Position numbers and translations under genes: made by a program. Under the pieces are notes generated by a model. It did no database searches and had not been told where the DNA came from. It saw only the letters and a program-made list of their open reading frames with translations. From an uncultured Gemmatimonadaceae bacterium (GTDB lineage Bacteria > Gemmatimonadota > Gemmatimonadetes > Gemmatimonadales > Gemmatimonadaceae): a stretch of DNA of 64,000 bases. Shown piece by piece: positions 1 to 64,000 of this stretch (position 1 is the first letter of the stretch; every line of letters starts with the position of its first letter). Location: contig CAVUDW010000002.1 in the NCBI GenBank assembly GCA_963740355.1, forward strand, positions 352,001-416,000. Reading direction: 5' to 3'.

Positions 1-1
1 C

Positions 2-436
2 GTGGCAGCGGCCGCCGTTCCGGATTCGGCGGCGAAGCGGGCCTACTTCGCGCGCTGGTTTGGCGACAACAGCTTGAACGAGGAGTGGGTGACGTCCAGC
101 TTGCGCGCCTTTCACGATCCTGATCAGGCGGCGCTGACGCAGCGGTTCGTGGTGCCGTCGCTCGACACGCTGCCATGGATCCAGAAGAACCGTCGCATCT
201 TCTTCCTTGGTGCGTGGCTCAGCGCAGCCATCGGCGGGCAATCGTCCCCCGAGTCATTGCAGCAGATCGATGCCTGGCTTGCAGCACATCCTGCACTTGG
301 CGCCGACCTGCGGCGGAAGGTGCTGCAGGCGCGTGATGAACTGGAACGCACGGTGCGCATCCGAAAGAGCTTCGGTGGTGATCGCGTCAGCAGTGAGGCG
401 CGCCATGACGCCACCGAGCGCTCGACGGTTAACTGA
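2..436 (+). CDS. C-terminal fragment of probable M1 aminopeptidase (ERAP1-like C-terminal helical domain); 5' truncated by window edge
   Basis: Helical C-terminus LPWIQKNRRIFFLGAWL...LRRKVLQARDEL resembles aminopeptidase N C-termini; catalytic part is outside the window. Confidence 0.55.
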   Translation: MAAAAVPDSAAKRAYFARWFGDNSLNEEWVTSSLRAFHDPDQAALTQRFVVPSLDTLPWIQKNRRIFFLGAWLSAAIGGQSSPESLQQIDAWLAAHPALGADLRRKVLQARDELERTVRIRKSFGGDRVSSEARHDATERSTVN

Positions 437-453
437 TCGGGCGCCGATGATCG

Positions 454-1644
454 TCAGCTGAAGGCGCGCAGCGCTTCGATGCGTGGTACGCGCGACTTCG
501 GCGAATCGAGGGAGAACGACCGCGCATCGCCGAGTTGATCACGGACGAACGTCTCCGTCTCGTCGATGGTCGAACGCAGTGCCTTGTCCATCTTGCGTCC
601 GAACAGCGCATGGACGATGCGCTGCGCTTCGGCGTCGAACTCCCACAGGCCAATCAGCTGTCCGCGATCGAGAATCGCATGACTCGGCAGGTCGGACAGC
701 TTGCCGATCGAGACGAGATTCTTGTCGGACACCACCTGTCGCGCCGTATCGCTGTCGTCGAGCAGGCTGATGACGTTGCGGCGCGCGGCGGTGATCGTGT
801 CGAGGCTGCTCACCAGCGCGTACTGTGGCGTGGTCGGTACTTCGAATGCGTTGAATGCGGAAAGGTCTGCTGAAGGAAGGAGCAAATCGCTGCCTGGCAT
901 CGCTGGTACGAGGTCGAGCGCGGACACCGCGTCCTTCGCGAGCTTCGCCCCGAGGCCTGAGAACCACTGGAACTCCTTCATCGTGGCGGGGCCGATCCAG
1001 CGGAAGTACCGTCGAGCGATTGCGACATGCGCGTCAGCGGAGGAAAGTGCCGCACCCGCACGCGCATTCGGCGACCACCGCGTGTACGCATACCGCTGCT
1101 GATCGAGCCGACCATTGATCGGCACTCGGCGAATGTCGCCACTCGACTGCAGTCGGCCCAGCGCGAGGGGCAGGGTGGTCGAGAGCCCCTTCTTCTTTCC
1201 GGCTTCGCCCAACGATCGAGACGCCGATCCGGTGGCATCGCGCACTTCGTCTGGTGTGAGTGTCGCGTCGGTCAGCGCCTTCAGCACCGCCGCACAGAGC
1301 TTGTCGATCTCGCGCTCGGTGACGCCGAGCTTGAGTGCTTGTGCCATGTCGCCGCTGCCGAATTCATCAGCGAGCGTCAGCGCCAGCGCGAAGTCTGCTG
1401 CTGGTACGACGTAGGTGCAGCCGCGCGCGGCAGGGAGTTCGTGGATCTCGAGTGCGGCGACGGCGCGGTCGGCCTGCTCACGTGAACAGCGAGCGCGGGA
1501 AAAAAGTGTGAGGTACGGTCCAACGCCCGCCACGCTGCGCGACCATCCGGACTGCGAGAGAATTCCTGCCGGCTGCGCCTTCGCGAGTGTCCCGGTCAGT
1601 CCCTGTCGATACATCCACCAGGCGCGGAGTTTCGCGACGGCCAT
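454..1644 (-). CDS. AlkZ/YcaQ (HTH_42) family winged-helix DNA glycosylase-like protein
   Basis: PYLTLFSR, ARRYFRWIGPATMKEFQWFSGL and ILDRGQLIGLW segments typical of HTH_42; start re-picked at ATG 1644. Confidence 0.75.
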   Translation of the reverse strand: MAVAKLRAWWMYRQGLTGTLAKAQPAGILSQSGWSRSVAGVGPYLTLFSRARCSREQADRAVAALEIHELPAARGCTYVVPAADFALALTLADEFGSGDMAQALKLGVTEREIDKLCAAVLKALTDATLTPDEVRDATGSASRSLGEAGKKKGLSTTLPLALGRLQSSGDIRRVPINGRLDQQRYAYTRWSPNARAGAALSSADAHVAIARRYFRWIGPATMKEFQWFSGLGAKLAKDAVSALDLVPAMPGSDLLLPSADLSAFNAFEVPTTPQYALVSSLDTITAARRNVISLLDDSDTARQVVSDKNLVSIGKLSDLPSHAILDRGQLIGLWEFDAEAQRIVHALFGRKMDKALRSTIDETETFVRDQLGDARSFSLDSPKSRVPRIEALRAFS

Positions 1645-1856
1645 GACACTGTCCCGGCTGAATTGGGTGCTGTGGCGGATGCCGTTAGAAAGAGGCGCTG
1701 AAGCTCGAACGCCGAAAACGTAACATTTCGGCGCGGAGGGTCGGCCCGGGATGGCAGGACTAAAGCGGGGTGAACCATTGGCCGATACTGCAGAGTGTCC
1801 CGCGTCCGGCGGGCGCACAATGCACGCCTGCCACCGAAACCCCACTGGAGTCGACG

Positions 1857-2270
1857 ATGACCCATCCGTCCCGTATTCGCCTCTCGCTGGTCGCTGCTGC
1901 GATCACCGCTGTCACACTGCTGCACCCGACCGATGTCCTGGCCCAGGATGCCAGCCGCACCTATACGCTTGCCGAAGTCGAGACCAAGCCGTCGCTCGCC
2001 TCGGTCACCAACTTCCAGCGCATCGTCTCGGAAGGGTATCCCGAAGACCTGAAGCGTCGCCGCATGGGCGGCATCGCCGAGATCGCGTTCGTCGTCGATG
2101 CAACGGGCAAGGTCGAGCCGGGCAGCGTCGAAGTCGTCGATGCGACGCAGCCGGCCTTCGGTGAGGCCGCCAAGAAGGCGTTGCTGCAGGCTGGTTTCAA
2201 GCCGGGCAAGGTGAGCGGCAATGCGGTGCGCACCAAGGTTTCGCTGCCGATCGTGTATCGCGTGCAGTAG
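1857..2270 (+). CDS. TonB C-terminal domain protein (energy transducer TonB family)
   Basis: Signal-like N-terminus; YP...G...FVVDATGKV...FKPG...G..VR TonB_C pattern; GGAG upstream of ATG 1857. Confidence 0.85.
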   Translation: MTHPSRIRLSLVAAAITAVTLLHPTDVLAQDASRTYTLAEVETKPSLASVTNFQRIVSEGYPEDLKRRRMGGIAEIAFVVDATGKVEPGSVEVVDATQPAFGEAAKKALLQAGFKPGKVSGNAVRTKVSLPIVYRVQ

Positions 2271-2289
2271 TCGCGACACGCTCGTCCGT

Positions 2290-2333
2290 CACGTCCCCGA
2301 CTCGCATCTGCCGAGTCGGGGACGTGGTGTTTT
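2290..2333 (+). terminator. Probable intrinsic terminator after the tonB-like gene
   Basis: 15-bp stem cacgtccccgactcg / cgagtcggggacgtg followed by gtgtttt. Confidence 0.65.
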
Positions 2334-2369
2334 CGGGAGCCACTTCCTGATTCCGTGTAGCTTTCGTGT

Positions 2370-2855
2370 ATGCCTCGCATCGCCTTCTCCGAGATTCCTG
2401 ATCGTGCCCGACTCTGGGTCTTCGCCGCCGACACGCCGGTAGCCGATCCCACCCCGTTGTTGAATGCGGTCGACGCGCATTTGTCGCAGTGGGCGGCGCA
2501 CGGCGTACCGCTCGTGTGCGCCCGCGACTGGCGTGATGATCGATTCCTCGCGATCGCCGTCGACGAGGCCGCGACAGGCGCGTCTGGCTGCTCCATCGAT
2601 GGCCTGTTCCGCACGATCGGTCGGGTGCAAGCGCAAGTCGGCGCTGACCTGCTGGCCTCGGGGCGCGTAGCCTGGCGCGATGGCTCGGGCGCGATCAATG
2701 TCACGCCACGAGGCGACTTCGAGGTTCTCGCCACATCCGGCGCGGTCACGGCTGACACGCCCGTCTTCGGTACGCTGTGCGAGACCGTGGGTGATTGGCG
2801 CGTGGAGTTCGTGAAGCCGGCGCGTGAAAGCTGGGCGGCCTCGCTCCTCCCCTGA
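2370..2855 (+). CDS. Conserved hypothetical protein (WAAHG and SGCSID motifs)
   Basis: ATG start; RLWVF, WAAHG, SGCSID pattern as in a Bacteroidota-type uncharacterised family; no Walker A. Confidence 0.7.
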   Translation: MPRIAFSEIPDRARLWVFAADTPVADPTPLLNAVDAHLSQWAAHGVPLVCARDWRDDRFLAIAVDEAATGASGCSIDGLFRTIGRVQAQVGADLLASGRVAWRDGSGAINVTPRGDFEVLATSGAVTADTPVFGTLCETVGDWRVEFVKPARESWAASLLP

Positions 2856-2859
2856 ACGC

Positions 2860-2894
2860 AAAACCGCCGGCGCAGACAGGGCTGCACCGGCGGT
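2860..2894 (-). terminator. Probable terminator between convergent genes
   Basis: Stem accgccggcgcag / ctgcaccggcggt with a T-run on the minus strand. Confidence 0.55.
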
Positions 2895-2969
2895 CCGTAC
2901 TTCAGGGATTCAATTCGTGTGTTGCGGGCACTCGGTCACGACGGCGTGCGAACCCAACCAATCCGCCTC

Positions 2970-5426
2970 CTACCGATCGTCGTCGCTTCCGATCGGACTA
3001 CCCGGCGGCACGGTGATCTTCACCTTCTTCTCGGCCGGCTTGTACGTGCCGGCCATCCACGAGCGGATGTCGGCGGCCAGCTGTTCGGTCGAGGCATTGC
3101 CGCGACCAGTCACGCCTGGCCGCAACGATGTGCCGAGCATGTTGACCAATGCAAACCGAGCCTCAGCGCGCACCAGCGGCATGTCGGCGCTTTCAGCCAG
3201 TGTCAGCAGGTGATCGACATACGAGCGCTGCACCAGTGCCGAGAGCGTGGCATCGTAGGCGTTCGCCGCCGGCGCCCCGAACAGCTTCGACTCCATGCGC
3301 TTCAACAGGTCGCTGAAACCAGGCAGCGTCGGATCGATGGCGTGCTGCGCGACCAAACGTGCGGACCGCTCCTGATCGAGCAGCAGGTCGAAAGTGACAT
3401 TGGCGATGGTGGCGCCGGGCGCCAGCGGATCGAAGGTGATGCCAGTCCAGCGATCAAAGAGTTCGCGCGTCGACTCGATCAGGAAAGGGCGCGGCGGCAG
3501 CTTTCCGATCAGCGCGCGCGGCAAGGCGAGGTTCGCCGGCGACAACACATCAGCGATCGCATCGATGGCAATGTTCTGCTGCGCCGCCGGAACTGACACC
3601 GGCCCGGCCACACCATCACCGCGCAAGTTGTAAGCGTACGTCACACCGCCCACCACCTTGATCGCGGCCTCGAGCTGGTAGCGGTGATGCAGGTACACCG
3701 GCACCAGCACGTCTTCCATCGTCGCCAGCGGTGCACCGCGCTTGATCACGGTCTCGCCGAACTTGGCCAGCGCCCGTTCACGTACGGTCATCATGCGCTT
3801 CAGTTCCGTCACCGCATCGGCACCGTTGTCCCATAGATGCGTGTTCGGATGCGCGCTGCTAACCGGGCGGGCATCCTGGTCGGTGAGGAAGGTCAGGCCG
3901 CGCGTGCGCGCTGCCACCAGCACCGAGTCGAGCTGCTTCTTTTCGTCGCCCGGGAATTCGCCGTATCCCCAGGTCACGGCCACCTTGTCCCACTCACCGA
4001 TACCGGTTTCGTAGGCATTGGTGATGTCCACATCGCCGTTCGGCTTGAGCGTGATCATCGGGTGTGGATAGTCCATCACGCTGGTGTTCTTTTGCGCACT
4101 GCTGATGTAGTTGTGCGCCATGCCCAGCGTATGCCCTACTTCATGCGCAGCCAGCTGCCGGATGCGGGCCAGCACCATCGCCTCGACGCGCGCCGCCTTC
4201 TCCGTGCCGGTCGTGTACGGGCCATCGAGGCCTTCGCCGATCAGGAAGTCCTGTCGTGCGCGAAGTGAGCCGAGGATCACGTGGCCCTTCATCATCTCGC
4301 CGGTGCGCGGATCGGTGACCGCGCCACCGTAGCTCCAGCCACGCGTTGCACGATGTGCATACTCGATCACGTTGTAGCGCACATCGAGCGGATCGATCGA
4401 GTCCGGCAGCACCTCGACACGGAAGGCGTTGATGTAGCCCGCCGCCTCGAAGGCCTGGTTCCACCAGCGTGTGCCTTCCACCAGCGCGGTGCGAATCGGC
4501 TCCGGTGCGGTGTTGTCCACGTAGTACACGATCGGCTTCACAGCTTCACTGCGGGCAGCGCCAGGATTCTTCTTCTCGAGGCGGTGACGCGATGCGAAGC
4601 GCTGCACGAAGTCGCCACCGAGCGGCTGTGAATAGTCCTGATAGCTGATGCCGAAGAACGCCGAGCGTGGGTCGGCGGGGCGCATCTTGAAACCGGGTTC
4701 CGGCAGCGCGACCAGGCTGTGGCGCTCCCGGATCGTGAGCGCTTCTGGATTCGGCGTCACGTCGCGCACGTAGCGACCCGGGTTCGAGCCGGCGAGGGTG
4801 AGCGTGACCTCGATTTCGGTGTTGCGCGGGAAGGCCTTCGTGTGCGGCATGTAGACCGCGCTGCGCGACCGATCGAGGGCGAAGGTGCCCTGTTGGCTGC
4901 GGCGCAGGTTGCCGACGGCATCATGCGCATCACGCACCACGAATTCGGTGGCGTCGACGAGAACGCGTTGCCCATCCTGCGCCTCGACCGTGAAGCCGAA
5001 GATGGCGCTGCGTGCGAAGCTTTCTTCCACACCGCGCGCTTCGTTGGCGTCGGTCGTCACGCCGCGGAAGTTCGTGTTCTTCTCGATCAGCAGCACGCGC
5101 GGTCCGCTGCGGGTGAAGGTCACCAGTCGTTCGCGACCGAGCTGATTGCGATCGAGGCCGATGTCATTCGACCCCACGCCCCATGGCAGTGACGTGAAGT
5201 AGATGAACTCCTGGTCCATCGCCGGGATCTCGAGATAGAGCTTGCCGGTGCGCTCATCCCAATACAGCGGAAAGAGGCCGTCGCGCTTGGTCAGGCCGGC
5301 AGTGCGGGTGGCGATGCTGGGGAGGCCGGGAGCGGCGGCAGGGGTCGGCGTGGCGGCCGGCTGGGCCCCGAGGGCGGACAGCCCGACGAGGGACGACGCG
5401 AGCAAGGCGCGCAGGTGGCGTGTCAT
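2970..5426 (-). CDS. Secreted zinc metalloprotease (Met-zincin, DUF5117/DUF4953 architecture)
   Basis: HEVGHTLGMAHN zincin motif, SVMDY Met-turn, PIVYYVD, signal peptide; start ATG 5426. Confidence 0.9.
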   Translation of the reverse strand: MTRHLRALLASSLVGLSALGAQPAATPTPAAAPGLPSIATRTAGLTKRDGLFPLYWDERTGKLYLEIPAMDQEFIYFTSLPWGVGSNDIGLDRNQLGRERLVTFTRSGPRVLLIEKNTNFRGVTTDANEARGVEESFARSAIFGFTVEAQDGQRVLVDATEFVVRDAHDAVGNLRRSQQGTFALDRSRSAVYMPHTKAFPRNTEIEVTLTLAGSNPGRYVRDVTPNPEALTIRERHSLVALPEPGFKMRPADPRSAFFGISYQDYSQPLGGDFVQRFASRHRLEKKNPGAARSEAVKPIVYYVDNTAPEPIRTALVEGTRWWNQAFEAAGYINAFRVEVLPDSIDPLDVRYNVIEYAHRATRGWSYGGAVTDPRTGEMMKGHVILGSLRARQDFLIGEGLDGPYTTGTEKAARVEAMVLARIRQLAAHEVGHTLGMAHNYISSAQKNTSVMDYPHPMITLKPNGDVDITNAYETGIGEWDKVAVTWGYGEFPGDEKKQLDSVLVAARTRGLTFLTDQDARPVSSAHPNTHLWDNGADAVTELKRMMTVRERALAKFGETVIKRGAPLATMEDVLVPVYLHHRYQLEAAIKVVGGVTYAYNLRGDGVAGPVSVPAAQQNIAIDAIADVLSPANLALPRALIGKLPPRPFLIESTRELFDRWTGITFDPLAPGATIANVTFDLLLDQERSARLVAQHAIDPTLPGFSDLLKRMESKLFGAPAANAYDATLSALVQRSYVDHLLTLAESADMPLVRAEARFALVNMLGTSLRPGVTGRGNASTEQLAADIRSWMAGTYKPAEKKVKITVPPGSPIGSDDDR

Positions 5427-5609
5427 GGGAACGGTGGGGAGTGAGAGCTGGACCTTGGCGGAGTACGTCCTCCGGCAGGTGCCCGTTGCTCCCAGAATAC
5501 TGCCGCGCCGGGCCTTTGGCGGCACCGATTACCCGAGGTTTTAGTGGTTGAGGTCGCTTTTGACCGGCAAGTGTTATCTCCGGCTCATCTGCGTACGACA
5601 CTCCTCTGC

Positions 5610-6032
5610 ATGCCAGCGCTTGAACCTGCCGCCGTTCCTGAATCCGTGCCCACCGGCACCTCCGTCTTCATCGGCGCGCGCCGCTTCACGGCGCGCCGCA
5701 CCCGTCAGGGCACCCGCATCTGGGTCGGGAAGGACAAGCGCTTCATCGAGGTCGTGTTGCTCCGTACCGATGACCGCCGGTATGCGGTGGCACCGTGGCT
5801 GGAAGACGCCGCACCGCGCGCCATGCGTGAGCTGATTCGCAGCGGGCTGCTGATTCCGCCCGATCCGCTGACGATGCTGGAAGAGCCGACCTCGAATGAC
5901 GATGCCAACGATGCGGCATTGCGTGTGGCCGTCATCGAAGGGCTGGTCGAGACGTCCCAGCTATCGATGGACGATGCCTGGCAATCCCTGCGTGCGTGGC
6001 GCGCGCTCCGCGACGGCGTCACGCCCCGCTAG
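5610..6032 (+). CDS. Hypothetical protein
   Basis: Fills the gap between two minus-strand genes; ATG 5610; no motif recognised. Confidence 0.55.
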   Translation: MPALEPAAVPESVPTGTSVFIGARRFTARRTRQGTRIWVGKDKRFIEVVLLRTDDRRYAVAPWLEDAAPRAMRELIRSGLLIPPDPLTMLEEPTSNDDANDAALRVAVIEGLVETSQLSMDDAWQSLRAWRALRDGVTPR

Positions 6033-6043
6033 CTGGTCCAGGC

Positions 6044-7084
6044 CTACGGCGTCAGCCAGCTGTCGCGATGTTCGGCGACGAAGGCGTCATCGGTGAGCCA
6101 CGGGTAGGACTGGATCACGCGATCGAGTTCGTCGGTCTGGCGGGGACTCAGCGTTTCGCGTGGATCGAGCGTCCAGGTGCCACGCAGCAGCCCCTGACGG
6201 CGCAAGACTTCATGGATGCCGGGAATGCAGCCGGAGAAACGGTGTAGCGAATCGAAGATCGCGCCGTTCGCATCGGTCAGTTCTGCCCCTTCCGTGAGCA
6301 GGCTGGGCGCCAGCGGTGAATCGCCGAGTGCCTTGATGCGGGCCAGCAATTCCACGGCGCGTCGCGTCCACACGGCCCACTGACCCAGCAATCCACCCAC
6401 GATGCGTGTGGTGTCGGCCCGACCATGTCGGCGCACGGGGAACGGTGTGGTGAGGTCGGCCACGATCGCGTCATCGTTCCCAGTGTAGAGCGCGACATCA
6501 TCGCGGCCGGCCGCGACGATCGCACGGACCACGTCCATCGTCCGATAGCGATCGAATGGCGCGATCTTGACCGCGATCAGCTGCGGGACTTCGGCCAGGT
6601 CGCGCCAGAAGCGGTACGACAGCACACGGCCGCCCACCGCCGGCTGCAGGTAGAAGCCGATGATCGGCATCACGTCGGCCACGTGGCGACAGTGGGACAG
6701 CAGCGCCCGCTCGTCGAGCGAGTCCAGTCCGCCAAGCGAGAGCAGCACCGCGTCGTAGCCAAGGGCACTGGCGATGCCGGCTTCGCTGATTGCTTGCGGT
6801 GTCTCACCGATCACACCAGCGATTCGCACAAACGGCCGCGGTGCCAGTTCGAGCGTCGCGTTGGCGGTCTCGATTGCAAGCTGGAGCACCGGGTGGTAGA
6901 GCCCGACCCGTCGAATCGCGAATTGCGTCGTGTGGACGCCCACCGCGATGCCACCAGCTCCCGCGGCCATGTAGTAGCGCGTCAGCGCACGTTGTGCGCG
7001 TTCATCCAGCGTTCGCGCCGCCGTCAGGGCCAGCGGGTGCGCCGGTATGACCTGACCGGCGAGAAGGTGCTGGCGAACGTTCAA
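6044..7084 (-). CDS. Dihydrodipicolinate synthase (DapA-like) family lyase/aldolase
   Basis: VIPAHPLAL, GVHTTQF, GFYLQPAVGG, AVKIAPF (Schiff-base Lys), YTGND; start approximate (TTG 7084). Confidence 0.85.
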   Translation of the reverse strand: MNVRQHLLAGQVIPAHPLALTAARTLDERAQRALTRYYMAAGAGGIAVGVHTTQFAIRRVGLYHPVLQLAIETANATLELAPRPFVRIAGVIGETPQAISEAGIASALGYDAVLLSLGGLDSLDERALLSHCRHVADVMPIIGFYLQPAVGGRVLSYRFWRDLAEVPQLIAVKIAPFDRYRTMDVVRAIVAAGRDDVALYTGNDDAIVADLTTPFPVRRHGRADTTRIVGGLLGQWAVWTRRAVELLARIKALGDSPLAPSLLTEGAELTDANGAIFDSLHRFSGCIPGIHEVLRRQGLLRGTWTLDPRETLSPRQTDELDRVIQSYPWLTDDAFVAEHRDSWLTP

Positions 7085-7225
7085 GAGGCGTGCTCCGGCA
7101 TCGGATGTCTGGGGCCGGGCAGCTATTCCCGGTGTACGGAAGTTCCGCAGAACTGCCTTCACTACGATAATGACGATCGCCGCGCTCGGGCGATTCGTGA
7201 CACAATCCTGAAATTTCAGTGTCTC

Positions 7226-7570
7226 ATGCCACCTCTGTACCGCTTCATCCTGCTGCTGGCCTGTTCGAACGTCTTCATGACCTTCGCGTGGTACGCACAC
7301 CTGAAGAACCTGCACGACAAGCCGTGGTACGTGGCGGCGCTCCTCAGCTGGGGGATCGCGCTGTTCGAATACATGCTGCAGGTGCCGGCCAACCGGACGG
7401 GTGCCGAGGTGCTGTCACTCGGCCAGCTGAAGATCGTGCAGGAGGTGATCACCCTGACGATTTTTGTGCCGTTCGCGGTCTACTACATGAAGCAGCCGGT
7501 GAAGCTGGACTACCTCTGGGCAGGCTGCTGTATCCTGGGCGCTGTCTACTTCGTGTTCCGAGGCTCCTGA
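7226..7570 (+). CDS. DMT family small membrane protein (DUF486/DMT_6)
   Basis: SNVFMTFAWYAHLK, SWGIALFEY..QVPANR, QLKIVQEVITL signature. Confidence 0.9.
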   Translation: MPPLYRFILLLACSNVFMTFAWYAHLKNLHDKPWYVAALLSWGIALFEYMLQVPANRTGAEVLSLGQLKIVQEVITLTIFVPFAVYYMKQPVKLDYLWAGCCILGAVYFVFRGS

Positions 7571-7577
7571 GCCGCGC

Positions 7578-8621
7578 TCAGAACTTTCCGTCGCGGACCT
7601 CGAACTTGGTCGCCTTGCCGAGCAACGGCCGTTCACCGCGCACCCAGTCGGCGGTCCAGTCGAGCAGGTGGTCGAGGGGCATCAGCGGCAGATCATCCCC
7701 AAAACGATCGCGCAGGGGACGGGCATCCGACAGCAGCGCGTCGGGGGCCTCGGTGCCGGTGAAGACGGGTGTTTCGCCAAGCCGAGTGCCGAGAGCAGAG
7801 GCGAGCGATCGGACCGTGTGTGGTTCCAGCCCGGTGACGTTGACCGGCGATGCCGGGACGCTGCCCTGCGTCAGCAACATCAGCGCGATCGCGTTGGCAT
7901 CGCCCTGCCAGATCACGTTCACGGTGCCCATCGTGACATCGATCGGGATCCTATCCCGCACTTTCACGGCCAGGTCCGTGAGCACGCCGTACGTCAGTGC
8001 GCAGGCGTAGTTGAGCCGATAGAGCACCACCGGCGAGGCATGTCGCTGGCCGAGCGCTGACATCACGCGTTCTCGACCGAGGCAGCTCATGGCGTATTCA
8101 CCAATCGGGGCCGGCGCGGTTGACTCGGTCGCACCGTACCCGCTGGAAGTGGTGAGTGGATAGACGTTGCCGGTCGAGAACACGACCTGTCGCGCACCAG
8201 CGAACCGCTCGCCGCACCACGCGGGAACGATGGTGTTCATTGCCCAGGTCTGCGCCGGATCGCCACCGGTGCCGAACTTCTGTCCGGCCATGAAGATGAC
8301 GTTCGGCGCAAACGGCAGTGCATCGACGGCTGCGCGATCGAGCAGGTCTGCGCGGATCAATCGGACGCCGGCCGACTCGAGCTGCGCCGCCGCCGTGGCC
8401 TCCGACCAGCGCGACACCGCGATCACGTCGCGCTGTCGTCCGCCGTCCGCCTCATCCATCGCGCGCCGAGCCATCCGGGCCAGCGACGGTCCCATCTTGC
8501 CGCCGGCGCCCAGCACGATCACATCGCCTTCGATGGCGGCCAGCGTCCGCACGACCGCGGGTGTCGGCGTGCTGAGTGCGTCGTCGAGTGAGTCGAGGTC
8601 GTGCGGGGCGGCGAGGTGCAT
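7578..8621 (-). CDS. NAD-dependent epimerase/dehydratase
   Basis: LGAGGKMG Rossmann motif, FMAGQKFG, FSTGNVY, EYAMSCLGRE. Confidence 0.85.
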   Translation of the reverse strand: MHLAAPHDLDSLDDALSTPTPAVVRTLAAIEGDVIVLGAGGKMGPSLARMARRAMDEADGGRQRDVIAVSRWSEATAAAQLESAGVRLIRADLLDRAAVDALPFAPNVIFMAGQKFGTGGDPAQTWAMNTIVPAWCGERFAGARQVVFSTGNVYPLTTSSGYGATESTAPAPIGEYAMSCLGRERVMSALGQRHASPVVLYRLNYACALTYGVLTDLAVKVRDRIPIDVTMGTVNVIWQGDANAIALMLLTQGSVPASPVNVTGLEPHTVRSLASALGTRLGETPVFTGTEAPDALLSDARPLRDRFGDDLPLMPLDHLLDWTADWVRGERPLLGKATKFEVRDGKF

Positions 8622-8881
8622 CTCGAATTCTATGCGGCTTGGGGCGGTCGCGCGTCCATCTGTATTCGGCGCGTTTAGCTCATCAGCCTGAGTTCTACAC
8701 GACTGCCAGCCTTCCGTCTTTCGCAGCGTTGGTCGCGCCGTCGCCTGACGGTCTACACTTCCTCACGCGGAGGCGCGGGGAACGCGGAGCCGCGGGGAAC
8801 AGCAAACTGCAACGGCAGGGGGAACTGCGGTGGAGGGCGTGGCATCCGTGCGCGCTGCGGTCTCACCGATCACCCGGTCGG

Positions 8882-9001
8882 GTCCTCACCCATCATCCCG
8901 GTCTCGTCCTCACCCATCAATGCGGTCCCGTCCTCACCCATCAATGCGGTCCCGTCCTCACCCATCAACCCGGTCCCGTCCTCACCCATCAACCCGGTCC
9001 A
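8882..9001. repeat. Tandem repeat, 5 x 24 bp (gtcctcacccatcaa[tg/cc]cggtccc)
   Basis: Units start at 8882, 8906, 8930, 8954, 8978; degenerate copy just upstream. Confidence 0.95.
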
Positions 9002-9026
9002 TACCCTCCTCGCAGTTCCCCGCAGT

Positions 9027-9111
9027 TCCCCGCGGCTCCGCGTCCCCCGCGGCTCCGCGTCCCCCGCGGCTCCGCGTCCCCCGCGTCTCCGCGTCCCCCG
9101 CGTCTCCGCGT
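9027..9111. repeat. Tandem repeat, 5 x 17 bp (cccccgcg[g/t]ctccgcgt)
   Basis: Units start at 9027, 9044, 9061, 9078, 9095. Confidence 0.9.
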
Positions 9112-9298
9112 GAGAATGTGTAGACGATCAGGCGACTGGTGCGGAGCCCAAGCGGCGCGGAGTCTTGGTTGGATTTCAAGGGGTCAGAGTCCTTGAAAGT
9201 TCATGGGGACGGAGTCGTGCGGCGCAGTGAAGCAATCCGGCTCGCGCATTCTGACGTAGCTGGTGCGGATCTCCTTCTGGACCTCCTCACCGATTCGC

Positions 9299-10711
9299 AT
9301 GTCCGTTCCATTGCAGACTGGCCGACCGCCGCGGCGCGTTCTGAACGTCCTCGCCACCCCAGTGCGCGACGAATCACGGGCGCTGCTGGCGAAGAATTGG
9401 AACGCGATGCCCGAGGCGTTGCAGACCAAGCAGCAGATGCTCGGCGTCCAGGGAAACGGATGTGGAGCGACCATCGGCGCCATGCCACGCTGTGATTTCG
9501 CGTGCCGTGGATGCTACCTCGGCGAGGCCGCCAATCGCATTCCCGCTGAGCCCGTGGAAGCGATCATGGCTCAGATGGACGCGCTGCGACCGATCCTTGG
9601 GCCGGACGGGAACCTGCAACTGACCGATGGCGAAGTCACGCTGCGGCCGCCCGAGGAAGTCGTGAAGTTGTTGCAGCACGCGCACTCGCTCGAACTAGTG
9701 CCGATGCTGATGACGCATGGCGACTCCTTTCGTCGTCGGCCGGGGTTGCTCGAGCAGTACATGCTGGACGGCGAGTTGGTCGAGGTCAGCATCCATGTCG
9801 ATACCACGCAGCGCGGCCGCGTCGGTGCGGAGTACAAGGGGGCGACGTCAGAGGCGCAGCTCAATCCACTGCGCGACGAGTTCGTGCAGCTGCTCACCGA
9901 AGCGCAGTCGAAAACCGGTAAGCGCCTGCGAGCCGCCACAACCATGACAGTCACGCGCGACAACCTCAGTGGCGTGCATGATGTGATGCGCTGGATCACC
10001 GGAGGGCAGCGCGTCTTCCGAATGATCAGCTTCCAGCCGATCGCACAAGTTGGCCGCACCGAAGATGGTTTCGGTGGCGGAGTGACCGGCGAGGCACTCT
10101 GGTGGCGAATCGCGTTCGCGCTGACGGGCGGGAAGAAGGGCGCCGCCGAAGAGTTGCTCAAGTCGCAGGTCTGGTTCGGCCATCCGTCGTGCAACCGGAT
10201 CCTGCACGGTCTCGTTGCGCACCGTGACGGCGAGGCGCCGGCCTTCCACGCCCTGCGCCCGTCAGCCGATGCACCGCACGCCGACACCGTCGACGAGTTC
10301 TTCCGACGATTTGGCGGTGTGAGCTTCAAGACCGACACCACCCGTACTGCCATCGCCCGTGCACTCGGCATGGCACTGCGCGCGCCAGGTTTCGTTCTCG
10401 GTCGCCTGCCCGGCTACCTCTGGCACTGGCTCGAACGCCTCAGCCCCGGCTCGCCGCTTCAGGCGATTCGGGACCTGCTCAACGGCTCACTCAAGGTGCA
10501 GCCGCTGGTGATCGTGAGTCATCACTTCATGAGCAGCGCCGAGATCCACACCGACGAAGGGCAGGCACGCTTGGCGCAGTGTGTCTTTCACGTGCCGGTG
10601 AATGGCGAGCTGGTGTCGATGTGCGAGGTGAATGCGCTCGGGATTCGGGATCGGTACTACGCGGACCTCGTGGGCACGGCCTCCCGGTCCGACGTCGTTC
10701 CGTCCCTCTGA
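9299..10711 (+). CDS. Radical SAM protein (COG1964-like)
   Basis: CDFACRGC (CxxxCxxC), QLTDGEVTL, GHPSC, C-terminal CVF..VNGELVSMCEVN; start ATG 9299. Confidence 0.9.
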   Translation: MSVPLQTGRPPRRVLNVLATPVRDESRALLAKNWNAMPEALQTKQQMLGVQGNGCGATIGAMPRCDFACRGCYLGEAANRIPAEPVEAIMAQMDALRPILGPDGNLQLTDGEVTLRPPEEVVKLLQHAHSLELVPMLMTHGDSFRRRPGLLEQYMLDGELVEVSIHVDTTQRGRVGAEYKGATSEAQLNPLRDEFVQLLTEAQSKTGKRLRAATTMTVTRDNLSGVHDVMRWITGGQRVFRMISFQPIAQVGRTEDGFGGGVTGEALWWRIAFALTGGKKGAAEELLKSQVWFGHPSCNRILHGLVAHRDGEAPAFHALRPSADAPHADTVDEFFRRFGGVSFKTDTTRTAIARALGMALRAPGFVLGRLPGYLWHWLERLSPGSPLQAIRDLLNGSLKVQPLVIVSHHFMSSAEIHTDEGQARLAQCVFHVPVNGELVSMCEVNALGIRDRYYADLVGTASRSDVVPSL

Positions 10712-10719
10712 TCTCGAGC

Positions 10720-11130
10720 GAACTCCGTACCCCTGAGCTCAGGAACTCCGTCCCCCCAAACGTTCGCGATGCGACCGACGCGGCTGCGGTCGCACTCCGT
10801 GAGCTCCGTGGCCTCCCCCCTATTTGTTGTTCGCGTTGGTGCGCGTTGCAGCATTCGTTTGCAATCGCGAGGGAAGCAACTGCAATGAGGGGGAGGCCAC
10901 GGAGCTCACGGAGTGCTCCAATGGCAACCTTGGCCGCTTCCCCATCAATGGTGCTGGAAGGGAACGAGCCGGAGGGACTCCGTCCCCGTGAGCTCACAAG
11001 GACTCAGCCTGCATGAAAGCCCTGACCCTTTGAAAGTCCCGTGAAAAGCGAACTCTCCGCCGCCATAGGCGTCGCGTGCAGTCCTCCGCGACTCCGCGTC
11101 CCCCGCGGCTCCGCGTGAGGAAGTGTGGAC
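10720..11130. repeat. Cluster of REP-like repeats between convergent genes, including a perfect 28-bp inverted repeat
   Basis: gcactccgtgagctccgtggcctccccc (10792-10819) and its reverse complement (10889-10916); 10976-11037 and 11077-11130 are inverted copies of sequence upstream of the rSAM gene. Confidence 0.85.
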
Positions 11131-11174
11131 CAGCACCGCCACAGGCGTCCAGCGCCAGACGGCAGAACCCGTCG

Positions 11175-11990
11175 CTATCGAATCAGCCCCAGTCGCCGCC
11201 CGTTTGCCTGGCTGTTCAGGCTCCAGTCGTACTCCGTCTTCACGACCTTGTACTCCCCTGACTCCAGCAACGCCTTCTCGGCACCCGCAGGATAGTACCG
11301 CGCGATGAACCGCCCGACGCTTGCCTCACTGCCTCCGAAATCCTTCATGTAGTCGAGGAAGGAAAAGATCGGACTGCGATAGATCGTGCGATTCGCGACG
11401 TCCACGCGGTTCTTGGCCGGTGTTTGCGTGAGAAACCGCACCGCTTGCTCGTTCAGCTGCGCGTCGATGCGCGCGCCGGTGTAGGCCTCGCTGCGGAGCG
11501 GTGGGCAGCCAATCGCCGCACACACCAGCGCGAAGTGGATGCGCGGTTCCTTGAAGGTCGGGCGAATCGTACGCTGTTCGATGTCGTCCAGCGTGTACGT
11601 CTTGCCGCCCACCACGGCAAACGCTTCAGACCACGGACCCTTCAGGCGCAGAAGCCCCAGCGACTTGTTGATGTTCCGGATCGACTCGCGTTCGTTCTTG
11701 TTGTTGATCAACTGGATCGTGTACGCATTGTAGGCGTTGATCCAGAGTGCCAGTTGTTCGTTGCGCGGCAACGTGACCGGATTCGTCGCGGCCAGCAGTC
11801 GGAGATAGCCTGCGAAGGCCGGGTCAGCCTTGAATGCGTCGTAGTCCACCAGTCCGTTCACGACGTGGGCCTTCAGCAGTCGGTCAAACGCACTGTGGTC
11901 AACTGCCTGCGCATGCAGCAATGTGCTGGAAATCATCAGGACAGCGCCCGTCGCCAGCTGTCGTGCGACACGTGTGATGCGGAAAGTCAT
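11175..11990 (-). CDS. DUF547 domain secreted protein
   Basis: LALWINAYNAYT, PRIHFALVCAAIGCPPL, YDWSLN signatures; signal peptide; ATGA overlap with upstream stop. Confidence 0.92.
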   Translation of the reverse strand: MTFRITRVARQLATGAVLMISSTLLHAQAVDHSAFDRLLKAHVVNGLVDYDAFKADPAFAGYLRLLAATNPVTLPRNEQLALWINAYNAYTIQLINNKNERESIRNINKSLGLLRLKGPWSEAFAVVGGKTYTLDDIEQRTIRPTFKEPRIHFALVCAAIGCPPLRSEAYTGARIDAQLNEQAVRFLTQTPAKNRVDVANRTIYRSPIFSFLDYMKDFGGSEASVGRFIARYYPAGAEKALLESGEYKVVKTEYDWSLNSQANGRRLGLIR

Positions 11991-13492
11991 CTGAAGAGAG
12001 CGAAATAGCGAAGGAAAAGGTTCTTCACGAATGGCGTCAGCTTCGTACGGCGCCACGCATCTGCCACCTTGCGCAGCACTTCACCTTGTGTCGGATACGG
12101 ATGCATCGTCTTGCCGATCGCGCCGAGTCCGAGGCCGTTCGTCATGGCCAAAGTCACTTCGCTGATCATGTCACCCGCGTTCGGTGCCACGATCGTGGCA
12201 CCGACGATCTTGTCCGTTCCCTCGCGCACGTGCACGCGACAGAACCCTTGTGTCTCACCCTCGAGACGCGCCCGATCCACATCGTGCAGTGGTACCGTGA
12301 ACGTCTGGATCGGGACGCCCGCCTGCGCCGCACTCGCCGCGGTGTGGCCGACCTGCGCCAGCTCCGGTGAGGTATACGTCGCCCAGGGCGTGACCAGATT
12401 GCTCGCCTTGCCGCGGCCATAGAATAGCGCGTTCTGGATCACCATCCGCGCCTGAAAATCCGCCGCATGTGTGAATTGCAGCGGCGAGCAGACATCACCG
12501 ACGGCGTACACCCAGGAATTCGTGGTCTGGAGTCGCTCATTCACTGTCACCCCCTTCTTCGTGAAGGCGATTCCGGCGTGGTCGAGTCCGAGGTTTTCCA
12601 CATTTGGCTTGCGTCCGATCGCCACCAGCAGCGCATCGCCCACATGCGTGGTCTCGATGCCATCGCGCGTCGTGCGCACGCGAATTTCGCCACCCTGCTG
12701 TGAGACAGCCACGATTTCAGCGAGAGCGGAATAGCGGACCCCATCTTCGCTGAGTGCTTGCTGCACGATCAGCGCGGCGTCTTCGTCATCGCGCGGGAGC
12801 ACCCGTGGCCCCTTGTCGATCAGCGTCACCTGCGAGCCGAAACGGGCGAAACTCTGCGCCATCTCGCAGCCAATCGGGCCGGCACCAATCACCAGCAGTC
12901 GAGCTGGGAGCGCCGTGAGGTCGAAGATCGTTTCGTTCGTCAGGTACGGAACGGTTTCGAGCCCTGGGATCGGTGGCGCGGAGGCACGGGCGCCCGTTGC
13001 GATCACGGCGCGGCGGTACTTCAGCGTTGCCGCACCGACCGTAATTGCGGACGGGTTCATGAACGCGCCGTCGCCGAGGAATACGTCGACGCCCAGGTCA
13101 CGAAAGCGGGCCGCACTGTCGATCGGGCTCAGCTCACTCCGAATGCGCCGCATGCGATTCATCATCGTCTCGAAATCGCCGCGTGAGTCAGCCGCGATCG
13201 CGGGCCCGCCGAACTTCCCTGCCGCAGTGCGCGCCGTCGACCACGCGCGGGCCGCACTGATCAGCCCTTTGGACGGCACACAGCCGACGTTCAGGCAGTC
13301 GCCGCCCATCAGGTGCCGTTCGATCAGCGCGACCTTCGCGCCCAGTCCCGCGGCGCCGGCGGCCGATACCAGTCCACCGGTGCCGGCACCAATCACGACT
13401 AGATCGTAGTTCGGCGCTGGCTTGGGATTCACCCAGTCCGACGGATGCACCTGCGAGACCAGTTCGTGATCCCAATGATCGTGCTCGAGCAT
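11987..13492 (-). CDS. Pyridine nucleotide-disulfide oxidoreductase, MerA/lipoamide dehydrogenase-like (not a true MerA)
   Basis: GAGTGG, GGDCLNVGCVPSK, GAGPIG, HPYPTQGE; no N-terminal HMA domain or C-terminal Cys-Cys; start re-picked at 13492. Confidence 0.9.
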   Translation of the reverse strand: MLEHDHWDHELVSQVHPSDWVNPKPAPNYDLVVIGAGTGGLVSAAGAAGLGAKVALIERHLMGGDCLNVGCVPSKGLISAARAWSTARTAAGKFGGPAIAADSRGDFETMMNRMRRIRSELSPIDSAARFRDLGVDVFLGDGAFMNPSAITVGAATLKYRRAVIATGARASAPPIPGLETVPYLTNETIFDLTALPARLLVIGAGPIGCEMAQSFARFGSQVTLIDKGPRVLPRDDEDAALIVQQALSEDGVRYSALAEIVAVSQQGGEIRVRTTRDGIETTHVGDALLVAIGRKPNVENLGLDHAGIAFTKKGVTVNERLQTTNSWVYAVGDVCSPLQFTHAADFQARMVIQNALFYGRGKASNLVTPWATYTSPELAQVGHTAASAAQAGVPIQTFTVPLHDVDRARLEGETQGFCRVHVREGTDKIVGATIVAPNAGDMISEVTLAMTNGLGLGAIGKTMHPYPTQGEVLRKVADAWRRTKLTPFVKNLFLRYFALFR

Positions 13493-13523
13493 CTGCAGTC
13501 GGAGAAAAGGGAAAATCAGCTCG

Positions 13524-14300
13524 TCAGGTCGGGACTGATCCGTTCGCCGTCGCATCGGCCAATGCACGCTTGGCGAGACGCGTCACCAGGATCGTCACCG
13601 CAGCCGTAGCCGCAAGGCCGAGGCCAAGCACGGCGTAGAAGGCGGGCCCGCGCGCGGGAGCGGTGGTGCCCGCCGCGCCGACCACCACGCGCGCAACGTT
13701 CCCGGTGTACACGTAGAGCAGTGTACCGGGAATCATGCCGACGGATGCGACCAGGAAATCGGCCATGCGCACCCGTGTCAGCCCCAGTGCGTAGTTGAGC
13801 ACGTTGAAGGGAATCACCGGCGATAGGCGCAGGAGAAACACCACGCGGCGGCCTTGCTCCGCGATCGCACCGTCGATCGCCGCGAAGCGTGGATCGCGCT
13901 GGACACGCTCGGCGACCCAGTCGCGCGCCACGTAGCGTGCAATCAGGAAGGCTCCCAGAGCACCCAGCGACGCGCCCAGCAATACGAAAATGGTGCCTTT
14001 CACGACGCCGAACAGCGCACCAGCTGCCAACGTGAGGATGGAGGCTGGAACGAACGCGACGCAGGCCAGCGCATATCCCGCGATGAACACGACGGGTCCC
14101 CATGCGCCAAGCGCGTCCACTGCCGCCGTGAGGCGCGGCAGCTGCCCACTCAACTGCCGTCCCAGCAACACGAGGCCCACGACGACGAGCAGCGCTACGC
14201 CAACGCGCAGGATGGTCGCGCTTCGCGACGTCGGCGCGCCACCATCCGGTGTGCGATCCGTCGCCTTGTCGCGTGTGTTGCTGGTCGCTTTGTCAGTCAT
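13524..14300 (-). CDS. TVP38/TMEM64 (VTT domain, DedA superfamily) membrane protein
   Basis: FVPASILTLAAGALFG, LLRLSPVIPFNVLNYALGLT, GMIPGTLLYVYTG. Confidence 0.92.
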   Translation of the reverse strand: MTDKATSNTRDKATDRTPDGGAPTSRSATILRVGVALLVVVGLVLLGRQLSGQLPRLTAAVDALGAWGPVVFIAGYALACVAFVPASILTLAAGALFGVVKGTIFVLLGASLGALGAFLIARYVARDWVAERVQRDPRFAAIDGAIAEQGRRVVFLLRLSPVIPFNVLNYALGLTRVRMADFLVASVGMIPGTLLYVYTGNVARVVVGAAGTTAPARGPAFYAVLGLGLAATAAVTILVTRLAKRALADATANGSVPT

Positions 14301-14372
14301 CGGTCATCTGCCATGGGACGCCTGCATCATACGACGCGCCCGAAGGTTCGGATTGACCGACGGTACAGCCGG

Positions 14373-15158
14373 CTACGCGGACTGGGCGCCGAGCGAAAGC
14401 GGTTCACCGTTTGCGCCAAGCCCGAGCTCGACATGCAGGCGCTCCTTGGCCGCGGCAATCGCATCCCGCGTCCGATTCTTCAGCGTCGACAGGTCAGCCA
14501 GAGTTAGCCCGGTCGTCTCGATTGGTTCCAGTACCCGACAGATCGCACGCGTCTTCTGGAACTGGAACGTGTGCTTGGCCATCGCCCGACGGGTGCCCGC
14601 CACCACGATCGGCAGGATCGGAATGTTGTTCTCGATCGCCAGCCGGAAGGCGCCATCCTTGAACGGCAGCAGCTCGCCGTCAGGGGTCCGAGTCCCTTCA
14701 GGAAATATCATGACGCTCAAGCGGTGCTTCAGCTTGTCGCGGCAATCGTTCATTGCGGCCACGATGCTTTCGCGTGTGCCGCGCTTGACCGGGATGTCGC
14801 CGGCCAGCCACATCATCCAGCCAAGGAACGGAATCTTGAAGAGTTGCTCCTTCCCCAGCCACTTCATCTCCCACGGCAGGTGTGAGATCAGGAAGATGTC
14901 GGCGTAGCTCTCGTGATTCGACACGGCGACGTACGGCCGACGGGGATCCCGGATCCGGATCCCGTCGGTGCTGAACTTCCACAGCGGATTCAGAAAGACC
15001 GTGGTCGCGCCTACGAGGCGGAAGGTGCGACCCGCGATGTACCGGTCACGATCGAACGGTACGGTGACGATGAAGACCGCCAACACCACGAAAAACCCGA
15101 CGATGATCGCCGCGATGAGCACGACCCACGCATAGGCATTCAGGACTTTCTGGAGCAC
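14373..15158 (-). CDS. plsC: 1-acyl-sn-glycerol-3-phosphate acyltransferase (PlsC/LPLAT family)
   Basis: NHESYAD (NHx4D) and FPEGTR motifs; N-terminal TM helix. Confidence 0.85.
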   Translation of the reverse strand: MLQKVLNAYAWVVLIAAIIVGFFVVLAVFIVTVPFDRDRYIAGRTFRLVGATTVFLNPLWKFSTDGIRIRDPRRPYVAVSNHESYADIFLISHLPWEMKWLGKEQLFKIPFLGWMMWLAGDIPVKRGTRESIVAAMNDCRDKLKHRLSVMIFPEGTRTPDGELLPFKDGAFRLAIENNIPILPIVVAGTRRAMAKHTFQFQKTRAICRVLEPIETTGLTLADLSTLKNRTRDAIAAAKERLHVELGLGANGEPLSLGAQSA

Positions 15159-15161
15159 GGC

Positions 15162-15407
15162 TCAGCTGGCGGCAGGCGTGATGGGTGCGGGCGTGACCGG
15201 CGCACAGGTCCCGTCAAAACCATTCGTCCGGTGCGACCCGTCGCAGAACGGCTTGCGCTTGCTGTCGCCGCAACGGCACAGCGACACGTTCTTTCCTTCG
15301 GGCAGCGGGATGACGTTCCCTTCCGCGTCCGTGATCTGGATGGACTGTGCATCGGCCGCGGTGATCAGCAGCGACGCGTTGTTGTTGACCTTGATCGTGA
15401 TCGGCAT
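15162..15407 (-). CDS. CDGSH iron-sulfur domain protein
   Basis: LCRCGDSKRKPFCDGSH. Confidence 0.92.
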   Translation of the reverse strand: MPITIKVNNNASLLITAADAQSIQITDAEGNVIPLPEGKNVSLCRCGDSKRKPFCDGSHRTNGFDGTCAPVTPAPITPAAS

Positions 15408-15522
15408 CGGCAGGGCATGGGATGATACGGCAGGGGCGGAACGCCCACAGCACAGCAGAATAATGCCCGGGCCGCTGGACCGTCACCCACACCTGCCCCC
15501 TGAGCCGGTTACCGCCGAGTCC

Positions 15523-15963
15523 CTATGCGGCCTGGGCCAGCGCCGCGTGGCGCTTCAGGCGCTGCACCATCGCATTCAGGCCGACTTCGCGCCCGGCCAG
15601 CCCGATGTCGTGCATCAGCTGACGCACGATGTCGTTCGGGATCGCCAGCGTGACACTCGCGGGCTGCTCGTTCACCGCCTGGAAGAGGATCGCCAGCACC
15701 GCCGCCACCGTCGGTGATTCACGCACGTTCACATCGGCATAGAAGTGCAGCAGCCCATCATGCACTTCGGGAAAGAGGTCGACACGTGTCTGGCACTCGG
15801 CAACGGTGAATGCGGCGCGATCGAGGGCCGCCAAACGCGGCGGGAGCGGCTCGAGCTTTTTCGCGTACGCCACCAGGCTCGCCATCTTCTCTTCGCGTCC
15901 CATGGAGCGGAACCGGCCAAGCACGCGTTCGAGGGCTGGAGGGATCATCTCAGTCTGCGTCAT
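15523..15963 (-). CDS. sufE: SufE family sulfur-acceptor protein
   Basis: AKKLEPLP, ECQT active Cys, ESPTV pattern; size 146 aa. Confidence 0.75.
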   Translation of the reverse strand: MTQTEMIPPALERVLGRFRSMGREEKMASLVAYAKKLEPLPPRLAALDRAAFTVAECQTRVDLFPEVHDGLLHFYADVNVRESPTVAAVLAILFQAVNEQPASVTLAIPNDIVRQLMHDIGLAGREVGLNAMVQRLKRHAALAQAA

Positions 15964-16004
15964 CCCGAAAGCTACACACCACCGATAGCCATATTTCCCT
16001 CCCT

Positions 16005-17282
16005 ATGCATCTGGTGATCGTCACCTCGGGATCGCGCGGCGACGTGCAGCCCTACCTCGCCCTCGCGAAGCGGGCGATGCACGATGGCCATCGGGTGACG
16101 CTGGCGACGCACGCGGTGTTCGAGCCGTGGGTGCGCGCGCACGGCGTGCCATTCCGCGCGCTGCATGGTGATCCGAAGGCGATGCTGAGCAATCCCGGTG
16201 CCCGGGCATGGCTGTCCGATGGCTCGCTGGGCGGCCTGTGGCAGTTCGCCTGCGAGTTCGGCCGCGACTTCGGTGGCCTGTTCGACGGCCTGCTGCACGA
16301 CCTGACCATCGCAACGGCGGACGCGGACGTGGTGCTCTACAGCGCCGTCTGCATGGCGGCGGCTCAATTGCACGAGATTCGAGGGACGCCCGTCATCGCC
16401 GGCTGGCTGCAACCGCTCACGCCCACACATGCGTTTCCGGCTGCAGGGCTGACCTACCGCGAACCCGCCACGCTCTGGGACCGGCGTCGCAATCGGCTCT
16501 CACACGTGATCGGCGAACAGCTGCTCTGGCAACCATCGCGGCGCACGGTGAATCGCTGGCGTGCGCGCGAGCTCAACGCGCCGCCAGTGTCCTTTCTCGG
16601 TCCGTTCGCCGCCCAACGCTCCGCGGCCTACCCGGTCTGTTACGCCTACAGCCCGGCCGTGCTTCCGCGTCCCGCCGATTGGCCGGAGTGGATTGCACCG
16701 ACCGGCTGGTGGTACCTCGACGAGCCGGATTTCCAGCCGAGTGAGTCGCTGTCGCGCTTTCTCGCCGCCGGCGATGCACCGGTCACCATCGGGTTCGGCA
16801 GCATGACTCCGCAAGATGGTGAATGGCTGACGAAGGTCGTGCTCGACGCCTGCGATCAGGCGGAGTGTCGCGCGGTGCTGCTCGAAGGCTGGGGCTCACT
16901 CGGCAACACGTCCTTGCCCAGCACGATCCACGTCGAGCGCGACGTGCCCCACGACTGGCTCTTCGGCCGCAGCAGCGCGTTGGTGCACCACGGTGGCGCG
17001 GGCACCACCGGAGCTGCCGTGCGAAGTGGCGTCCCGTCGCTGATCGTGCCGCTGGGCTTCGATCAACAGTTCTGGGGAAGCCGACTGCAGTCGCTCGGTG
17101 TCTCGCCCGCGCCGATCAAGCGTCGCGACCTCACCGTCGCCAACCTCGCCGCGTCGATCCGTACCATGCGGACCAACACCGCCATGCGCACCGCCGCCGC
17201 ATCACTCGGCGAGATCGTCCGCACCGAAGACGGTACCGGTACCGCACTCCGTCGCATCCTCGCGCACGCGGAGCATCGCTGA
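16005..17282 (+). CDS. GT1 glycosyltransferase (sterol/lipid glucosyltransferase-like)
   Basis: GSRGDVQP, IGFGSM, VPHDWLF, HHGGAGTT, GFDQQFWG; start ATG 16005. Confidence 0.92.
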   Translation: MHLVIVTSGSRGDVQPYLALAKRAMHDGHRVTLATHAVFEPWVRAHGVPFRALHGDPKAMLSNPGARAWLSDGSLGGLWQFACEFGRDFGGLFDGLLHDLTIATADADVVLYSAVCMAAAQLHEIRGTPVIAGWLQPLTPTHAFPAAGLTYREPATLWDRRRNRLSHVIGEQLLWQPSRRTVNRWRARELNAPPVSFLGPFAAQRSAAYPVCYAYSPAVLPRPADWPEWIAPTGWWYLDEPDFQPSESLSRFLAAGDAPVTIGFGSMTPQDGEWLTKVVLDACDQAECRAVLLEGWGSLGNTSLPSTIHVERDVPHDWLFGRSSALVHHGGAGTTGAAVRSGVPSLIVPLGFDQQFWGSRLQSLGVSPAPIKRRDLTVANLAASIRTMRTNTAMRTAAASLGEIVRTEDGTGTALRRILAHAEHR

Positions 17283-17291
17283 ACCGCAACT

Positions 17292-17641
17292 GCGAATCGC
17301 GGAGGCGCAGAGACGCAGAGAACTGCAACGGCTGAACTGCTACTGCCTTATCGCAAAACAAACTTTTGGGTCCAGCAACAGCCGCAAGACTGCGAACGGC
17401 CGCAAAACTGCGTGCGTGGGCACCGGTGGTCGGTGAGCACATCGCCCTGACATTTTGTGGGAACAACTCGCCCACCGTTCTTCCGTTTTCAAGGTCCTTT
17501 ACCAAAGCTGTTGCAGTGGCCTTTGCAGTTCTCTGCGGCCTCTGCGCCCCTGCGATTCGCTGTGGCAGTTTTGCGGCTTCTGCAGTGTTGCGGCTGTTGC
17601 TGTACCCCAGAGCACTTTTGCGTCAAGGCAGTTACGCAGTT
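17292..17641. repeat. Interleaved double inverted repeat (A-B-A'-B') in convergent intergenic region
   Basis: A 17292-17328 pairs with 17523-17560; B 17335-17411 pairs with 17565-17641. Confidence 0.85.
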
Positions 17642-17658
17642 CCCCAGCTCACAGAGGA

Positions 17659-18684
17659 TCAGCCGACTCCGAGCACGGGGTGGCCGCCGGTGGCGGCGGC
17701 GTCGGTGAGGGCGGCGACGAGGAGCGGGCGCGTAGTGCCGAGCACCTGCGGGGTGTCGAGCACACTCTCGACCACGATGCGCGCACGGCCGTCGACCACC
17801 GAATGCAACTTCGCATTGGCGCGGGTCACGCCTTTCACACCCGCTGCCGCTTGTTGGCAGCGAACCGCAAGCGCAAGCAACGATTCACCGGTCTCACCGT
17901 TGGCTGGAACGCCCACTGTGAGCGACACCATGCGCGTGCGCGTGCGGCTGACGTTGGTCAGTCGGGTCTTCATCACGTCGGCGTTGGCGAGACTCACTTC
18001 CTCGCCCGTGCCAAGCCGAAGGCGTGTCGTCTTCAGGCCCACGTTTTCGACGCGGCCTGTCACGTCGCCGACGGTGATTTCATCGCCGACCACGAACGGC
18101 TTGTCGAACGCGATCGCGAGCGCAGCCAACAGGTCGCCGAGGATGTTCTGGACCGCCAGTGCGACTGCGATACCCGTGATGCCGAGGCCCGTGACCAGGG
18201 CCGTGACGTTGATGCCGAAGTTGTCCAGCGCCAGCACCAGCACGATCACGAAGACCGCGGCCCGGATCAGGACGCCCACCACCGCCAGGGATGCGCGACT
18301 GGACTGCGTGCCGTCGGCATTGGTGTGCATGCGATGGAGCCAGAAATCCACCGAGGCGTTCGCCCACCACAGGAGCTGCAGACAGAAGGCGCCGATCGTG
18401 AACATCCGCAACCAGGTTGGCAGCTGCGAGCTGGTCGTCTCGTAGTACGCCGCCGTCGAGATGCCCATCGCCAGCATGTAGATGCGCGATGTCTTCCGGG
18501 CCAGCAGCAGGAACAGGTCGTCCACCCAGGTGTCGGTCGCGGCGGACCCCTTGAGCCGCTTCACCATCAGCTCCCGGATCGTCCACAGCGCTGCAATGGT
18601 GAGTGTGCCGATGCCGAGGCCCTTCAGCAGCTCGAGATACGAGATGCCCATCAGCGCGTGGTCGCGAAGCGTATTCATCAACAT
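17659..18684 (-). CDS. MscS family mechanosensitive channel
   Basis: GLGITGIAVALAVQNILGD, DKPFVVGDEI, GRVENVGLKTTRLR; start approximate. Confidence 0.9.
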   Translation of the reverse strand: MLMNTLRDHALMGISYLELLKGLGIGTLTIAALWTIRELMVKRLKGSAATDTWVDDLFLLLARKTSRIYMLAMGISTAAYYETTSSQLPTWLRMFTIGAFCLQLLWWANASVDFWLHRMHTNADGTQSSRASLAVVGVLIRAAVFVIVLVLALDNFGINVTALVTGLGITGIAVALAVQNILGDLLAALAIAFDKPFVVGDEITVGDVTGRVENVGLKTTRLRLGTGEEVSLANADVMKTRLTNVSRTRTRMVSLTVGVPANGETGESLLALAVRCQQAAAGVKGVTRANAKLHSVVDGRARIVVESVLDTPQVLGTTRPLLVAALTDAAATGGHPVLGVG

Positions 18685-18794
18685 CCAGTTGGTGGTGCGT
18701 GGCGTAAGGAGGTGGGGCCGGGGAACCAATCACCGCGCCCGTGTCTTGTCGTGCCTCTGAGGAGGGCTCGCCCTCCAAACATATCTTCCTTGCG

Positions 18795-21479
18795 ATGCGC
18801 GCCCTCAATTTCGCTGCCCTCGCGGCACTGCTGGCCTCGCCGACGCTCCTGTCGGCGCAAGATTCCTCTCGCGTCCGTCCGGACAGCGTCACCTGCGTCC
18901 GGCGGCCAGCCACCGCGGGGTGCCGTCGCTTCCGTGACTCCACGGCGGCGCAGCTGTCGGTGGTCAGTGTGGTGGCCGATCAGCCGCGACGCCTGCTCAA
19001 TCGAAGCACGGCCACCGTTGGAGGCACCGTCGAGCGAAAGGAGCTGAACGCGCTCCCGACCGACTCCCGTGATCCAATTTCACTGGCCTTTTCGCTGCCG
19101 AACGTGGCGCAGGCCACCGGCTTCTTCGGTGACGCACCACGCCTCACGATCAACGGCAGCAATTCGCTCTACACCTCATACACCATCGATGGCCTCGAGA
19201 ACAACGAAGGGTTCCTCGGTGGTGCGCGCGTCGAACTGCCGCTGTCGGCGCTGGAGCGACTGAGCGTTGCCGCGAACACCTATGGCGCGGATATCGGCCG
19301 CAGCAGCAATGGCGTGGTCCAGTTCGAGACGCGATCCGGCAAGGCGAAGTGGGGCGGCGAGGCGTTCGCCTACAACCGCCCCGGTGTGCCATTCGATGCT
19401 CGTGCCAAGATCGTGCCCGGCGGCAACGCCGACGCCTTCAACAAGGCGCAGGATGGCTTCCGTCGCACGCAGGTCGGCGCGGCGGGCGGCGGGCCGTTGG
19501 TGAAGGATCGCACCTTCGTCTTCGGTGCGCTGGAATACACGAACGAAAACGAGGATCGCATCGCGAGCACCACCAGCGTGCCGTTCGTTGGTCGTGAGTT
19601 GCGCCAGATCTGGAAGGCCTTCGGTCGTCTCGATCAGGGCCTCGGCAATGCCGGCAGCCTGACGGCGAAGTTTGCGCTCACCAGTACCGATCGGGCGGGT
19701 CAGGGTAGTGGTATCCTCGCGCCCGAGGCAGACACGCGCACGCAGCGCATCGGCTCACTGAGCAGCGTTACACATCGCGCCTCGCTGAGCAATGGCCGCG
19801 CCAGCCAGGTCACCTCGCTGCAGTTCGGCACCTTCCGCTGGAACTTCCCGCCGACGCGCAGCAGCTTCAGCATCCCGCAAGTGACGATCGTCGCCAACGA
19901 TCCGGCGCGACCGGGCAACACGATCACGCAGGCCATTGTCGGCAGCAGCAACTTCGTCTTCGACGAGTCGGAGCGTCAGTTCCAGTTGCGCACCGAGCAT
20001 CGACGCGAGCTGGGCGCGAAGAACACGATCAGCACCGGCGTCGACATTGCTCGCAGTGCCTTCGAGCTGACGGGGTCCAACACCAATCCGATCGGCAGCT
20101 ACACCGTGCTGAATACCGGGAACATCAACCCGGCGGCGGGACGGTTCTACACTTACGGCGACATCCCGCAGGATGTACAGGTGCTTCGCTACAGCATCGA
20201 TGCCCGGCAGAAGCAGGTAAACCTGTCGCAGCTGCTGACCAGCGCCTGGTTCGAGGATCGGTTCACGCCAACCTCCGAGCTCACGATCAACGCCGGCCTG
20301 CGCTGGGACTACGATGATCTGACGTCTCGTGGTGAGAGCAAGCCTGACCTGAACAATTTTCAGCCGCGCGTCTCGATCAACTGGACGCCCACCGATCGTT
20401 CGGTGCTGCGCGTTGGTGCCGGTCGCTACACGGGCAAGTTTCCCTACACGATTTATTCCGACGCGGTGCAGTTCGGCCCCGATGGCAACGCCACCATCAC
20501 ACTCGACGGCGCACAGGCTCCAGCCTTCGGCCAGGGGCCGCGTGGCGAGTCGCTGGCCGCGCAGTCGAGCACGTTCCCGCCGCGCGAGATCCGGCGACTC
20601 TTCGCGCTTGGTCTCGAGCAGCCATACAGCGACCAGGTCAGCCTCGGCTTCCAGTATCAGGTCACGCCAGCGGTTGGCATCACTGTCGACGCGGTTGCCA
20701 CGCAGACGAACAACCTCCCGCTATCGTGGGACCTGAATGCGAATACCCGCGGTATCCGTCCCGGCGATGTGACGTCCGTCCCGGTCTCCGAGGGTGACAC
20801 GTTCCGCCCCGTGGCTCCTGTCGCCGGCAGCTATCGCCGCCTGACCACATCAGCGTCGCGAGGTGAAGCGAACTACATCGGCCTCACCACCGCACTTCGC
20901 TGGCAGCCGGAGCGCACCATTCTGCTCGACGCGAACTACACAGTGAGCCGCTCGCGGAACAACACCGAGGACATCAACTTCAACGCCACGCAAGGCAACA
21001 ACTTCGATGCCGAGTGGGCGGATGCGGTCAATGATCGCCGCCACAAGTTGTCGCTGCGTGCGGTGTACACTGGCATTCGTCGACTCTCGCTGAGCACCGT
21101 GTTCGACGTGCAGTCGGGCACTCCAATCAACCGCATTGCCGGCTTCTGCGGCGCATCGTACTGCGACCTCGATGGCTCCGGCGATACATTCGGCAACGGC
21201 TTCCTCGGCAACCAGGATCGTTTCTTTGGCGTTGCGCGCAATGGCGAACGGTTGCCGGCAGCGACGCTCGTGAACCTTGGTGCTGGTTATGAGCTTGGCC
21301 CGGTGCAGCTGCGCGCGGACCTGTTCAATGCCTTCAACACCCGCAATGTGAGTGGCTACGCGAATGGACTTCCTGGTGGTGGTGCGCGGACACAGGTGGG
21401 CCGGCCGGGTGATCCGGTCGTATTCCCGAGTGCGGCGCCAGCCCGTCAGGTGCAGTTCTCCGCCCGTTATGCATTCTGA
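18795..21479 (+). CDS. TonB-dependent outer-membrane receptor (Oar-like)
   Basis: Signal peptide, plug YTIDGLENN..YGADIGR, LTINAGLRWDY, NNFQPRVS, DLFNAFN, C-terminal ARYAF. Confidence 0.9.
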   Translation: MRALNFAALAALLASPTLLSAQDSSRVRPDSVTCVRRPATAGCRRFRDSTAAQLSVVSVVADQPRRLLNRSTATVGGTVERKELNALPTDSRDPISLAFSLPNVAQATGFFGDAPRLTINGSNSLYTSYTIDGLENNEGFLGGARVELPLSALERLSVAANTYGADIGRSSNGVVQFETRSGKAKWGGEAFAYNRPGVPFDARAKIVPGGNADAFNKAQDGFRRTQVGAAGGGPLVKDRTFVFGALEYTNENEDRIASTTSVPFVGRELRQIWKAFGRLDQGLGNAGSLTAKFALTSTDRAGQGSGILAPEADTRTQRIGSLSSVTHRASLSNGRASQVTSLQFGTFRWNFPPTRSSFSIPQVTIVANDPARPGNTITQAIVGSSNFVFDESERQFQLRTEHRRELGAKNTISTGVDIARSAFELTGSNTNPIGSYTVLNTGNINPAAGRFYTYGDIPQDVQVLRYSIDARQKQVNLSQLLTSAWFEDRFTPTSELTINAGLRWDYDDLTSRGESKPDLNNFQPRVSINWTPTDRSVLRVGAGRYTGKFPYTIYSDAVQFGPDGNATITLDGAQAPAFGQGPRGESLAAQSSTFPPREIRRLFALGLEQPYSDQVSLGFQYQVTPAVGITVDAVATQTNNLPLSWDLNANTRGIRPGDVTSVPVSEGDTFRPVAPVAGSYRRLTTSASRGEANYIGLTTALRWQPERTILLDANYTVSRSRNNTEDINFNATQGNNFDAEWADAVNDRRHKLSLRAVYTGIRRLSLSTVFDVQSGTPINRIAGFCGASYCDLDGSGDTFGNGFLGNQDRFFGVARNGERLPAATLVNLGAGYELGPVQLRADLFNAFNTRNVSGYANGLPGGGARTQVGRPGDPVVFPSAAPARQVQFSARYAF

Positions 21480-22710
21480 CAGGTCGACCGTGGCAGGACG
21501 GCGCGCATCACTCGCCGTCCTGCTAGCGGTCGCGGTGGCGTTCGGATGTGCACGAACGGCGCCCGCCGTCACCGCCGCCGAACTCGCACGACTCCCGTGG
21601 GACAGTGTCGTGGCACGGGCGCGCGGCACCGCGGTCGTCTGGCGGATGTGGCGTGGTGATCCATCCGTCAATGCCTACGTGGACAAGTGGGTCGCGCCGC
21701 GATTGCAGGCAGAATTCGGCATCACGCTGCAAGCGGTGAGCGGGCAGGGCAATGAATTGGTGGACCAGCTCACCGTGGAGCGAGAGTCGGGTGCGCGCAC
21801 TGGCACCGCGAGCCTGATGTGGATCAACGGTGAGACCTTCAGTGCGATGCGCAGTCGGCAGCTGCTCGCAGGTCCGTGGAGTGGGTCACTTCCCGCGGGC
21901 GCAGCCGTCGATAGTTCATCGCCGATCATCAGTCGAGACTTCGAGCAGGACCCGGCCGGGTTCGAGTCGCCGTGGGGCACGGTGCAGTTGGCGCTGATCT
22001 ACGACAGCGCGCGCACACCGCTACCGCCACGCTCCGTGGCCGAACTCACGAGCTGGATCCGGGCACATCCCGGTCGATTCACGTATGACCAGAGTTTCGC
22101 AGGCACCACGTTCCTCAAAGGAATGCTCTATTCGCTGAACGGCGGCGTGGAGACCTACCAGGGCGGCTTCGATTCCACGAAGTATCTGGCGGGTCGCGCT
22201 CGTCTTTTCGCGCTGCTCGATTCATTGAAGCCGTCGCTTTGGCGCAAGGGCACACAGTATCCCGCCGACGTCGCGGCGCTGCACCGCCTCTTCGCGAACA
22301 AGGAGGTCGACTTCACACTCTCCAACAACCAGAACGAGGCGGTGACGAAGGCGATGCAAGGTGTGTTGCCCCCCACTAGCCGTGCCCTCGTGTTGCGGGA
22401 TGGCACGATCGCCAACGCCCACTTTCTCGGCATTCCGTTCAATGCGCCGAATGCTGCCGGCGCCATGGTGGTGGCGAACTTTCTGCTCTCCCCCGCCGCG
22501 CAGTTGGAGAAGCAGCGTCCGACGGTCTGGGCCGACGGCACCGTCCTCAGCCTGTCGCGACTCCCGGCGGAATGGAAGCTGCGATTCGACTCTGTCGTGA
22601 ATGATCCGCGGCTGGTGCCCGCCGATTCCCTGCGGCGATATGCGCGGCCGGAAGTCTCGCCGCGGTATCACGAGCGGTTGCAGGATGACTGGCGCCGGAT
22701 GATCCGCTGA
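21469..22710 (+). CDS. ynjB: ABC transporter substrate-binding lipoprotein, YnjB-like
   Basis: Lipobox AFGC; WINGETF, ESPWG, HPGRFTY, GTTFLK, HFLGIPFNA..AGAMVVANFLLSP.AQ characteristic of YnjB. Confidence 0.8.
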   Translation: MHSDRSTVAGRRASLAVLLAVAVAFGCARTAPAVTAAELARLPWDSVVARARGTAVVWRMWRGDPSVNAYVDKWVAPRLQAEFGITLQAVSGQGNELVDQLTVERESGARTGTASLMWINGETFSAMRSRQLLAGPWSGSLPAGAAVDSSSPIISRDFEQDPAGFESPWGTVQLALIYDSARTPLPPRSVAELTSWIRAHPGRFTYDQSFAGTTFLKGMLYSLNGGVETYQGGFDSTKYLAGRARLFALLDSLKPSLWRKGTQYPADVAALHRLFANKEVDFTLSNNQNEAVTKAMQGVLPPTSRALVLRDGTIANAHFLGIPFNAPNAAGAMVVANFLLSPAAQLEKQRPTVWADGTVLSLSRLPAEWKLRFDSVVNDPRLVPADSLRRYARPEVSPRYHERLQDDWRRMIR

Positions 22711-22768
22711 TCGTGTCGAAACGACAGGCACGATTGCGCTCGGGACTCGCGCTATCCACTCTCCGCGT

Positions 22769-23659
22769 GTGAACTCCGCTCGCTCATCATCCCGTCACGC
22801 TGCCCCGTACGCTGGCTCACGCCGCGGACGCGAGCGTGTCGCCAGCGTGTTGCCCGTTGCAGCCGCAGCCGCGATCCTCGGCGTGCCGCTCGTGATTGGT
22901 GTCGGCTACCTGGTCGCGGGAGCGCTCGGCCTGATAGGTGATGCGACGCCGGGTGCGCTGGGCCGCGTACTGGGCGACGGGCAGGTGCTGCGCTCTGCGA
23001 TGCTGTCGCTCTGGATCTCGACGGTGGGAACGGGCGTCGCACTCGTCGGTGCCGTCATCATCTCCCTCAGTTTCTCCCGCGCGAGCGCACTCGATCGTGC
23101 GGCTCGATTCATCGCCACCCTGCCGCTGCCGGTGCCGACGGTCGCCGCGTCGGTCGCAATACTGCTGCTGCTGTCGCAGAGTGGCTGGCTATCGCGCGTC
23201 GCAACGCAGCTCCAGCTGACTCGTGTGCCGGCCGATTTTCCCGCACTGGTTCAGGATCCCTGGGCCCTCGGTGTGATCGTGGCTGTGGTCTGGAAGGAAT
23301 TGCCATTCCTGCTGCTCGTATCGCTGTCGTTGTTATCACTACGCGGCCCTGCGCTGTCGGATGCCGCTCGGACACTCGGCGCCTCGCCGTGGCAGGTGCT
23401 GCGCACCATCACGCTGCCGTTGCTCCTGCGTGGACTGGCACCGAGTGTCATTGCAGTGTTCGTGTTCGTGCTTGGCTCGCTCGAGCTTCCGTTGGTGTTG
23501 GCGCCCAGCTCACCGCTCGCGTTGCCGATGCTGATCCAGGAACGTCGACAGGCGCTCGATGCCCAGTCGCATGGCGAAGCGTATCTGGTCGCGCTGATGG
23601 CAACGATCCTTGCGATGATTGCCGTGGCGGCACACGAATGGCTCCGGGACGACGCATGA
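22769..23659 (+). CDS. ABC transporter permease (YnjC N-half-like)
   Basis: LLLLSQSGWLSR, WKELPF, EAA-like loop DAARTLGAS; start uncertain. Confidence 0.85.
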   Translation: MNSARSSSRHAAPYAGSRRGRERVASVLPVAAAAAILGVPLVIGVGYLVAGALGLIGDATPGALGRVLGDGQVLRSAMLSLWISTVGTGVALVGAVIISLSFSRASALDRAARFIATLPLPVPTVAASVAILLLLSQSGWLSRVATQLQLTRVPADFPALVQDPWALGVIVAVVWKELPFLLLVSLSLLSLRGPALSDAARTLGASPWQVLRTITLPLLLRGLAPSVIAVFVFVLGSLELPLVLAPSSPLALPMLIQERRQALDAQSHGEAYLVALMATILAMIAVAAHEWLRDDA

Positions 23660-24450
23660 CGCATCGGTCACCGTTGCCGCGCGTTGCCCTCTTCGTGGTG
23701 CTGACGCTTTTCGCGATTGCACCACTGCTGCTGTTGATCGTCACGTCCGTGGCACGCGGTTGGTTCTATCCTGCCATCGCACCGGCGGCAATCGATTTCA
23801 GCGCGTGGCGGGAACTGTTTTCAGAGCCCGCGCACCGGGGTGCATTGCTCAACAGCGTGATCCTTGGTGTCGCGACGGCCATCGCAGCCACGATGTGTGC
23901 CCTGCCGCTCGGGCGAACCGCGGCGCGCGGCGCACGCAGCACGAGGCGCGCCGTGGCCGTGCTGGCGTTTGCAGCGGTGGCCATGCCGCCGGTCGCCCTT
24001 GGCGTGGGCCTGCAGTTGACCGTGCTCACGCTTGGACTCGGCGGTTCGCTGGGCGGTGTCTTCCTCGCGCACCTGGTGCCAACGCTGGGGTATCTCACGC
24101 TGATCTTCCTTGGCGTGTTCACGCAGTGGGACGGCCGACTCGAGGAAGCTGCAGCGACCCTCGGTGCAACGGGCGTCAACCGCTGGCGCTACGTGTTGTT
24201 GCCGTTGCTCCGCCGACCGATCGTCGAGGCCCTCGCACTCGGTTTCCTCGTCAGCTGGGCGCAGGTTGCGTTGACCCTGCTGGTTGGTGGCGGTGCCGTG
24301 CGCACACTGCCGTTGGATGTGCTGGCACTGCTGCAGGCGGGTCAGGATCAGCGAGCCGCCGCGGGGGCGCTGGCGCTGGCGATTCCGGCGCTGATTGTCG
24401 TCAGCATCTCGCGGATCGCCGCGCGCGGCACCGCAGCGGTGGCGGCGTGA
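23656..24450 (+). CDS. ABC transporter permease (YnjC C-half-like)
   Basis: EEAAATLGA loop, GWFYP, TLLVGGG; ATGA overlap with upstream gene. Confidence 0.85.
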   Translation: MTHRSPLPRVALFVVLTLFAIAPLLLLIVTSVARGWFYPAIAPAAIDFSAWRELFSEPAHRGALLNSVILGVATAIAATMCALPLGRTAARGARSTRRAVAVLAFAAVAMPPVALGVGLQLTVLTLGLGGSLGGVFLAHLVPTLGYLTLIFLGVFTQWDGRLEEAAATLGATGVNRWRYVLLPLLRRPIVEALALGFLVSWAQVALTLLVGGGAVRTLPLDVLALLQAGQDQRAAAGALALAIPALIVVSISRIAARGTAAVAA

Positions 24451-25484
24451 CATCGACACTCGAGGTGACAGGCCTACGCGTCGATTTCGGCGAGCGCGTC
24501 GGTTTGCGCGACGTCTCGTTCGCGGTCGAAGCCGGTGACTGCCTCGCGGTGCTCGGTGTCTCGGGCTCCGGCAAGTCATCGCTGTTGCGAACGCTGGCCG
24601 GACTGCAGGCCGCATCGGCGGGGCGAATCGTGGTGAAGGGCCGCGACGTGACGACGCTGCCACCGGAACGGCGAAGTATCGTCTATCTGCATCAGGAACC
24701 GGTGCTGTTCCCGCATCGGACAGTGCTCGAGAATGTCGCGTTTCCGCTGCTGGTGCGGGGTGTCGCGCCCGGCGAGGCCCGCGCTTCCGCACACACCTGG
24801 CTCACGCGTTTGCAGGTCGATGAGCTGGCGGCACGTTCCACGGACGCGGTGAGCGGCGGTCAACGGCATCGCATCGCGTTAGCACGTGCCCTCTGTGCCG
24901 AGCCTGACGTGTTGCTGCTCGATGAACCACTGGCATCGCTGGATCCCGCCATTCGCCGCGATGTGCGCGAGGCGCTGCTCGCTGCGCGCGCGGCCAGCGG
25001 TGCAGCGATGCTGCTCGTGACCCATGACCTGGATGATGCCCTCGCAATTGCGAGTCACATCTCGACCATCGACGGGTCATCGCTCTCGGCGGCGAAAGCG
25101 CCAGCGGAACTCCTGCGCTCGCCGCCGTCGCTGGAAACGGCTCGACTCCTGGGCGTATATGCAGAGATCCATGGCACGGTGTCCGATGACAGTTCGGAGT
25201 TGTTCTACTGGATTGGCGGCGCGATTCCCGCCGCGGGTGTTCCGTCAGGCGCCACCGTCGCGTGTGTGCGCGCGCATGAAGTCAGCGTGCGGCCTGGCGC
25301 TGCGCTCTCGGCCCCGCTGCTGACGGTGGCTGAACGCCGCGACGGTGCACACGAATCGCTGCTGACCGTGCGCACTGATAGTGGCGAGACCGCCACGGTC
25401 CGAGTCGGCAGCGGCGTCGCGGTAACACCTGGCGACGTGATCCAGCTCGCGATCACGCAGGCGCGTTTCTTCACCCCCGACTGA
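24447..25484 (+). CDS. ABC transporter ATP-binding protein (YnjD/PotA-like)
   Basis: GVSGSGKS Walker A, VSGGQ signature, LLLDEP Walker B, VTHD; GTGA overlap. Confidence 0.92.
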   Translation: MTSTLEVTGLRVDFGERVGLRDVSFAVEAGDCLAVLGVSGSGKSSLLRTLAGLQAASAGRIVVKGRDVTTLPPERRSIVYLHQEPVLFPHRTVLENVAFPLLVRGVAPGEARASAHTWLTRLQVDELAARSTDAVSGGQRHRIALARALCAEPDVLLLDEPLASLDPAIRRDVREALLAARAASGAAMLLVTHDLDDALAIASHISTIDGSSLSAAKAPAELLRSPPSLETARLLGVYAEIHGTVSDDSSELFYWIGGAIPAAGVPSGATVACVRAHEVSVRPGAALSAPLLTVAERRDGAHESLLTVRTDSGETATVRVGSGVAVTPGDVIQLAITQARFFTPD

Positions 25485-25490
25485 CGTCCC

Positions 25491-26096
25491 GTGTTCGATC
25501 ACTTGCTCCGTGGCCTGAAGGATCGATTGCTGGCGCCGCTCGCCATGCTGTTGCGCGGTGTCCCGCCGAACCTGTTGTCGGTCGTGGCACTGGCATTTGG
25601 CCTCGGCGCCGCCGTAGCTGCCTCGCGGGCGGCGTGGGGGGTGGGACTGGCGCTCTGGCTCACGAACAGGATCATCGATGGCCTCGACGGCACAGTGGCC
25701 CGGGTGGCGGAACGGCAGACTGATTTCGGCGGTTATCTGGACATTCTGCTGGATTTCGTCGTCTATGCCGCAGTCCCGGTCGGTCTGGCAATCCAATCGA
25801 CCGATCGCGTCGTTTTGCTATGGACGGCGGCCATGGAAGGCGCCTTCTTCGTCAACGCCTGCAGCTGGATGTACCTCTCGGCCGTATTGGAGAAACGCGC
25901 ATCCGGTGCGCAGGCGACTGGCGAACTCACGACAGTGACCATGCCGGCCGCACTGGTGGCCGGTTTTGAGACGGTGGTGTTTTACGCGTTGTTTTTCCTC
26001 TTCCCGGCGAAGCTGGCGCTGCTGTTCGGCATCATGACGACGCTGGTGGGTATCAACATCCTTCAGCGCCTCGTCTGGGCTCGCCGAGTGTTGTAG
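25491..26096 (+). CDS. ynjF: CDP-alcohol phosphatidyltransferase family protein, YnjF-like
   Basis: DGLDGTVAR....TDFGGYLDILLD matches the DGxxARx8Gx3Dx3D motif. Confidence 0.85.
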   Translation: MFDHLLRGLKDRLLAPLAMLLRGVPPNLLSVVALAFGLGAAVAASRAAWGVGLALWLTNRIIDGLDGTVARVAERQTDFGGYLDILLDFVVYAAVPVGLAIQSTDRVVLLWTAAMEGAFFVNACSWMYLSAVLEKRASGAQATGELTTVTMPAALVAGFETVVFYALFFLFPAKLALLFGIMTTLVGINILQRLVWARRVL

Positions 26097-26188
26097 CCTT
26101 CTCGACCGCAGGTTCGTGCACTTGCTGTACACCCGCCGGCTCTTCGCCGCAGGTCGCTGTTCACGACTCACTTTCCACCGCTGTCGCC

Positions 26189-27115
26189 ATGCTGATCCGC
26201 AACCGAATCGAGCCGCCGTCCTCCGAGATCACGCCGGAGATCGACTACCTCAACCGCCGCCAGTTCCTTGGCATGGTTGGCAGCATTGGTGCGATCACGG
26301 CCACCGGCGCACTGGTCGAAGCGGCGATGGGCGGGCTCCACCCAGTAGGCGCACAGCAGGCGGAGGAGGTGACCGATGAGGACAAGGTCACCAGCTACAA
26401 CAACTACTATGAGTTCGGCACCGACAAGGAAGATCCGAAGGCCAACTCGCAGCAGTTCCGCACCCGCCCGTGGAGCGTGAAGGTCGAAGGGATGTGCAAG
26501 AAGCCCGGCAACATGCCGCTCGATGACTTCCTCAAGCCGAGTAGGATCGAGGATCGGACGTATCGTTTTCGGTGCGTCGAAGCGTGGAGCGCGGTGATTC
26601 CGTGGCGTGGCATTCCGCTGGCGGATGTCATTCGTCGCGCTGATCCGCTGCCGTCGGCCAGGTTCGTCGAGTTCACCACGCTCTACGATCCGGCCCAGAT
26701 GCCAGGGCAGCGTCGCGCCACGATCGCCTGGCCGTACATCGAAGGGTTGCGCCTCGATGAAGCGCTCAATCCGCTCGCCTTCCTTGCCACCGGCATGTAC
26801 GGCAAGACGCTGCCGAACCAGAATGGCGCGCCGCTGCGACTGGTCGTGCCGTGGAAGTACGGCTTCAAGAACATCAAGGCGATCGTGAAGATGAAGTTCA
26901 CCGACAAGCCGGCCAACACGACCTGGATGCAGGCTGCGCCGGATGAATACGGCTTCTATGCCAACGTGAATCCCACGGTCGATCATCCGCGCTGGAGCCA
27001 GGCGCGTGATCGCAAGCTGGGTGACATCCTGCGCAAGCCGACGCCGATGTTCAACGGCTACGAGGCCCAGGTGGCGTCGATGTACAGCGGCATGGACCTG
27101 CGTCGGAATTTCTGA
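26189..27115 (+). CDS. msrP: Protein-methionine-sulfoxide reductase catalytic subunit MsrP
   Basis: Tat motif NRRQFL, YNNYYEFG, FRCVEAWS, NGAPLRLVVPWKYGFK, HPRWSQA. Confidence 0.96.
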   Translation: MLIRNRIEPPSSEITPEIDYLNRRQFLGMVGSIGAITATGALVEAAMGGLHPVGAQQAEEVTDEDKVTSYNNYYEFGTDKEDPKANSQQFRTRPWSVKVEGMCKKPGNMPLDDFLKPSRIEDRTYRFRCVEAWSAVIPWRGIPLADVIRRADPLPSARFVEFTTLYDPAQMPGQRRATIAWPYIEGLRLDEALNPLAFLATGMYGKTLPNQNGAPLRLVVPWKYGFKNIKAIVKMKFTDKPANTTWMQAAPDEYGFYANVNPTVDHPRWSQARDRKLGDILRKPTPMFNGYEAQVASMYSGMDLRRNF

Positions 27116-27138
27116 CACCTGCTGATCTCGACCGTCGC

Positions 27139-27783
27139 ATGACTTCCGCTGTCGCCGCTCCCGCGCGGGCACGTCCGCGCGGCCCGCGCATCGGTCGTGC
27201 GTTGAAGCCGGTGGTGTTCCTCGCGCTGCTCGCGCCAGCCGTGTGGCTCGCGTACGCACTCGTCACGGGCCAGATCGATGGTGACGTGGTGAAGATCCTC
27301 GAGATCAACACCGGAACGCTGGCGTTGCGCAGCCTCGCCTACACGCTCGCCATCACGCCACTGCGACAGCTCACCGGGTGGGCGTGGCTCGCGACGTACC
27401 GCCGCATGCTGGGCCTGTTCGTGTTCTTCTACGCCACCGTGCACATGGTGGTGTATTTCGGGCTCGATCTCGAACTGCGTTTCGGCGAGATCTGGACCAG
27501 CATCGTGAAACGGCCGTACATCACGATCGGCATGATCAGCTGGTTGATCCTCGTGCCACTCGCGATCACCTCGCCGAATGCGATCGCGAAGAAACTCGGT
27601 GGTGTGAAGTGGAAGCGGTTGCATCAGCTGACGTACGTCGTCGCGATCACCGCCACCACGCACTACCTGTGGGCGGTGAAGAAGGACACCTTCTGGCCGC
27701 TGGTCTACTTCGCGCTCTTCGCCGCGCTCCTTGGTGTGCGCGCAGTGCAGTGGCAGCGGAAGCGGCGCCTGCAGTCGCGCTGA
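27139..27783 (+). CDS. msrQ: Heme-binding membrane subunit MsrQ
   Basis: LAITPLR, RRMLGL..FFYATVH, KRPYITIG, WKRLHQLTY; follows msrP. Confidence 0.93.
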   Translation: MTSAVAAPARARPRGPRIGRALKPVVFLALLAPAVWLAYALVTGQIDGDVVKILEINTGTLALRSLAYTLAITPLRQLTGWAWLATYRRMLGLFVFFYATVHMVVYFGLDLELRFGEIWTSIVKRPYITIGMISWLILVPLAITSPNAIAKKLGGVKWKRLHQLTYVVAITATTHYLWAVKKDTFWPLVYFALFAALLGVRAVQWQRKRRLQSR

Positions 27784-27901
27784 CTGGCGGCGCCGTTAGT
27801 GCCCCGAACGCGGCTGTGTGCTCGGGGCAGCGGCAGGGTGTGCAAGTTTTTTCAGGTCCCGCCTCTCCCAACGCACCCTCCAACCAATTGGGAGATTTCG
27901 A

Positions 27902-28117
27902 ATGAACATCCGCTCGATGCGCCTCGGCGCCGCCGCACTCGCCACCATCGCCCTCGCTGCCTGCACCAAGCCGGCGGACAAGCCGGCCGTCACCGACAGC
28001 ACGGCGCCGGCCAACGCCACGCCGACCGTCGTCGATTCGGCCGTCAAGGCCGATTCGACGGCCCCGAAGCCAGTCACGGATTCGGCCAAGCCCGCCGTCG
28101 ACAGCGCCAAGAAGTAA
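27902..28117 (+). CDS. Small low-complexity lipoprotein
   Basis: GGAG RBS, signal with LAAC lipobox, Pro/Ala/Thr-rich tail, terminator downstream. Confidence 0.8.
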   Translation: MNIRSMRLGAAALATIALAACTKPADKPAVTDSTAPANATPTVVDSAVKADSTAPKPVTDSAKPAVDSAKK

Positions 28118-28148
28118 GGCGACGTACCCGTAGCACTGTTTGTAATTG

Positions 28149-28190
28149 ACGAAGGGAGGCCGTGCGCGCTTGCGGCCTCCCTTCGTTGTG
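28149..28190 (+). terminator. Intrinsic terminator
   Basis: 14-bp stem acgaagggaggccg / cggcctcccttcgt followed by tgtg. Confidence 0.7.
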
Positions 28191-28297
28191 CTCGTCTGCG
28201 CGTGATCGCGAGTTGCGCGAAACCGCCGCAGCGTCTGGGCGTAGGGCGGGAGGTGCCGTGATCGCGTGCGGCTGACGCCTCACAACCGGCTCCACTC

Positions 28298-29099
28298 ATG
28301 AAGAAGACGATCGCTCGCCCTTCTGTTGCTCACGGCAGCAGTCCCTGTTGTCGCGCAGTCTTCGGCAGCCAATCCCCCAGCTGACACGCCGATCGGCGCC
28401 AGCAAGCGACGCGAAGTGGTCGGGAGTTACGCCCTTCTGCAAGCCGGCCGGAGCGATACGAGTTGGTTTCGCGTCTTCGAGCAGGATGGTCGCGTGCACG
28501 GCCAGATGCGGGACAACTCGCCGACGCTGTTGCTGCATCAGGGCGGGCAGCGGTTCGTCCCTGCCGACGCGCCAGACTACGTCGTGCGATTCACGCCTGT
28601 GCACGGTACGGCAACGATGGCGATCATCGAGGGGCCTGGTGTCACGATGACTGGCCGCCGTGCCACGCGCCCAGCCGCAACCGATCCAAGCATCTCGGGC
28701 CCGCTCTTCGACGAGATGATCCGTGCCGACAGTCTCCTCTTCGAGGCCGCATACGTCACCTGTGACACGGCCTCCATCAACGCCATGCTGACCGATGACA
28801 TCGAGTTCTACCACGACAAGACGGGCTTTCACGTCGGTGACGTGGTGCGCGGCGATTTCGCCCGACTCGCCGCGGATTGTCCGCGCAAGCATGGCGTCAC
28901 GCGTGTGTTGCGACGGGGTACGATGCGGGTGTACCCGATCAAGGATTACGGCGTCGTGCAGATGGGCGAGCACGACTTCCGCGTCAATGGCAAGCCAGGC
29001 AGTGCGGCGCGGTTCGTCAATCTCTGGACCAAGCGTAGCGGCCACTGGCAGGTGAGCCGCGTGTTGAGCTTCGACCACCTGCCGGTGCCCGGACAGTAG
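28298..29099 (+). CDS. NTF2/DUF4440 domain protein; probable +1 frameshift just after the ATG (or alternative TTG start at 28326)
   Basis: DSLLFEAAY..CD, DIEFYHDKTG, VQMGEHDF, WQVSRVLSFDH; signal peptide split across frames. Confidence 0.75.
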
Positions 29100-29140
29100 C
29101 CCATCGCCTGAGAGGGCTCGGCGGGCGCTAGCTTGTGTGG

Positions 29141-30286
29141 GTGTCTACCACCTGGTCTGCCTTCGCGATCACCGCTCCCGGAATCGCCCCCGTCACCGCC
29201 GCCGAGCTGGCCGCGCTCGACATCCCGCACGAACCACCCACACCTGATGGCGTGGCGTTTCAGGCGGATTTTCGGACGATTGCCCTCGCAAACCTCTGGC
29301 TGCGCACTGCCTCGCGCATCATCGTGCGCCTCGGCGAGTTCAAGGCGCAGGGTTTCGCTGACCTGGAGAAGGGCGCGGCGAAGCTGCCATGGGGCAAGGT
29401 GTTGCTTCCCGGCCAGCCGATCGCCGTCCGCGTCACCTGTCGCAAGTCGCGGCTCTACCACTCCGATGCGGTCGCCGAGCGAGTCGCACGACAGATCTCG
29501 AAGCACTTCGGTGTCGATGCTCCTGTCGTTCGCCTGACCGACAGCGACGACGACGATGCGCCGACTGACGAAGCGCAGCGCATCCTCGTTCGTGTGGTGC
29601 ACGACATCTGCACCATCAGCGCCGACACCTCGGGCGAGTTACTGCATCGCCGTGGCTATCGGCAGGCTGTCGCCAAGGCGCCGCTGCGTGAGACCGTCGC
29701 GGCTGCCTGCCTGCTCGCCTGCGACTACGACGGCAGCACGCCCTTCATCGACCCGATGTGCGGTTCGGGCACCTTCCCGATCGAAGCGGCGCTGATCGCA
29801 CGAAAGCAGGCCCCAGGTCGCGCGCGGCCGTTTGCCTTCGAGCATTGGCCCGGCGCTGACCGCGACGTGTTGCCGGGACTTCGTCGCTCGACCAAGGCGG
29901 GCGGTATCGACGTGGTGGATCTGCCACTGGTCGGCAGCGACCGCGATCCAGGTGCGATTCGCATGTCGCGCGAGAATGCCGCGCGTGCGGGTGTCGAGTC
30001 GATGATTCAGTTCGAGCAGGTCACGCTCGATTCACTCGAGCCGCCGGCCGAGTCCGGCCTCTGGTGCAGCAACGCGCCGTACGGGCGTCGGGTCGGGAAC
30101 ACCGATGCACTCACGGGCCTGTTCGTGCAGATCGGCAAGCTGGCGCGTGGTGCGTTCGCCGAGTGGCGCGTGGCGTTGTTGATGGCCGAGCAGAGTCACG
30201 TGAAGGCGCTGCAATCGCCGACCACCGAGATCCTGCATACGCGGGTGGGCGGGATTCAGGTGGGGTTTTACGGGATAGAGGTTTAG
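29141..30286 (+). CDS. THUMP-domain class I SAM RNA methyltransferase (RlmL-like)
   Basis: ANLWLRTASRI, LHRRGYR...KAPLRETVAA, DPMCGSGT, NAPYG. Confidence 0.9.
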   Translation: MSTTWSAFAITAPGIAPVTAAELAALDIPHEPPTPDGVAFQADFRTIALANLWLRTASRIIVRLGEFKAQGFADLEKGAAKLPWGKVLLPGQPIAVRVTCRKSRLYHSDAVAERVARQISKHFGVDAPVVRLTDSDDDDAPTDEAQRILVRVVHDICTISADTSGELLHRRGYRQAVAKAPLRETVAAACLLACDYDGSTPFIDPMCGSGTFPIEAALIARKQAPGRARPFAFEHWPGADRDVLPGLRRSTKAGGIDVVDLPLVGSDRDPGAIRMSRENAARAGVESMIQFEQVTLDSLEPPAESGLWCSNAPYGRRVGNTDALTGLFVQIGKLARGAFAEWRVALLMAEQSHVKALQSPTTEILHTRVGGIQVGFYGIEV

Positions 30287-30556
30287 CAGAGACTGACATA
30301 CCACGCGCGGAATGTGAGGTCGCCGTCGAGCGCCTCGGTTGCCTCACTACGGCAGCCACAATGCGAGCGCGGGCACTCTGCAAGCAGCGTGTGCCAGCCC
30401 CTCGTGTGGTTTGAGTCGTCGACAAAGCACACGGGATGCATTGCAACTATTGCCGCATCCACAACGATGCTATCGTTAGCTTGAGTCCTCGAGAGCAGTC
30501 GCTGACACGACTGCGAAAAATGCGCCAGTCCGAATCTCCTTTTGTGATTGATTAAA

Positions 30557-31372
30557 ATGGCAGCAATCGAGTCACCGCCTCCCCCCCCTGTGGGCGCAAG
30601 AACGGATCCGGCCTTTTGGGATGCGCAATGGGATGATCGTGACAGTCGCGCATTAGCGCATCGTCTTTTCCACGCGCGCGACTTCGGTGCCGGTGGATCG
30701 TTCCTTCGGATGATGGATCGGCACGTCGGCCTCGGCCAGCTCCATAACGCCAAGGTTGTCGAACTTGGCGGCGCCGCATCAAAGTTTCTGGTCGATCTGG
30801 CGCTGCATGCTGGTGCTCGTGTGACAGCCGTTGACTACTCCGAGACCGGCGTGCGTCAAACGGAGCAGCTGTTTCGTGCCCGTGGGGTCGATGGTGAAGC
30901 AGTGATGGCTGACATGTTCAACTGGCATGGTCGCGACAATGAATTCGATGTCGCTGTCCATTGGGGACTGCTTGAACACTTCGAGAGTCCTGACGCCGTG
31001 CTCAGTGTAACGGCGTCCGTCTTGAAGCCGGGTGGCGTCGCAGTGTTCTCCATGCCAAATCTCGAGGCGTACGGCGCGAGGATCTGGAAGTACGTATCGC
31101 CAGACAATTTCTCCAAGCACATCTTCCATACGGATGCAGACGTCGCTCGAGCCTGCGCCGCGGCTGGCCTCGAGCTCACCAGCACGTTCCACTGCGGTCT
31201 GCCGCTGATTCGCATGGCGCCAGCAGAGCACCGCGGAATTGTCTCGGTCGGCGCCGACGTCGTGCATGCAGCTGCGTGCCTGCTTGGCACGCTTCGGCCT
31301 GGTCTTTTCACTGGCGGGCTGCGCCACATCTCGAATACACGCGGGTTCGTCGCCAGAAAGACAGCGACCTGA
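30557..31372 (+). CDS. Class I SAM-dependent methyltransferase
   Basis: VVELGGAA motif I, VDYS, GLLEHF, LKPGG...SMPN. Confidence 0.85.
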   Translation: MAAIESPPPPPVGARTDPAFWDAQWDDRDSRALAHRLFHARDFGAGGSFLRMMDRHVGLGQLHNAKVVELGGAASKFLVDLALHAGARVTAVDYSETGVRQTEQLFRARGVDGEAVMADMFNWHGRDNEFDVAVHWGLLEHFESPDAVLSVTASVLKPGGVAVFSMPNLEAYGARIWKYVSPDNFSKHIFHTDADVARACAAAGLELTSTFHCGLPLIRMAPAEHRGIVSVGADVVHAAACLLGTLRPGLFTGGLRHISNTRGFVARKTAT

Positions 31373-31415
31373 GCTGCGAGCGCGAACGCAAATCGACAAC
31401 GGCGATGCGGCCGCG

Positions 31416-34055
31416 CTATTCCCGCGCGATGCTGTCCAGTTCCGCGAACCAGTTGAACACCACTCGCAGTTGCCGCCCCGTCGTCGGATCCGCCTTCACC
31501 ATGATGAACGTCCCGTCAGGACTCACCGCCCAATTCGCCGACTGACTGAAGTCGAACGGACCGCTGAAGAGGAGCTGCGGTGATCGCAGCGCGGCAAAGT
31601 CCGGGCGCGTGCGAACTGCGACGCTCATGAGACGCGTGCCAGCGCGATAAAAAAGTTCTTTGCCATCGGCAGACCACTGTGGCTCGACGCCGCCACGGGA
31701 CGAGATGAGGACCGCCGCTCCATTGCCGACATACGGCAGCACATAGACCTCGTTCGCGCCAGACACGTCGGAGGTGTAGGCGAGCCATCGGCCATCCGGC
31801 GAGAGGGCCGGATCCCGGTCATCGCCGGGGGATTGAACGAGGGGTGTCGTCGTGCTGTCTCCAACTCGGCTGCGTGCGATGTCACCGCCGATCTGGTCCG
31901 GACGGTCGTTGATCAGCGTGCCGATGAATTCATCGGTGCGAGTCCAGGTCTTGGCGGCAAAGTCGAGCCACGGTTTCGCCGCAATCGGCCTGAACGCGAG
32001 ATGATGCTCGGCGCCCTGCTGCGCAAGCGTCCAGCGCATGGTGGCGCGCCCGATAGGGTACTGGATATAGGCAATGCGTGTCCCGTCCCATGACCAGATC
32101 GGCTGAATGGAGTGCACACCATCGGTCGTCAACGGCACCGCCTGACCCAGCGCCGGATCGATGAGCCAGATTACCGATGGGCGCGGATCGACCGTGACCG
32201 CGATCCGCTTCCCATCCGGCGACACGGACGGGAAGCGATAGCCGCGTGGTTCGACGTTGATCGGCGTCTCACGCCCATAGCGGTCGACACGCACCAGCGT
32301 GCGCTGAAATCCGCCTGGCATGTAGATCAGCGTGCCAGTCTGAGAGACGGCGAAGTAGCCAGCGCCGCCGCCCGGGCCACGAAAGGCTTCGAACACCGGC
32401 ACCGATGTGCCGCTCGTCACGGTGTTCTCGACGTCGAATCGCACGACGCGCACGCGACCTTCGTTGTCGTCGAAGAGCAGGTGCCCCGACGGCAGGTAAC
32501 GACCCTGCCGACCTTTGCCCACGATGCGAATGTCTCCCGACGCCAGATCCATCACGCCGACACCGGAATCCGTACTGATCAGGGCGCGGTCCTTACCGGG
32601 CAGGAACGACGGGAACTTGAGTGGCCCGAGGGCCAACCGCCGCATGCTGTCTGCGGGAAATACCGCGACGTTGGTCGACGTGCCCCCGTCGGCACGCGTG
32701 CGATGCAGCGTCCCATCGCTGAGTGCAAAGAGAATCGTCCCATCAGGACCCCAGTCGGCGCCGAGTTCACCCGGCTGCACGTCAGTCAGGTCGATCGGCG
32801 CGCCACCCGATCGCGGCACCTTCCGCAGTTTCGTGCGCGCAAAGAACCCGATCCATGCGCCGTCCGGTGAAAAGAACGGAGAACTCGCGCCCTCCGTCCC
32901 CGGAAGTACATGTGAGATCGTGTCGGCCAGCGCGCGCAGGAACAGTTGCGCCTTTCCGCTGTCGTCACCCACATACACGATGTACGCCCCGTCTGGCGAT
33001 ATCGCCAAGGGATAGTTTCCAATCGATAGCAATTGGTCGCGTGCCAGTGGAATGACCGTGCGTGCCACCGTGCCCTGGCTGCGCGGGGGTTCAGGCGGTG
33101 CGCCGATCCAGTATCCCGCTGCGGCAGCGGCGACGACCGCAGTCGCGCCGATCATCCACCAACGCGCTGCCGCGCTGGTGAACGCCTTCTCGCCGGCGGC
33201 ACGCACGCCTCCGGTCTCATTCCCGCCTCGCAGCGCGTCCGCAAACAGCGCCGCGCTTGCGAATCGATCCGCCGCCACCCGCTGCAGTGCCCCGTCGATC
33301 GCCCTCGCAACGTATTCCGGCACCGTCGGCCGCAGTGTGACGATCGGCGTCGGCGCCGTCGTCATCATCTTCGCCACGATCACCTGCGCCGACTCGCCCG
33401 TGAACGGCGGTTCGCCGGCCAACATCTCGTACAGGATCGCACCGAGCGCGAAGATGTCGGTGCGCGCGGTGATGTGTTTCTCGCCCATCGCCTGCTCGGG
33501 ACTCATGTAGTGCGGCGTGCCCACACTCATCCCGGTCTCTGTCAGGCGCACGTCGCCCGTCGTGCGCGCCAGCGCTAGCGCAATACCGAAGTCGGCCACC
33601 ATCGCGCGACCGTCGTGCAACAGCACGTTCTCGGGCTTTACATCGCGATGCACCACACCGTGCCGATGTGCATAGTCCAGTGCATCGGCGACTTCCCGCG
33701 CGATGCGCACGGCATCGCTGACGGGCAGCTGCCCTTCGCGCTCCAGCCGGTCGCGCAGCGTCTCGCCCTCGATGAACGGCATCACGTAGTACACGCTGCC
33801 CGCCGCTTCACCGGAGTCGAACAGCGGCACGATGTGCGGATGCTGCAGGTTCGCGGTCGTGCGGATCTCCCGCAGGAATCGCTCGGCGCCCGTGCGTTGC
33901 GACAGGTCCGGTCGCAGCACCTTGATCGCGACGCGTCGCGCGTGCCGGATGTCGGTCGCCAGCAGGACCGTCGCCATCCCGCCGGCGCCGATCTCACGCT
34001 CGATGGTGTAGCGATCCGCCAAGGCGGCGGCGAGCCGATCCGCTGCGGCGCTCAT
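31416..34055 (-). CDS. Hanks-type Ser/Thr protein kinase with TM helix and TolB/PD40 beta-propeller
   Basis: IGAGGMATV, VAIKV, HRDVKPEN, DFG, GTPHYMSPE; repeated SPDG blades. Confidence 0.95.
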   Translation of the reverse strand: MSAAADRLAAALADRYTIEREIGAGGMATVLLATDIRHARRVAIKVLRPDLSQRTGAERFLREIRTTANLQHPHIVPLFDSGEAAGSVYYVMPFIEGETLRDRLEREGQLPVSDAVRIAREVADALDYAHRHGVVHRDVKPENVLLHDGRAMVADFGIALALARTTGDVRLTETGMSVGTPHYMSPEQAMGEKHITARTDIFALGAILYEMLAGEPPFTGESAQVIVAKMMTTAPTPIVTLRPTVPEYVARAIDGALQRVAADRFASAALFADALRGGNETGGVRAAGEKAFTSAAARWWMIGATAVVAAAAAGYWIGAPPEPPRSQGTVARTVIPLARDQLLSIGNYPLAISPDGAYIVYVGDDSGKAQLFLRALADTISHVLPGTEGASSPFFSPDGAWIGFFARTKLRKVPRSGGAPIDLTDVQPGELGADWGPDGTILFALSDGTLHRTRADGGTSTNVAVFPADSMRRLALGPLKFPSFLPGKDRALISTDSGVGVMDLASGDIRIVGKGRQGRYLPSGHLLFDDNEGRVRVVRFDVENTVTSGTSVPVFEAFRGPGGGAGYFAVSQTGTLIYMPGGFQRTLVRVDRYGRETPINVEPRGYRFPSVSPDGKRIAVTVDPRPSVIWLIDPALGQAVPLTTDGVHSIQPIWSWDGTRIAYIQYPIGRATMRWTLAQQGAEHHLAFRPIAAKPWLDFAAKTWTRTDEFIGTLINDRPDQIGGDIARSRVGDSTTTPLVQSPGDDRDPALSPDGRWLAYTSDVSGANEVYVLPYVGNGAAVLISSRGGVEPQWSADGKELFYRAGTRLMSVAVRTRPDFAALRSPQLLFSGPFDFSQSANWAVSPDGTFIMVKADPTTGRQLRVVFNWFAELDSIARE

Positions 34056-34197
34056 CGAGGGAGTCCAGGACGACGGAGCCAGACGGCACCGGGCGCGACT
34101 GCCGGCTGCACGGGATCGCGGAGCATGAACGGAGGCTGAAGGGGGCCCACCTCGACGTGACGGCCGGAACCTATCCCAATGCCACCAAACGCCAGAG

Positions 34198-34350
34198 CTA
34201 CCCCCGCCGGCAGCGCTCCGAGCAGAATTTCACCTGGTCCCAGTCCCGCTCCCACTTCTTGCGCCAGCTGAACGGCCGCCCACATCGCAGGCAGACCTTT
34301 TCGGGCCGCTCAGACGGCGGACGGGCTCGGTTCGGGCGCTTGGGGGGCAT
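34198..34350 (-). CDS. DUF2256 domain small protein (50 aa; absent from ORF track)
   Basis: Manual translation [50 protein letters not shown] matches the DUF2256 pattern. Confidence 0.9.
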
Positions 34351-34435
34351 GCCGGTCGAAGCCCCGCACTGGCCCACCGGTTCCCCGCCAGTCCGGCGAG
34401 GGCAAACCCCCTGTCAGCCACAATAGATTTGGCGC

Positions 34436-37210
34436 ATGGCTGACACCCCTATCACGACCAGTGCCTTCAACGACGGCTATGTCGCCGAGATGTTCGAGGC
34501 CTACCGCGCCGACCCGACCAGCGTCGACGAGTCCTGGCGACAGTTCTTCCGCCTCGCTGCCCAGTTCAGCGGAGGCGCCCCTGCCGCCCTCACGCCGTCG
34601 ACCACCGACTCCGATCCCGAGCTTCCGCGCCTCGCCGCCTCGGCGGCGTCCCTGGCACAGAACATCCGCATCTTCGGGCATCTGGCCGTCCCGCTCGATC
34701 CGCTCGGCACATCACCGCTTGGTGCCGCCGAACTGACGCCGGAATACCACAAGATCACGGCCGCCGATCTGTCGCGCGTTCCGGCCGCCTCGCTTGGCTA
34801 CAGCAACGATGCGCGGTTCAAGACCGCGGCCGATGTGATTGCGATGCTCCGCCGTCGCTATTCGTCGAGACTCGCGCTCGAAGTGATGCACCTGCCTGAT
34901 GAAACGGAGCGCCTCTGGTTCCGCACCATCCTGCGCGAGGAGAAGCTCACCCGTCAGCTGACAGCGGCCGAGAAGGTCGATGTCCTGAAGCGTCTCACGC
35001 AGGTCGATGGCCTCGAGCGCTTCCTCGGTCGTGCCTATCAGGGCAAGAAGCGCTTCAGCATCGAAGGCACCGATGCACTGGTGCCGATGCTCGATACGGC
35101 GATCACCGAAGCGTCGGAAAACGGCACCACGCAAGTCGTGATCGGCATGGCGCATCGTGGCCGACTCAACGTGCTCACGAACGTGATGGGCAAGCCGTAC
35201 GCGAACCTCTTCTCCGAGTTCGAAGGGCGCCACGGCGCCGCACCGGACAGCGAGACGGGTGACGTGAAATACCATATGGGCTATGAAGGTTCGCGTGTGC
35301 TGCCGACCGGCGCCAAGGTCGGCATGACACTGGTGCCGAACCCGAGCCATCTCGAATTTGCGAACCCGGTCATCAACGGTGTCGCGCGTGCCCGCCAGCG
35401 CATCAAGGGCACCGAAGGCAAGCGTGACCCGAAGGCAGTGCTGACGGTGTGCGTGCACGGCGACGCAGCCTTCATCGGCGAAGGCGTGGTGGCCGAGACG
35501 TTCAACATGAGCCGCCTCCGTGGTTTTGAAGTCGGCGGCACGCTGCACATCATCTCGAACAACCAGGTTGGCTTCACCACCGACCCGATCGACGCCCGCA
35601 GCACGCACTACGCCAGCGACCTTGCGAAGGGTTTCGATGTGCCGATCGTGCACGTCAACGCGGACGACGCCGAGGCCTGCGTGATGGCGGTGCGCATCGC
35701 CATCGCCTATCGCACCCGCTTCGGCAAGGACTTCCTCATCGACCTCGTCGGGTATCGTCGCTGGGGTCACAACGAGACCGACGAGCCGCTCTTCACGCAG
35801 CCGGAGCTCTACGCGCGCATCAAGGCGCATCCGACGCCGCGCCAGGTGTGGGGTTCACGCCTCGTGCGTGATGGTGTGATGACGAAGGCCGATGTCGACG
35901 CGATGGACGCCGACTTCGCCAAGTCGCTCGAAGCCATCTTCGATACCGTGCGCAAGGCGGACGATTCACACGACGAGCACCTGCCGAATCCGCCCGCACC
36001 GGCCCCCGTCCAGACGAACGTCGCCGCCGGTCGCCTGAAGGCGCTCAACGAGGCGCTGCTGACCTGGCCGAAGGAATTCACGCCCAACCCGCGGCTCGCG
36101 AAGACCCTCGAGCGCCGTCGCGAGGGCCTCGAGAAGTCGATCGACTGGGGGCATGCCGAGGCGCTCGCATTCGGAACGCTGCTGCAGGAGGGGATGAACA
36201 TCCGCCTCACCGGACAGGATGTCGAACGTGGCACGTTCAGCCATCGCCAGGCGGTCCTGCATGATGCCAACACGTACACGACCTACACGCCGCTCCAGCA
36301 TGTGCCCGACGCCAAGGCGTCGATGGAAATCGCGAACAGCCCACTCAGTGAAACCGCAGTGATGGGTTTCGAATACGGCTTCAGCACTGCCGCACCGGAT
36401 ACCCTCGTCTGCTGGGAAGCACAGTTCGGTGACTTCGCCAACGTCGCGGCGCCGATCATCGACCAGTTCCTGGTGGCTGACCGTGCCAAGTGGCATCAGG
36501 ACTCCGGACTGGTCTTGCTGCTGCCGCATGGTTACGAAGGGCAGGGGCCAGAGCATTCGTCTGCACGACTGGAGCGATTCCTTCAGCAATGCGCCGAAGG
36601 AAACATGACGGTCGCCTATCCCTCCACGCCGGCGCAGTATTTCCACCTGCTCCGTCGCCAGGCGCTGCGCACGTCACGCCGCCCGATGGTGCTGATGCAG
36701 CCGAAGTCGATGCTGCGCCTGCCGGATGCGATGAGCGGCATTGCCGATCTTGCGACTGGCGGATTCCAGCCCGTGATCGACGATGCCTCCACCAAGGGTC
36801 GCGAAAAGAAGGTCACGCGACTGGTCGCCTGCACCGGCAAGATCTACCACGAAATCCGCGCCGCGAATCCAGAGCCGCATGTGGCCGTGGTTCGCATCGA
36901 GGAGTTGTATCCGTGGCCACACGAGGAAGTTCAGGCAGTGATCGATCGCTACCCGAACCTCGCCGAAGTGGTCTGGACACAGGAAGAGCCGAAGAACATG
37001 GGCGCCTGGACCTTCGTCGAGCCGCGCATGCGGATGGCGACGGGCAACGCGCTCACGCTTCGGTACGCCGGTCGTCCGGAGCGTGCCAGCCCCGCCGAAG
37101 GCTACGAGGCGTCACACAAGGCGGATCAGGCGCGCATCATCGCCGAGGCGTTGGCCCCCGTGCCGACACCCGCAGCACCGAAGGCCCGGAAGGCGTCAGC
37201 CACTCGCTGA
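34436..37210 (+). CDS. sucA: 2-oxoglutarate dehydrogenase E1 component
   Basis: KRFSIEG, GMAHRGRLN, GDVKYH, HGDAAF, WEAQFGDF, PHGYEGQGPEHSSAR. Confidence 0.97.
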   Translation: MADTPITTSAFNDGYVAEMFEAYRADPTSVDESWRQFFRLAAQFSGGAPAALTPSTTDSDPELPRLAASAASLAQNIRIFGHLAVPLDPLGTSPLGAAELTPEYHKITAADLSRVPAASLGYSNDARFKTAADVIAMLRRRYSSRLALEVMHLPDETERLWFRTILREEKLTRQLTAAEKVDVLKRLTQVDGLERFLGRAYQGKKRFSIEGTDALVPMLDTAITEASENGTTQVVIGMAHRGRLNVLTNVMGKPYANLFSEFEGRHGAAPDSETGDVKYHMGYEGSRVLPTGAKVGMTLVPNPSHLEFANPVINGVARARQRIKGTEGKRDPKAVLTVCVHGDAAFIGEGVVAETFNMSRLRGFEVGGTLHIISNNQVGFTTDPIDARSTHYASDLAKGFDVPIVHVNADDAEACVMAVRIAIAYRTRFGKDFLIDLVGYRRWGHNETDEPLFTQPELYARIKAHPTPRQVWGSRLVRDGVMTKADVDAMDADFAKSLEAIFDTVRKADDSHDEHLPNPPAPAPVQTNVAAGRLKALNEALLTWPKEFTPNPRLAKTLERRREGLEKSIDWGHAEALAFGTLLQEGMNIRLTGQDVERGTFSHRQAVLHDANTYTTYTPLQHVPDAKASMEIANSPLSETAVMGFEYGFSTAAPDTLVCWEAQFGDFANVAAPIIDQFLVADRAKWHQDSGLVLLLPHGYEGQGPEHSSARLERFLQQCAEGNMTVAYPSTPAQYFHLLRRQALRTSRRPMVLMQPKSMLRLPDAMSGIADLATGGFQPVIDDASTKGREKKVTRLVACTGKIYHEIRAANPEPHVAVVRIEELYPWPHEEVQAVIDRYPNLAEVVWTQEEPKNMGAWTFVEPRMRMATGNALTLRYAGRPERASPAEGYEASHKADQARIIAEALAPVPTPAAPKARKASATR

Positions 37211-37332
37211 CGGCTTCCGGTAGCAAGCTCGCTTCATCAGACGCGGCGCGTTCGTCATTGCACCATCGACGGACGCGCCGCCGTGCGCAGCGGCCCGCTC
37301 ACGCGGGTCGTCCCGTTTTCTCATAGTCCGCG

Positions 37333-40017
37333 TTGATCACCGTGCGCTTTCTTCGTCGCTCCGCTGCCGCACTGCTCGCCGTCGCTTCCCTCGCCCCAGC
37401 CGCGCTTCGCGCGCAGCAGGGCGCGGTGCCGCTCTACGACCTCACTGGCGCACTCGGCACCACTGCACGCGTGCTGATGATCGGCGCACACCCTGACGAC
37501 GAAGACACACAGCTACTCGGTTGGCTGGCTCGAGGTGCCAAGGTCGATGCCGCGTACCTCTCGCTCACGCGTGGCGACGGCGGGCAGAATGCCATCGGCA
37601 ACGAGCTGGGTGAACCGCTCGGCGTGATCCGCACCGAGGAACTGCTGGCGGCACGGCGCATCGATGGCGCCCGACAGTTCTTCACCCGTGCCTACGACTT
37701 CGGTTTCTCCAAGACGGCCGTCGAAACCTTCAAGCACTGGCCGAAGGATTCCGTCTTTGGTGACGTGGTGCGGATCGTTCGCGCCTTCCGCCCGCAGCTG
37801 ATCATCGCCGTCTTCAGCGGCACGCCGCGAGATGGACACGGTCACCATCAGGTGTCGGGAATGTTGGCCAAGGAAGCGTATGAAGCCAGCATGGACACGG
37901 TGCGTTTCCCGATTTCGACGTATGGCGCGCCGTGGACCGTCTCCAAGTTTTATCGCGCCGCGCGTTTCAACCCCACCGGCGCGACGCTCAAGATCGATGT
38001 CGGTGGCTACGATCCAATTCGCGGACAGGCCCTCGGCGAAATCGCAGGGCTCAGCCGCAGCCAGCATCGTAGCCAGGGGTTCGGTGTCGCGCAGCCACGC
38101 GGCACGTTGCCCGATTACGTGCGCCGCGAAGCCACACGTGTCAACGAGTCCACACCCGCAGAGAAGGAAGTTTCGCTGTTCGATGGCGTAGATCCAACGC
38201 TTGGACGTTTCGCCGCATCCCTTACCGCCGCACAGAAGCCAGTGTACGACAGCTTGATGCGCGCACTCAATGACGTTCGCACACAGATGGACCCCCAGCA
38301 GCCATGGAATTCGCTGCGCCGGATCGATCGCGCGCGCCACCTGCTCGACAAGTGGTGCACCGGTGGCGTCGCCGCTCGCAGCGACATCTGTCGTGGTGAG
38401 GACGGATTCCCCACCAACCTCTCGCCCAGTGATGCGGACAAGGCGATGAGCGCGGCTCGCACCTTCGGGCAGTTGCAGCGACTCGGCGCGGCATCGAGTG
38501 GCTTGCTGCTCGAAACGACGGTGAATCGTCATGACGTCGCCGAAGGTGATACCGCGACCTTGTCGGTGCGCGTCACGAACCGTAGTCCGTTCATGGCGCG
38601 TGTCTCCGTGTTCACGCCGAGCAGTGCGAGCGGGCCAGCACCGAAGGACACCATTGCACCAGGCGAGGCCTACGTCACCACGTTGCCGTTGCCGTCATAT
38701 CCACGCTCAGCGCCATGGTGGCTGCGCCGCCGCGCTGATGACTCGTTGATGAACCAGGGCAACGCGATCATCGAGCCGACGGCGCGCTTCGGCGACATGT
38801 TCATCGAGCCTGCATCGACGGTGGACGAAGAAGTGCGTGGAAATCGTCCCGATGCCTCGATCCCGGCACTGGTCGATGGCGTGCCGGTGCAGCTCAGTGC
38901 GCAGATCGTGTATCGGCGCATCGATGAAGTGAAGGGCCAGATCGACACGCCGGTGATGTTCACGCCGCGCGTCACGCTCACGCTCGATGGTGGTGCGGCC
39001 AGTTATGTGCGCGCCAACACGCCGTTTCAGCGCACCGTGAATGTGCGCGTCACCGCCAACGGTGCGCTCGATGGGCCTGTCACCGTGCGGCTGCTCTGGC
39101 CGAAGGGATTGGGCGGCGACAGCGCGGCAAAGCGGGTCACGCTGACGGTCGGGAACGAAGTGATCGTGCCATTCGTCCTGCGTGGCACGCTGCCCCGTGG
39201 GCGGCACGTCATCAGCGCCAGTGTCGATGCGCAGATCGCCGGCAAGGCGACGACGTTCGCGAGTGGATACCAGTCGATCGAGTACGATCATATCCGGCCG
39301 CAACACATCTATCGCCCCGCTGCCATCGCGCTGGAAGCGGTGGAAACCGGCGCGGTACCCGCGGGCCTGGTTGGCTACATCGATGGACTCGCCGACAACG
39401 TGATGCCAATGCTGGCGCAACTCGGCGCGAATATCGAACATCTTCCAGCCGCGACCATCACGCCGGCTGGGCTGACGCGCTACAAGGTGATCGTGGTCGG
39501 CCCACGCGCAATTGAGGCGCAGGTGGCACTCGCCGCCAAGATGCCGATTCTGCAGGAGTGGGTGAAGAATGGCGGCACCATGATCGTGCAGTACCAGCAG
39601 GCCGACATCGGTCGCCCGGGCATGGCGCCATTCCCGCTCACCTTCGCTCGCCCTGCTGCACGCGTCACCGAGGAGGACGCCGAGGTGAAGGTGCTGCGCG
39701 CCGACAGTCCGTTGCTGACGCGTCCCAATCGCATCGACCGCACCGATTGGAACGGCTGGGTGCAGGAGCGTGCGACGTACATGCCGACCACCGCAGATTC
39801 GTCGTACACCCCGGTGCTTGCCATGCATGATGTCGACGAACCTGACAACCCGAATGCCCTGTTGACCGCGAAGATCGGCAAGGGCACGTACGTCTTCACG
39901 ACGCTCGCACTGTTCCGCCAGCTGCCGGCCGGTGTGCCAGGTGCCGCGCGGTTGTTCGTGAACATCCTCAGCGCGGGTGAATCCACGCCTGCGCCGCGTC
40001 GCCGGCCCGTGCCGTGA
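37333..40017 (+). CDS. Large secreted PIG-L/LmbE family deacetylase with C-terminal class I GATase-like domain
   Basis: AHPDDED, TRGDGGQN, RTEELLAAR, HGHH; signal peptide. Confidence 0.9.
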   Translation: MITVRFLRRSAAALLAVASLAPAALRAQQGAVPLYDLTGALGTTARVLMIGAHPDDEDTQLLGWLARGAKVDAAYLSLTRGDGGQNAIGNELGEPLGVIRTEELLAARRIDGARQFFTRAYDFGFSKTAVETFKHWPKDSVFGDVVRIVRAFRPQLIIAVFSGTPRDGHGHHQVSGMLAKEAYEASMDTVRFPISTYGAPWTVSKFYRAARFNPTGATLKIDVGGYDPIRGQALGEIAGLSRSQHRSQGFGVAQPRGTLPDYVRREATRVNESTPAEKEVSLFDGVDPTLGRFAASLTAAQKPVYDSLMRALNDVRTQMDPQQPWNSLRRIDRARHLLDKWCTGGVAARSDICRGEDGFPTNLSPSDADKAMSAARTFGQLQRLGAASSGLLLETTVNRHDVAEGDTATLSVRVTNRSPFMARVSVFTPSSASGPAPKDTIAPGEAYVTTLPLPSYPRSAPWWLRRRADDSLMNQGNAIIEPTARFGDMFIEPASTVDEEVRGNRPDASIPALVDGVPVQLSAQIVYRRIDEVKGQIDTPVMFTPRVTLTLDGGAASYVRANTPFQRTVNVRVTANGALDGPVTVRLLWPKGLGGDSAAKRVTLTVGNEVIVPFVLRGTLPRGRHVISASVDAQIAGKATTFASGYQSIEYDHIRPQHIYRPAAIALEAVETGAVPAGLVGYIDGLADNVMPMLAQLGANIEHLPAATITPAGLTRYKVIVVGPRAIEAQVALAAKMPILQEWVKNGGTMIVQYQQADIGRPGMAPFPLTFARPAARVTEEDAEVKVLRADSPLLTRPNRIDRTDWNGWVQERATYMPTTADSSYTPVLAMHDVDEPDNPNALLTAKIGKGTYVFTTLALFRQLPAGVPGAARLFVNILSAGESTPAPRRRPVP

Positions 40018-41054
40018 TCGTCGCCACGCGCCTGCGCGCATTCGCTGCCCTCGCGCTCACCGCTGCCCTCTCGGCCTGCGGTGACGGCCGCACCGTGCTC
40101 GTGATCTACTCGCCGCACGGCAAGGAACTGCTCACGCACTACGAACTCGAGTTCGAGAAGCGGCATCCCACGGTCGATGTGCAGTGGCTCGACATCGGCT
40201 CGCAGGAAATTCTGGATCGGGTGCGCGCGGAGAAGGTGAACCCGCAGGCGGATGTGTGGTTTGGCGCACCGGCGGAGATGTTCGAGCGCGCGGCCAAGGA
40301 CGACCTGTTCGTGAAGTATCGCCCCACGTGGGCGGCAGCGGCCGACTCGTCGACGCACGACGCACAGGACCGCTGGTACGGCACCTACCTCACGCCCGAG
40401 GTGATCGCGTACAACCGCGACGCGATCAAGGCGGAAGATGCACCAGCCGACTGGGATGCGCTGCTCGATCCGAAGTGGAAGGGGAAGATCGTGATCCGTG
40501 ATCCGGTCGCCAGCGGGACGATGCGGGCCATCTGGGGCGGCATCATCCTGCGCTCGATCGCCAAGACAGGGAAGAGTGACGAGGGCTTCGCGTGGCTGAG
40601 GGCGCTCGATGCGCAGACTCGCGAGTATGCGCTCAACCCAACCATCATGTACCAGAAGCTCGGGCGGCAGGAGGGCGTCATCACCCTCTACAACATGCCC
40701 GATATCGCGACGCTCGAGTTTCGCACCAAGATTCCGATCTCGTGGAAGGTGCCGACCAGTGGCACACCGATTCTCGTCGACGCGATCGCGATCATGAAGG
40801 GCACGCGCCACAAGGAACTGGCGCAGCAGTACTACGAGTTCGTCACGTCACGGAGCGCCATGCAATACGCTGCCGATTCCCTCTACCGCATTCCCGTGCG
40901 CAGTGACCTGCCGCTCGACTCCCTGCCGGTGTGGATCCGCGAGGCGAAGACGGGCATCAAGCCGATGCCGATGAATCGCCAGCTACTCGCCGATAGTCTC
41001 AATCTCTGGATGCGCCGGTGGGACTCGGAAATCCGGAACAGCAGCAAGCGATAG
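40014..41054 (+). CDS. ABC transporter substrate-binding lipoprotein (FbpA/AfuA-like)
   Basis: LSAC lipobox, RAEKVNPQADVWFG, PADWDALLDPKWKGKI, DPVASGT. Confidence 0.88.
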   Translation: MIVATRLRAFAALALTAALSACGDGRTVLVIYSPHGKELLTHYELEFEKRHPTVDVQWLDIGSQEILDRVRAEKVNPQADVWFGAPAEMFERAAKDDLFVKYRPTWAAAADSSTHDAQDRWYGTYLTPEVIAYNRDAIKAEDAPADWDALLDPKWKGKIVIRDPVASGTMRAIWGGIILRSIAKTGKSDEGFAWLRALDAQTREYALNPTIMYQKLGRQEGVITLYNMPDIATLEFRTKIPISWKVPTSGTPILVDAIAIMKGTRHKELAQQYYEFVTSRSAMQYAADSLYRIPVRSDLPLDSLPVWIREAKTGIKPMPMNRQLLADSLNLWMRRWDSEIRNSSKR

Positions 41055-42118
41055 TGGCGAGCAACGATCCCGTGAATCCCGCCTCGCTGACTCTCGATCA
41101 CATCACCCGCCGCTTCGCTGGACAGCTGGCGGTGGATGACCTGTCGCTCGAGATTCGCGCCGGCGAGTTGCTCGCGCTGGTGGGTGCGTCTGGCTCGGGC
41201 AAGACGACCACGCTGCGCATGGTGGCCGGCTACGAGACACCGGACGGTGGCAGCATCCGGCTCGATGGTCGCGACATCACCGCACTGCCACCCGAGCGTC
41301 GTGGGTTCGGCATGGTCTTCCAACACTATGCGCTCTTCCCACATCTCAGTGTCCAGGACAACGTCAGCTTCGGGCTCGAAGCCCGCGGCGTGAATGCCAC
41401 CGACCGTCGGGCGCAGGCGCTCGTCGCACTGGAGAACGTCGGCCTCGGTGCGAAGGCAGGCCGTCAGGTGCAGGCGCTCTCAGGTGGTGAACAGCAGCGT
41501 GTCGCGATGGCACGTGCGATGGTCATCCAGCCACGCGTGCTGCTGCTGGACGAACCGTTGTCGAACCTCGACCCGACGCTGCGCGAGGAGATGCGCACGG
41601 AGCTTCGTGCCACGCTCCAGCGTGCATCCGTGACCGCGCTCTTCGTCACGCACGACCAGGAAGATGCGTTTGCGATCGCTGATCGTGTGGCGCTGCTGGA
41701 ACATGGCAAGCTGTTGCAGCACGGCACCCCGGAGCAGCTCTACGATCGTCCGGCATCACGTGCAGTGGCCGAGTTCATCGGTCGCGCCGCGTTGGTTCCG
41801 GCCGAAGATCGTGGTACACATGCCCGCATCACGCTCGGTGGTGTGGCGCAGGATGTCGCGGTCACGCGCGCTGGCGGTGAAGCGATGCTGCCGCAGGCGC
41901 TGGCTGTCGTGCGACCCGAAATGCTCGGCATCGGCACTGGCGAGACCGGCTGGCCGGGTCGCGTCACGGCGCGGCGGTTCGCTGGCGCAGGCATGGCCTA
42001 CATCGTGGATGTCGGCGGCACGCCACTCGAGGTGCTCACACCAGTGCGAACCGGCGCCGTGGGCGACCTCGTGCGAGTCACCGTTGAGCGTGAACCCGTC
42101 GCGCTGGTGAGTGCGTGA
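41054..42118 (+). CDS. ABC transporter ATP-binding protein (FbpC/PotA-like)
   Basis: GASGSGKT, MVFQHYALFPH, LSGGEQQR, LLLDEP. Confidence 0.93.
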   Translation: MASNDPVNPASLTLDHITRRFAGQLAVDDLSLEIRAGELLALVGASGSGKTTTLRMVAGYETPDGGSIRLDGRDITALPPERRGFGMVFQHYALFPHLSVQDNVSFGLEARGVNATDRRAQALVALENVGLGAKAGRQVQALSGGEQQRVAMARAMVIQPRVLLLDEPLSNLDPTLREEMRTELRATLQRASVTALFVTHDQEDAFAIADRVALLEHGKLLQHGTPEQLYDRPASRAVAEFIGRAALVPAEDRGTHARITLGGVAQDVAVTRAGGEAMLPQALAVVRPEMLGIGTGETGWPGRVTARRFAGAGMAYIVDVGGTPLEVLTPVRTGAVGDLVRVTVEREPVALVSA

Positions 42119-43770
42119 GCCGTCGATCGCTCGTGCTCGCCGTCCCGATCATCGCGCTCCTGCTCTGGATCGTGGCGTTTCCCAACGTCGCTGTGATTGC
42201 GGGCAGTCTCGATGGTGGATTCCAGCACTGGATGGAGTTCTTCCGCAGCCCCTCTGATCGCGAGGCCCTCTGGACCTCCATCTGGATCAGTGTGGCCAGT
42301 GTGGTGGCCAGCATCGCGATCGGCCTCCCGCTCGCGTTTCTTCTGCAGCGCGCCGACTTTCCCGGCCGCAAGGTGCTCAGCGCCGTCGCCACCTTGCCGG
42401 CCGCGCTGCCGCCATTGGTCGGCGTGATCGCGTTCCTCTTTCTGTATGGGGAGAGCGGCGCATTGACGCGCGTTGTGCAGCGCCTGCTGCATCTCGAGCA
42501 TGCACCCTGGTCGCTCGGCGGACCGTGGGCGATCGTGTTCGTGCACGCCTACACGATGTATGTGTATGTCTACCTGTTCGTGAGCGCGGCGCTCGAGAAC
42601 TTCGACACCTCGCTCGATGAAGCGGCGCGCGGACTGGGGCATGGTCCCATCCGCCGATTCGTCCGCATCACGCTGCCGCTCCTCACGCCGGCGCTGGCCG
42701 GTGGCGCGCTGCTGGTGTTCATGAGCAGCCTTGGCAGCTTCAGCGCGCCGTATGTCTTCGGTGGTGGCATCCGCGTGCTCTCGACGCAGATCATCAACTC
42801 CAAGCTCAATGATGCGCTGGGCGTGGCCTTCGTCGAGACGACGGTGCTTGCACTGAGTGCTGTCGCGGGCCTGTTGCTGCTGCGCTGGCTCGAAGGGCGA
42901 CGCCAGTACACCATCACCAGCAAGGGGCGTGCAGTTCGGACGCCGATCCGTTCGCGCGGCGCGCGGATGGTCGCGATCGTGCTCAGCACCATCGTCGTCA
43001 CCGCCCTCGTCCTGCCGCACGGCATGGTGTTGCTGACGGCGTTCGCCGTCGATGGCGCCTGGACGACGCAGGTGCTGCCACCCGAATACACGTTCGAGAA
43101 CTTCCGGCGCCTGTTCACTGATCGGCAGCTCTTTCCACCGATCCGCAACACGATCGTGATGGCGTTCATCGCCACCGCGGCCAACGTCGTGATCTGTTTC
43201 GTGATCGGCTATCTCACCGTGCTGCGCAAGTTTTCGGGCCGCAAGCTGCTCGAGATTCTCGCCGTCCTGCCGTGGACCATTCCGCCGACGGCCATCGCCA
43301 TTGGGCTTGCATCGACGTTCGACTCCTTCGAACCGTGGCGCGGGAAGGTGCTGCTGGTCGGCACCTTCTGGATCTTGCCCCTGGCCTACTTCATCCGCGG
43401 GCTGCCACTCGTCACCAGTGCGGTCCAGAGTTCGCTGAAGCAGATGGAACCGAGCGTGGAAGATGCGGCACGCGGACTTGGTGCGAGCTGGTGGCTGACG
43501 ATGCGCCGAGTGGTGATTCCCGCTGCCATGCCCGGACTGATCGCCGGTGGCGTGCTCGCTGCGATCACCGCCATCGGCGAATTCGTGGCGACGGTGTTGC
43601 TCTTCACGCTCAGCAATCGCACCATCTCGGTCGAAGTGCTGCAGCAGTTGCGCAGCCAGGCGTTTGGCACAGCGTCGGCGTACAGCGTGCTGCTCATCCT
43701 GATGACCTTCGTGCTCACGCTCACCGCGCGCTGGCTGCAGGGCAGGGCTGAGCCAATGGTGGTGCAGTAG
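42115..43770 (+). CDS. ABC transporter fused permease (FbpB-like)
   Basis: Two EAA loops (DEAARGLG, EDAARGLGA), ~550 aa hydrophobic. Confidence 0.9.
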   Translation: MSRRSLVLAVPIIALLLWIVAFPNVAVIAGSLDGGFQHWMEFFRSPSDREALWTSIWISVASVVASIAIGLPLAFLLQRADFPGRKVLSAVATLPAALPPLVGVIAFLFLYGESGALTRVVQRLLHLEHAPWSLGGPWAIVFVHAYTMYVYVYLFVSAALENFDTSLDEAARGLGHGPIRRFVRITLPLLTPALAGGALLVFMSSLGSFSAPYVFGGGIRVLSTQIINSKLNDALGVAFVETTVLALSAVAGLLLLRWLEGRRQYTITSKGRAVRTPIRSRGARMVAIVLSTIVVTALVLPHGMVLLTAFAVDGAWTTQVLPPEYTFENFRRLFTDRQLFPPIRNTIVMAFIATAANVVICFVIGYLTVLRKFSGRKLLEILAVLPWTIPPTAIAIGLASTFDSFEPWRGKVLLVGTFWILPLAYFIRGLPLVTSAVQSSLKQMEPSVEDAARGLGASWWLTMRRVVIPAAMPGLIAGGVLAAITAIGEFVATVLLFTLSNRTISVEVLQQLRSQAFGTASAYSVLLILMTFVLTLTARWLQGRAEPMVVQ

Positions 43771-43784
43771 TCGGCTGCGCCAGC

Positions 43785-44867
43785 CTACTTCTTCTTTGCC
43801 TCGGCCAGCGTCTTGATCCGTTCTGACTCGGCGGGGAGGAAGTCGCGCGAGAAGACCTGGTCCCACTCCGGGCTGCGCTGCATCCGTTCCGCGGCGCGCA
43901 TCAGCTTGATGGTGATGGCGAAGCGCTTCGGGTCGATATCGCCGAGTCCTTGTGTGGCTCCCTCAGGGCCACCCATGTCGCCATACATCGAACGTAGCAG
44001 GCGATTGCGCTCCACTTCGGCACGTAGCGATGGATTGCGACGACGTGCCTCACTGATCGCGGCGTCGGGATCGTTGATCGACGCCAGCAATCCGCGATTC
44101 GCGGCCCGTACGAACGCCTTCACCAGCGCCGGTTCATGCATGATCATCGCGCGCGATGCAATCAGGGCATTGCCGTAGAGCTCAGGCGCCACATCCCGAT
44201 AGCGAATGAACCTGATCGTGGAATCCGCGTCGCGCCCTGACGCCTCGATCGCCGCCATGCCCGCGGAAATGTCACCGAAGATTGCATCCGCTCGACCATC
44301 TTCCAGCGCGATGAGCAGTGTCTCCCACGCGCTGGAGTCGGAGGTGATCGTCAGGTTCGCTTCGGTGATGCCGGCCTTGGTGGCAAAGGCGTCGAAGGTG
44401 TTCAGCGCCGCGTCGGTGGATTGCCCGAAGATCTTCTTCCCCTGCAACTGCTTCACCGTGACGATCGGGCTGCTGCGCTTCACCATGATCGCGGCCGGCG
44501 AGCGATTGTAGAGCATGTACACGCCGAGTGGTGTCGAGTCGGGGCGTACCGACGCTTCCTCGGTCAGTGCATTGATGTCGCCGTAGCCGAAGTCGAATGG
44601 CTCGCTCACCATGCGATTGGCCACCGCGTACGCACCGTGGGCTGACGTGAACTGCACGTCGAGGCCTTCGTTGCGGAAGTAGCCACGCGTGTCCGCCAGC
44701 AGCAGCCAGGCATTGGTGCCGGAGAAGGCGGAGTTGAGGAGCACACGCACCGTGCGGCGGGCACCTGGCGTCGCTGCGCCGCTGGTGCTCTGGGCTGCGA
44801 TCGGGGCTGGAAGGTGCAACGCGAGACTCATCGCCACTGCCATCAGCCGCAAACTTCCGAACGCCAT
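43785..44867 (-). CDS. NMT1/THI5-like ABC substrate-binding protein
   Basis: GYFRNEGLDV, FDFGYGDIN, LYGNAL, VKAFVRA; GAGGGG RBS before ATG 44867. Confidence 0.82.
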   Translation of the reverse strand: MAFGSLRLMAVAMSLALHLPAPIAAQSTSGAATPGARRTVRVLLNSAFSGTNAWLLLADTRGYFRNEGLDVQFTSAHGAYAVANRMVSEPFDFGYGDINALTEEASVRPDSTPLGVYMLYNRSPAAIMVKRSSPIVTVKQLQGKKIFGQSTDAALNTFDAFATKAGITEANLTITSDSSAWETLLIALEDGRADAIFGDISAGMAAIEASGRDADSTIRFIRYRDVAPELYGNALIASRAMIMHEPALVKAFVRAANRGLLASINDPDAAISEARRRNPSLRAEVERNRLLRSMYGDMGGPEGATQGLGDIDPKRFAITIKLMRAAERMQRSPEWDQVFSRDFLPAESERIKTLAEAKKK

Positions 44868-44899
44868 GATCCCCCTCACGCTGAAACGTGACTGCTCCT

Positions 44900-45397
44900 T
44901 CAGACCCCACCTTTCAGACGATCCTGCCGCGCGCGGGTCAGCAGGTCGATCTGCCCGCCATGATAGGCACCGTGCTCCACCACGCCGTGCAGCATGGTGC
45001 GCGCGGAGTAGTCACGTCCGGACACCCGCTTGTCGAGCAGTGCCGGATCCAGCGCCCGCACGGCAGCCGCGAGGCGCAAGTGCTTGTCCAGCATGGACTT
45101 CCGCGCCTTACCCCACGCCGCTTCGGTCAGCCGCGCAGGTACCGGCGGCCAGTCGGCATCGGTTCGGTCATCGAGGGTGTCGTCGCGCGGGCCGAACGCC
45201 AGGCGCCTCTCCACGATCTCGGCCCACATGCCGACATGCAGCACCACCTCCCAGATGGAGTGGGCTCCGGCGATCGGGTGCGAGGCTGCGTCCGCAGCGG
45301 TCACGCCATCCAGCAACTCGACAATCGCACTGCCGTGCCACATCGGTCCGCTGACGGTGGCCTCGATTGACCGCGCGATTCGTTCGATTTCGGGCAC
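44900..45397 (-). CDS. DinB family protein
   Basis: WHG, HSIWEVVLH, DWPP, HGVVEHGAYHGGQI. Confidence 0.88.
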   Translation of the reverse strand: MPEIERIARSIEATVSGPMWHGSAIVELLDGVTAADAASHPIAGAHSIWEVVLHVGMWAEIVERRLAFGPRDDTLDDRTDADWPPVPARLTEAAWGKARKSMLDKHLRLAAAVRALDPALLDKRVSGRDYSARTMLHGVVEHGAYHGGQIDLLTRARQDRLKGGV

Positions 45398-45492
45398 TTC
45401 CAGCCTCCGTGGATGGCATCGGTGTGGCGCGACTTCGTACAGGGAATTCAGTGGGTAAGTCGTTGTTGCTCAGGCGGTTACCCCAAAACCAA

Positions 45493-45593
45493 GGGGTCGG
45501 AGATCTTGATCGGCTTTTTTGAAGCCTAAGTCATTATGGAACAACGCGTTAGCTGCGGATCAAGATCTCCGACCCCCTTAGTCCCGACCCCTT
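45493..45593. repeat. REP-like 19-bp perfect inverted repeat plus partial third arm
   Basis: ggggtcggagatcttgatc (45493-45511) / gatcaagatctccgacccc (45558-45576); extra ccgacccctt downstream. Confidence 0.85.
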
Positions 45594-45615
45594 GGTCACT
45601 ACGCCCCTTGGTCAC

Positions 45616-45990
45616 TCACGTACGCCCCCCATCCATCTCCGCCAGCACCTTCTTCGGCGCTGCCTGCCGAAACCCATCCTCCAACAGCGCCGCGATCGCC
45701 CCCCAAGGGGGCCGCTTGTCGAGCCAGACGCCGATCCAGCCGCTCGGCCCCACATAGGGTGGCTTGAAGTAACGATCGGGATCGTCGGCAATCAGCAACG
45801 CCTGATTCGCCGGCCTCGCCTTGATCCAGACCGCCGGCCGACCCGCCCCGTGATGGTTGGTGGGACTCGCGTAGGTGGCGAACAGCTTCTCCTTCACCCG
45901 GAACGTCGGCTCACCCCACGCCACCTTCTCGCTGCTGGACGGAAAGGCGAGACAGAGCGCTCGCAGCTTGATCAGCGGATCTGGGGGCAT
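45616..45990 (-). CDS. MmcQ/YjbR family protein
   Basis: LRALCLAFP..EKVAWGEPTFRV.EKLFA, YFKPPYVGPSGWIGV. Confidence 0.88.
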   Translation of the reverse strand: MPPDPLIKLRALCLAFPSSSEKVAWGEPTFRVKEKLFATYASPTNHHGAGRPAVWIKARPANQALLIADDPDRYFKPPYVGPSGWIGVWLDKRPPWGAIAALLEDGFRQAAPKKVLAEMDGGRT

Positions 45991-46255
45991 CTCGTCCTCG
46001 AAGTGCGACAATCACAACCGTGTGCGACAGCGAACGGCGCGAAGAATATGTCACGGCCCAGCGCCCGCTGGCGCCGGCGCGTTCTTCGGTACATGGTCCG
46101 GTCTGCCGCACCGACGTGAGGCAGGTCGCCGAACGTCAGCACAGTTCGGCGCAGTTTCCACGAATGTGCGGAAGCTCGCTGCCGTCAGTAGTAGTCCGAA
46201 GCGCTGTCGCCGTCGAACCACCCCACGACGATCCCCCGCCCGCCCCGGAGTCTCG

Positions 46256-47776
46256 ATGTCCCGTGTTCGATCCCTGCTGATGCTGGCCCTTGCTGCCAGT
46301 TCGCTCGCGGCCCAGCCCAGCCCCACCTCCGGCGTCACACACGGCCAGCGCGTGAAGCGACTCGCCATCCGGAACGCGCTCATCATCGATGGTACCGGCA
46401 CGCCGACGCGCGGACCGATGGACATCATCGTCGAAGGGAACATCATCACCGAGATGGTCGCGCTCGACCCGGTTGCGGTGCGCGCCGGCCGCGTGAAGCG
46501 CCCCGCCGCTGATGCCGAAATCGATGCCACGGGGAAGTACGTCATTCCGGGCCTCATCAACGCCCACGCCCACATGCAGTCGCAGCGCAGTGGACAGTCG
46601 ATGGGTGGATTCGAGTACAACCACAAGATCTGGCTCGCCAATGGCATCACCACCGTGCGCGAAGTCGGCGCCGAGAGTGAGTCGTTGTCCGTCGTGCTTC
46701 GCGGCCGCTCGGCGCGCGGCGAGATCGTCGCGCCACGCATGTTCATCTATCCGTTCTTCGACAACGGGAGCCGCATCCGCACCCCGGCCGAAGCGCGACT
46801 GCGCGTGCAAGCGCTGAAGAAGCTCGGCGCCGACGGCATCAAGATCGGTGGCATCCAGCGCGACCTGATGGAGGCGATGGAAGACGAAGCGCACAAGCTC
46901 GGCATGCGCATCGCGCACCACGTGGGTGTTGAGGAGACGAACGCCTGGGACGACGTGAAGTTCGGCACCACCAGCATCGAACACTGGTACGGCATTCCCG
47001 ATGCCGCGATTCCCGATCTCCGTCAGCACTTCCCGAGTGACTACAACTACTCCGACGAGACCGATCGTTTCCGGTGGGCCGGTCGTCTCTGGCGAGAAGC
47101 CGATCCGAAAATTCTCGATTCGTTGCTGACGGCGATGGTGAAGGCGAACGTGGCCTGGGTGCCGACCATGGACATCTACGAAGCCAGCCGCGACCTGCAG
47201 CGCGCGCAGACGCAGCCCTGGTTCCAGGATTACCTGCACCCGTCGCTGGCGAACTACTTCAAGCCCGACCCCGCCAACCACGGCTCGTACTTCATCGGCT
47301 GGAGCAGCACCGACGAGGTGTACTGGAAGGAGAACTACCGCATCTGGATGGACGCGTTGCGGAAGTTCAGCCGAAAGGGCGGCCTGATCGGGTGTGGCGA
47401 CGACGCCGGCTTCATCTACGAGCTCTACGGCTATGCGCTGATCCGTGAGATGGAACTGCACGCCGAAGCCGGCTTCAACCCGCTGCAGATCATCCAGCAC
47501 TGCACCAGCAACAACGCCAGGATCCTTGGCGAAGAGGCGCGTATCGGTCGCCTGCGTGTGGGCTGGATGGCCGACCTGGTGGTGGTTGATGGCAATCCGC
47601 TCGAGGACCTGAAGGTGCTCTACGCCGGTGGCACTTCTTCCCTGCGCGATGGTAAAGAAGTGCGTACGCTTGGGAGCGAATGGATCATCAAGGACGGGAT
47701 CCCGTACAATGGCCCGCAGTTGCTGCGGGAAGTGAAGGCGATCGTCGACGCCGCCAAGCAGGCGGTGCGGCAATAG
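46256..47776 (+). CDS. Secreted amidohydrolase family protein
   Basis: IDATGKYVIPGLINAHAH, GITTVRE, SIEH, ADLVVVDGNPL; signal peptide. Confidence 0.9.
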   Translation: MSRVRSLLMLALAASSLAAQPSPTSGVTHGQRVKRLAIRNALIIDGTGTPTRGPMDIIVEGNIITEMVALDPVAVRAGRVKRPAADAEIDATGKYVIPGLINAHAHMQSQRSGQSMGGFEYNHKIWLANGITTVREVGAESESLSVVLRGRSARGEIVAPRMFIYPFFDNGSRIRTPAEARLRVQALKKLGADGIKIGGIQRDLMEAMEDEAHKLGMRIAHHVGVEETNAWDDVKFGTTSIEHWYGIPDAAIPDLRQHFPSDYNYSDETDRFRWAGRLWREADPKILDSLLTAMVKANVAWVPTMDIYEASRDLQRAQTQPWFQDYLHPSLANYFKPDPANHGSYFIGWSSTDEVYWKENYRIWMDALRKFSRKGGLIGCGDDAGFIYELYGYALIREMELHAEAGFNPLQIIQHCTSNNARILGEEARIGRLRVGWMADLVVVDGNPLEDLKVLYAGGTSSLRDGKEVRTLGSEWIIKDGIPYNGPQLLREVKAIVDAAKQAVRQ

Positions 47777-47944
47777 TGGGACGTCTCTGACAGCGACCCG
47801 GCACACAGTTCACGCCGGACTCGCGTCGCCCAGACACACCGCTGATAGGGGTTCACCCCCGCCGCAGTGTCTGCTTCACTGGCCCCTCGGCGTTCGCGCT
47901 GTGGGGCCAGTCGCGCGCCGTAGACAACCATGGAGGATGGCACG

Positions 47945-48535
47945 ATGAAGTACATGCAGAAACAGGGTCCGCTGGCACTGGCACTGCTCGTTGCCGGTGT
48001 TTCAGCCGGTTCGACACTCGGCGCGCAGGTCACGGAGGTCGCTCGCCGTCCGATCGCCGACATCGCGCACCTCACGTTCGGCTCGTTGTGCGAGGACAAG
48101 TTCGTCATTCGCAACGATGGCCCGAACCCGGTGAATCTCGAGTACGCGGTGGAGAAGGGCACCGAGCACACGCGCCTCACGCTCAACGGTCGAGAGCAGG
48201 TGGAGCTCGAATCGAAGTCGAAGGAAGCGATGGAGTTGTGGATGGACGGCAAGCTGGTCGCGAAGGCCGAGAAGGAAGGCCGGAAGTGCCGCGACGTACA
48301 GGGCAACGCGTCCGTCGCCGTTGCACCACTGGAAGTGCCGAGCACCAACAACGATCGCAATGATGACCGACGCGGTGGTATGCGTATGGGCGTCGGCGTC
48401 GGCTATGGCTATCCGTTCTACGATCCGTGGTATGGCCCGTATGGCGCCTATGGCTGGGGATACCGTCCGTTCTACTCGGGCTTCTACGGCGTGCCGATCA
48501 TCATCGGTGGCGGCCGCGGCGGACGTCGGCGCTAG
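47945..48535 (+). CDS. Hypothetical secreted protein with Gly/Tyr/Pro-rich C-terminus
   Basis: GGAGG RBS, signal-like N-terminus, two Cys, GYGYPFYDPWYGPY tail. Confidence 0.75.
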   Translation: MKYMQKQGPLALALLVAGVSAGSTLGAQVTEVARRPIADIAHLTFGSLCEDKFVIRNDGPNPVNLEYAVEKGTEHTRLTLNGREQVELESKSKEAMELWMDGKLVAKAEKEGRKCRDVQGNASVAVAPLEVPSTNNDRNDDRRGGMRMGVGVGYGYPFYDPWYGPYGAYGWGYRPFYSGFYGVPIIIGGGRGGRRR

Positions 48536-48566
48536 AACGTAGAAAGGCGAGTCAGCGGTCGTGCAC

Positions 48567-48608
48567 TGTCGTCGCGACGCTCGGTCGTCATCGAGCGTCG
48601 CGACGACA
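48567..48608. terminator. 17-bp hairpin between convergent genes
   Basis: tgtcgtcgcgacgctcg / cgagcgtcgcgacgaca. Confidence 0.6.
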
Positions 48609-48640
48609 ATTCTTCGACGTAACTGCAAGCGCACGTTCCA

Positions 48641-49231
48641 TCACCGCCTCGCCCGGAATCGTCGCGCCGCCAGCACGCCGCCAATGAATCCGCCGAGATG
48701 CCCCTGCCAGCTCACACCCGGCACGCCCGGCAGGACACCAGCCACCGTCCCGCCCCAGACCACCGCGACGGCGATGCTGATCAGCACACTCGCAACGCTG
48801 CGCGCATACCACCCGGCCAGCAGCAAGAAGCCGAGGTAGCCGAAGATCACGCCACTGGCGCCGACGTGCACGGTGTTCGGTGCGCCGATCGTCCACGCCA
48901 GCAGGCCTGAGCCGAGCATCGCATACAGCGTCACGGTCAGGAAATGACGACTGTCGCGCAGCATTACCAACCAGCCGAAGAGCAGGAACGGCACCGTGTT
49001 CGCAATCAGGTGATTGAGGTTCGCGTGGAGGAACGGCGCGACCAGGATCCCGATCAATCCATCGGTGGTGCGCGGCACGATGCCGAATCGCAGCAGCGCC
49101 CCGCCCAGCACCGCGTTGACGCCGAACGTTGCCCACAGCGCCGTGACCGACGTGCCGAGGGTGACGGCCTGCGTCTTGACCGACCTGGTGACTTGTCGCG
49201 AGGTGCGTGCAACAGCGCTCTTCGATGCCAT
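48641..49231 (-). CDS. Rhomboid family intramembrane serine protease
   Basis: PFLHANLNHLIAN, GASG catalytic Ser, SWQGHLGG. Confidence 0.92.
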   Translation of the reverse strand: MASKSAVARTSRQVTRSVKTQAVTLGTSVTALWATFGVNAVLGGALLRFGIVPRTTDGLIGILVAPFLHANLNHLIANTVPFLLFGWLVMLRDSRHFLTVTLYAMLGSGLLAWTIGAPNTVHVGASGVIFGYLGFLLLAGWYARSVASVLISIAVAVVWGGTVAGVLPGVPGVSWQGHLGGFIGGVLAARRFRARR

Positions 49232-49235
49232 GCGA

Positions 49236-49757
49236 TCAGGGAGCAGCGGGCAGCGTGTACTCGAGGTCATACGAGTGCTGCTTGCCCTCGATGATGATCA
49301 TCAGTGTGCCGCTGATTCCCGTCAGCTCATCGGTGCCGCTGTCAGGCACGATCGTGATCACCAGCGACTGCACACCGCGGGTCACGATGCCGGTGTGCTG
49401 CATCACGAAGCTCCCCTTCTTGCCCGCCACGGTGCCGGTGAACTTCTCGATCGCCGAGTAGGCCGCCGAACCCTTCACCGTCCCCATACCCGTCAGCATC
49501 TGACCCTTGCCGGTGCCGACGATGTCACCGCTGAACTGCTTGTCGATCGTCATCCGTCCCAGGGTCGCCGCATCGGTGTACGCATCGACGGGGAGGGGCG
49601 AGATCTGCACTTCGAAGGTGCCTCGGGCATGCATCGTCGCCAGCTCCATGGACTGTGAGTGAAATGCCGCATGTGCCACAGCACCCGCGGTCGTGACCTG
49701 GGCCATCGGCGTAATGGCCGACAGTGTACAGGCTCCTACGTACAGCAGGTGCCGCAT
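49236..49757 (-). CDS. DUF3224 domain protein
   Basis: IDKQFSGDIVG, FTGTVAGKKGSFVMQH, IVPDSGTDELTGISG; GGAGG RBS. Confidence 0.88.
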   Translation of the reverse strand: MRHLLYVGACTLSAITPMAQVTTAGAVAHAAFHSQSMELATMHARGTFEVQISPLPVDAYTDAATLGRMTIDKQFSGDIVGTGKGQMLTGMGTVKGSAAYSAIEKFTGTVAGKKGSFVMQHTGIVTRGVQSLVITIVPDSGTDELTGISGTLMIIIEGKQHSYDLEYTLPAAP

Positions 49758-49818
49758 GTTTCCTCCCATGTGTTGTCGCCCGGCGACGATCCAGTCGATC
49801 GGCCGGCGCTCGATCAAC

Positions 49819-50352
49819 CTATGGCGCCGCCAGCAGCTGTTCGACTGCGTCGGGCCAATCGGTCACGCGCCGAAAGCGCGTTTCGTTCACGTTATGGGGC
49901 GCGGTGAAGATGATTGGCTCGCCGCGGAACCGGATCAGCTGGTATGGACTGTCGTCGATCAGGTAGTCGGCGCCGATGACACTCTTGTCACCACAAAAGA
50001 TGCAGTTCGACGGCGCAATGTCGGGGAAGTGTTCACGCAGCCACTCGAACTTCGCATTGAAGCTGACGGGGTGCTCCATCGCCGCACTGGCCACGAAGAT
50101 CTCGTAGCGGTCGCTGAGGGCCCGTACCGCCTCCACCGCGCCAGGCATCAGCGGGATGTCACGAAAGAACGTCGGGTGATGCAGGTGCTCGAGGATTCGC
50201 GGGCGATGCGCCTCCGGCACGATGTGGTGGAAGTGCTTGCCATACAGGTCGTCCATCGTCAGGCCGGGGCCAAAATCCCGTGCGTACCATGCCAGCTGAT
50301 GCGCCGCCGTGTCAGCCAGCACTTCGTCCATGTCGATCGCAATGCGTTGCAC
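49819..50352 (-). CDS. 5'(3')-deoxyribonucleotidase (NT5C, HAD family)
   Basis: IAIDMDEVLAD, KFEWLREHFP, ADYLIDDSP, APHN. Confidence 0.92.
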   Translation of the reverse strand: MQRIAIDMDEVLADTAAHQLAWYARDFGPGLTMDDLYGKHFHHIVPEAHRPRILEHLHHPTFFRDIPLMPGAVEAVRALSDRYEIFVASAAMEHPVSFNAKFEWLREHFPDIAPSNCIFCGDKSVIGADYLIDDSPYQLIRFRGEPIIFTAPHNVNETRFRRVTDWPDAVEQLLAAP

Positions 50353-50477
50353 TTCGGATTGTCCTCCGTCGGACAGGAGAAGTCGGTATCGCCTCGCCTG
50401 AGTCTATTCGGCGCTGGAATCCCGGTGCACAGTCCGGCGTCGGCCCGCGCGACCTGCGCGCGCTGACGGTGGTTCAG

Positions 50478-50744
50478 TCAGCGGAGCTTGCGCCCGGCGT
50501 ACACCGCGATGGCCGCCGGTACACCGAAGATCATGGCGAACACCGGCAGCTCCTCGCGAAAGGAGTAGCCCGCCTGCGTGACGCCGACCCACATGTTGGT
50601 CATGGCAGCCAGCAGCCAGAAGGTGATGAAGGCGAGTGTCGCGTCCTCCACGGCCGTCCCTCCTGGCTTGCCATAGCGGCGCGCCAACACCACGCTCACA
50701 GCCCAGATCAGCATCCCGCCAAGGATGAGTATCGCCGTACGCAT
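50478..50744 (-). CDS. Small membrane protein
   Basis: Three hydrophobic segments; NMWVGV..AGYSFREE; GGAG upstream. Confidence 0.75.
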   Translation of the reverse strand: MRTAILILGGMLIWAVSVVLARRYGKPGGTAVEDATLAFITFWLLAAMTNMWVGVTQAGYSFREELPVFAMIFGVPAAIAVYAGRKLR

Positions 50745-50904
50745 ACCGAACTCCGTTCAGTGTCCTGATCCGTCTCAGTCTGCGCGGAATTCAAGCGCGC
50801 GCGCCGGGGAAGCGCCAGCGATGAGGTGCGCCGCTGCCAACCGCGCGCGATACTCCTGCGTAGTCGCACGACGCCCCTGACACATCACCCTGCCCACTCC
50901 TGCC

Positions 50905-52311
50905 ATGTCGTCACGCCGCGACTTCGTCCGCACCATGGGTCTCTCCCTCGCCGCCTCGGCTGCCGCGTCTGCGGAACTCGCGGCGTTGCCGTCGAGCGAT
51001 GCGGCTGAAGGGTCCGAGCGCCTGCTGGTGCCCAATCCGCACCAGCCGACACCGGCACCGGTCGGCGTTGATCGCTTGCCGCTCGAGTGGTACAAGGCCA
51101 CCTGTCGGCGGCTGCGCGCCAGCGCCAAGGCCCGCGGACTGCACGCAGTGCTGCTGCAGTCGGATACGAACCTCGTCTACTTCACCGGCTGCTTCCGTGG
51201 CAGTGGCGAACGCACCACCTGGGCGTTGCTGCTGGTGGATGAACCGGAGACGATCTACTGGTTCTCACCCGCGATCGATCGCGACCTGATCACCTCGTGG
51301 TGGTGCACGGAGAACACCTATTACTTCTGCTATCCACACGCAGAAGGTGGCTTCCCCAATCGCGGGCAGAATGTGCGCGGATCGCGTGTCGACCTGTGGT
51401 CGTGGGTCCTCACACATCTCGCGCAGCGAGGGTTGAGCGGCAAGGCCATCGGCCTCGATCGAGAGCTCACACCCAGCAGTCAGCGCACCTTCGATCGCCT
51501 GCTGCCCGGTGCCACCAACGCCGATATCAGCGACATCTGCCTCGACATGCGCGTCATCAAGACGCCGGAAGAGATTGCGCTGATTCAACGGGCCTACCGC
51601 TACTTCGACCGTGTGCACTGCTTCGCACGCGACTACATCCTCGAGCATGGCACCAGCGCCACCGACTATCAGGTGGGCCAGGCTCTGTCGAGTTACGGCA
51701 TCAACCTCATGATGCGCGATGTGAAGCGCGACGGAAAGCCGCACAGCGCCGTGGGGATCGAAGTCACTGGCAACTACGTCCGCGCGGGTGTTGCCACGGC
51801 GTATCCGCATCCGAACCAGTTCTTTCACACCCGCTTGCAGCGCGGCCAGCCGGTCTACGTCAACTGCGACATCCTGCTCGGTGGCTTCGGCGGTGAAGGC
51901 TATCGCAACTACATCATCACGCCGAGCAACACGCACCACGATCGGATGTGGCAAGTCGTGGCGGACACGGTGCAGATCATGGTCGAGGAGACGAAGCCCG
52001 GTGCCGTCTGCTCAGAGATCGCGCAGAAGGTACACGCCTACCAGATCAAGGCCGGCATGCAGGACTTCATCTACCATCGGCCTGGCCACGGGCAGGGCAC
52101 CAACTTCGAGGGGCATCAGGCGCCGTTCCTCGCACTGGGTGACGACACCGTGGTGCAGGAAGGGATGACGTTTTCCGTCGAGCCCGGGCTCTACGACGCG
52201 CAGCGCGGCATCGGCATCAACCCCAGCGATCGCATGCTGGTGACGCGCGACCGCAGTGTCTTGATGAGCACCATCCCGTTCTCGAAGGAATGGAGCTACC
52301 TGAAGGTGTGA
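50905..52311 (+). CDS. Tat-exported M24 (Xaa-Pro peptidase/creatinase fold) protein
   Basis: SRRDFV Tat signal, NLVYFTG, MRVIKTPEEI, HRPGHGQG, GMTFSVEPGLY. Confidence 0.88.
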   Translation: MSSRRDFVRTMGLSLAASAAASAELAALPSSDAAEGSERLLVPNPHQPTPAPVGVDRLPLEWYKATCRRLRASAKARGLHAVLLQSDTNLVYFTGCFRGSGERTTWALLLVDEPETIYWFSPAIDRDLITSWWCTENTYYFCYPHAEGGFPNRGQNVRGSRVDLWSWVLTHLAQRGLSGKAIGLDRELTPSSQRTFDRLLPGATNADISDICLDMRVIKTPEEIALIQRAYRYFDRVHCFARDYILEHGTSATDYQVGQALSSYGINLMMRDVKRDGKPHSAVGIEVTGNYVRAGVATAYPHPNQFFHTRLQRGQPVYVNCDILLGGFGGEGYRNYIITPSNTHHDRMWQVVADTVQIMVEETKPGAVCSEIAQKVHAYQIKAGMQDFIYHRPGHGQGTNFEGHQAPFLALGDDTVVQEGMTFSVEPGLYDAQRGIGINPSDRMLVTRDRSVLMSTIPFSKEWSYLKV

Positions 52312-52324
52312 GTGGTTGACACAC

Positions 52325-52361
52325 AAAGGCGCACGGTCACCGGGTGGGATGACCGTGCGCC
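52325..52361 (-). terminator. Hairpin terminator between convergent genes
   Basis: ggcgcacggtca / tgaccgtgcgcc 12-bp stem, TTT on minus strand. Confidence 0.55.
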
Positions 52362-52380
52362 AGGAACAACCTGTTCTGGT

Positions 52381-52941
52381 TCAGCTCGCAGCGCGCAGCT
52401 TGACGGCTGGAACGTACACCGGTGTGTCGACGCGAGCCGCTGACATCGGGGCTCGCCACAACACGTAGACACCGTCGTCGGCATTCATCAGCGCCGTCAC
52501 CAGCGCCTCGTTGTCGAAGTCGCGAAGGCGCTGCTCGAGCGCGGTCAACAGGCCGGCTTCGACCGCCAGTGTATGCGGGATCACCACGCCGTTCTCGTGC
52601 TGGCCACGCAGCAGCAAATGCACGTCTTCCCCATCGGCAGTGCTGCGCGATGTGACCACCGCAACTTCCGTGAGGTCGGGCCACGATACCGCCTCGTGCA
52701 AGCCCTGGTCGTCATAGCGACGAATGCCCCACGGCGTGACGTCGATCGTTTCGTCGGCACTGTCACGCTCGAACGTCGGCAAGTATGGGCGGGCGGCAGC
52801 CAACACCGCCGAGCAGCTGAACGCGAACAGCATCCACCAGCCAGACGCGTCGCCATTGCGTGCGATCAACATGCCTCCAAGGGCAAGCGCGGCGGACGCG
52901 GTGATGAAAAATGCGTCCATGCGAGAATTGCGGAGCAGCAT
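52381..52941 (-). CDS. Hypothetical membrane-anchored protein
   Basis: Two N-terminal TM segments then soluble domain; AGAAAGGAG RBS before ATG 52941. Confidence 0.7.
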   Translation of the reverse strand: MLLRNSRMDAFFITASAALALGGMLIARNGDASGWWMLFAFSCSAVLAAARPYLPTFERDSADETIDVTPWGIRRYDDQGLHEAVSWPDLTEVAVVTSRSTADGEDVHLLLRGQHENGVVIPHTLAVEAGLLTALEQRLRDFDNEALVTALMNADDGVYVLWRAPMSAARVDTPVYVPAVKLRAAS

Positions 52942-53203
52942 CGTCGTTCTCCTTTCTACGCAGCATCGTCGCCGCGGCCTTGTGTCCACCTAGCCACGGA
53001 TGCGAGTCGCGTGGCTCATCCATTGGGACCGTCCAGACACTTTCACCAGCACTGTGGTGATACGTTGCATATCCGGGGCCAGTGCCTCGGCGGACTGAGC
53101 TGTAAGGACGTGTGTGCGTTGTCGCGCTCGCTACGAAAATCGAGCTCATCTGAAGACGTGTTCTTGGATCGAGCAGTCGGGCCCGCTTGAATTTCCCATT
53201 CGC

Positions 53204-53221
53204 TTGTGAAAGATTTCACAA
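53204..53221. promoter_or_regulatory. Rex operator (ROP) upstream of ndh
   Basis: TTGTGAAagatTTCACAA is an exact match to TTGTGAA-N4-TTCACAA, ~90 bp upstream of the ndh start. Confidence 0.8.
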
Positions 53222-53309
53222 GCGCCCGACAGCACGACGCGCCCACCTGAAAGGCGCCACCCCCGCCCCCGATGATTTCACTCGGGCACGGGCGCGAAGG
53301 AGCTCCGCC

Positions 53310-54692
53310 ATGCTCGCTGAACCGAACACCAGCACCCGCGTCACCAGCACTCACGCCACGGACCCGCGCCCCCATGTGGTGATCATCGGCGGTGGCTTCG
53401 CCGGCCTCACCGCGGCGCAGACCCTCGGCCGTGCCGACGTCCGCATCACACTCATCGATCGGACCAATCACCACCTCTTCCAGCCTCTGCTGTATCAGGT
53501 GGCGATGGCGGTGCTCAATCCGGCCGATATCACCGTGCCGATTCGCTGGATGCTGCGGCACCAGCCGAATGCGACTGTGATCATGGCCGAGGTGGAGGCG
53601 ATCGACACCGACGCGCGCACGCTGACACTCGACGGCGGCACGACAGTCGTCGACTGGGACTACCTGATCGTCGCCAGCGGCGCACGCCACGCCTATTTCA
53701 GTCACCCGGAATGGGAGCAGAACGCACCCGGCCTCAAGAGCATCGAGGATGCGCTCGAGCTGCGACGGCGTTTCCTGCTCTCGTTCGAGGCGGCGGAACG
53801 TGCCAGCGCGGCCGGTGAGCGGGACGCCCTGATGACCTTCGTGATCGTGGGAGGCGGCCCAACCGGCGTGGAGCTGGCCGGCATGATCCCCGAGATCACG
53901 CGACACACACTCAAGGACGACTTCCGGCGCATCGACCCCGCCTCGGCCCGGGTCATCCTCCTCGAGGGCAGCCCGCGAGTGCTCGCACAGTTCCCCGCGG
54001 AGCTGAGCGCACGCGCCAAGCGCGACCTCGAAGACCTCGGCGTCGACGTCAGGGTCAGCACCACCGTGACAAGCGTCGACGACGACGGCGTCACGCTCGC
54101 CTCAGGCGAACGCATCCTCGCCCACACGGTGTTCTGGGGCGCTGGCAATCAGGCGTCGCCGCTTGGCAAGCAACTCGGCGTTCCCCTCGACCGGGCAGGC
54201 CGCGTTCTCGTCGAGACCGATCTCTCGATTCCAGGGCACTCGCACGTGTTTGCCGTAGGCGACATTGCGGCGATCACGATGCCTGACGGCAAGCCGGTAC
54301 CAGCCGTTGCCCCAGCCGCGAATCAGATGGGCGGACATGCCGCGCAGGCAATCATTGCCGACCTGCATGGGAAGACACGCGCACCGTTCGCGTATTTCAA
54401 CAAGGGCGACCTTGCCACGATCGGTCGCTACCGAGCCGTGGCGTCGGTCGGCAAGCTCAGGATGACGGGATGGCTCGCCTGGTTGGCCTGGCTCTTCATC
54501 CACATCCTCTATCTGGCCGGATTCCGCAACCGGATCACGGTGTTCGTCCAGTGGGCGTACCAGTACTTTACGTATCAGCGCGGCGTCCGCCTCATCACGG
54601 GCACAACCGCGCATCGCCTGCTCAAGACCAGTCGTGAGCGCGAGTTGGAGCGCGCTGCGGAACGCAGGGCGGCGAGCGAAGCAGCGGCCTGA
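53310..54692 (+). CDS. ndh: Type II NADH dehydrogenase
   Basis: GGGFAG, HLFQPLLYQVA, GLKSIEDA, VGGGPTGVELAG, AVGD, KGDLATIGR; AAGGAG RBS. Confidence 0.92.
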   Translation: MLAEPNTSTRVTSTHATDPRPHVVIIGGGFAGLTAAQTLGRADVRITLIDRTNHHLFQPLLYQVAMAVLNPADITVPIRWMLRHQPNATVIMAEVEAIDTDARTLTLDGGTTVVDWDYLIVASGARHAYFSHPEWEQNAPGLKSIEDALELRRRFLLSFEAAERASAAGERDALMTFVIVGGGPTGVELAGMIPEITRHTLKDDFRRIDPASARVILLEGSPRVLAQFPAELSARAKRDLEDLGVDVRVSTTVTSVDDDGVTLASGERILAHTVFWGAGNQASPLGKQLGVPLDRAGRVLVETDLSIPGHSHVFAVGDIAAITMPDGKPVPAVAPAANQMGGHAAQAIIADLHGKTRAPFAYFNKGDLATIGRYRAVASVGKLRMTGWLAWLAWLFIHILYLAGFRNRITVFVQWAYQYFTYQRGVRLITGTTAHRLLKTSRERELERAAERRAASEAAA

Positions 54693-54861
54693 CCAGCGGC
54701 GCGGGGGATCGTTGCCCCGCCTGCTATAGTACCTGTGGCAGTACCTGTGGGTGCACCGATGACGGTGTCGCCGCGGCCTTCGAGACCAGGCGTCACGAGG
54801 CTGTGCCGATCACCGGCGCAGCGCGTTGACGTGATTGCGGCGCACCGGTAGCCTCTCACGC

Positions 54862-56865
54862 ATGGCGATGCCTCGTACCACGCCTTTCCTCGCGGACCCG
54901 TCGTCGTTGCCTGAGGCGACGGTCGCTCGGTTGGAGCACATCTTCGATGCGCTCCCGCTCGCGGTGGCTGAGTTCGATGCCGAGTTGTTGCTCATGCGGG
55001 CCAACCTCCGCTATCGCACCCTGATCGGCGCGCTCGTACCTGCCGGATGGCGCCCCACAGCCTACGACGCCTTTCCCAACGCGCTGGCGGACCTCAGCGA
55101 CGAGATCGACGCCGCCACCATTCGGCAGGAGTCGCGAACCCGACGGGTAGCGTTCCGGAATACCGCCAGCGCGCTGCAGATGGTCGAGCTGACCTTCGTG
55201 CCGCTCTCGTCCGGCGGCTTGCTGATCGTTGGCACCGAAGTGACGGAGATCGAAGGGCTGCGGCAGGCGCTCGCCCGCAGTGTGGCGCAGCTCGAGGCGA
55301 TCTTCGACGTTCTGCCCGAATCCGTTCGGGTGTTCGATCAGCAGGGTGTGGTCACGCGCGAGAATTCTGCGGCGCACTCCGATCACGCGGCGCAGGATCT
55401 GGCGTCGTTGCGCGAGTTATGGCGTGCCGACCTCCCGCGTCGCGCGGATGGCACGTCGTTGTTCGTTCATGAACATCCGACCGCCCGCGCACTGCGCGGC
55501 GAAGCGGTGCGCAACGAAACGATGCTCGTGCGTCGTGGCGTCGAGGGCGAGCAGATCATCGAGGTGAACTCGAATCCCCTGCGCGACGCTGCCAACACTG
55601 TCGTGGGGGCCGTCACGGTCGAGCGCGACGTGACCGAGCGTACCCGACTGGCTCGCGAACTGGCCGAGCAGGTGCGCCGTGCGAACGAGCTCTACGCCGT
55701 CGTGTCGACCGAGGCCGAACGGCTCGAGCGGCAAGTCAAGGAGCGTACGGTCGAGATCGAGCGATTGGAGGAGACGCGGAACCGCGAGCGTCGCCTGGCC
55801 GCTGTCGGCCAACTCGCTGCCGGTGTCATGCATGACGTGAACAATGCGCTCAACCCGATCGTCGCGGCCGCACACCTGCTCCAGATCCACGCCAACAACC
55901 CGGAAAAGGTGCGTGATTACGCGATCCGGATTGCGCGTGCTGCCGAGACCGGCGCGGCCACTGCGTCGCGTGTGGGGCGCTTCCTGCGTCAGGACCCGAT
56001 CACGCTGGCACCGGATGCGATGGTCGACCTCGCGACGGTGACGGATGAAGTGATCGCGATGACACGCCCCATCTGGGCCGAGCGCGTTGGTGGTGGATCC
56101 GTGATGCTGAACCGGACGCTGGCCGCTGGCGTGATGGCGCGTGCGGTGGCCGGTGAGGTGCGTGAAGCGTTGCTCAACCTGATCCAGAACGCCCTCGATG
56201 CGATGAAGGGCGGAGGGACGCTCGGTGTTACCGTCAGGCGCGACCGGACAAGCGCGATCGTCGAGGTGCACGATACCGGTCATGGCATGAGCCCGGAAGT
56301 TCGGGAGCGCGCCTTCGAGCCGTTCTTCAGCACGAAGGGCCCGAACGGCAGCGGGCTTGGACTGGCCGAGGTGTACGGCGTCATCAAGCGGCACAACGGT
56401 CGGGTCGAAATCGAGTCTGAAGTTGGACGGGGCACGACGGTGCGCCTGGTCTTCCCCGTTGCCGATCCTGCGACACAGACGCCACCGGTTGTCGCGGCCG
56501 TCGATCCGCACAAGCTGGCGCCGCGACGAATCCTCGTGGTCGAGGACCATGTGGACGGCCGCGAACTGGTGACGCAGGTCCTGCAGATGGCCGGACACGA
56601 GGTCGTGGCCGTCGCTACGGTCGCCGCGGCGGAAGCAGCGCTTGAAGGTGTGGCGCCACCGTTTGATGTTGTAGTCACCGATATTGGATTGCCCGACGGG
56701 GTCGGCACCGACCTCGCAACGCGAATCCGACAGCGTTTCCCAGCGATGCGCGTTGGTGTCATCACCGGGTGGGAAATGCGGCCCGAGTCGATGGCTGATG
56801 CACACTTCGCCTTGCGAAAGCCGCTGGTCGCGGAAGAATTGCTGGCGCAGGTGGCTGCGAGGTAG
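54862..56865 (+). CDS. Hybrid sensor histidine kinase (PAS-like, HisKA, HATPase, REC)
   Basis: AAGVMHDVNNAL H-box, NLIQNALDA, DTGHGM, FEPFFSTK, GSGLGL, C-terminal REC (VVEDH, TDIGLP, KP). Confidence 0.93.
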   Translation: MAMPRTTPFLADPSSLPEATVARLEHIFDALPLAVAEFDAELLLMRANLRYRTLIGALVPAGWRPTAYDAFPNALADLSDEIDAATIRQESRTRRVAFRNTASALQMVELTFVPLSSGGLLIVGTEVTEIEGLRQALARSVAQLEAIFDVLPESVRVFDQQGVVTRENSAAHSDHAAQDLASLRELWRADLPRRADGTSLFVHEHPTARALRGEAVRNETMLVRRGVEGEQIIEVNSNPLRDAANTVVGAVTVERDVTERTRLARELAEQVRRANELYAVVSTEAERLERQVKERTVEIERLEETRNRERRLAAVGQLAAGVMHDVNNALNPIVAAAHLLQIHANNPEKVRDYAIRIARAAETGAATASRVGRFLRQDPITLAPDAMVDLATVTDEVIAMTRPIWAERVGGGSVMLNRTLAAGVMARAVAGEVREALLNLIQNALDAMKGGGTLGVTVRRDRTSAIVEVHDTGHGMSPEVRERAFEPFFSTKGPNGSGLGLAEVYGVIKRHNGRVEIESEVGRGTTVRLVFPVADPATQTPPVVAAVDPHKLAPRRILVVEDHVDGRELVTQVLQMAGHEVVAVATVAAAEAALEGVAPPFDVVVTDIGLPDGVGTDLATRIRQRFPAMRVGVITGWEMRPESMADAHFALRKPLVAEELLAQVAAR

Positions 56866-56996
56866 CAGGTTGCGGGTGCTGTGGTGCACAGGGTGCGACG
56901 CGACGGGGCGTGCACACCCTTGATGAGTCGCTACATTCCCCGAGCTTCGTTTCCTGCTGGGCTCCCTTCCCAACGTATTTCCGCAAAGGCTGGTAC

Positions 56997-57608
56997 ATGG
57001 CTGACTCCCCGATCCGAGTTGTTCTGGCGGATGATGATGTGCATGCACGGCCGCTGTTGAGCGAGCTGCTGGTCTCCATGGGGTATGCCGTCGTCGGCGA
57101 GGCCGGCACCGGCCGCGAAGCAATCGCCGTTGCCGCCGAAGTCGTTCCCGATGTGGTGCTGCTCGATGTGCACATGCCGGATGGCAGTGGCATCGATGCC
57201 GCGAAGGCCATCACGGCCACCGGCGCACCGACCGCGGTGGTGCTCTTCAGCGGCGACCAGACCGTCATCATCAGCGCTGATGATGCGCGCGCAACAGCCG
57301 CCATCGCGTTCCTGCCGAAGCCCGCACCGCCGGGCATTCTCGACAGCACGCTGCGCCTCGCCGTGGCCCGCGCTCGCGAACTGTCCGAAAGTCGGCAGGA
57401 CGCCGCGTTCTGGAAGCAAAAGCTCGAAGAGCGGAAGCTGATCGAACGAGCCAAGGGCATTCTGATGCGTCGTACCGGCAGCACCGAACAGGAAGCGTAC
57501 CGCATCATGCAGCGGAGCTCGCAGGATAATTCAGTCCCGATGTCGCAGATCGCGCAGGCAGTGATCGACAGCGAGCCAGGCGCGAAGAAGCCGGAAGCGG
57601 TGGCCTGA
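56997..57608 (+). CDS. ANTAR-domain response regulator (PdtaR/EutV-like)
   Basis: REC (ADDD, LLDVHMP, KP) plus LEERKLIERAKGILM..TEQEAYRIMQR ANTAR motif. Confidence 0.93.
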   Translation: MADSPIRVVLADDDVHARPLLSELLVSMGYAVVGEAGTGREAIAVAAEVVPDVVLLDVHMPDGSGIDAAKAITATGAPTAVVLFSGDQTVIISADDARATAAIAFLPKPAPPGILDSTLRLAVARARELSESRQDAAFWKQKLEERKLIERAKGILMRRTGSTEQEAYRIMQRSSQDNSVPMSQIAQAVIDSEPGAKKPEAVA

Positions 57609-57628
57609 GTCGAACACGCTCAGCCTCC

Positions 57629-57663
57629 ACAAAAGGGCGCGCCACTCCGGCGCGCCCTTTTGT
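57629..57663 (+). terminator. Intrinsic terminator
   Basis: acaaaagggcgcgcc / ggcgcgcccttttgt. Confidence 0.8.
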
Positions 57664-57690
57664 CGTTTCCGCCCGGGCGTTCTCGCATCC

Positions 57691-57812
57691 CGCATTCCCG
57701 AATTCCGGTGACAGTGCACGCATTCCCAGATTCCGGTGACAGTGCACGCATTCCCGAATTCCGGTGACAGTGCACGAATTTCCAGATTCCGGTGACAGTG
57801 CACGCATTCCCG
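57691..57812. repeat. Tandem repeat, 4 x 28 bp plus partial (cgcattccc[ga/ag]attccggtgacagtgca)
   Basis: Units start at 57691, 57719, 57747, 57775; no spacers. Confidence 0.95.
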
Positions 57813-57838
57813 CACCAATAACCCGTCAGCCCCGGCCA

Positions 57839-58582
57839 ATGCCACTCGCCGAACACATCTCCAACCTCCAGCATCTCGACAAGAACGTGCGGATCGAGGC
57901 GGCGCTCGACATCGGCAAGCTGGCTGACCCCACCGCCATTCCCGCGCTCATCCAACGGCTCGGCAGCGAGACGGACTTCTTCGTGCGCGAGAACATCGTC
58001 TGGGCGCTAGTGCGCATGGGCGACGCGGCCGTCCTCCCGACGATCGACGTGCTGCAGCATGGTGACGCCCCTGTGCGCTACCATGCCGCACATGTCCTGA
58101 GCAAGCTGGGCGATCGTCGAGCCGTCGCCGCGCTGATCGAGGCGCTGCACGACGATGATTCGATGTTGTCTCAGAAGGCGGCCTACGCACTCGGCAGCCT
58201 GCGCGACGTGCGAGCGCTCCCCGCATTGCTCGAACTGCTCGGCGCCGACGGCTCCGAGATGCGCTCGACCATACATGACGCGATCACAGCCTTTGGCAGC
58301 GCGGCGGTTGAGCCCTTGTCGCACCGGCTTGGCCGGGACGCCCGCACCACCGCCATTCGGGTGGAAATCGTCGAAATCCTCGGCAGCATCGGCGGGGCCG
58401 AGGCGGTCGCGCCCCTCGCCGCCGCGCTGCAGGATCAGGCGTGGGAAGTCCGATTCGCCGCCGTGAACGCGCTGCGGCGGCAGGAAGACCCACTGACGGT
58501 ACCGGCGCTGGCAACGGCCATTGACGACGTCCATCCCCACGTGCGGAGCCTCGCCAGGCGCGCGGTGCAGGAATTGACCTGA
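57839..58582 (+). CDS. HEAT/PBS-lyase repeat protein
   Basis: Repeated VR..AA..LG.....A.P.L...L.D units. Confidence 0.9.
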   Translation: MPLAEHISNLQHLDKNVRIEAALDIGKLADPTAIPALIQRLGSETDFFVRENIVWALVRMGDAAVLPTIDVLQHGDAPVRYHAAHVLSKLGDRRAVAALIEALHDDDSMLSQKAAYALGSLRDVRALPALLELLGADGSEMRSTIHDAITAFGSAAVEPLSHRLGRDARTTAIRVEIVEILGSIGGAEAVAPLAAALQDQAWEVRFAAVNALRRQEDPLTVPALATAIDDVHPHVRSLARRAVQELT

Positions 58583-58669
58583 CCCATGCTGGACGTCCTC
58601 TGGCACGGACAGTACCGTAACCCCATTGGATCACCGTTTCGTGGTGTTACTCGCACGCAGAGAGTCGAA

Positions 58670-58942
58670 ATGCCGAAGTACGTGATCGAACGCGAAATCC
58701 CTGGCGCTGGCAAGTTGTCCGCCGCCGACCTGCATGGGATCAGTCAGACCTCATGCGGTGTGCTCAACAAGATGGGACCCCAGATTCAGTGGGTGCAGAG
58801 CTATGTCACCGCGGACAAGATCTACTGCATCTACAACGCCCCGAATGAGGCGATGGTCCGCGAGCACGCCGCCCTTGGTGGATTCCCGGCGAACAGTGTC
58901 TCGCAAGTCTTCTCGGTCATCGATCCGACGACAGCCGAGTAA
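58670..58942 (+). CDS. DUF4242 domain protein
   Basis: MPKYVIEREIP, IQWVQSYVTADKIYCIY.AP, HA..GGFPAN. Confidence 0.92.
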   Translation: MPKYVIEREIPGAGKLSAADLHGISQTSCGVLNKMGPQIQWVQSYVTADKIYCIYNAPNEAMVREHAALGGFPANSVSQVFSVIDPTTAE

Positions 58943-58966
58943 GCAGCCGGCACCGCAACCCACGCT

Positions 58967-59008
58967 AAAAGCGCCCTCTGGTCTCATGCGAGACTGGCGG
59001 GCGCTTTT
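58967..59008 (+). terminator. Intrinsic terminator
   Basis: aaaagcgccc...gtctc atgc gagac...gggcgctttt. Confidence 0.7.
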
Positions 59009-59095
59009 GACGTAGCGGCCCGGCTGAATCCTGAAGCGTGCTTCCGCAGTAGTGCCACCCGTCCACCGCTACTTCACGATTTGCGACTGCACCAC

Positions 59096-60097
59096 ATGAC
59101 GCTCAAGACGACGCTGGTCCTTGGCTGGATCGCTTTTGCACTCGACCTGATCTTTGTGCTCGGCCTGTTTGTGAGCAAGAATGCCGGCGACGACGCGGCT
59201 GGGCGTGGCGTCGCCACCGGCTACGCGATGGTGCTCTCGCCGATCTTGCTCTTGGCGGGTGGGATCCTGTTATGGGGAACGCGATCTGGATCGCGCGTGG
59301 GCATCATCGGCGGTGCCATCTTCACCGGACTGCCGTTCATCGTGCTCGCCTTCAACTTCGCGTCCGGCCAGGTCGAGAACGCGTCGCGTGCGATCTCGCG
59401 ATCGCGCAAGGGAAAGTTCAATGATGCACAGCTGACGCAGGTCGCAAAGGCCGTTCAGGCCGGCGACACCACCAAGGTGATCGCGCTCCTCCACGGCAAG
59501 AAGTTCGACTTCGCCCAGCGCGATGTGTTCGACCACACGCTGCTCGGCATCGCGGTGGAGGCGGCGACAGACATGTTCGCACAGCCTGGCCACAAGCAGA
59601 TGGTGCGCGTGCTGCTCGAGAATGGTGTACCCTACGCCCCCGATGCCACGGAGATCGATGGCGACTGGTTTGCAGCGTGGGCCGGCAGCTCGGGCGACTT
59701 CCAGATCGACCTCGTGGAAACTGCGCTCAAGCACGGCGCCAATCCGAACACGAACGAGCGCTACGACGATTCGGCGCTCATCCTCAGCGGCAACATGACG
59801 GTGGCGAAGCTGGAACTGCTCACGAAATACGGCGCCGACGTCAACGTCCGCTCGAAGCGCACCGACCGCCCCGGCTGGTCGACGCTCATGAATGCCGTCT
59901 ACCTCGGCGAATGGGAGTGGGCGACGTTCTTTCTGAAGAAGGGCGTCGCGGTCGACTACCGCGCTACCGACGGCAAGACCGTGCGCGATATTCTCAAGGA
60001 GCGCGCGACCGATGATATCGCAGCTGGGGAGTCGGCCGGGCCTGCGTACGAGGCGTTCGTGAAGGCACTCGATGCTGCGAGTCCTGCGACGCGGTGA
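59096..60097 (+). CDS. Membrane-anchored ankyrin-repeat protein
   Basis: Three N-terminal TM helices; LLENG, LKHGANPN, LTKYGADVN, STLMNAV ankyrin-like units. Confidence 0.8.
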   Translation: MTLKTTLVLGWIAFALDLIFVLGLFVSKNAGDDAAGRGVATGYAMVLSPILLLAGGILLWGTRSGSRVGIIGGAIFTGLPFIVLAFNFASGQVENASRAISRSRKGKFNDAQLTQVAKAVQAGDTTKVIALLHGKKFDFAQRDVFDHTLLGIAVEAATDMFAQPGHKQMVRVLLENGVPYAPDATEIDGDWFAAWAGSSGDFQIDLVETALKHGANPNTNERYDDSALILSGNMTVAKLELLTKYGADVNVRSKRTDRPGWSTLMNAVYLGEWEWATFFLKKGVAVDYRATDGKTVRDILKERATDDIAAGESAGPAYEAFVKALDAASPATR

Positions 60098-60133
60098 CCT
60101 GGGCACACATCACGCCATTCGAGGGAGGCAATC

Positions 60134-60553
60134 GTGGCACGACAGCCTGCAGCGAAAAAGTCTGCGAGTACCAAGGCACCCGTGAAATCAGTGCCAGCGC
60201 CGACGACGATCGACGAATATCTCTCGCGAGTCAGCCCGTCACATCGCGAGGCGCTGGAGAAGATTCGACAGGCCGTCCGTAACGCGGTGCCTGACGCGGA
60301 GGAGTGCATCAGCTACGGCATGCCGACCTTTCGGATCGGCGGCAAGGCGATCTTCCACTTCGCCGCCGCGGCGCAGCACTGTGCGATTTACGGCTCCGTT
60401 CCCACCGCCCTTCAGGCAGACCTCGCGCGTTTCGACTCCAGCGGGAAAGGCACGATCCGTTTCCAGCCCGATGATCCGATTCCGGCACCGCTGCTGGAAC
60501 AGATCGTCATGGCGCGTGTCGCCGAAGTGACGACGAAGCAGAAGTCGAAATAG
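60134..60553 (+). CDS. DUF1801/YdhG family protein
   Basis: TIDEYL, PDAEECISYGMPTF, KGTIRFQPDDPIP; GGAGG RBS. Confidence 0.9.
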   Translation: MARQPAAKKSASTKAPVKSVPAPTTIDEYLSRVSPSHREALEKIRQAVRNAVPDAEECISYGMPTFRIGGKAIFHFAAAAQHCAIYGSVPTALQADLARFDSSGKGTIRFQPDDPIPAPLLEQIVMARVAEVTTKQKSK

Positions 60554-60571
60554 CGGGTGAAATAATCGGCG

Positions 60572-61774
60572 CTACCGCGGCCATCCCGTCTGCGGCAGTC
60601 CACCGGTGATGCGTAGTGCATTCCCGAAGTAGACCTTCTTCAGCACCGCGTCAGGCAGGTCGATCCCGTACAGCTTCCACTTCGCGTGGTAGTCCCGGTA
60701 GTAATCGAAGTAATCGTCGCGCGTCTCGAACACGCGCCAGTAGTAGGGATACTCCTCGGGCTGGAACGAATCCTTCCCGAACAGGATCCGATCCTGGTAC
60801 TTGACGAAGAAGTCGTGCGCGGCGCGCGGCTGCCGTCCGATGTCGTACAGCACTGCACCGACTTCTGCGTTCACGTTCGGCATCGCGTCGAACATCTTGC
60901 CCAGGCGTCCGAGATCGTTCGCATGCCAGCCGAGGTGCGCGATCACGAACGTCGTACGCGGATTGCGGCGCAGCATGTTGTCGCGTTCCGTCATCAGCGT
61001 CTCGAATGACGGATACTGTTCCGGCGGATACCGGCGACTCGGGAAGAGCGAGAGCTCGAGCCAGCGCTCGTTGCTGAAATCGAGCGGCTGCCAGAACTCC
61101 TGTGGGTCCGCCGTGTGGATGAAGACCGGCAACTTCAGGCGCGCGGCCGCCTGCCAGATCGGATCGAGGTCCGGGTCATCGATCTTGAGCCGCGACCCAT
61201 CGGCCTTGCGAGCAGAGAGGCCAAGCCCCTTGCCGATTTCGCCGATGCCGACGGCGCCCGCTGCCACATCCGCCTCGAGTTGCGCCACCGCCTTCGCGGC
61301 CCAACCCGGCCCCACGCCGTTGAAATTCACGCCCGTCAGGATGCGTACGCGATCACGCATGGTCGGCGAGGCCCGAATGAGTGCAACCTGCCGCGCGAGC
61401 GCCTCCCCCGATGTGTTGTTCGCCACCACCATCGCACGCACGTTCAGCCCATCGAGGGCTGCGCCAAGCGCCGTCAGCCCCTCCGCCGAGTTGAGCTGCT
61501 CGTACGGATGCCCATGAAAATCGATGGCCGGAAACTTTGCCTTCGGCACGGTGTGCACCGGCGTGACCAGCGTCGAGCGCGGCCGATAGTCGAGGATGCT
61601 GGGCGGCGTGGCTGCGGGCGCCTGACAGTTGCCGGGTCGCACCTCGGTCATGCCAGCCGGGCACTTCTCGTCGGGCTTGATGGCGGCGCTGCGGTTGGCG
61701 TTGCCCGGTTGGGCGTGCAGAAGCCCGGCGGTGAGGCCGGTCAGGAGCAGAGTGCGGAGGGCGAACTGGCGCAT
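60572..61774 (-). CDS. Secreted amidohydrolase_2 family protein
   Basis: IDFHGH, GIGE, PVFIHTADP, FVIAHLG, QDRILFGKD; signal peptide; start approximate. Confidence 0.88.
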   Translation of the reverse strand: MRQFALRTLLLTGLTAGLLHAQPGNANRSAAIKPDEKCPAGMTEVRPGNCQAPAATPPSILDYRPRSTLVTPVHTVPKAKFPAIDFHGHPYEQLNSAEGLTALGAALDGLNVRAMVVANNTSGEALARQVALIRASPTMRDRVRILTGVNFNGVGPGWAAKAVAQLEADVAAGAVGIGEIGKGLGLSARKADGSRLKIDDPDLDPIWQAAARLKLPVFIHTADPQEFWQPLDFSNERWLELSLFPSRRYPPEQYPSFETLMTERDNMLRRNPRTTFVIAHLGWHANDLGRLGKMFDAMPNVNAEVGAVLYDIGRQPRAAHDFFVKYQDRILFGKDSFQPEEYPYYWRVFETRDDYFDYYRDYHAKWKLYGIDLPDAVLKKVYFGNALRITGGLPQTGWPR

Positions 61775-61946
61775 GGCGTGGGGAAGGAGTCGCATGAATC
61801 TGGCCTGATGGCCGTCTCGACTCCAGCGCGGGCCTCTCCAGCGCGGACCGCTCCTGCGCGATGTTTCACGCGCATACCGCGGAGCTCGCAGGTGATGCAA
61901 TGTTTCGGGTCACGGCACGCGCATTCACCATCTCCAGAAGCCATCG

Positions 61947-62084
61947 ATGCCAGCACCAACGGCGGGCTACTCCGGCACACCGCTCTCGAAGAAGCTTGGC
62001 ATCGTGGAAGGAGCGACGGTCTGTACGCGCTACGCCCCGGACGAGTATCAGTCGCTGATCCCACGGCGATACGGCGTCCGCTGA
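61947..62084 (+). pseudogene. Truncated DUF3052-like gene (45 codons)
   Basis: MPAPTAGYSGTPLSKKLGIVEG..APDEY matches the DUF3052 N-terminus; stop at 62082 and no room for the remainder. Confidence 0.7.
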
Positions 62085-62138
62085 GTCGACTCCCTGGAGT
62101 GCAGGAGTGCCGTCACACCAGCCCTGACGGCGCCGCGG

Positions 62139-63497
62139 CTACGTGGTTTTCGGTTTCCGCGCCGTCACACTCGCCGGCAGTGCGAAGCTGAACGACAGCG
62201 TGAGGATAACCAGCGTGGCCGAGATCCAGAACGGTGCACCAGGCACCATGTGGTCGAAGGCCCAGCCCAGCGCGATCGGGAAGATCACGCGCGAGGCGCC
62301 GCCGAACGTCTGCTGCACCCCCATGTACAGCCCGCGGTCTTCGGTCGAAATCACCTTGCTCAACATCGCCGTCACGGCCGGGAAGGTGAACGCCGTGCCC
62401 AGCGGCCAGAATGCGATGCTCAGCGCCGCCCAGCCCACACTCGGAGCAAAGGGCAGCGTGGCGGTGCCGAACGCCAGCAACACCGTGCCAAGACGCGAGA
62501 GACGCGCTTCACCAAGCCAGTCCACCATCCGGCCCAGCACGAAGACACGCGTGATCACGCTCATCACGCCGACGTAGGCGAACAGCAAACCCATCGTCGC
62601 TTCATTCGCGTTGAACTTCTTGTGCAGGAACAGCGCAAGGATCGACGTCAGGCCCTGAAACGCACCGATGGCAATCGCATAGATCCAGATCAGCCGCGAT
62701 GGCGCGTCGCCGGGATGTGACACGACGCGCGAGACGGCGGCCATGCTGGCGCCGCTTTTCCGCGGCGGTCGCGGCGACGCGTCGGCTGACGCCACCGCCT
62801 TGATGCGCGACTCAGGCAGGTACTTCCACGCAAACGCGATGTTGAGCAGGCAGAGCGCTGCCGCCGCCAGGCCGGGCGCCGCATCGCCGCCCCACTGCGC
62901 CCAATTCCCCGCGGCCACCTGCTGCTTGCCGAGTGTGGCGAAGTAGCCGCCCAGCACGGGGCCGATCGCGACGCCGAAGTTGGTGGCTGCCGACAGCCAG
63001 CCAAGGGCCTTCGTCCGCTCCTCGGGCTGCGTCGCGTCGGCCACGTATGCCTGAATCACGCCGACGGTGCCACCACCTGCGCCCTGCACGATCCGTGAGA
63101 GGAACAGCACCAGCAGCGAGTGCGCGAAACCGAAGACGGCGTACGAAACCGCGCTCGCCGCCAGCGACACCATGATCACCGGGCGTCGGCCCCACTTGTC
63201 ACTCAGCCGGCCCCACATCGGCGCGCTGAGCAATTGCGCCAGCGAAAAGCTCGAGACCAGCAATCCGACCATCAGTCCGCCGGCACCAAGCCGCTGCGCA
63301 AAAAACGGCAGCAGCGGCAGGATCATCAGCACACCGATCATGTCGATCATCGCCGTGATCATCAGGATCACCAGCTCGCGCGGCACCTTCCGGAGCTGCC
63401 ACACCGTGGCGCCGGTCAGTGTCAGCCCAACGGTCCAGACGGTCCAGATGGGCACACCGGCGTCCGCGAACGAGGGTGCAGCGGTTTCGATCAACAC
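62139..63497 (-). CDS. MFS transporter (TetA/DHA1-like)
   Basis: GRLSDKWGRRPV motif A, SRIVQGAGGG, QAYVADAT, GPVLGG. Confidence 0.92.
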   Translation of the reverse strand: MLIETAAPSFADAGVPIWTVWTVGLTLTGATVWQLRKVPRELVILMITAMIDMIGVLMILPLLPFFAQRLGAGGLMVGLLVSSFSLAQLLSAPMWGRLSDKWGRRPVIMVSLAASAVSYAVFGFAHSLLVLFLSRIVQGAGGGTVGVIQAYVADATQPEERTKALGWLSAATNFGVAIGPVLGGYFATLGKQQVAAGNWAQWGGDAAPGLAAAALCLLNIAFAWKYLPESRIKAVASADASPRPPRKSGASMAAVSRVVSHPGDAPSRLIWIYAIAIGAFQGLTSILALFLHKKFNANEATMGLLFAYVGVMSVITRVFVLGRMVDWLGEARLSRLGTVLLAFGTATLPFAPSVGWAALSIAFWPLGTAFTFPAVTAMLSKVISTEDRGLYMGVQQTFGGASRVIFPIALGWAFDHMVPGAPFWISATLVILTLSFSFALPASVTARKPKTT

Positions 63498-63504
63498 CTG
63501 GGGG

Positions 63505-63996
63505 TCATCCTTCGGCGCGCCCGAGCGCGGCCGGCGGTACGGCGCGACCGACGACGCCGGCCAGTGCCACGAGAGTGAGGACGTACGGAATCATCGACAC
63601 GAACTGCGACGGCAGTACCCCAGATCCCTGCACCTGAATCTGTACCGCCTCCGCGAAAGCAAACAACAAGCAGGCGATGCCTGCGCGCACCGGCATCCAG
63701 CGCCCGAAGATCACGGCTGCCAGCGCGATGAAGCCACGCCCCGCCGTCATCTGGTCCGTGAACTGGTGCTGATCGAGCGCGAGGTAGCAACCGCCGAGGG
63801 CCGCCAGCGCTCCCGACGTGATCACCGCTCCGTAGCGAATACGATCCACCGACACGCCCAGTGTCGTCGCCGCCTCTGGCTTCTCGCCCACCGCACGCAC
63901 CCGCAGGCCGAATCGTGTGCGCGTGATGACCCAGGCCAGGATCGGCATCACGATCACCCCCAGCCAGATGAGCGGATTTTCGAGAGTCGCGAGCAA
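63505..63996 (-). CDS. Nucleoside/simple-sugar ABC permease (BPD_transp_2); 5' truncated by window edge
   Basis: TRFGLRVRAVGEKPEAA, AGRGFIALAAVIFGRW, MIPYVLT. Confidence 0.9.
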   Translation of the reverse strand: MLATLENPLIWLGVIVMPILAWVITRTRFGLRVRAVGEKPEAATTLGVSVDRIRYGAVITSGALAALGGCYLALDQHQFTDQMTAGRGFIALAAVIFGRWMPVRAGIACLLFAFAEAVQIQVQGSGVLPSQFVSMIPYVLTLVALAGVVGRAVPPAALGRAEG

Positions 63997-64000
63997 TCCG

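Follow-up and report, generated by a model that had tools for sequence, protein, structure and literature searches.

A recurring core of seven gene families, shared in part with the Escherichia coli ynj locus, as a possible composite membrane system in Gemmatimonadota

In E. coli K-12, the genes ydjX-ydjY-ydjZ-ynjA-ynjB-ynjC-ynjD-ynjE form a locus to which ynjF is convergent. The condensation of an imported alcohol with CDP-diacylglycerol by a CDP-alcohol phosphatidyltransferase is represented by phosphatidylcholine synthase together with choline uptake. For the archaeal tetraether lipid synthase GDGT-MAS, phospholipid binding and the coupling of lipid tails are described in the parts of Lloyd et al. 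(2022; PMC9433317) drawn on here. Within the COG0398 subfamily (DedA/TVP38), VTT::oxidoreductase is given as the commonest domain fusion and a role as phospholipid scramblase is suggested in the corresponding parts of Todor et al. (2023, mBio; PMC10127716).

We compared these systems with a window of 64,000 nucleotides, the whole stretch of DNA analysed, from an uncultured Gemmatimonadaceae bacterium. The host is a soil-type bacterium. A sequence-only reading of the window had proposed a pathway in which a polar compound is imported, modified, attached to a phosphatidyl backbone and flipped across the membrane. Every gene which it named was recovered by profile matches (Table 1). The right-hand border it had drawn, 27783, is the end of MsrQ: the YnjF gene ends at 26096, and 26189–27783 encodes MsrP and MsrQ. 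The MscS channel gene was absent from its list. SufE, CDGSH, PlsC, VTT, reductase and DUF547 genes form a close-packed minus-strand string, and receptor, YnjB, two permeases, ATPase and YnjF follow each other closely on the plus strand. The gap separating the two strings is filled by the GT1 (+) and MscS (−) genes.

Table 1. Features of the window, with matching profiles and, for some, the model cut-off.
Feature	Coordinates	Strand	Profile match or relation
Radical SAM enzyme	9407–10711 (frame open from 9263)	+	distant GDGT-MAS/Tes relative
Dispersed repeat elements	10792–11135	.	between radical SAM gene and DUF547
Exported DUF547 protein	11175–11990	−	PF04784, 99.2 bits
Class I flavoprotein (FAD) disulfide reductase	11987–13567	−	NF004991, 733 bits (cut-off 620)
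VTT/TVP38-type membrane protein	13524–14300	−	PF09335, 97.3 bits
PlsC-type acyltransferase	14373–15158	−	PF01553, 105.6 bits; TIGR00530, 109 bits
CDGSH iron-sulfur protein	15162–15407	−	PF09360, 57.4 bits
SufE sulfur acceptor	15523–15963	−	PF02657, 58.7 bits
GT1 (MGT/EryCIII-like) glycosyltransferase	about 16005–17282	+	PF03033, 53 bits; PF06722, 52 bits
MscS-type mechanosensitive channel	17659–18729	−	PF00924, 58.9 bits
TonB-dependent outer-membrane receptor	18741–21479, likely start 18795	+	PF25183, PF00593, PF07715
YnjB-type substrate-binding lipoprotein	21352–22710, likely start near 21469	+	NF008633, 396 bits (cut-off 203)
ABC permease 1 (E. coli YnjC first half)	22769–23659	+	PF00528
ABC permease 2 (E. 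coli YnjC second half)	23656–24450	+	
ABC ATPase (YnjD-like)	24447–25484	+	PF00005, 115 bits
YnjF-type CDP-alcohol phosphotransferase	25491–26096	+	PF01066, 42.9 bits (cut-off 22)
MsrP, periplasmic methionine-sulfoxide reductase	26189–27115	+	NF003767, 439 bits (cut-off 207)
MsrQ, haem subunit partner of MsrP	27139–27783	+	NF003831, 179 bits (cut-off 130)

Comparison of the window proteins with E. coli YnjB, YnjC, YnjF and YdjX/YdjZ gave reciprocal best hits. The binding protein, which has a lipobox, is 36% identical to YnjB (E 6e-55), the ATPase is 35% identical to YnjD, and the YnjF-type protein shows 30% identity with E. coli YnjF along its whole length. The start of the second permease gene overlaps the stop codon of the first. 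In the YnjF-type protein, the motif DG-x2-DG-x2-AR-x8-G-x3-D-x3-D is intact. It shares 30–35% identity over the full length with E. coli YnjF and with a Gemmatimonadota subtype, YnjF2, whereas the other CDP-OH transferases of the genome match it at the motif only.

The receptor, YnjBCD, a YnjF-type transferase, VTT protein, disulfide reductase, exported DUF547 protein and radical SAM enzyme constitute a seven-family core which recurs in varying gene orders. Among the genomes compared, the full set occurs in none outside the genus of the window. Subsets are found across Gemmatimonadota, in E. coli and on plasmids of Alphaproteobacteria, and partial sets also lie together in Acidobacteriota, Planctomycetota, Methylococcales and Alphaproteobacteria. 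Other genomes show relatives of these genes grouped in no fewer than eight distinct orders, which is more than expected by chance. A synteny check beyond close relatives, on which the sequence-only reading had staked its proposal, revealed co-occurrence across the phylum, with subsets in other phyla and in E. coli. Its view of one linked system holds for the seven-family core; PlsC, SufE, CDGSH and GT1, which it had included, accompany the core in close relatives only.

Among 301 sampled Gemmatimonadota genomes, YnjF-type genes were found in 19 (the unpublished genome G072 among them), the radical SAM gene in 10 and the much more widespread DUF547 gene in 98; these and the following counts overstate independence because many genomes in the comparison are related. 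Around eight YnjF orthologues, the receptor with YnjBCD and the reductase are each present in seven cases, VTT in five and DUF547 in three, and these families stand in six different gene orders. All nine YnjF2 genes are accompanied by a receptor and an SSF symporter, seven by the reductase, seven by VTT, six by DUF547 and none by YnjB. Receptor relatives directly adjoin the YnjF-type gene in 7/8 (YnjF) and 9/9 (YnjF2) Gemmatimonadota loci, and one on a Sphingopyxis plasmid is 34% identical to the receptor of the window (E 7e-125). The inner-membrane importer beside the receptor/YnjF pair is of one of three types: ABC system, SSF symporter or CNT nucleoside transporter. As YnjF keeps an importer while the importer type switches, we argue that the imported compound is the YnjF substrate.

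The synteny sample for the radical SAM family comprised 80 loci, several of them from the same genomes as those carrying G numbers. DUF547 lies within 1.5 kb of the radical SAM gene in 43/51 other Gemmatimonadota loci and in 15/16 loci of other phyla; radical SAM::DUF547 fusions also occur, with a membrane or lipobox segment joining both parts. No YnjF orthologue (E ≤ 1e-8) was found in five genomes of other phyla which have the radical SAM-DUF547 pair. At eight loci, the order is receptor, YnjF2 and radical SAM, followed on the opposite strand by DUF547 < reductase < VTT. VTT::reductase fusions were seen in other lineages. A Paracoccus plasmid carries VTT::reductase > YnjF > binding protein > permease > ATPase, and the fusion is likewise part of the YnjF operon in genome G205. 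On the Sphingopyxis plasmid, VTT::reductase is followed at some distance by receptor > CNT nucleoside transporter > YnjF > AhpD-like protein, while plasmids of Roseivivax and Qingshengfaniella show the order YnjF > YnjBCD.

The radical SAM enzyme reaches only 27 bits with PF04055, under the cut-off of 29.5 bits. Its CxxxCxxC motif (C29, C33, C36) and Cys-19, Cys-262, Cys-392 and Cys-406 are invariant in a 24-sequence alignment of relatives (A1). The family profile matches PDB 7tol (E 3.3e-24), and Foldseek aligned the structure model (pLDDT 91.9) with 7tom (E 4.5e-15, TMq 0.61). The enzyme is a distant, full-length relative of GDGT-MAS. That it does not look like ArsS, as had been surmised, was borne out: it belongs to another family. 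The gene is arranged tail to tail with the DUF547 gene. In the genus of the window it lies outside the operon in this convergent orientation, with dispersed repeats on its flanks. Those between the two genes are a 125-nt hairpin (10792–10916) and a 59-nt element (11077–11135), with 175 and 90 matches, respectively, in genome-wide blastn.

The DUF547 protein, encoded by a single-copy gene, has a signal-peptide-like amino terminus and a CxxxxC motif of which Cys-157 and Cys-162 are invariant in 12/12 sequences. Its confident structure model found no relative among solved structures. The start codon overlaps the stop codon of the reductase gene (ATGA). The reductase, which probably starts at 13492 or 13555, has the active site CLNVGC; inspection of its carboxy-terminal end revealed no Cys pair. 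The protein clears the NF004991 cut-off; with TIGR02053 (MerA) it scores 379 bits, under the cut-off of 454. The VTT protein is 34% identical to E. coli YdjX (E 7e-25) and is the only or best match in the genome for YdjX and YdjZ.

PlsC, CDGSH, SufE, GT1, MscS and MsrPQ are lineage-specific neighbours outside the conserved core. The PlsC-type gene, one of four in the genome, lies beside the module at four close-relative loci and at 0/67 others. CDGSH matches (tblastn) and GT1 synteny are confined to the same close-relative loci (L002, L036, L038, L044, L045). SufE, the sole one of the genome and probably a housekeeping protein, accompanies the module in close relatives only. The same applies to MscS, which is divergent from the receptor gene. 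MsrP adjoins within the genus only, and MsrPQ is a separate known system.

The recurrence of these modules together in distant bacteria, including the ynj genes of E. coli, points to an undiscovered membrane pathway, and the earlier interpretation as a whole is partly supported. Our best explanation is based on gene identities, operon packing, recurrent co-localisation and fusions. From these we consider it likely that three modules are functionally linked. That they make up one composite membrane system is put forward tentatively, at somewhat less than even confidence, and the mechanism that follows is more doubtful than that. In the first module, a scarce polar compound would be taken up through the receptor, the lipoprotein YnjB and the ABC importer YnjC/YnjD. 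YnjF (about 200 residues) would then form a phosphodiester between this compound and a CDP-activated partner, with CDP-diacylglycerol as the likeliest candidate, to give a rare phospholipid. In the second, the VTT protein may shift this lipid between the membrane leaflets, and the reductase may keep its redox-active group reduced at the cytoplasmic face. In the third, the exported CxxxxC DUF547 protein and the cytoplasmic radical SAM enzyme are envisaged to act on one membrane-embedded molecule from opposite faces. The imported alcohol would thus become a redox-active lipid, possibly containing S, Se or As and possibly nucleoside-like.

Alternatively, two or three separate functions may share an ‘envelope stress’ neighbourhood, co-localised by shared regulation only. 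The receptor and YnjBCD would then import an ordinary amine-, phosphonate- or thiamine-like nutrient, in line with the profiles of permease and ATPase, which are closest to 2-aminoethylphosphonate, polyamine and thiamine importers. VTT, reductase and DUF547 would form a periplasmic or membrane thiol-homeostasis device, and the radical SAM enzyme would have a substrate of its own. The modules are indeed found apart in many genomes; in G117 the YnjF operon is 2.5 Mb from a radical SAM/DUF547/VTT/reductase cluster. DoxX/MauE, thioredoxin, AhpD-like and ECF-sigma genes are frequent neighbours, and MsrPQ and MsrA genes are close by in some loci. We nevertheless regard separate functions as unlikely in view of the importer retained by YnjF across ABC, SSF and CNT types, the VTT::reductase fusion inside YnjF operons and the cohesion of the same families through so many gene orders.

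Somewhat less probable is an arsenosugar-type organoarsenical or organoselenium variant, in which the Tes-like radical SAM enzyme replaces ArsS, YnjF joins a scavenged or self-made ribose- or nucleoside-derived arsenical to phosphatidyl, giving a product like an arsenosugar-phospholipid, and the thiols of reductase and DUF547 handle the metalloid. The tie to arsenosugar-type clusters drawn in the sequence-only reading has support: in other genomes the radical SAM family adjoins transferases of the TIGR04282 (148 bits; cut-off 134) and TIGR04283 types (270, 205 and 197 bits; cut-off 182), one member is fused to TIGR04283 (227 bits), and one neighbour comes near TIGR04169 (117 bits, under the cut-off of 120). 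However, transferases of these types are absent from the window by profile search, and the TIGR ‘arsenosugar’ names are based on co-occurrence, not assays. In three loci, an ArsR-family regulator comes before the receptor, yet ArsM-like genes were found in only four of the loci searched. The genome carries arsM, although on another contig, and has neither arsS nor a selD over cut-off. A nucleoside link is suggested by the CNT transporter between receptor and YnjF in Sphingopyxis, by nucleoside-hydrolase-like genes after radical SAM in seven loci and by an MTR-kinase-like gene in two, but hydrolase and kinase could merely salvage 5′-deoxyadenosine. Moreover, GDGT-MAS performs hydrogen abstraction, not adenosyl transfer, according to the relevant part of PMC9433317.

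It is quite improbable that the product of YnjF is, instead of a lipid, a phosphodiester that is soluble (for example a compatible solute or modified nucleoside phosphate), as with DIPP synthase. Its closest solved relative is indeed DIPPS (4mnd, E 6.6e-5), whose product is of this kind, and its best curated models are inositol-phosphate transferases, each far under cut-off. Against this, no cytidylyltransferase gene was seen in any cluster inspected, and the constant partners (VTT, the GDGT-MAS-like enzyme) are of membrane or lipid type; Pqi lipid-transport genes lie in the YnjF neighbourhood of Roseivivax. A DsbD-like relay, passing electrons from the reductase through VTT cysteines to periplasmic DUF547, would suit an operon that encodes a reductase of the cytoplasm together with a membrane protein and an exported CxxxxC protein, but is disfavoured to the point of being very improbable, as an alignment of six VTT sequences, fused forms included, has no invariant Cys.

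Among known systems, GDGT-MAS/Tes (MJ0619; 7tol, 7tom) shares with the radical SAM enzyme the full-length fold and the radical SAM motif, and three further Cys align with those in the carboxy-terminal part of GDGT-MAS. The window enzyme differs in its low NF045702 score (32 bits; cut-off 450), in lacking the amino-terminal rubredoxin and [4Fe-4S]N domains, and in having a nearly invariant His at the position of the labile Met-439, counted with an assumed 20-residue tag offset; its family is bacterial and paired with DUF547. ArsM/ArsS arsenosugar neighbourhoods, with their TIGR04282, TIGR04283 and TIGR04169 partners, resemble those of the radical SAM family in other genomes, where two transferases, an AhpD-like protein, VTT-reductase and DUF547 surround it, but the family is another one, the window has no such transferases, and arsM is located elsewhere. 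Phosphatidylcholine synthase follows the same imported-alcohol logic with an enzyme of another subfamily and without reductase, VTT or radical SAM partners. The COG0398 fusions with PF07992+PF02852 likewise pair VTT with a class I disulfide reductase, which in the window are separate adjoining genes; the parts of PMC10127716 dealing with them draw no link to YnjF, importers, DUF547 or radical SAM.

The E. coli K-12 ydjX-ynjE/ynjF locus has YnjB-type, YnjC, YnjD, YnjF and TVP38-type VTT proteins in common with the window. With E. coli proteins as queries, YdjY, YnjA (AhpD-like) and YnjE (rhodanese) were not found near the window genes; conversely, DUF547 is absent from E. coli in a control search and no reductase gene was seen in its ynj locus. 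The operon of the window begins with an outer-membrane receptor, has YnjC as two genes and ends with a co-directional ynjF; its one VTT gene shares a separate operon with disulfide reductase and DUF547, and the window also has a radical SAM gene alongside.

The genes of the region were mapped from an ORF listing and family scans (see table); the G+C content of the window is about 65%, and the names of its closest proteins and loci place it in Gemmatimonadaceae. All genes listed in the sequence-only reading are present. The interval that it had closed with YnjF actually ends on MsrQ, and its list omitted the MscS channel and MsrPQ. MsrP and MsrQ are adjacent and both exceed their equivalog cut-offs. 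They lie 3' of YnjF on the same strand after a gap of 92 bp, an adjacency seen elsewhere only in the same-genus genome G005. A promoter scan returned no sigma-70-like sites, terminator-like sites numbered 9 against 11.6 expected, and an Rfam search of positions 7000-30000 (E <= 0.1) gave no match.

Features of the window, with positions in nucleotides and strand
Feature	Position	Strand	Remarks
DUF4953 Met-zincin	2970-5528	-	852 residues; flanks the region
Radical SAM gene	9407-10711	+	frame open from 9263
DUF547	11175-11990	-	ATG overlaps stop codon of reductase
FAD disulfide reductase	11987-13567	-	tight minus-strand string
VTT	13524-14300	-	same string
PlsC-type acyltransferase	14373-15158	-	same string
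CDGSH	15162-15407	-	same string
SufE	15523-15963	-	same string
GT1 glycosyltransferase	about 16005-17282	+	
MscS channel	17659-18729	-	
TonB-dependent receptor	18741-21479	+	first of second tight string
YnjB-type lipoprotein	21352-22710	+	second string
Permease	22769-23659	+	second string
Permease	23656-24450	+	second string
ATPase	24447-25484	+	second string
YnjF-type CDP-alcohol phosphotransferase	25491-26096	+	second string
MsrP	26189-27115	+	second string; 439 bits (cut-off 207)
MsrQ	27139-27783	+	second string; 179 bits (cut-off 130)
Ser/Thr protein kinase with PD40 repeats	31416-34229	-	937 residues; flanks the region; similar kinase near the module in fetched locus L091

The relationship to the Ynj proteins of Escherichia coli was established in both directions. 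The YnjB-type lipoprotein (NF008633, 396 bits against a cut-off of 203) is 36% identical to E. coli YnjB (E 6e-55) and its reciprocal best hit; by sequence, it gave no hit to solved structures. The VTT protein is 34% identical to YdjX (E 7e-25), and window proteins also match both halves of YnjC, and YnjD. Window YnjF, with about 200 residues and an intact CDP-alcohol phosphotransferase catalytic motif, is 30% identical to E. coli YnjF over the full length (E 3e-14). When E. coli YdjX, YdjZ, YnjB, YnjC and YnjF were searched against the whole genome, the window genes were the only or best hits, window YnjF being the only hit of its query at E < 1e-4; the other CDP-OH transferases of the genome match YnjF only around the motif. 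Assignment of YnjF as a PIP synthase or archaetidylinositol-phosphate synthase was rejected (NF045883, 32 bits against 170; NF040950, 53 bits against 180).

Of 301 evenly sampled Gemmatimonadota genomes, 19 carry a YnjF-type gene. Ten of them, among which is the genome of the window, match at E < 1e-50; the other nine have a second subtype, which we call YnjF2. This count includes the unpublished genome G072, whose locus was not fetched. Pairwise full-length identities among window YnjF, YnjF2 and the E. coli protein are 30-35%. The radical SAM enzyme was found in 10 and DUF547 in 98 of the 301 genomes.

Up to 40 kb around eight YnjF orthologues were searched with the window proteins. The receptor together with YnjBCD was found in seven of the eight loci (not in G299), the reductase also in seven (not in G117), VTT in five and DUF547 in three. 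The radical SAM enzyme is near YnjF in one, that of G005, which has the same layout as the window. The order of the genes varies. G205 has VTT, reductase, receptor, YnjBCD and YnjF in a single direction, and G130 and G171 have YnjF, receptor, YnjBCD and reductase. A divergent DUF547-VTT pair faces reductase-receptor-YnjBCD-YnjF in G112; in G299, DUF547 followed by VTT faces reductase followed by YnjF, without the importer. All nine YnjF2 loci have the receptor immediately upstream and an SSF-family symporter, and YnjBCD is absent from all nine. The reductase and VTT are each present in seven and DUF547 in six.

The radical SAM family is small: a search of 1.84 billion representative proteins gave 507 matches at E <= 1e-3, of which 102 reach E <= 1e-30. 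Scanning one genome per species revealed 394 loci, of which the best 80 were examined (several of these are from the sampled Gemmatimonadota genomes). Among these best 80 of 394, a DUF547 gene is found no more than 1.5 kb from the radical SAM gene in 43 of the 51 Gemmatimonadota loci that are not from close relatives of the window, and in 15 of the 16 that belong to Acidobacteriota, Planctomycetota, Methylococcales and Alphaproteobacteria; those lacking it are mostly short contigs. Eight of the 80 loci have receptor, YnjF2 and radical SAM gene in series, facing VTT, reductase and DUF547. Thus, all core families except YnjBCD, which is replaced by the SSF symporter, are found together outside the window's genus. 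Several gene fusions were found. A radical SAM::DUF547 fusion has a hydrophobic lipobox-like segment linking both parts, and the radical SAM enzyme is also fused to a TIGR04283 glycosyltransferase (227 bits against a cut-off of 182) and to a thioredoxin-like domain. Acidobacteriota and Methylococcaceae loci, and plasmids as well, carry VTT::reductase fusions; this is the commonest fusion of COG0398 DedA proteins according to the available text of Todor et al. (PMC10127716).

Within the genus of the window, the radical SAM gene and DUF547 converge instead of running in the same direction. The radical SAM gene is bracketed by repeat-rich intergenic DNA (8740-9136 and 10712-11174), with five copies of a 24-bp unit (8875-9024) and a 17-bp tandem repeat (9025-9113) on one side. 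Two further elements, a hairpin of 125 nt (10792-10916) and one of 59 nt (11077-11135), recur in the genome as copies or fragments, with 175 and 90 blastn hits, respectively, and look like dispersed repeats of the REP/MITE type. Such repeats may explain the inversion of the gene relative to DUF547 in this genus by local rearrangement. In another sampled genome (G255:C54:20708-21981, locus L024), the matches to the radical SAM enzyme and to DUF547 are both split in two, and the former contains two in-frame TGA codons; possible causes are recoding, a sequencing error or degeneration of the copy.

The YnjF side also travels on plasmids of other phyla. Twelve plasmid records carry a YnjF-like gene, and five were inspected. 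In Paracoccus aestuarii, VTT::reductase is followed by YnjF, binding protein, permease and ATPase. Sphingopyxis sp. FD7 has VTT::reductase, DoxX-like and thioredoxin genes and then receptor, a CNT/NupC-type nucleoside transporter, YnjF and an AhpD-like gene; its receptor is 34% identical to that of the window (E 7e-125), and its transporter has all three Pfam domains of the family. On a Roseivivax plasmid (NZ_CP045361.1, locus L133, 73531-82129), lipid-transport genes of the order PqiA-PqiA-PqiB-PqiC lie directly upstream of YnjF and YnjBCD on the same strand. Qingshengfaniella has YnjF followed by YnjBCD, and Sinorhizobium meliloti a partial YnjF-like match standing alone. The receptor/YnjF pair is therefore adjoined by three unrelated kinds of inner-membrane importer (ABC, SSF and CNT), as would be expected if the imported compound were the substrate of YnjF. 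This variation, which includes a nucleoside transporter, narrows the candidate substrates.

From these neighbourhoods, receptor, YnjBCD, YnjF, the VTT-reductase pair, DUF547 and the radical SAM enzyme form one recurring modular system, a claim that stands as one of linkage. The single import and lipid-modification pathway proposed earlier for this region thus survives in its core as a linked gene set, and its auxiliary genes fall away. PlsC, CDGSH, SufE, GT1, MscS, an SDR gene and MsrPQ are found with the module in close relatives alone. PlsC and SufE are beside it in four close-relative loci and in none of 67 others, and CDGSH, GT1 and MscS were likewise confined to close-relative loci. PlsC, SufE, CDGSH and GT1, which had been counted as parts of the pathway, are not conserved with it. 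PlsC is one of four in the genome. SufE is the only copy, which weakens the case for it as a sulfur donor of this system. The modules are also found separately. In five genomes of other phyla that carry the radical SAM-DUF547 pair, there is no YnjF orthologue at E <= 1e-8, and in G117 a distance of 2.5 Mb separates the YnjF cluster from the radical SAM/DUF547 cluster. DUF547 itself is far commoner than YnjF or the radical SAM enzyme.

Among known structures, the radical SAM enzyme resembles GDGT-MAS, a distant relative. A profile of 24 family members aligned with it (PDB 7tol) at E 3.3e-24 along almost the entire length, and the predicted model (pLDDT 91.9) matched 7tom in Foldseek at E 4.5e-15 with a TMq of 0.61 over 457 columns; the next match, SkfB, covers the radical SAM core only (TMq 0.36). 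Beyond CxxxCxxC, four Cys are invariant in the family, and three of these, C262, C392 and C406, have aligned counterparts among the C-terminal cysteines of 7tol. By the Foldseek match and the Cys alignment, the two enzymes share their fold over the full length, the C-terminal cluster domain included. In contrast to GDGT-MAS, the window enzyme is devoid of the N-terminal rubredoxin and [4Fe-4S]N domains: the alignment to 7tol begins at chain residue 110, and only 28 residues precede the radical SAM motif. It is not an orthologue of Tes (NF045702, 32.3 bits against a cut-off of 450). As described in the available text on GDGT-MAS (PMC9433317), phospholipids are bound in hydrophobic pockets and lipid tails are coupled via a carbon-sulfur cluster intermediate.

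DUF547 has a signal-peptide-like N-terminus, and several homologues have lipoboxes. A CxxxxC motif and Asn/Tyr, Arg/His and Tyr/Asp positions are invariant. No solved relative emerged: its profile gave no hit among PDB sequences, and the predicted model, although confident (pLDDT 87.6), reached at best E 0.88 in Foldseek and Z 4.8 in VIA-align over 48,161 chains; ESM Atlas look-alikes yielded no usable match. A relationship to E. coli YdjY was rejected (hhalign probability 0.4%). The reductase has CLNVGC as its redox site, and its C-terminal tail is conserved and free of cysteines. Assignment as MerA was rejected, as it scores 379 bits against the TIGR02053 cut-off of 454 and lacks the C-terminal Cys pair. 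A DsbD-like thiol relay through VTT was rejected because VTT has no invariant Cys. For COG0398 DedA proteins, the available text of Todor et al. (PMC10127716) holds the flipping of undecaprenyl phosphate to be an unlikely role and phospholipid scrambling a possible one.

Genes next to the radical SAM family in other genomes give hints on the chemistry and resemble the accessory set of ArsS clusters. They include TIGR04283 and TIGR04282 transferases above cut-off, an AhpD-like protein close to TIGR04169 and MauE/DoxX proteins. Nine fetched loci (L061:6010-6681 on the minus strand, L024, L027, L064, L068, L071, L074, L085 and L092) contain, either between YnjF2 and the radical SAM gene or close by, a gene that weakly resembles PrdB/GrdF, a selenoprotein-type reductase subunit (64 bits, cut-off 300); the window has no such gene. 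Directly 3' of the radical SAM gene, seven loci from three phyla have a nucleoside-hydrolase-like gene (L097:11337-12155, L103, L110, L088, L099, L020 and L081), followed in L088 and L099 by an MTR-kinase-like gene. An ArsR-family regulator precedes the receptor in three loci. These accessory genes and the CNT transporter fit a ribose- or nucleoside-derived compound. A riboswitch search in seven related loci found only a tRNA and one TPP riboswitch (L068:3275-3377, minus strand, 67 bits), which precedes thiC and adjoins the SSF symporter gene. It belongs to the neighbouring thiC and was discarded as a clue to the substrate of the module.

An arsenosugar cluster of the ArsS type is not encoded here: no protein of the genome scores above 40.7 bits for ArsS (TIGR04167), whose cut-off is 300. 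Unlike in such clusters, arsM is located outside the window on contig C3 and TIGR04282/TIGR04283 transferases are not adjacent, the sole glycosyltransferase of the window being of the GT1/MGT type. A firm arsenic or selenium reading is weakened by the lack of arsS, of any selD over cut-off in the genome and of arsM near the module, and by the finding of ArsM-like genes in only four of the loci searched. It is weakened further as the nucleosidase and kinase could simply salvage 5'-deoxyadenosine.

As to function, the proposed chemistry is an inference. In a speculative reading, YnjF would take a scavenged compound, which may derive from a nucleoside or ribose and may carry S, Se or As, and make it the head group of a phospholipid. 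The GDGT-MAS-like radical SAM enzyme would alter this lipid, the VTT-reductase pair would reduce it inside and flip it, and the exported DUF547 protein would use it outside. That the modules jointly make and use a lipid-anchored redox carrier in this way is improbable, with perhaps a slim chance of being right. If true, it would represent lipid-mediated transfer of reducing power or of a chalcogen/metalloid across the inner membrane, and would provide a function for the E. coli ynj genes, COG0398 DedA proteins and DUF547. The literature searched, mostly at the level of search listings, contained no functional assignment for the E. coli ydj/ynj locus, VTT-reductase fusions or DUF547; at that level, no functional study of the TIGR0428x/arsenosugar phospholipid was apparent either.

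The E. coli K-12 locus, as retrieved, has the order ydjX-ydjY-ydjZ-ynjA-ynjB-ynjC-ynjD-ynjE with ynjF convergent. As in E. coli, a TVP38-type VTT gene is present in the window, about 11 kb from YnjF. Unlike in E. coli, no window protein matches YdjY, the AhpD-like YnjA or the rhodanese YnjE; YnjA and YdjY have no hit in the whole genome, and the best YnjE-like hits are elsewhere in it. The window brings ydj/ynj-type genes, VTT-reductase and DUF547 together with an enzyme related to the archaeal tetraether lipid synthase in a single neighbourhood, and the comparative loci show that the link among these families holds across phyla.
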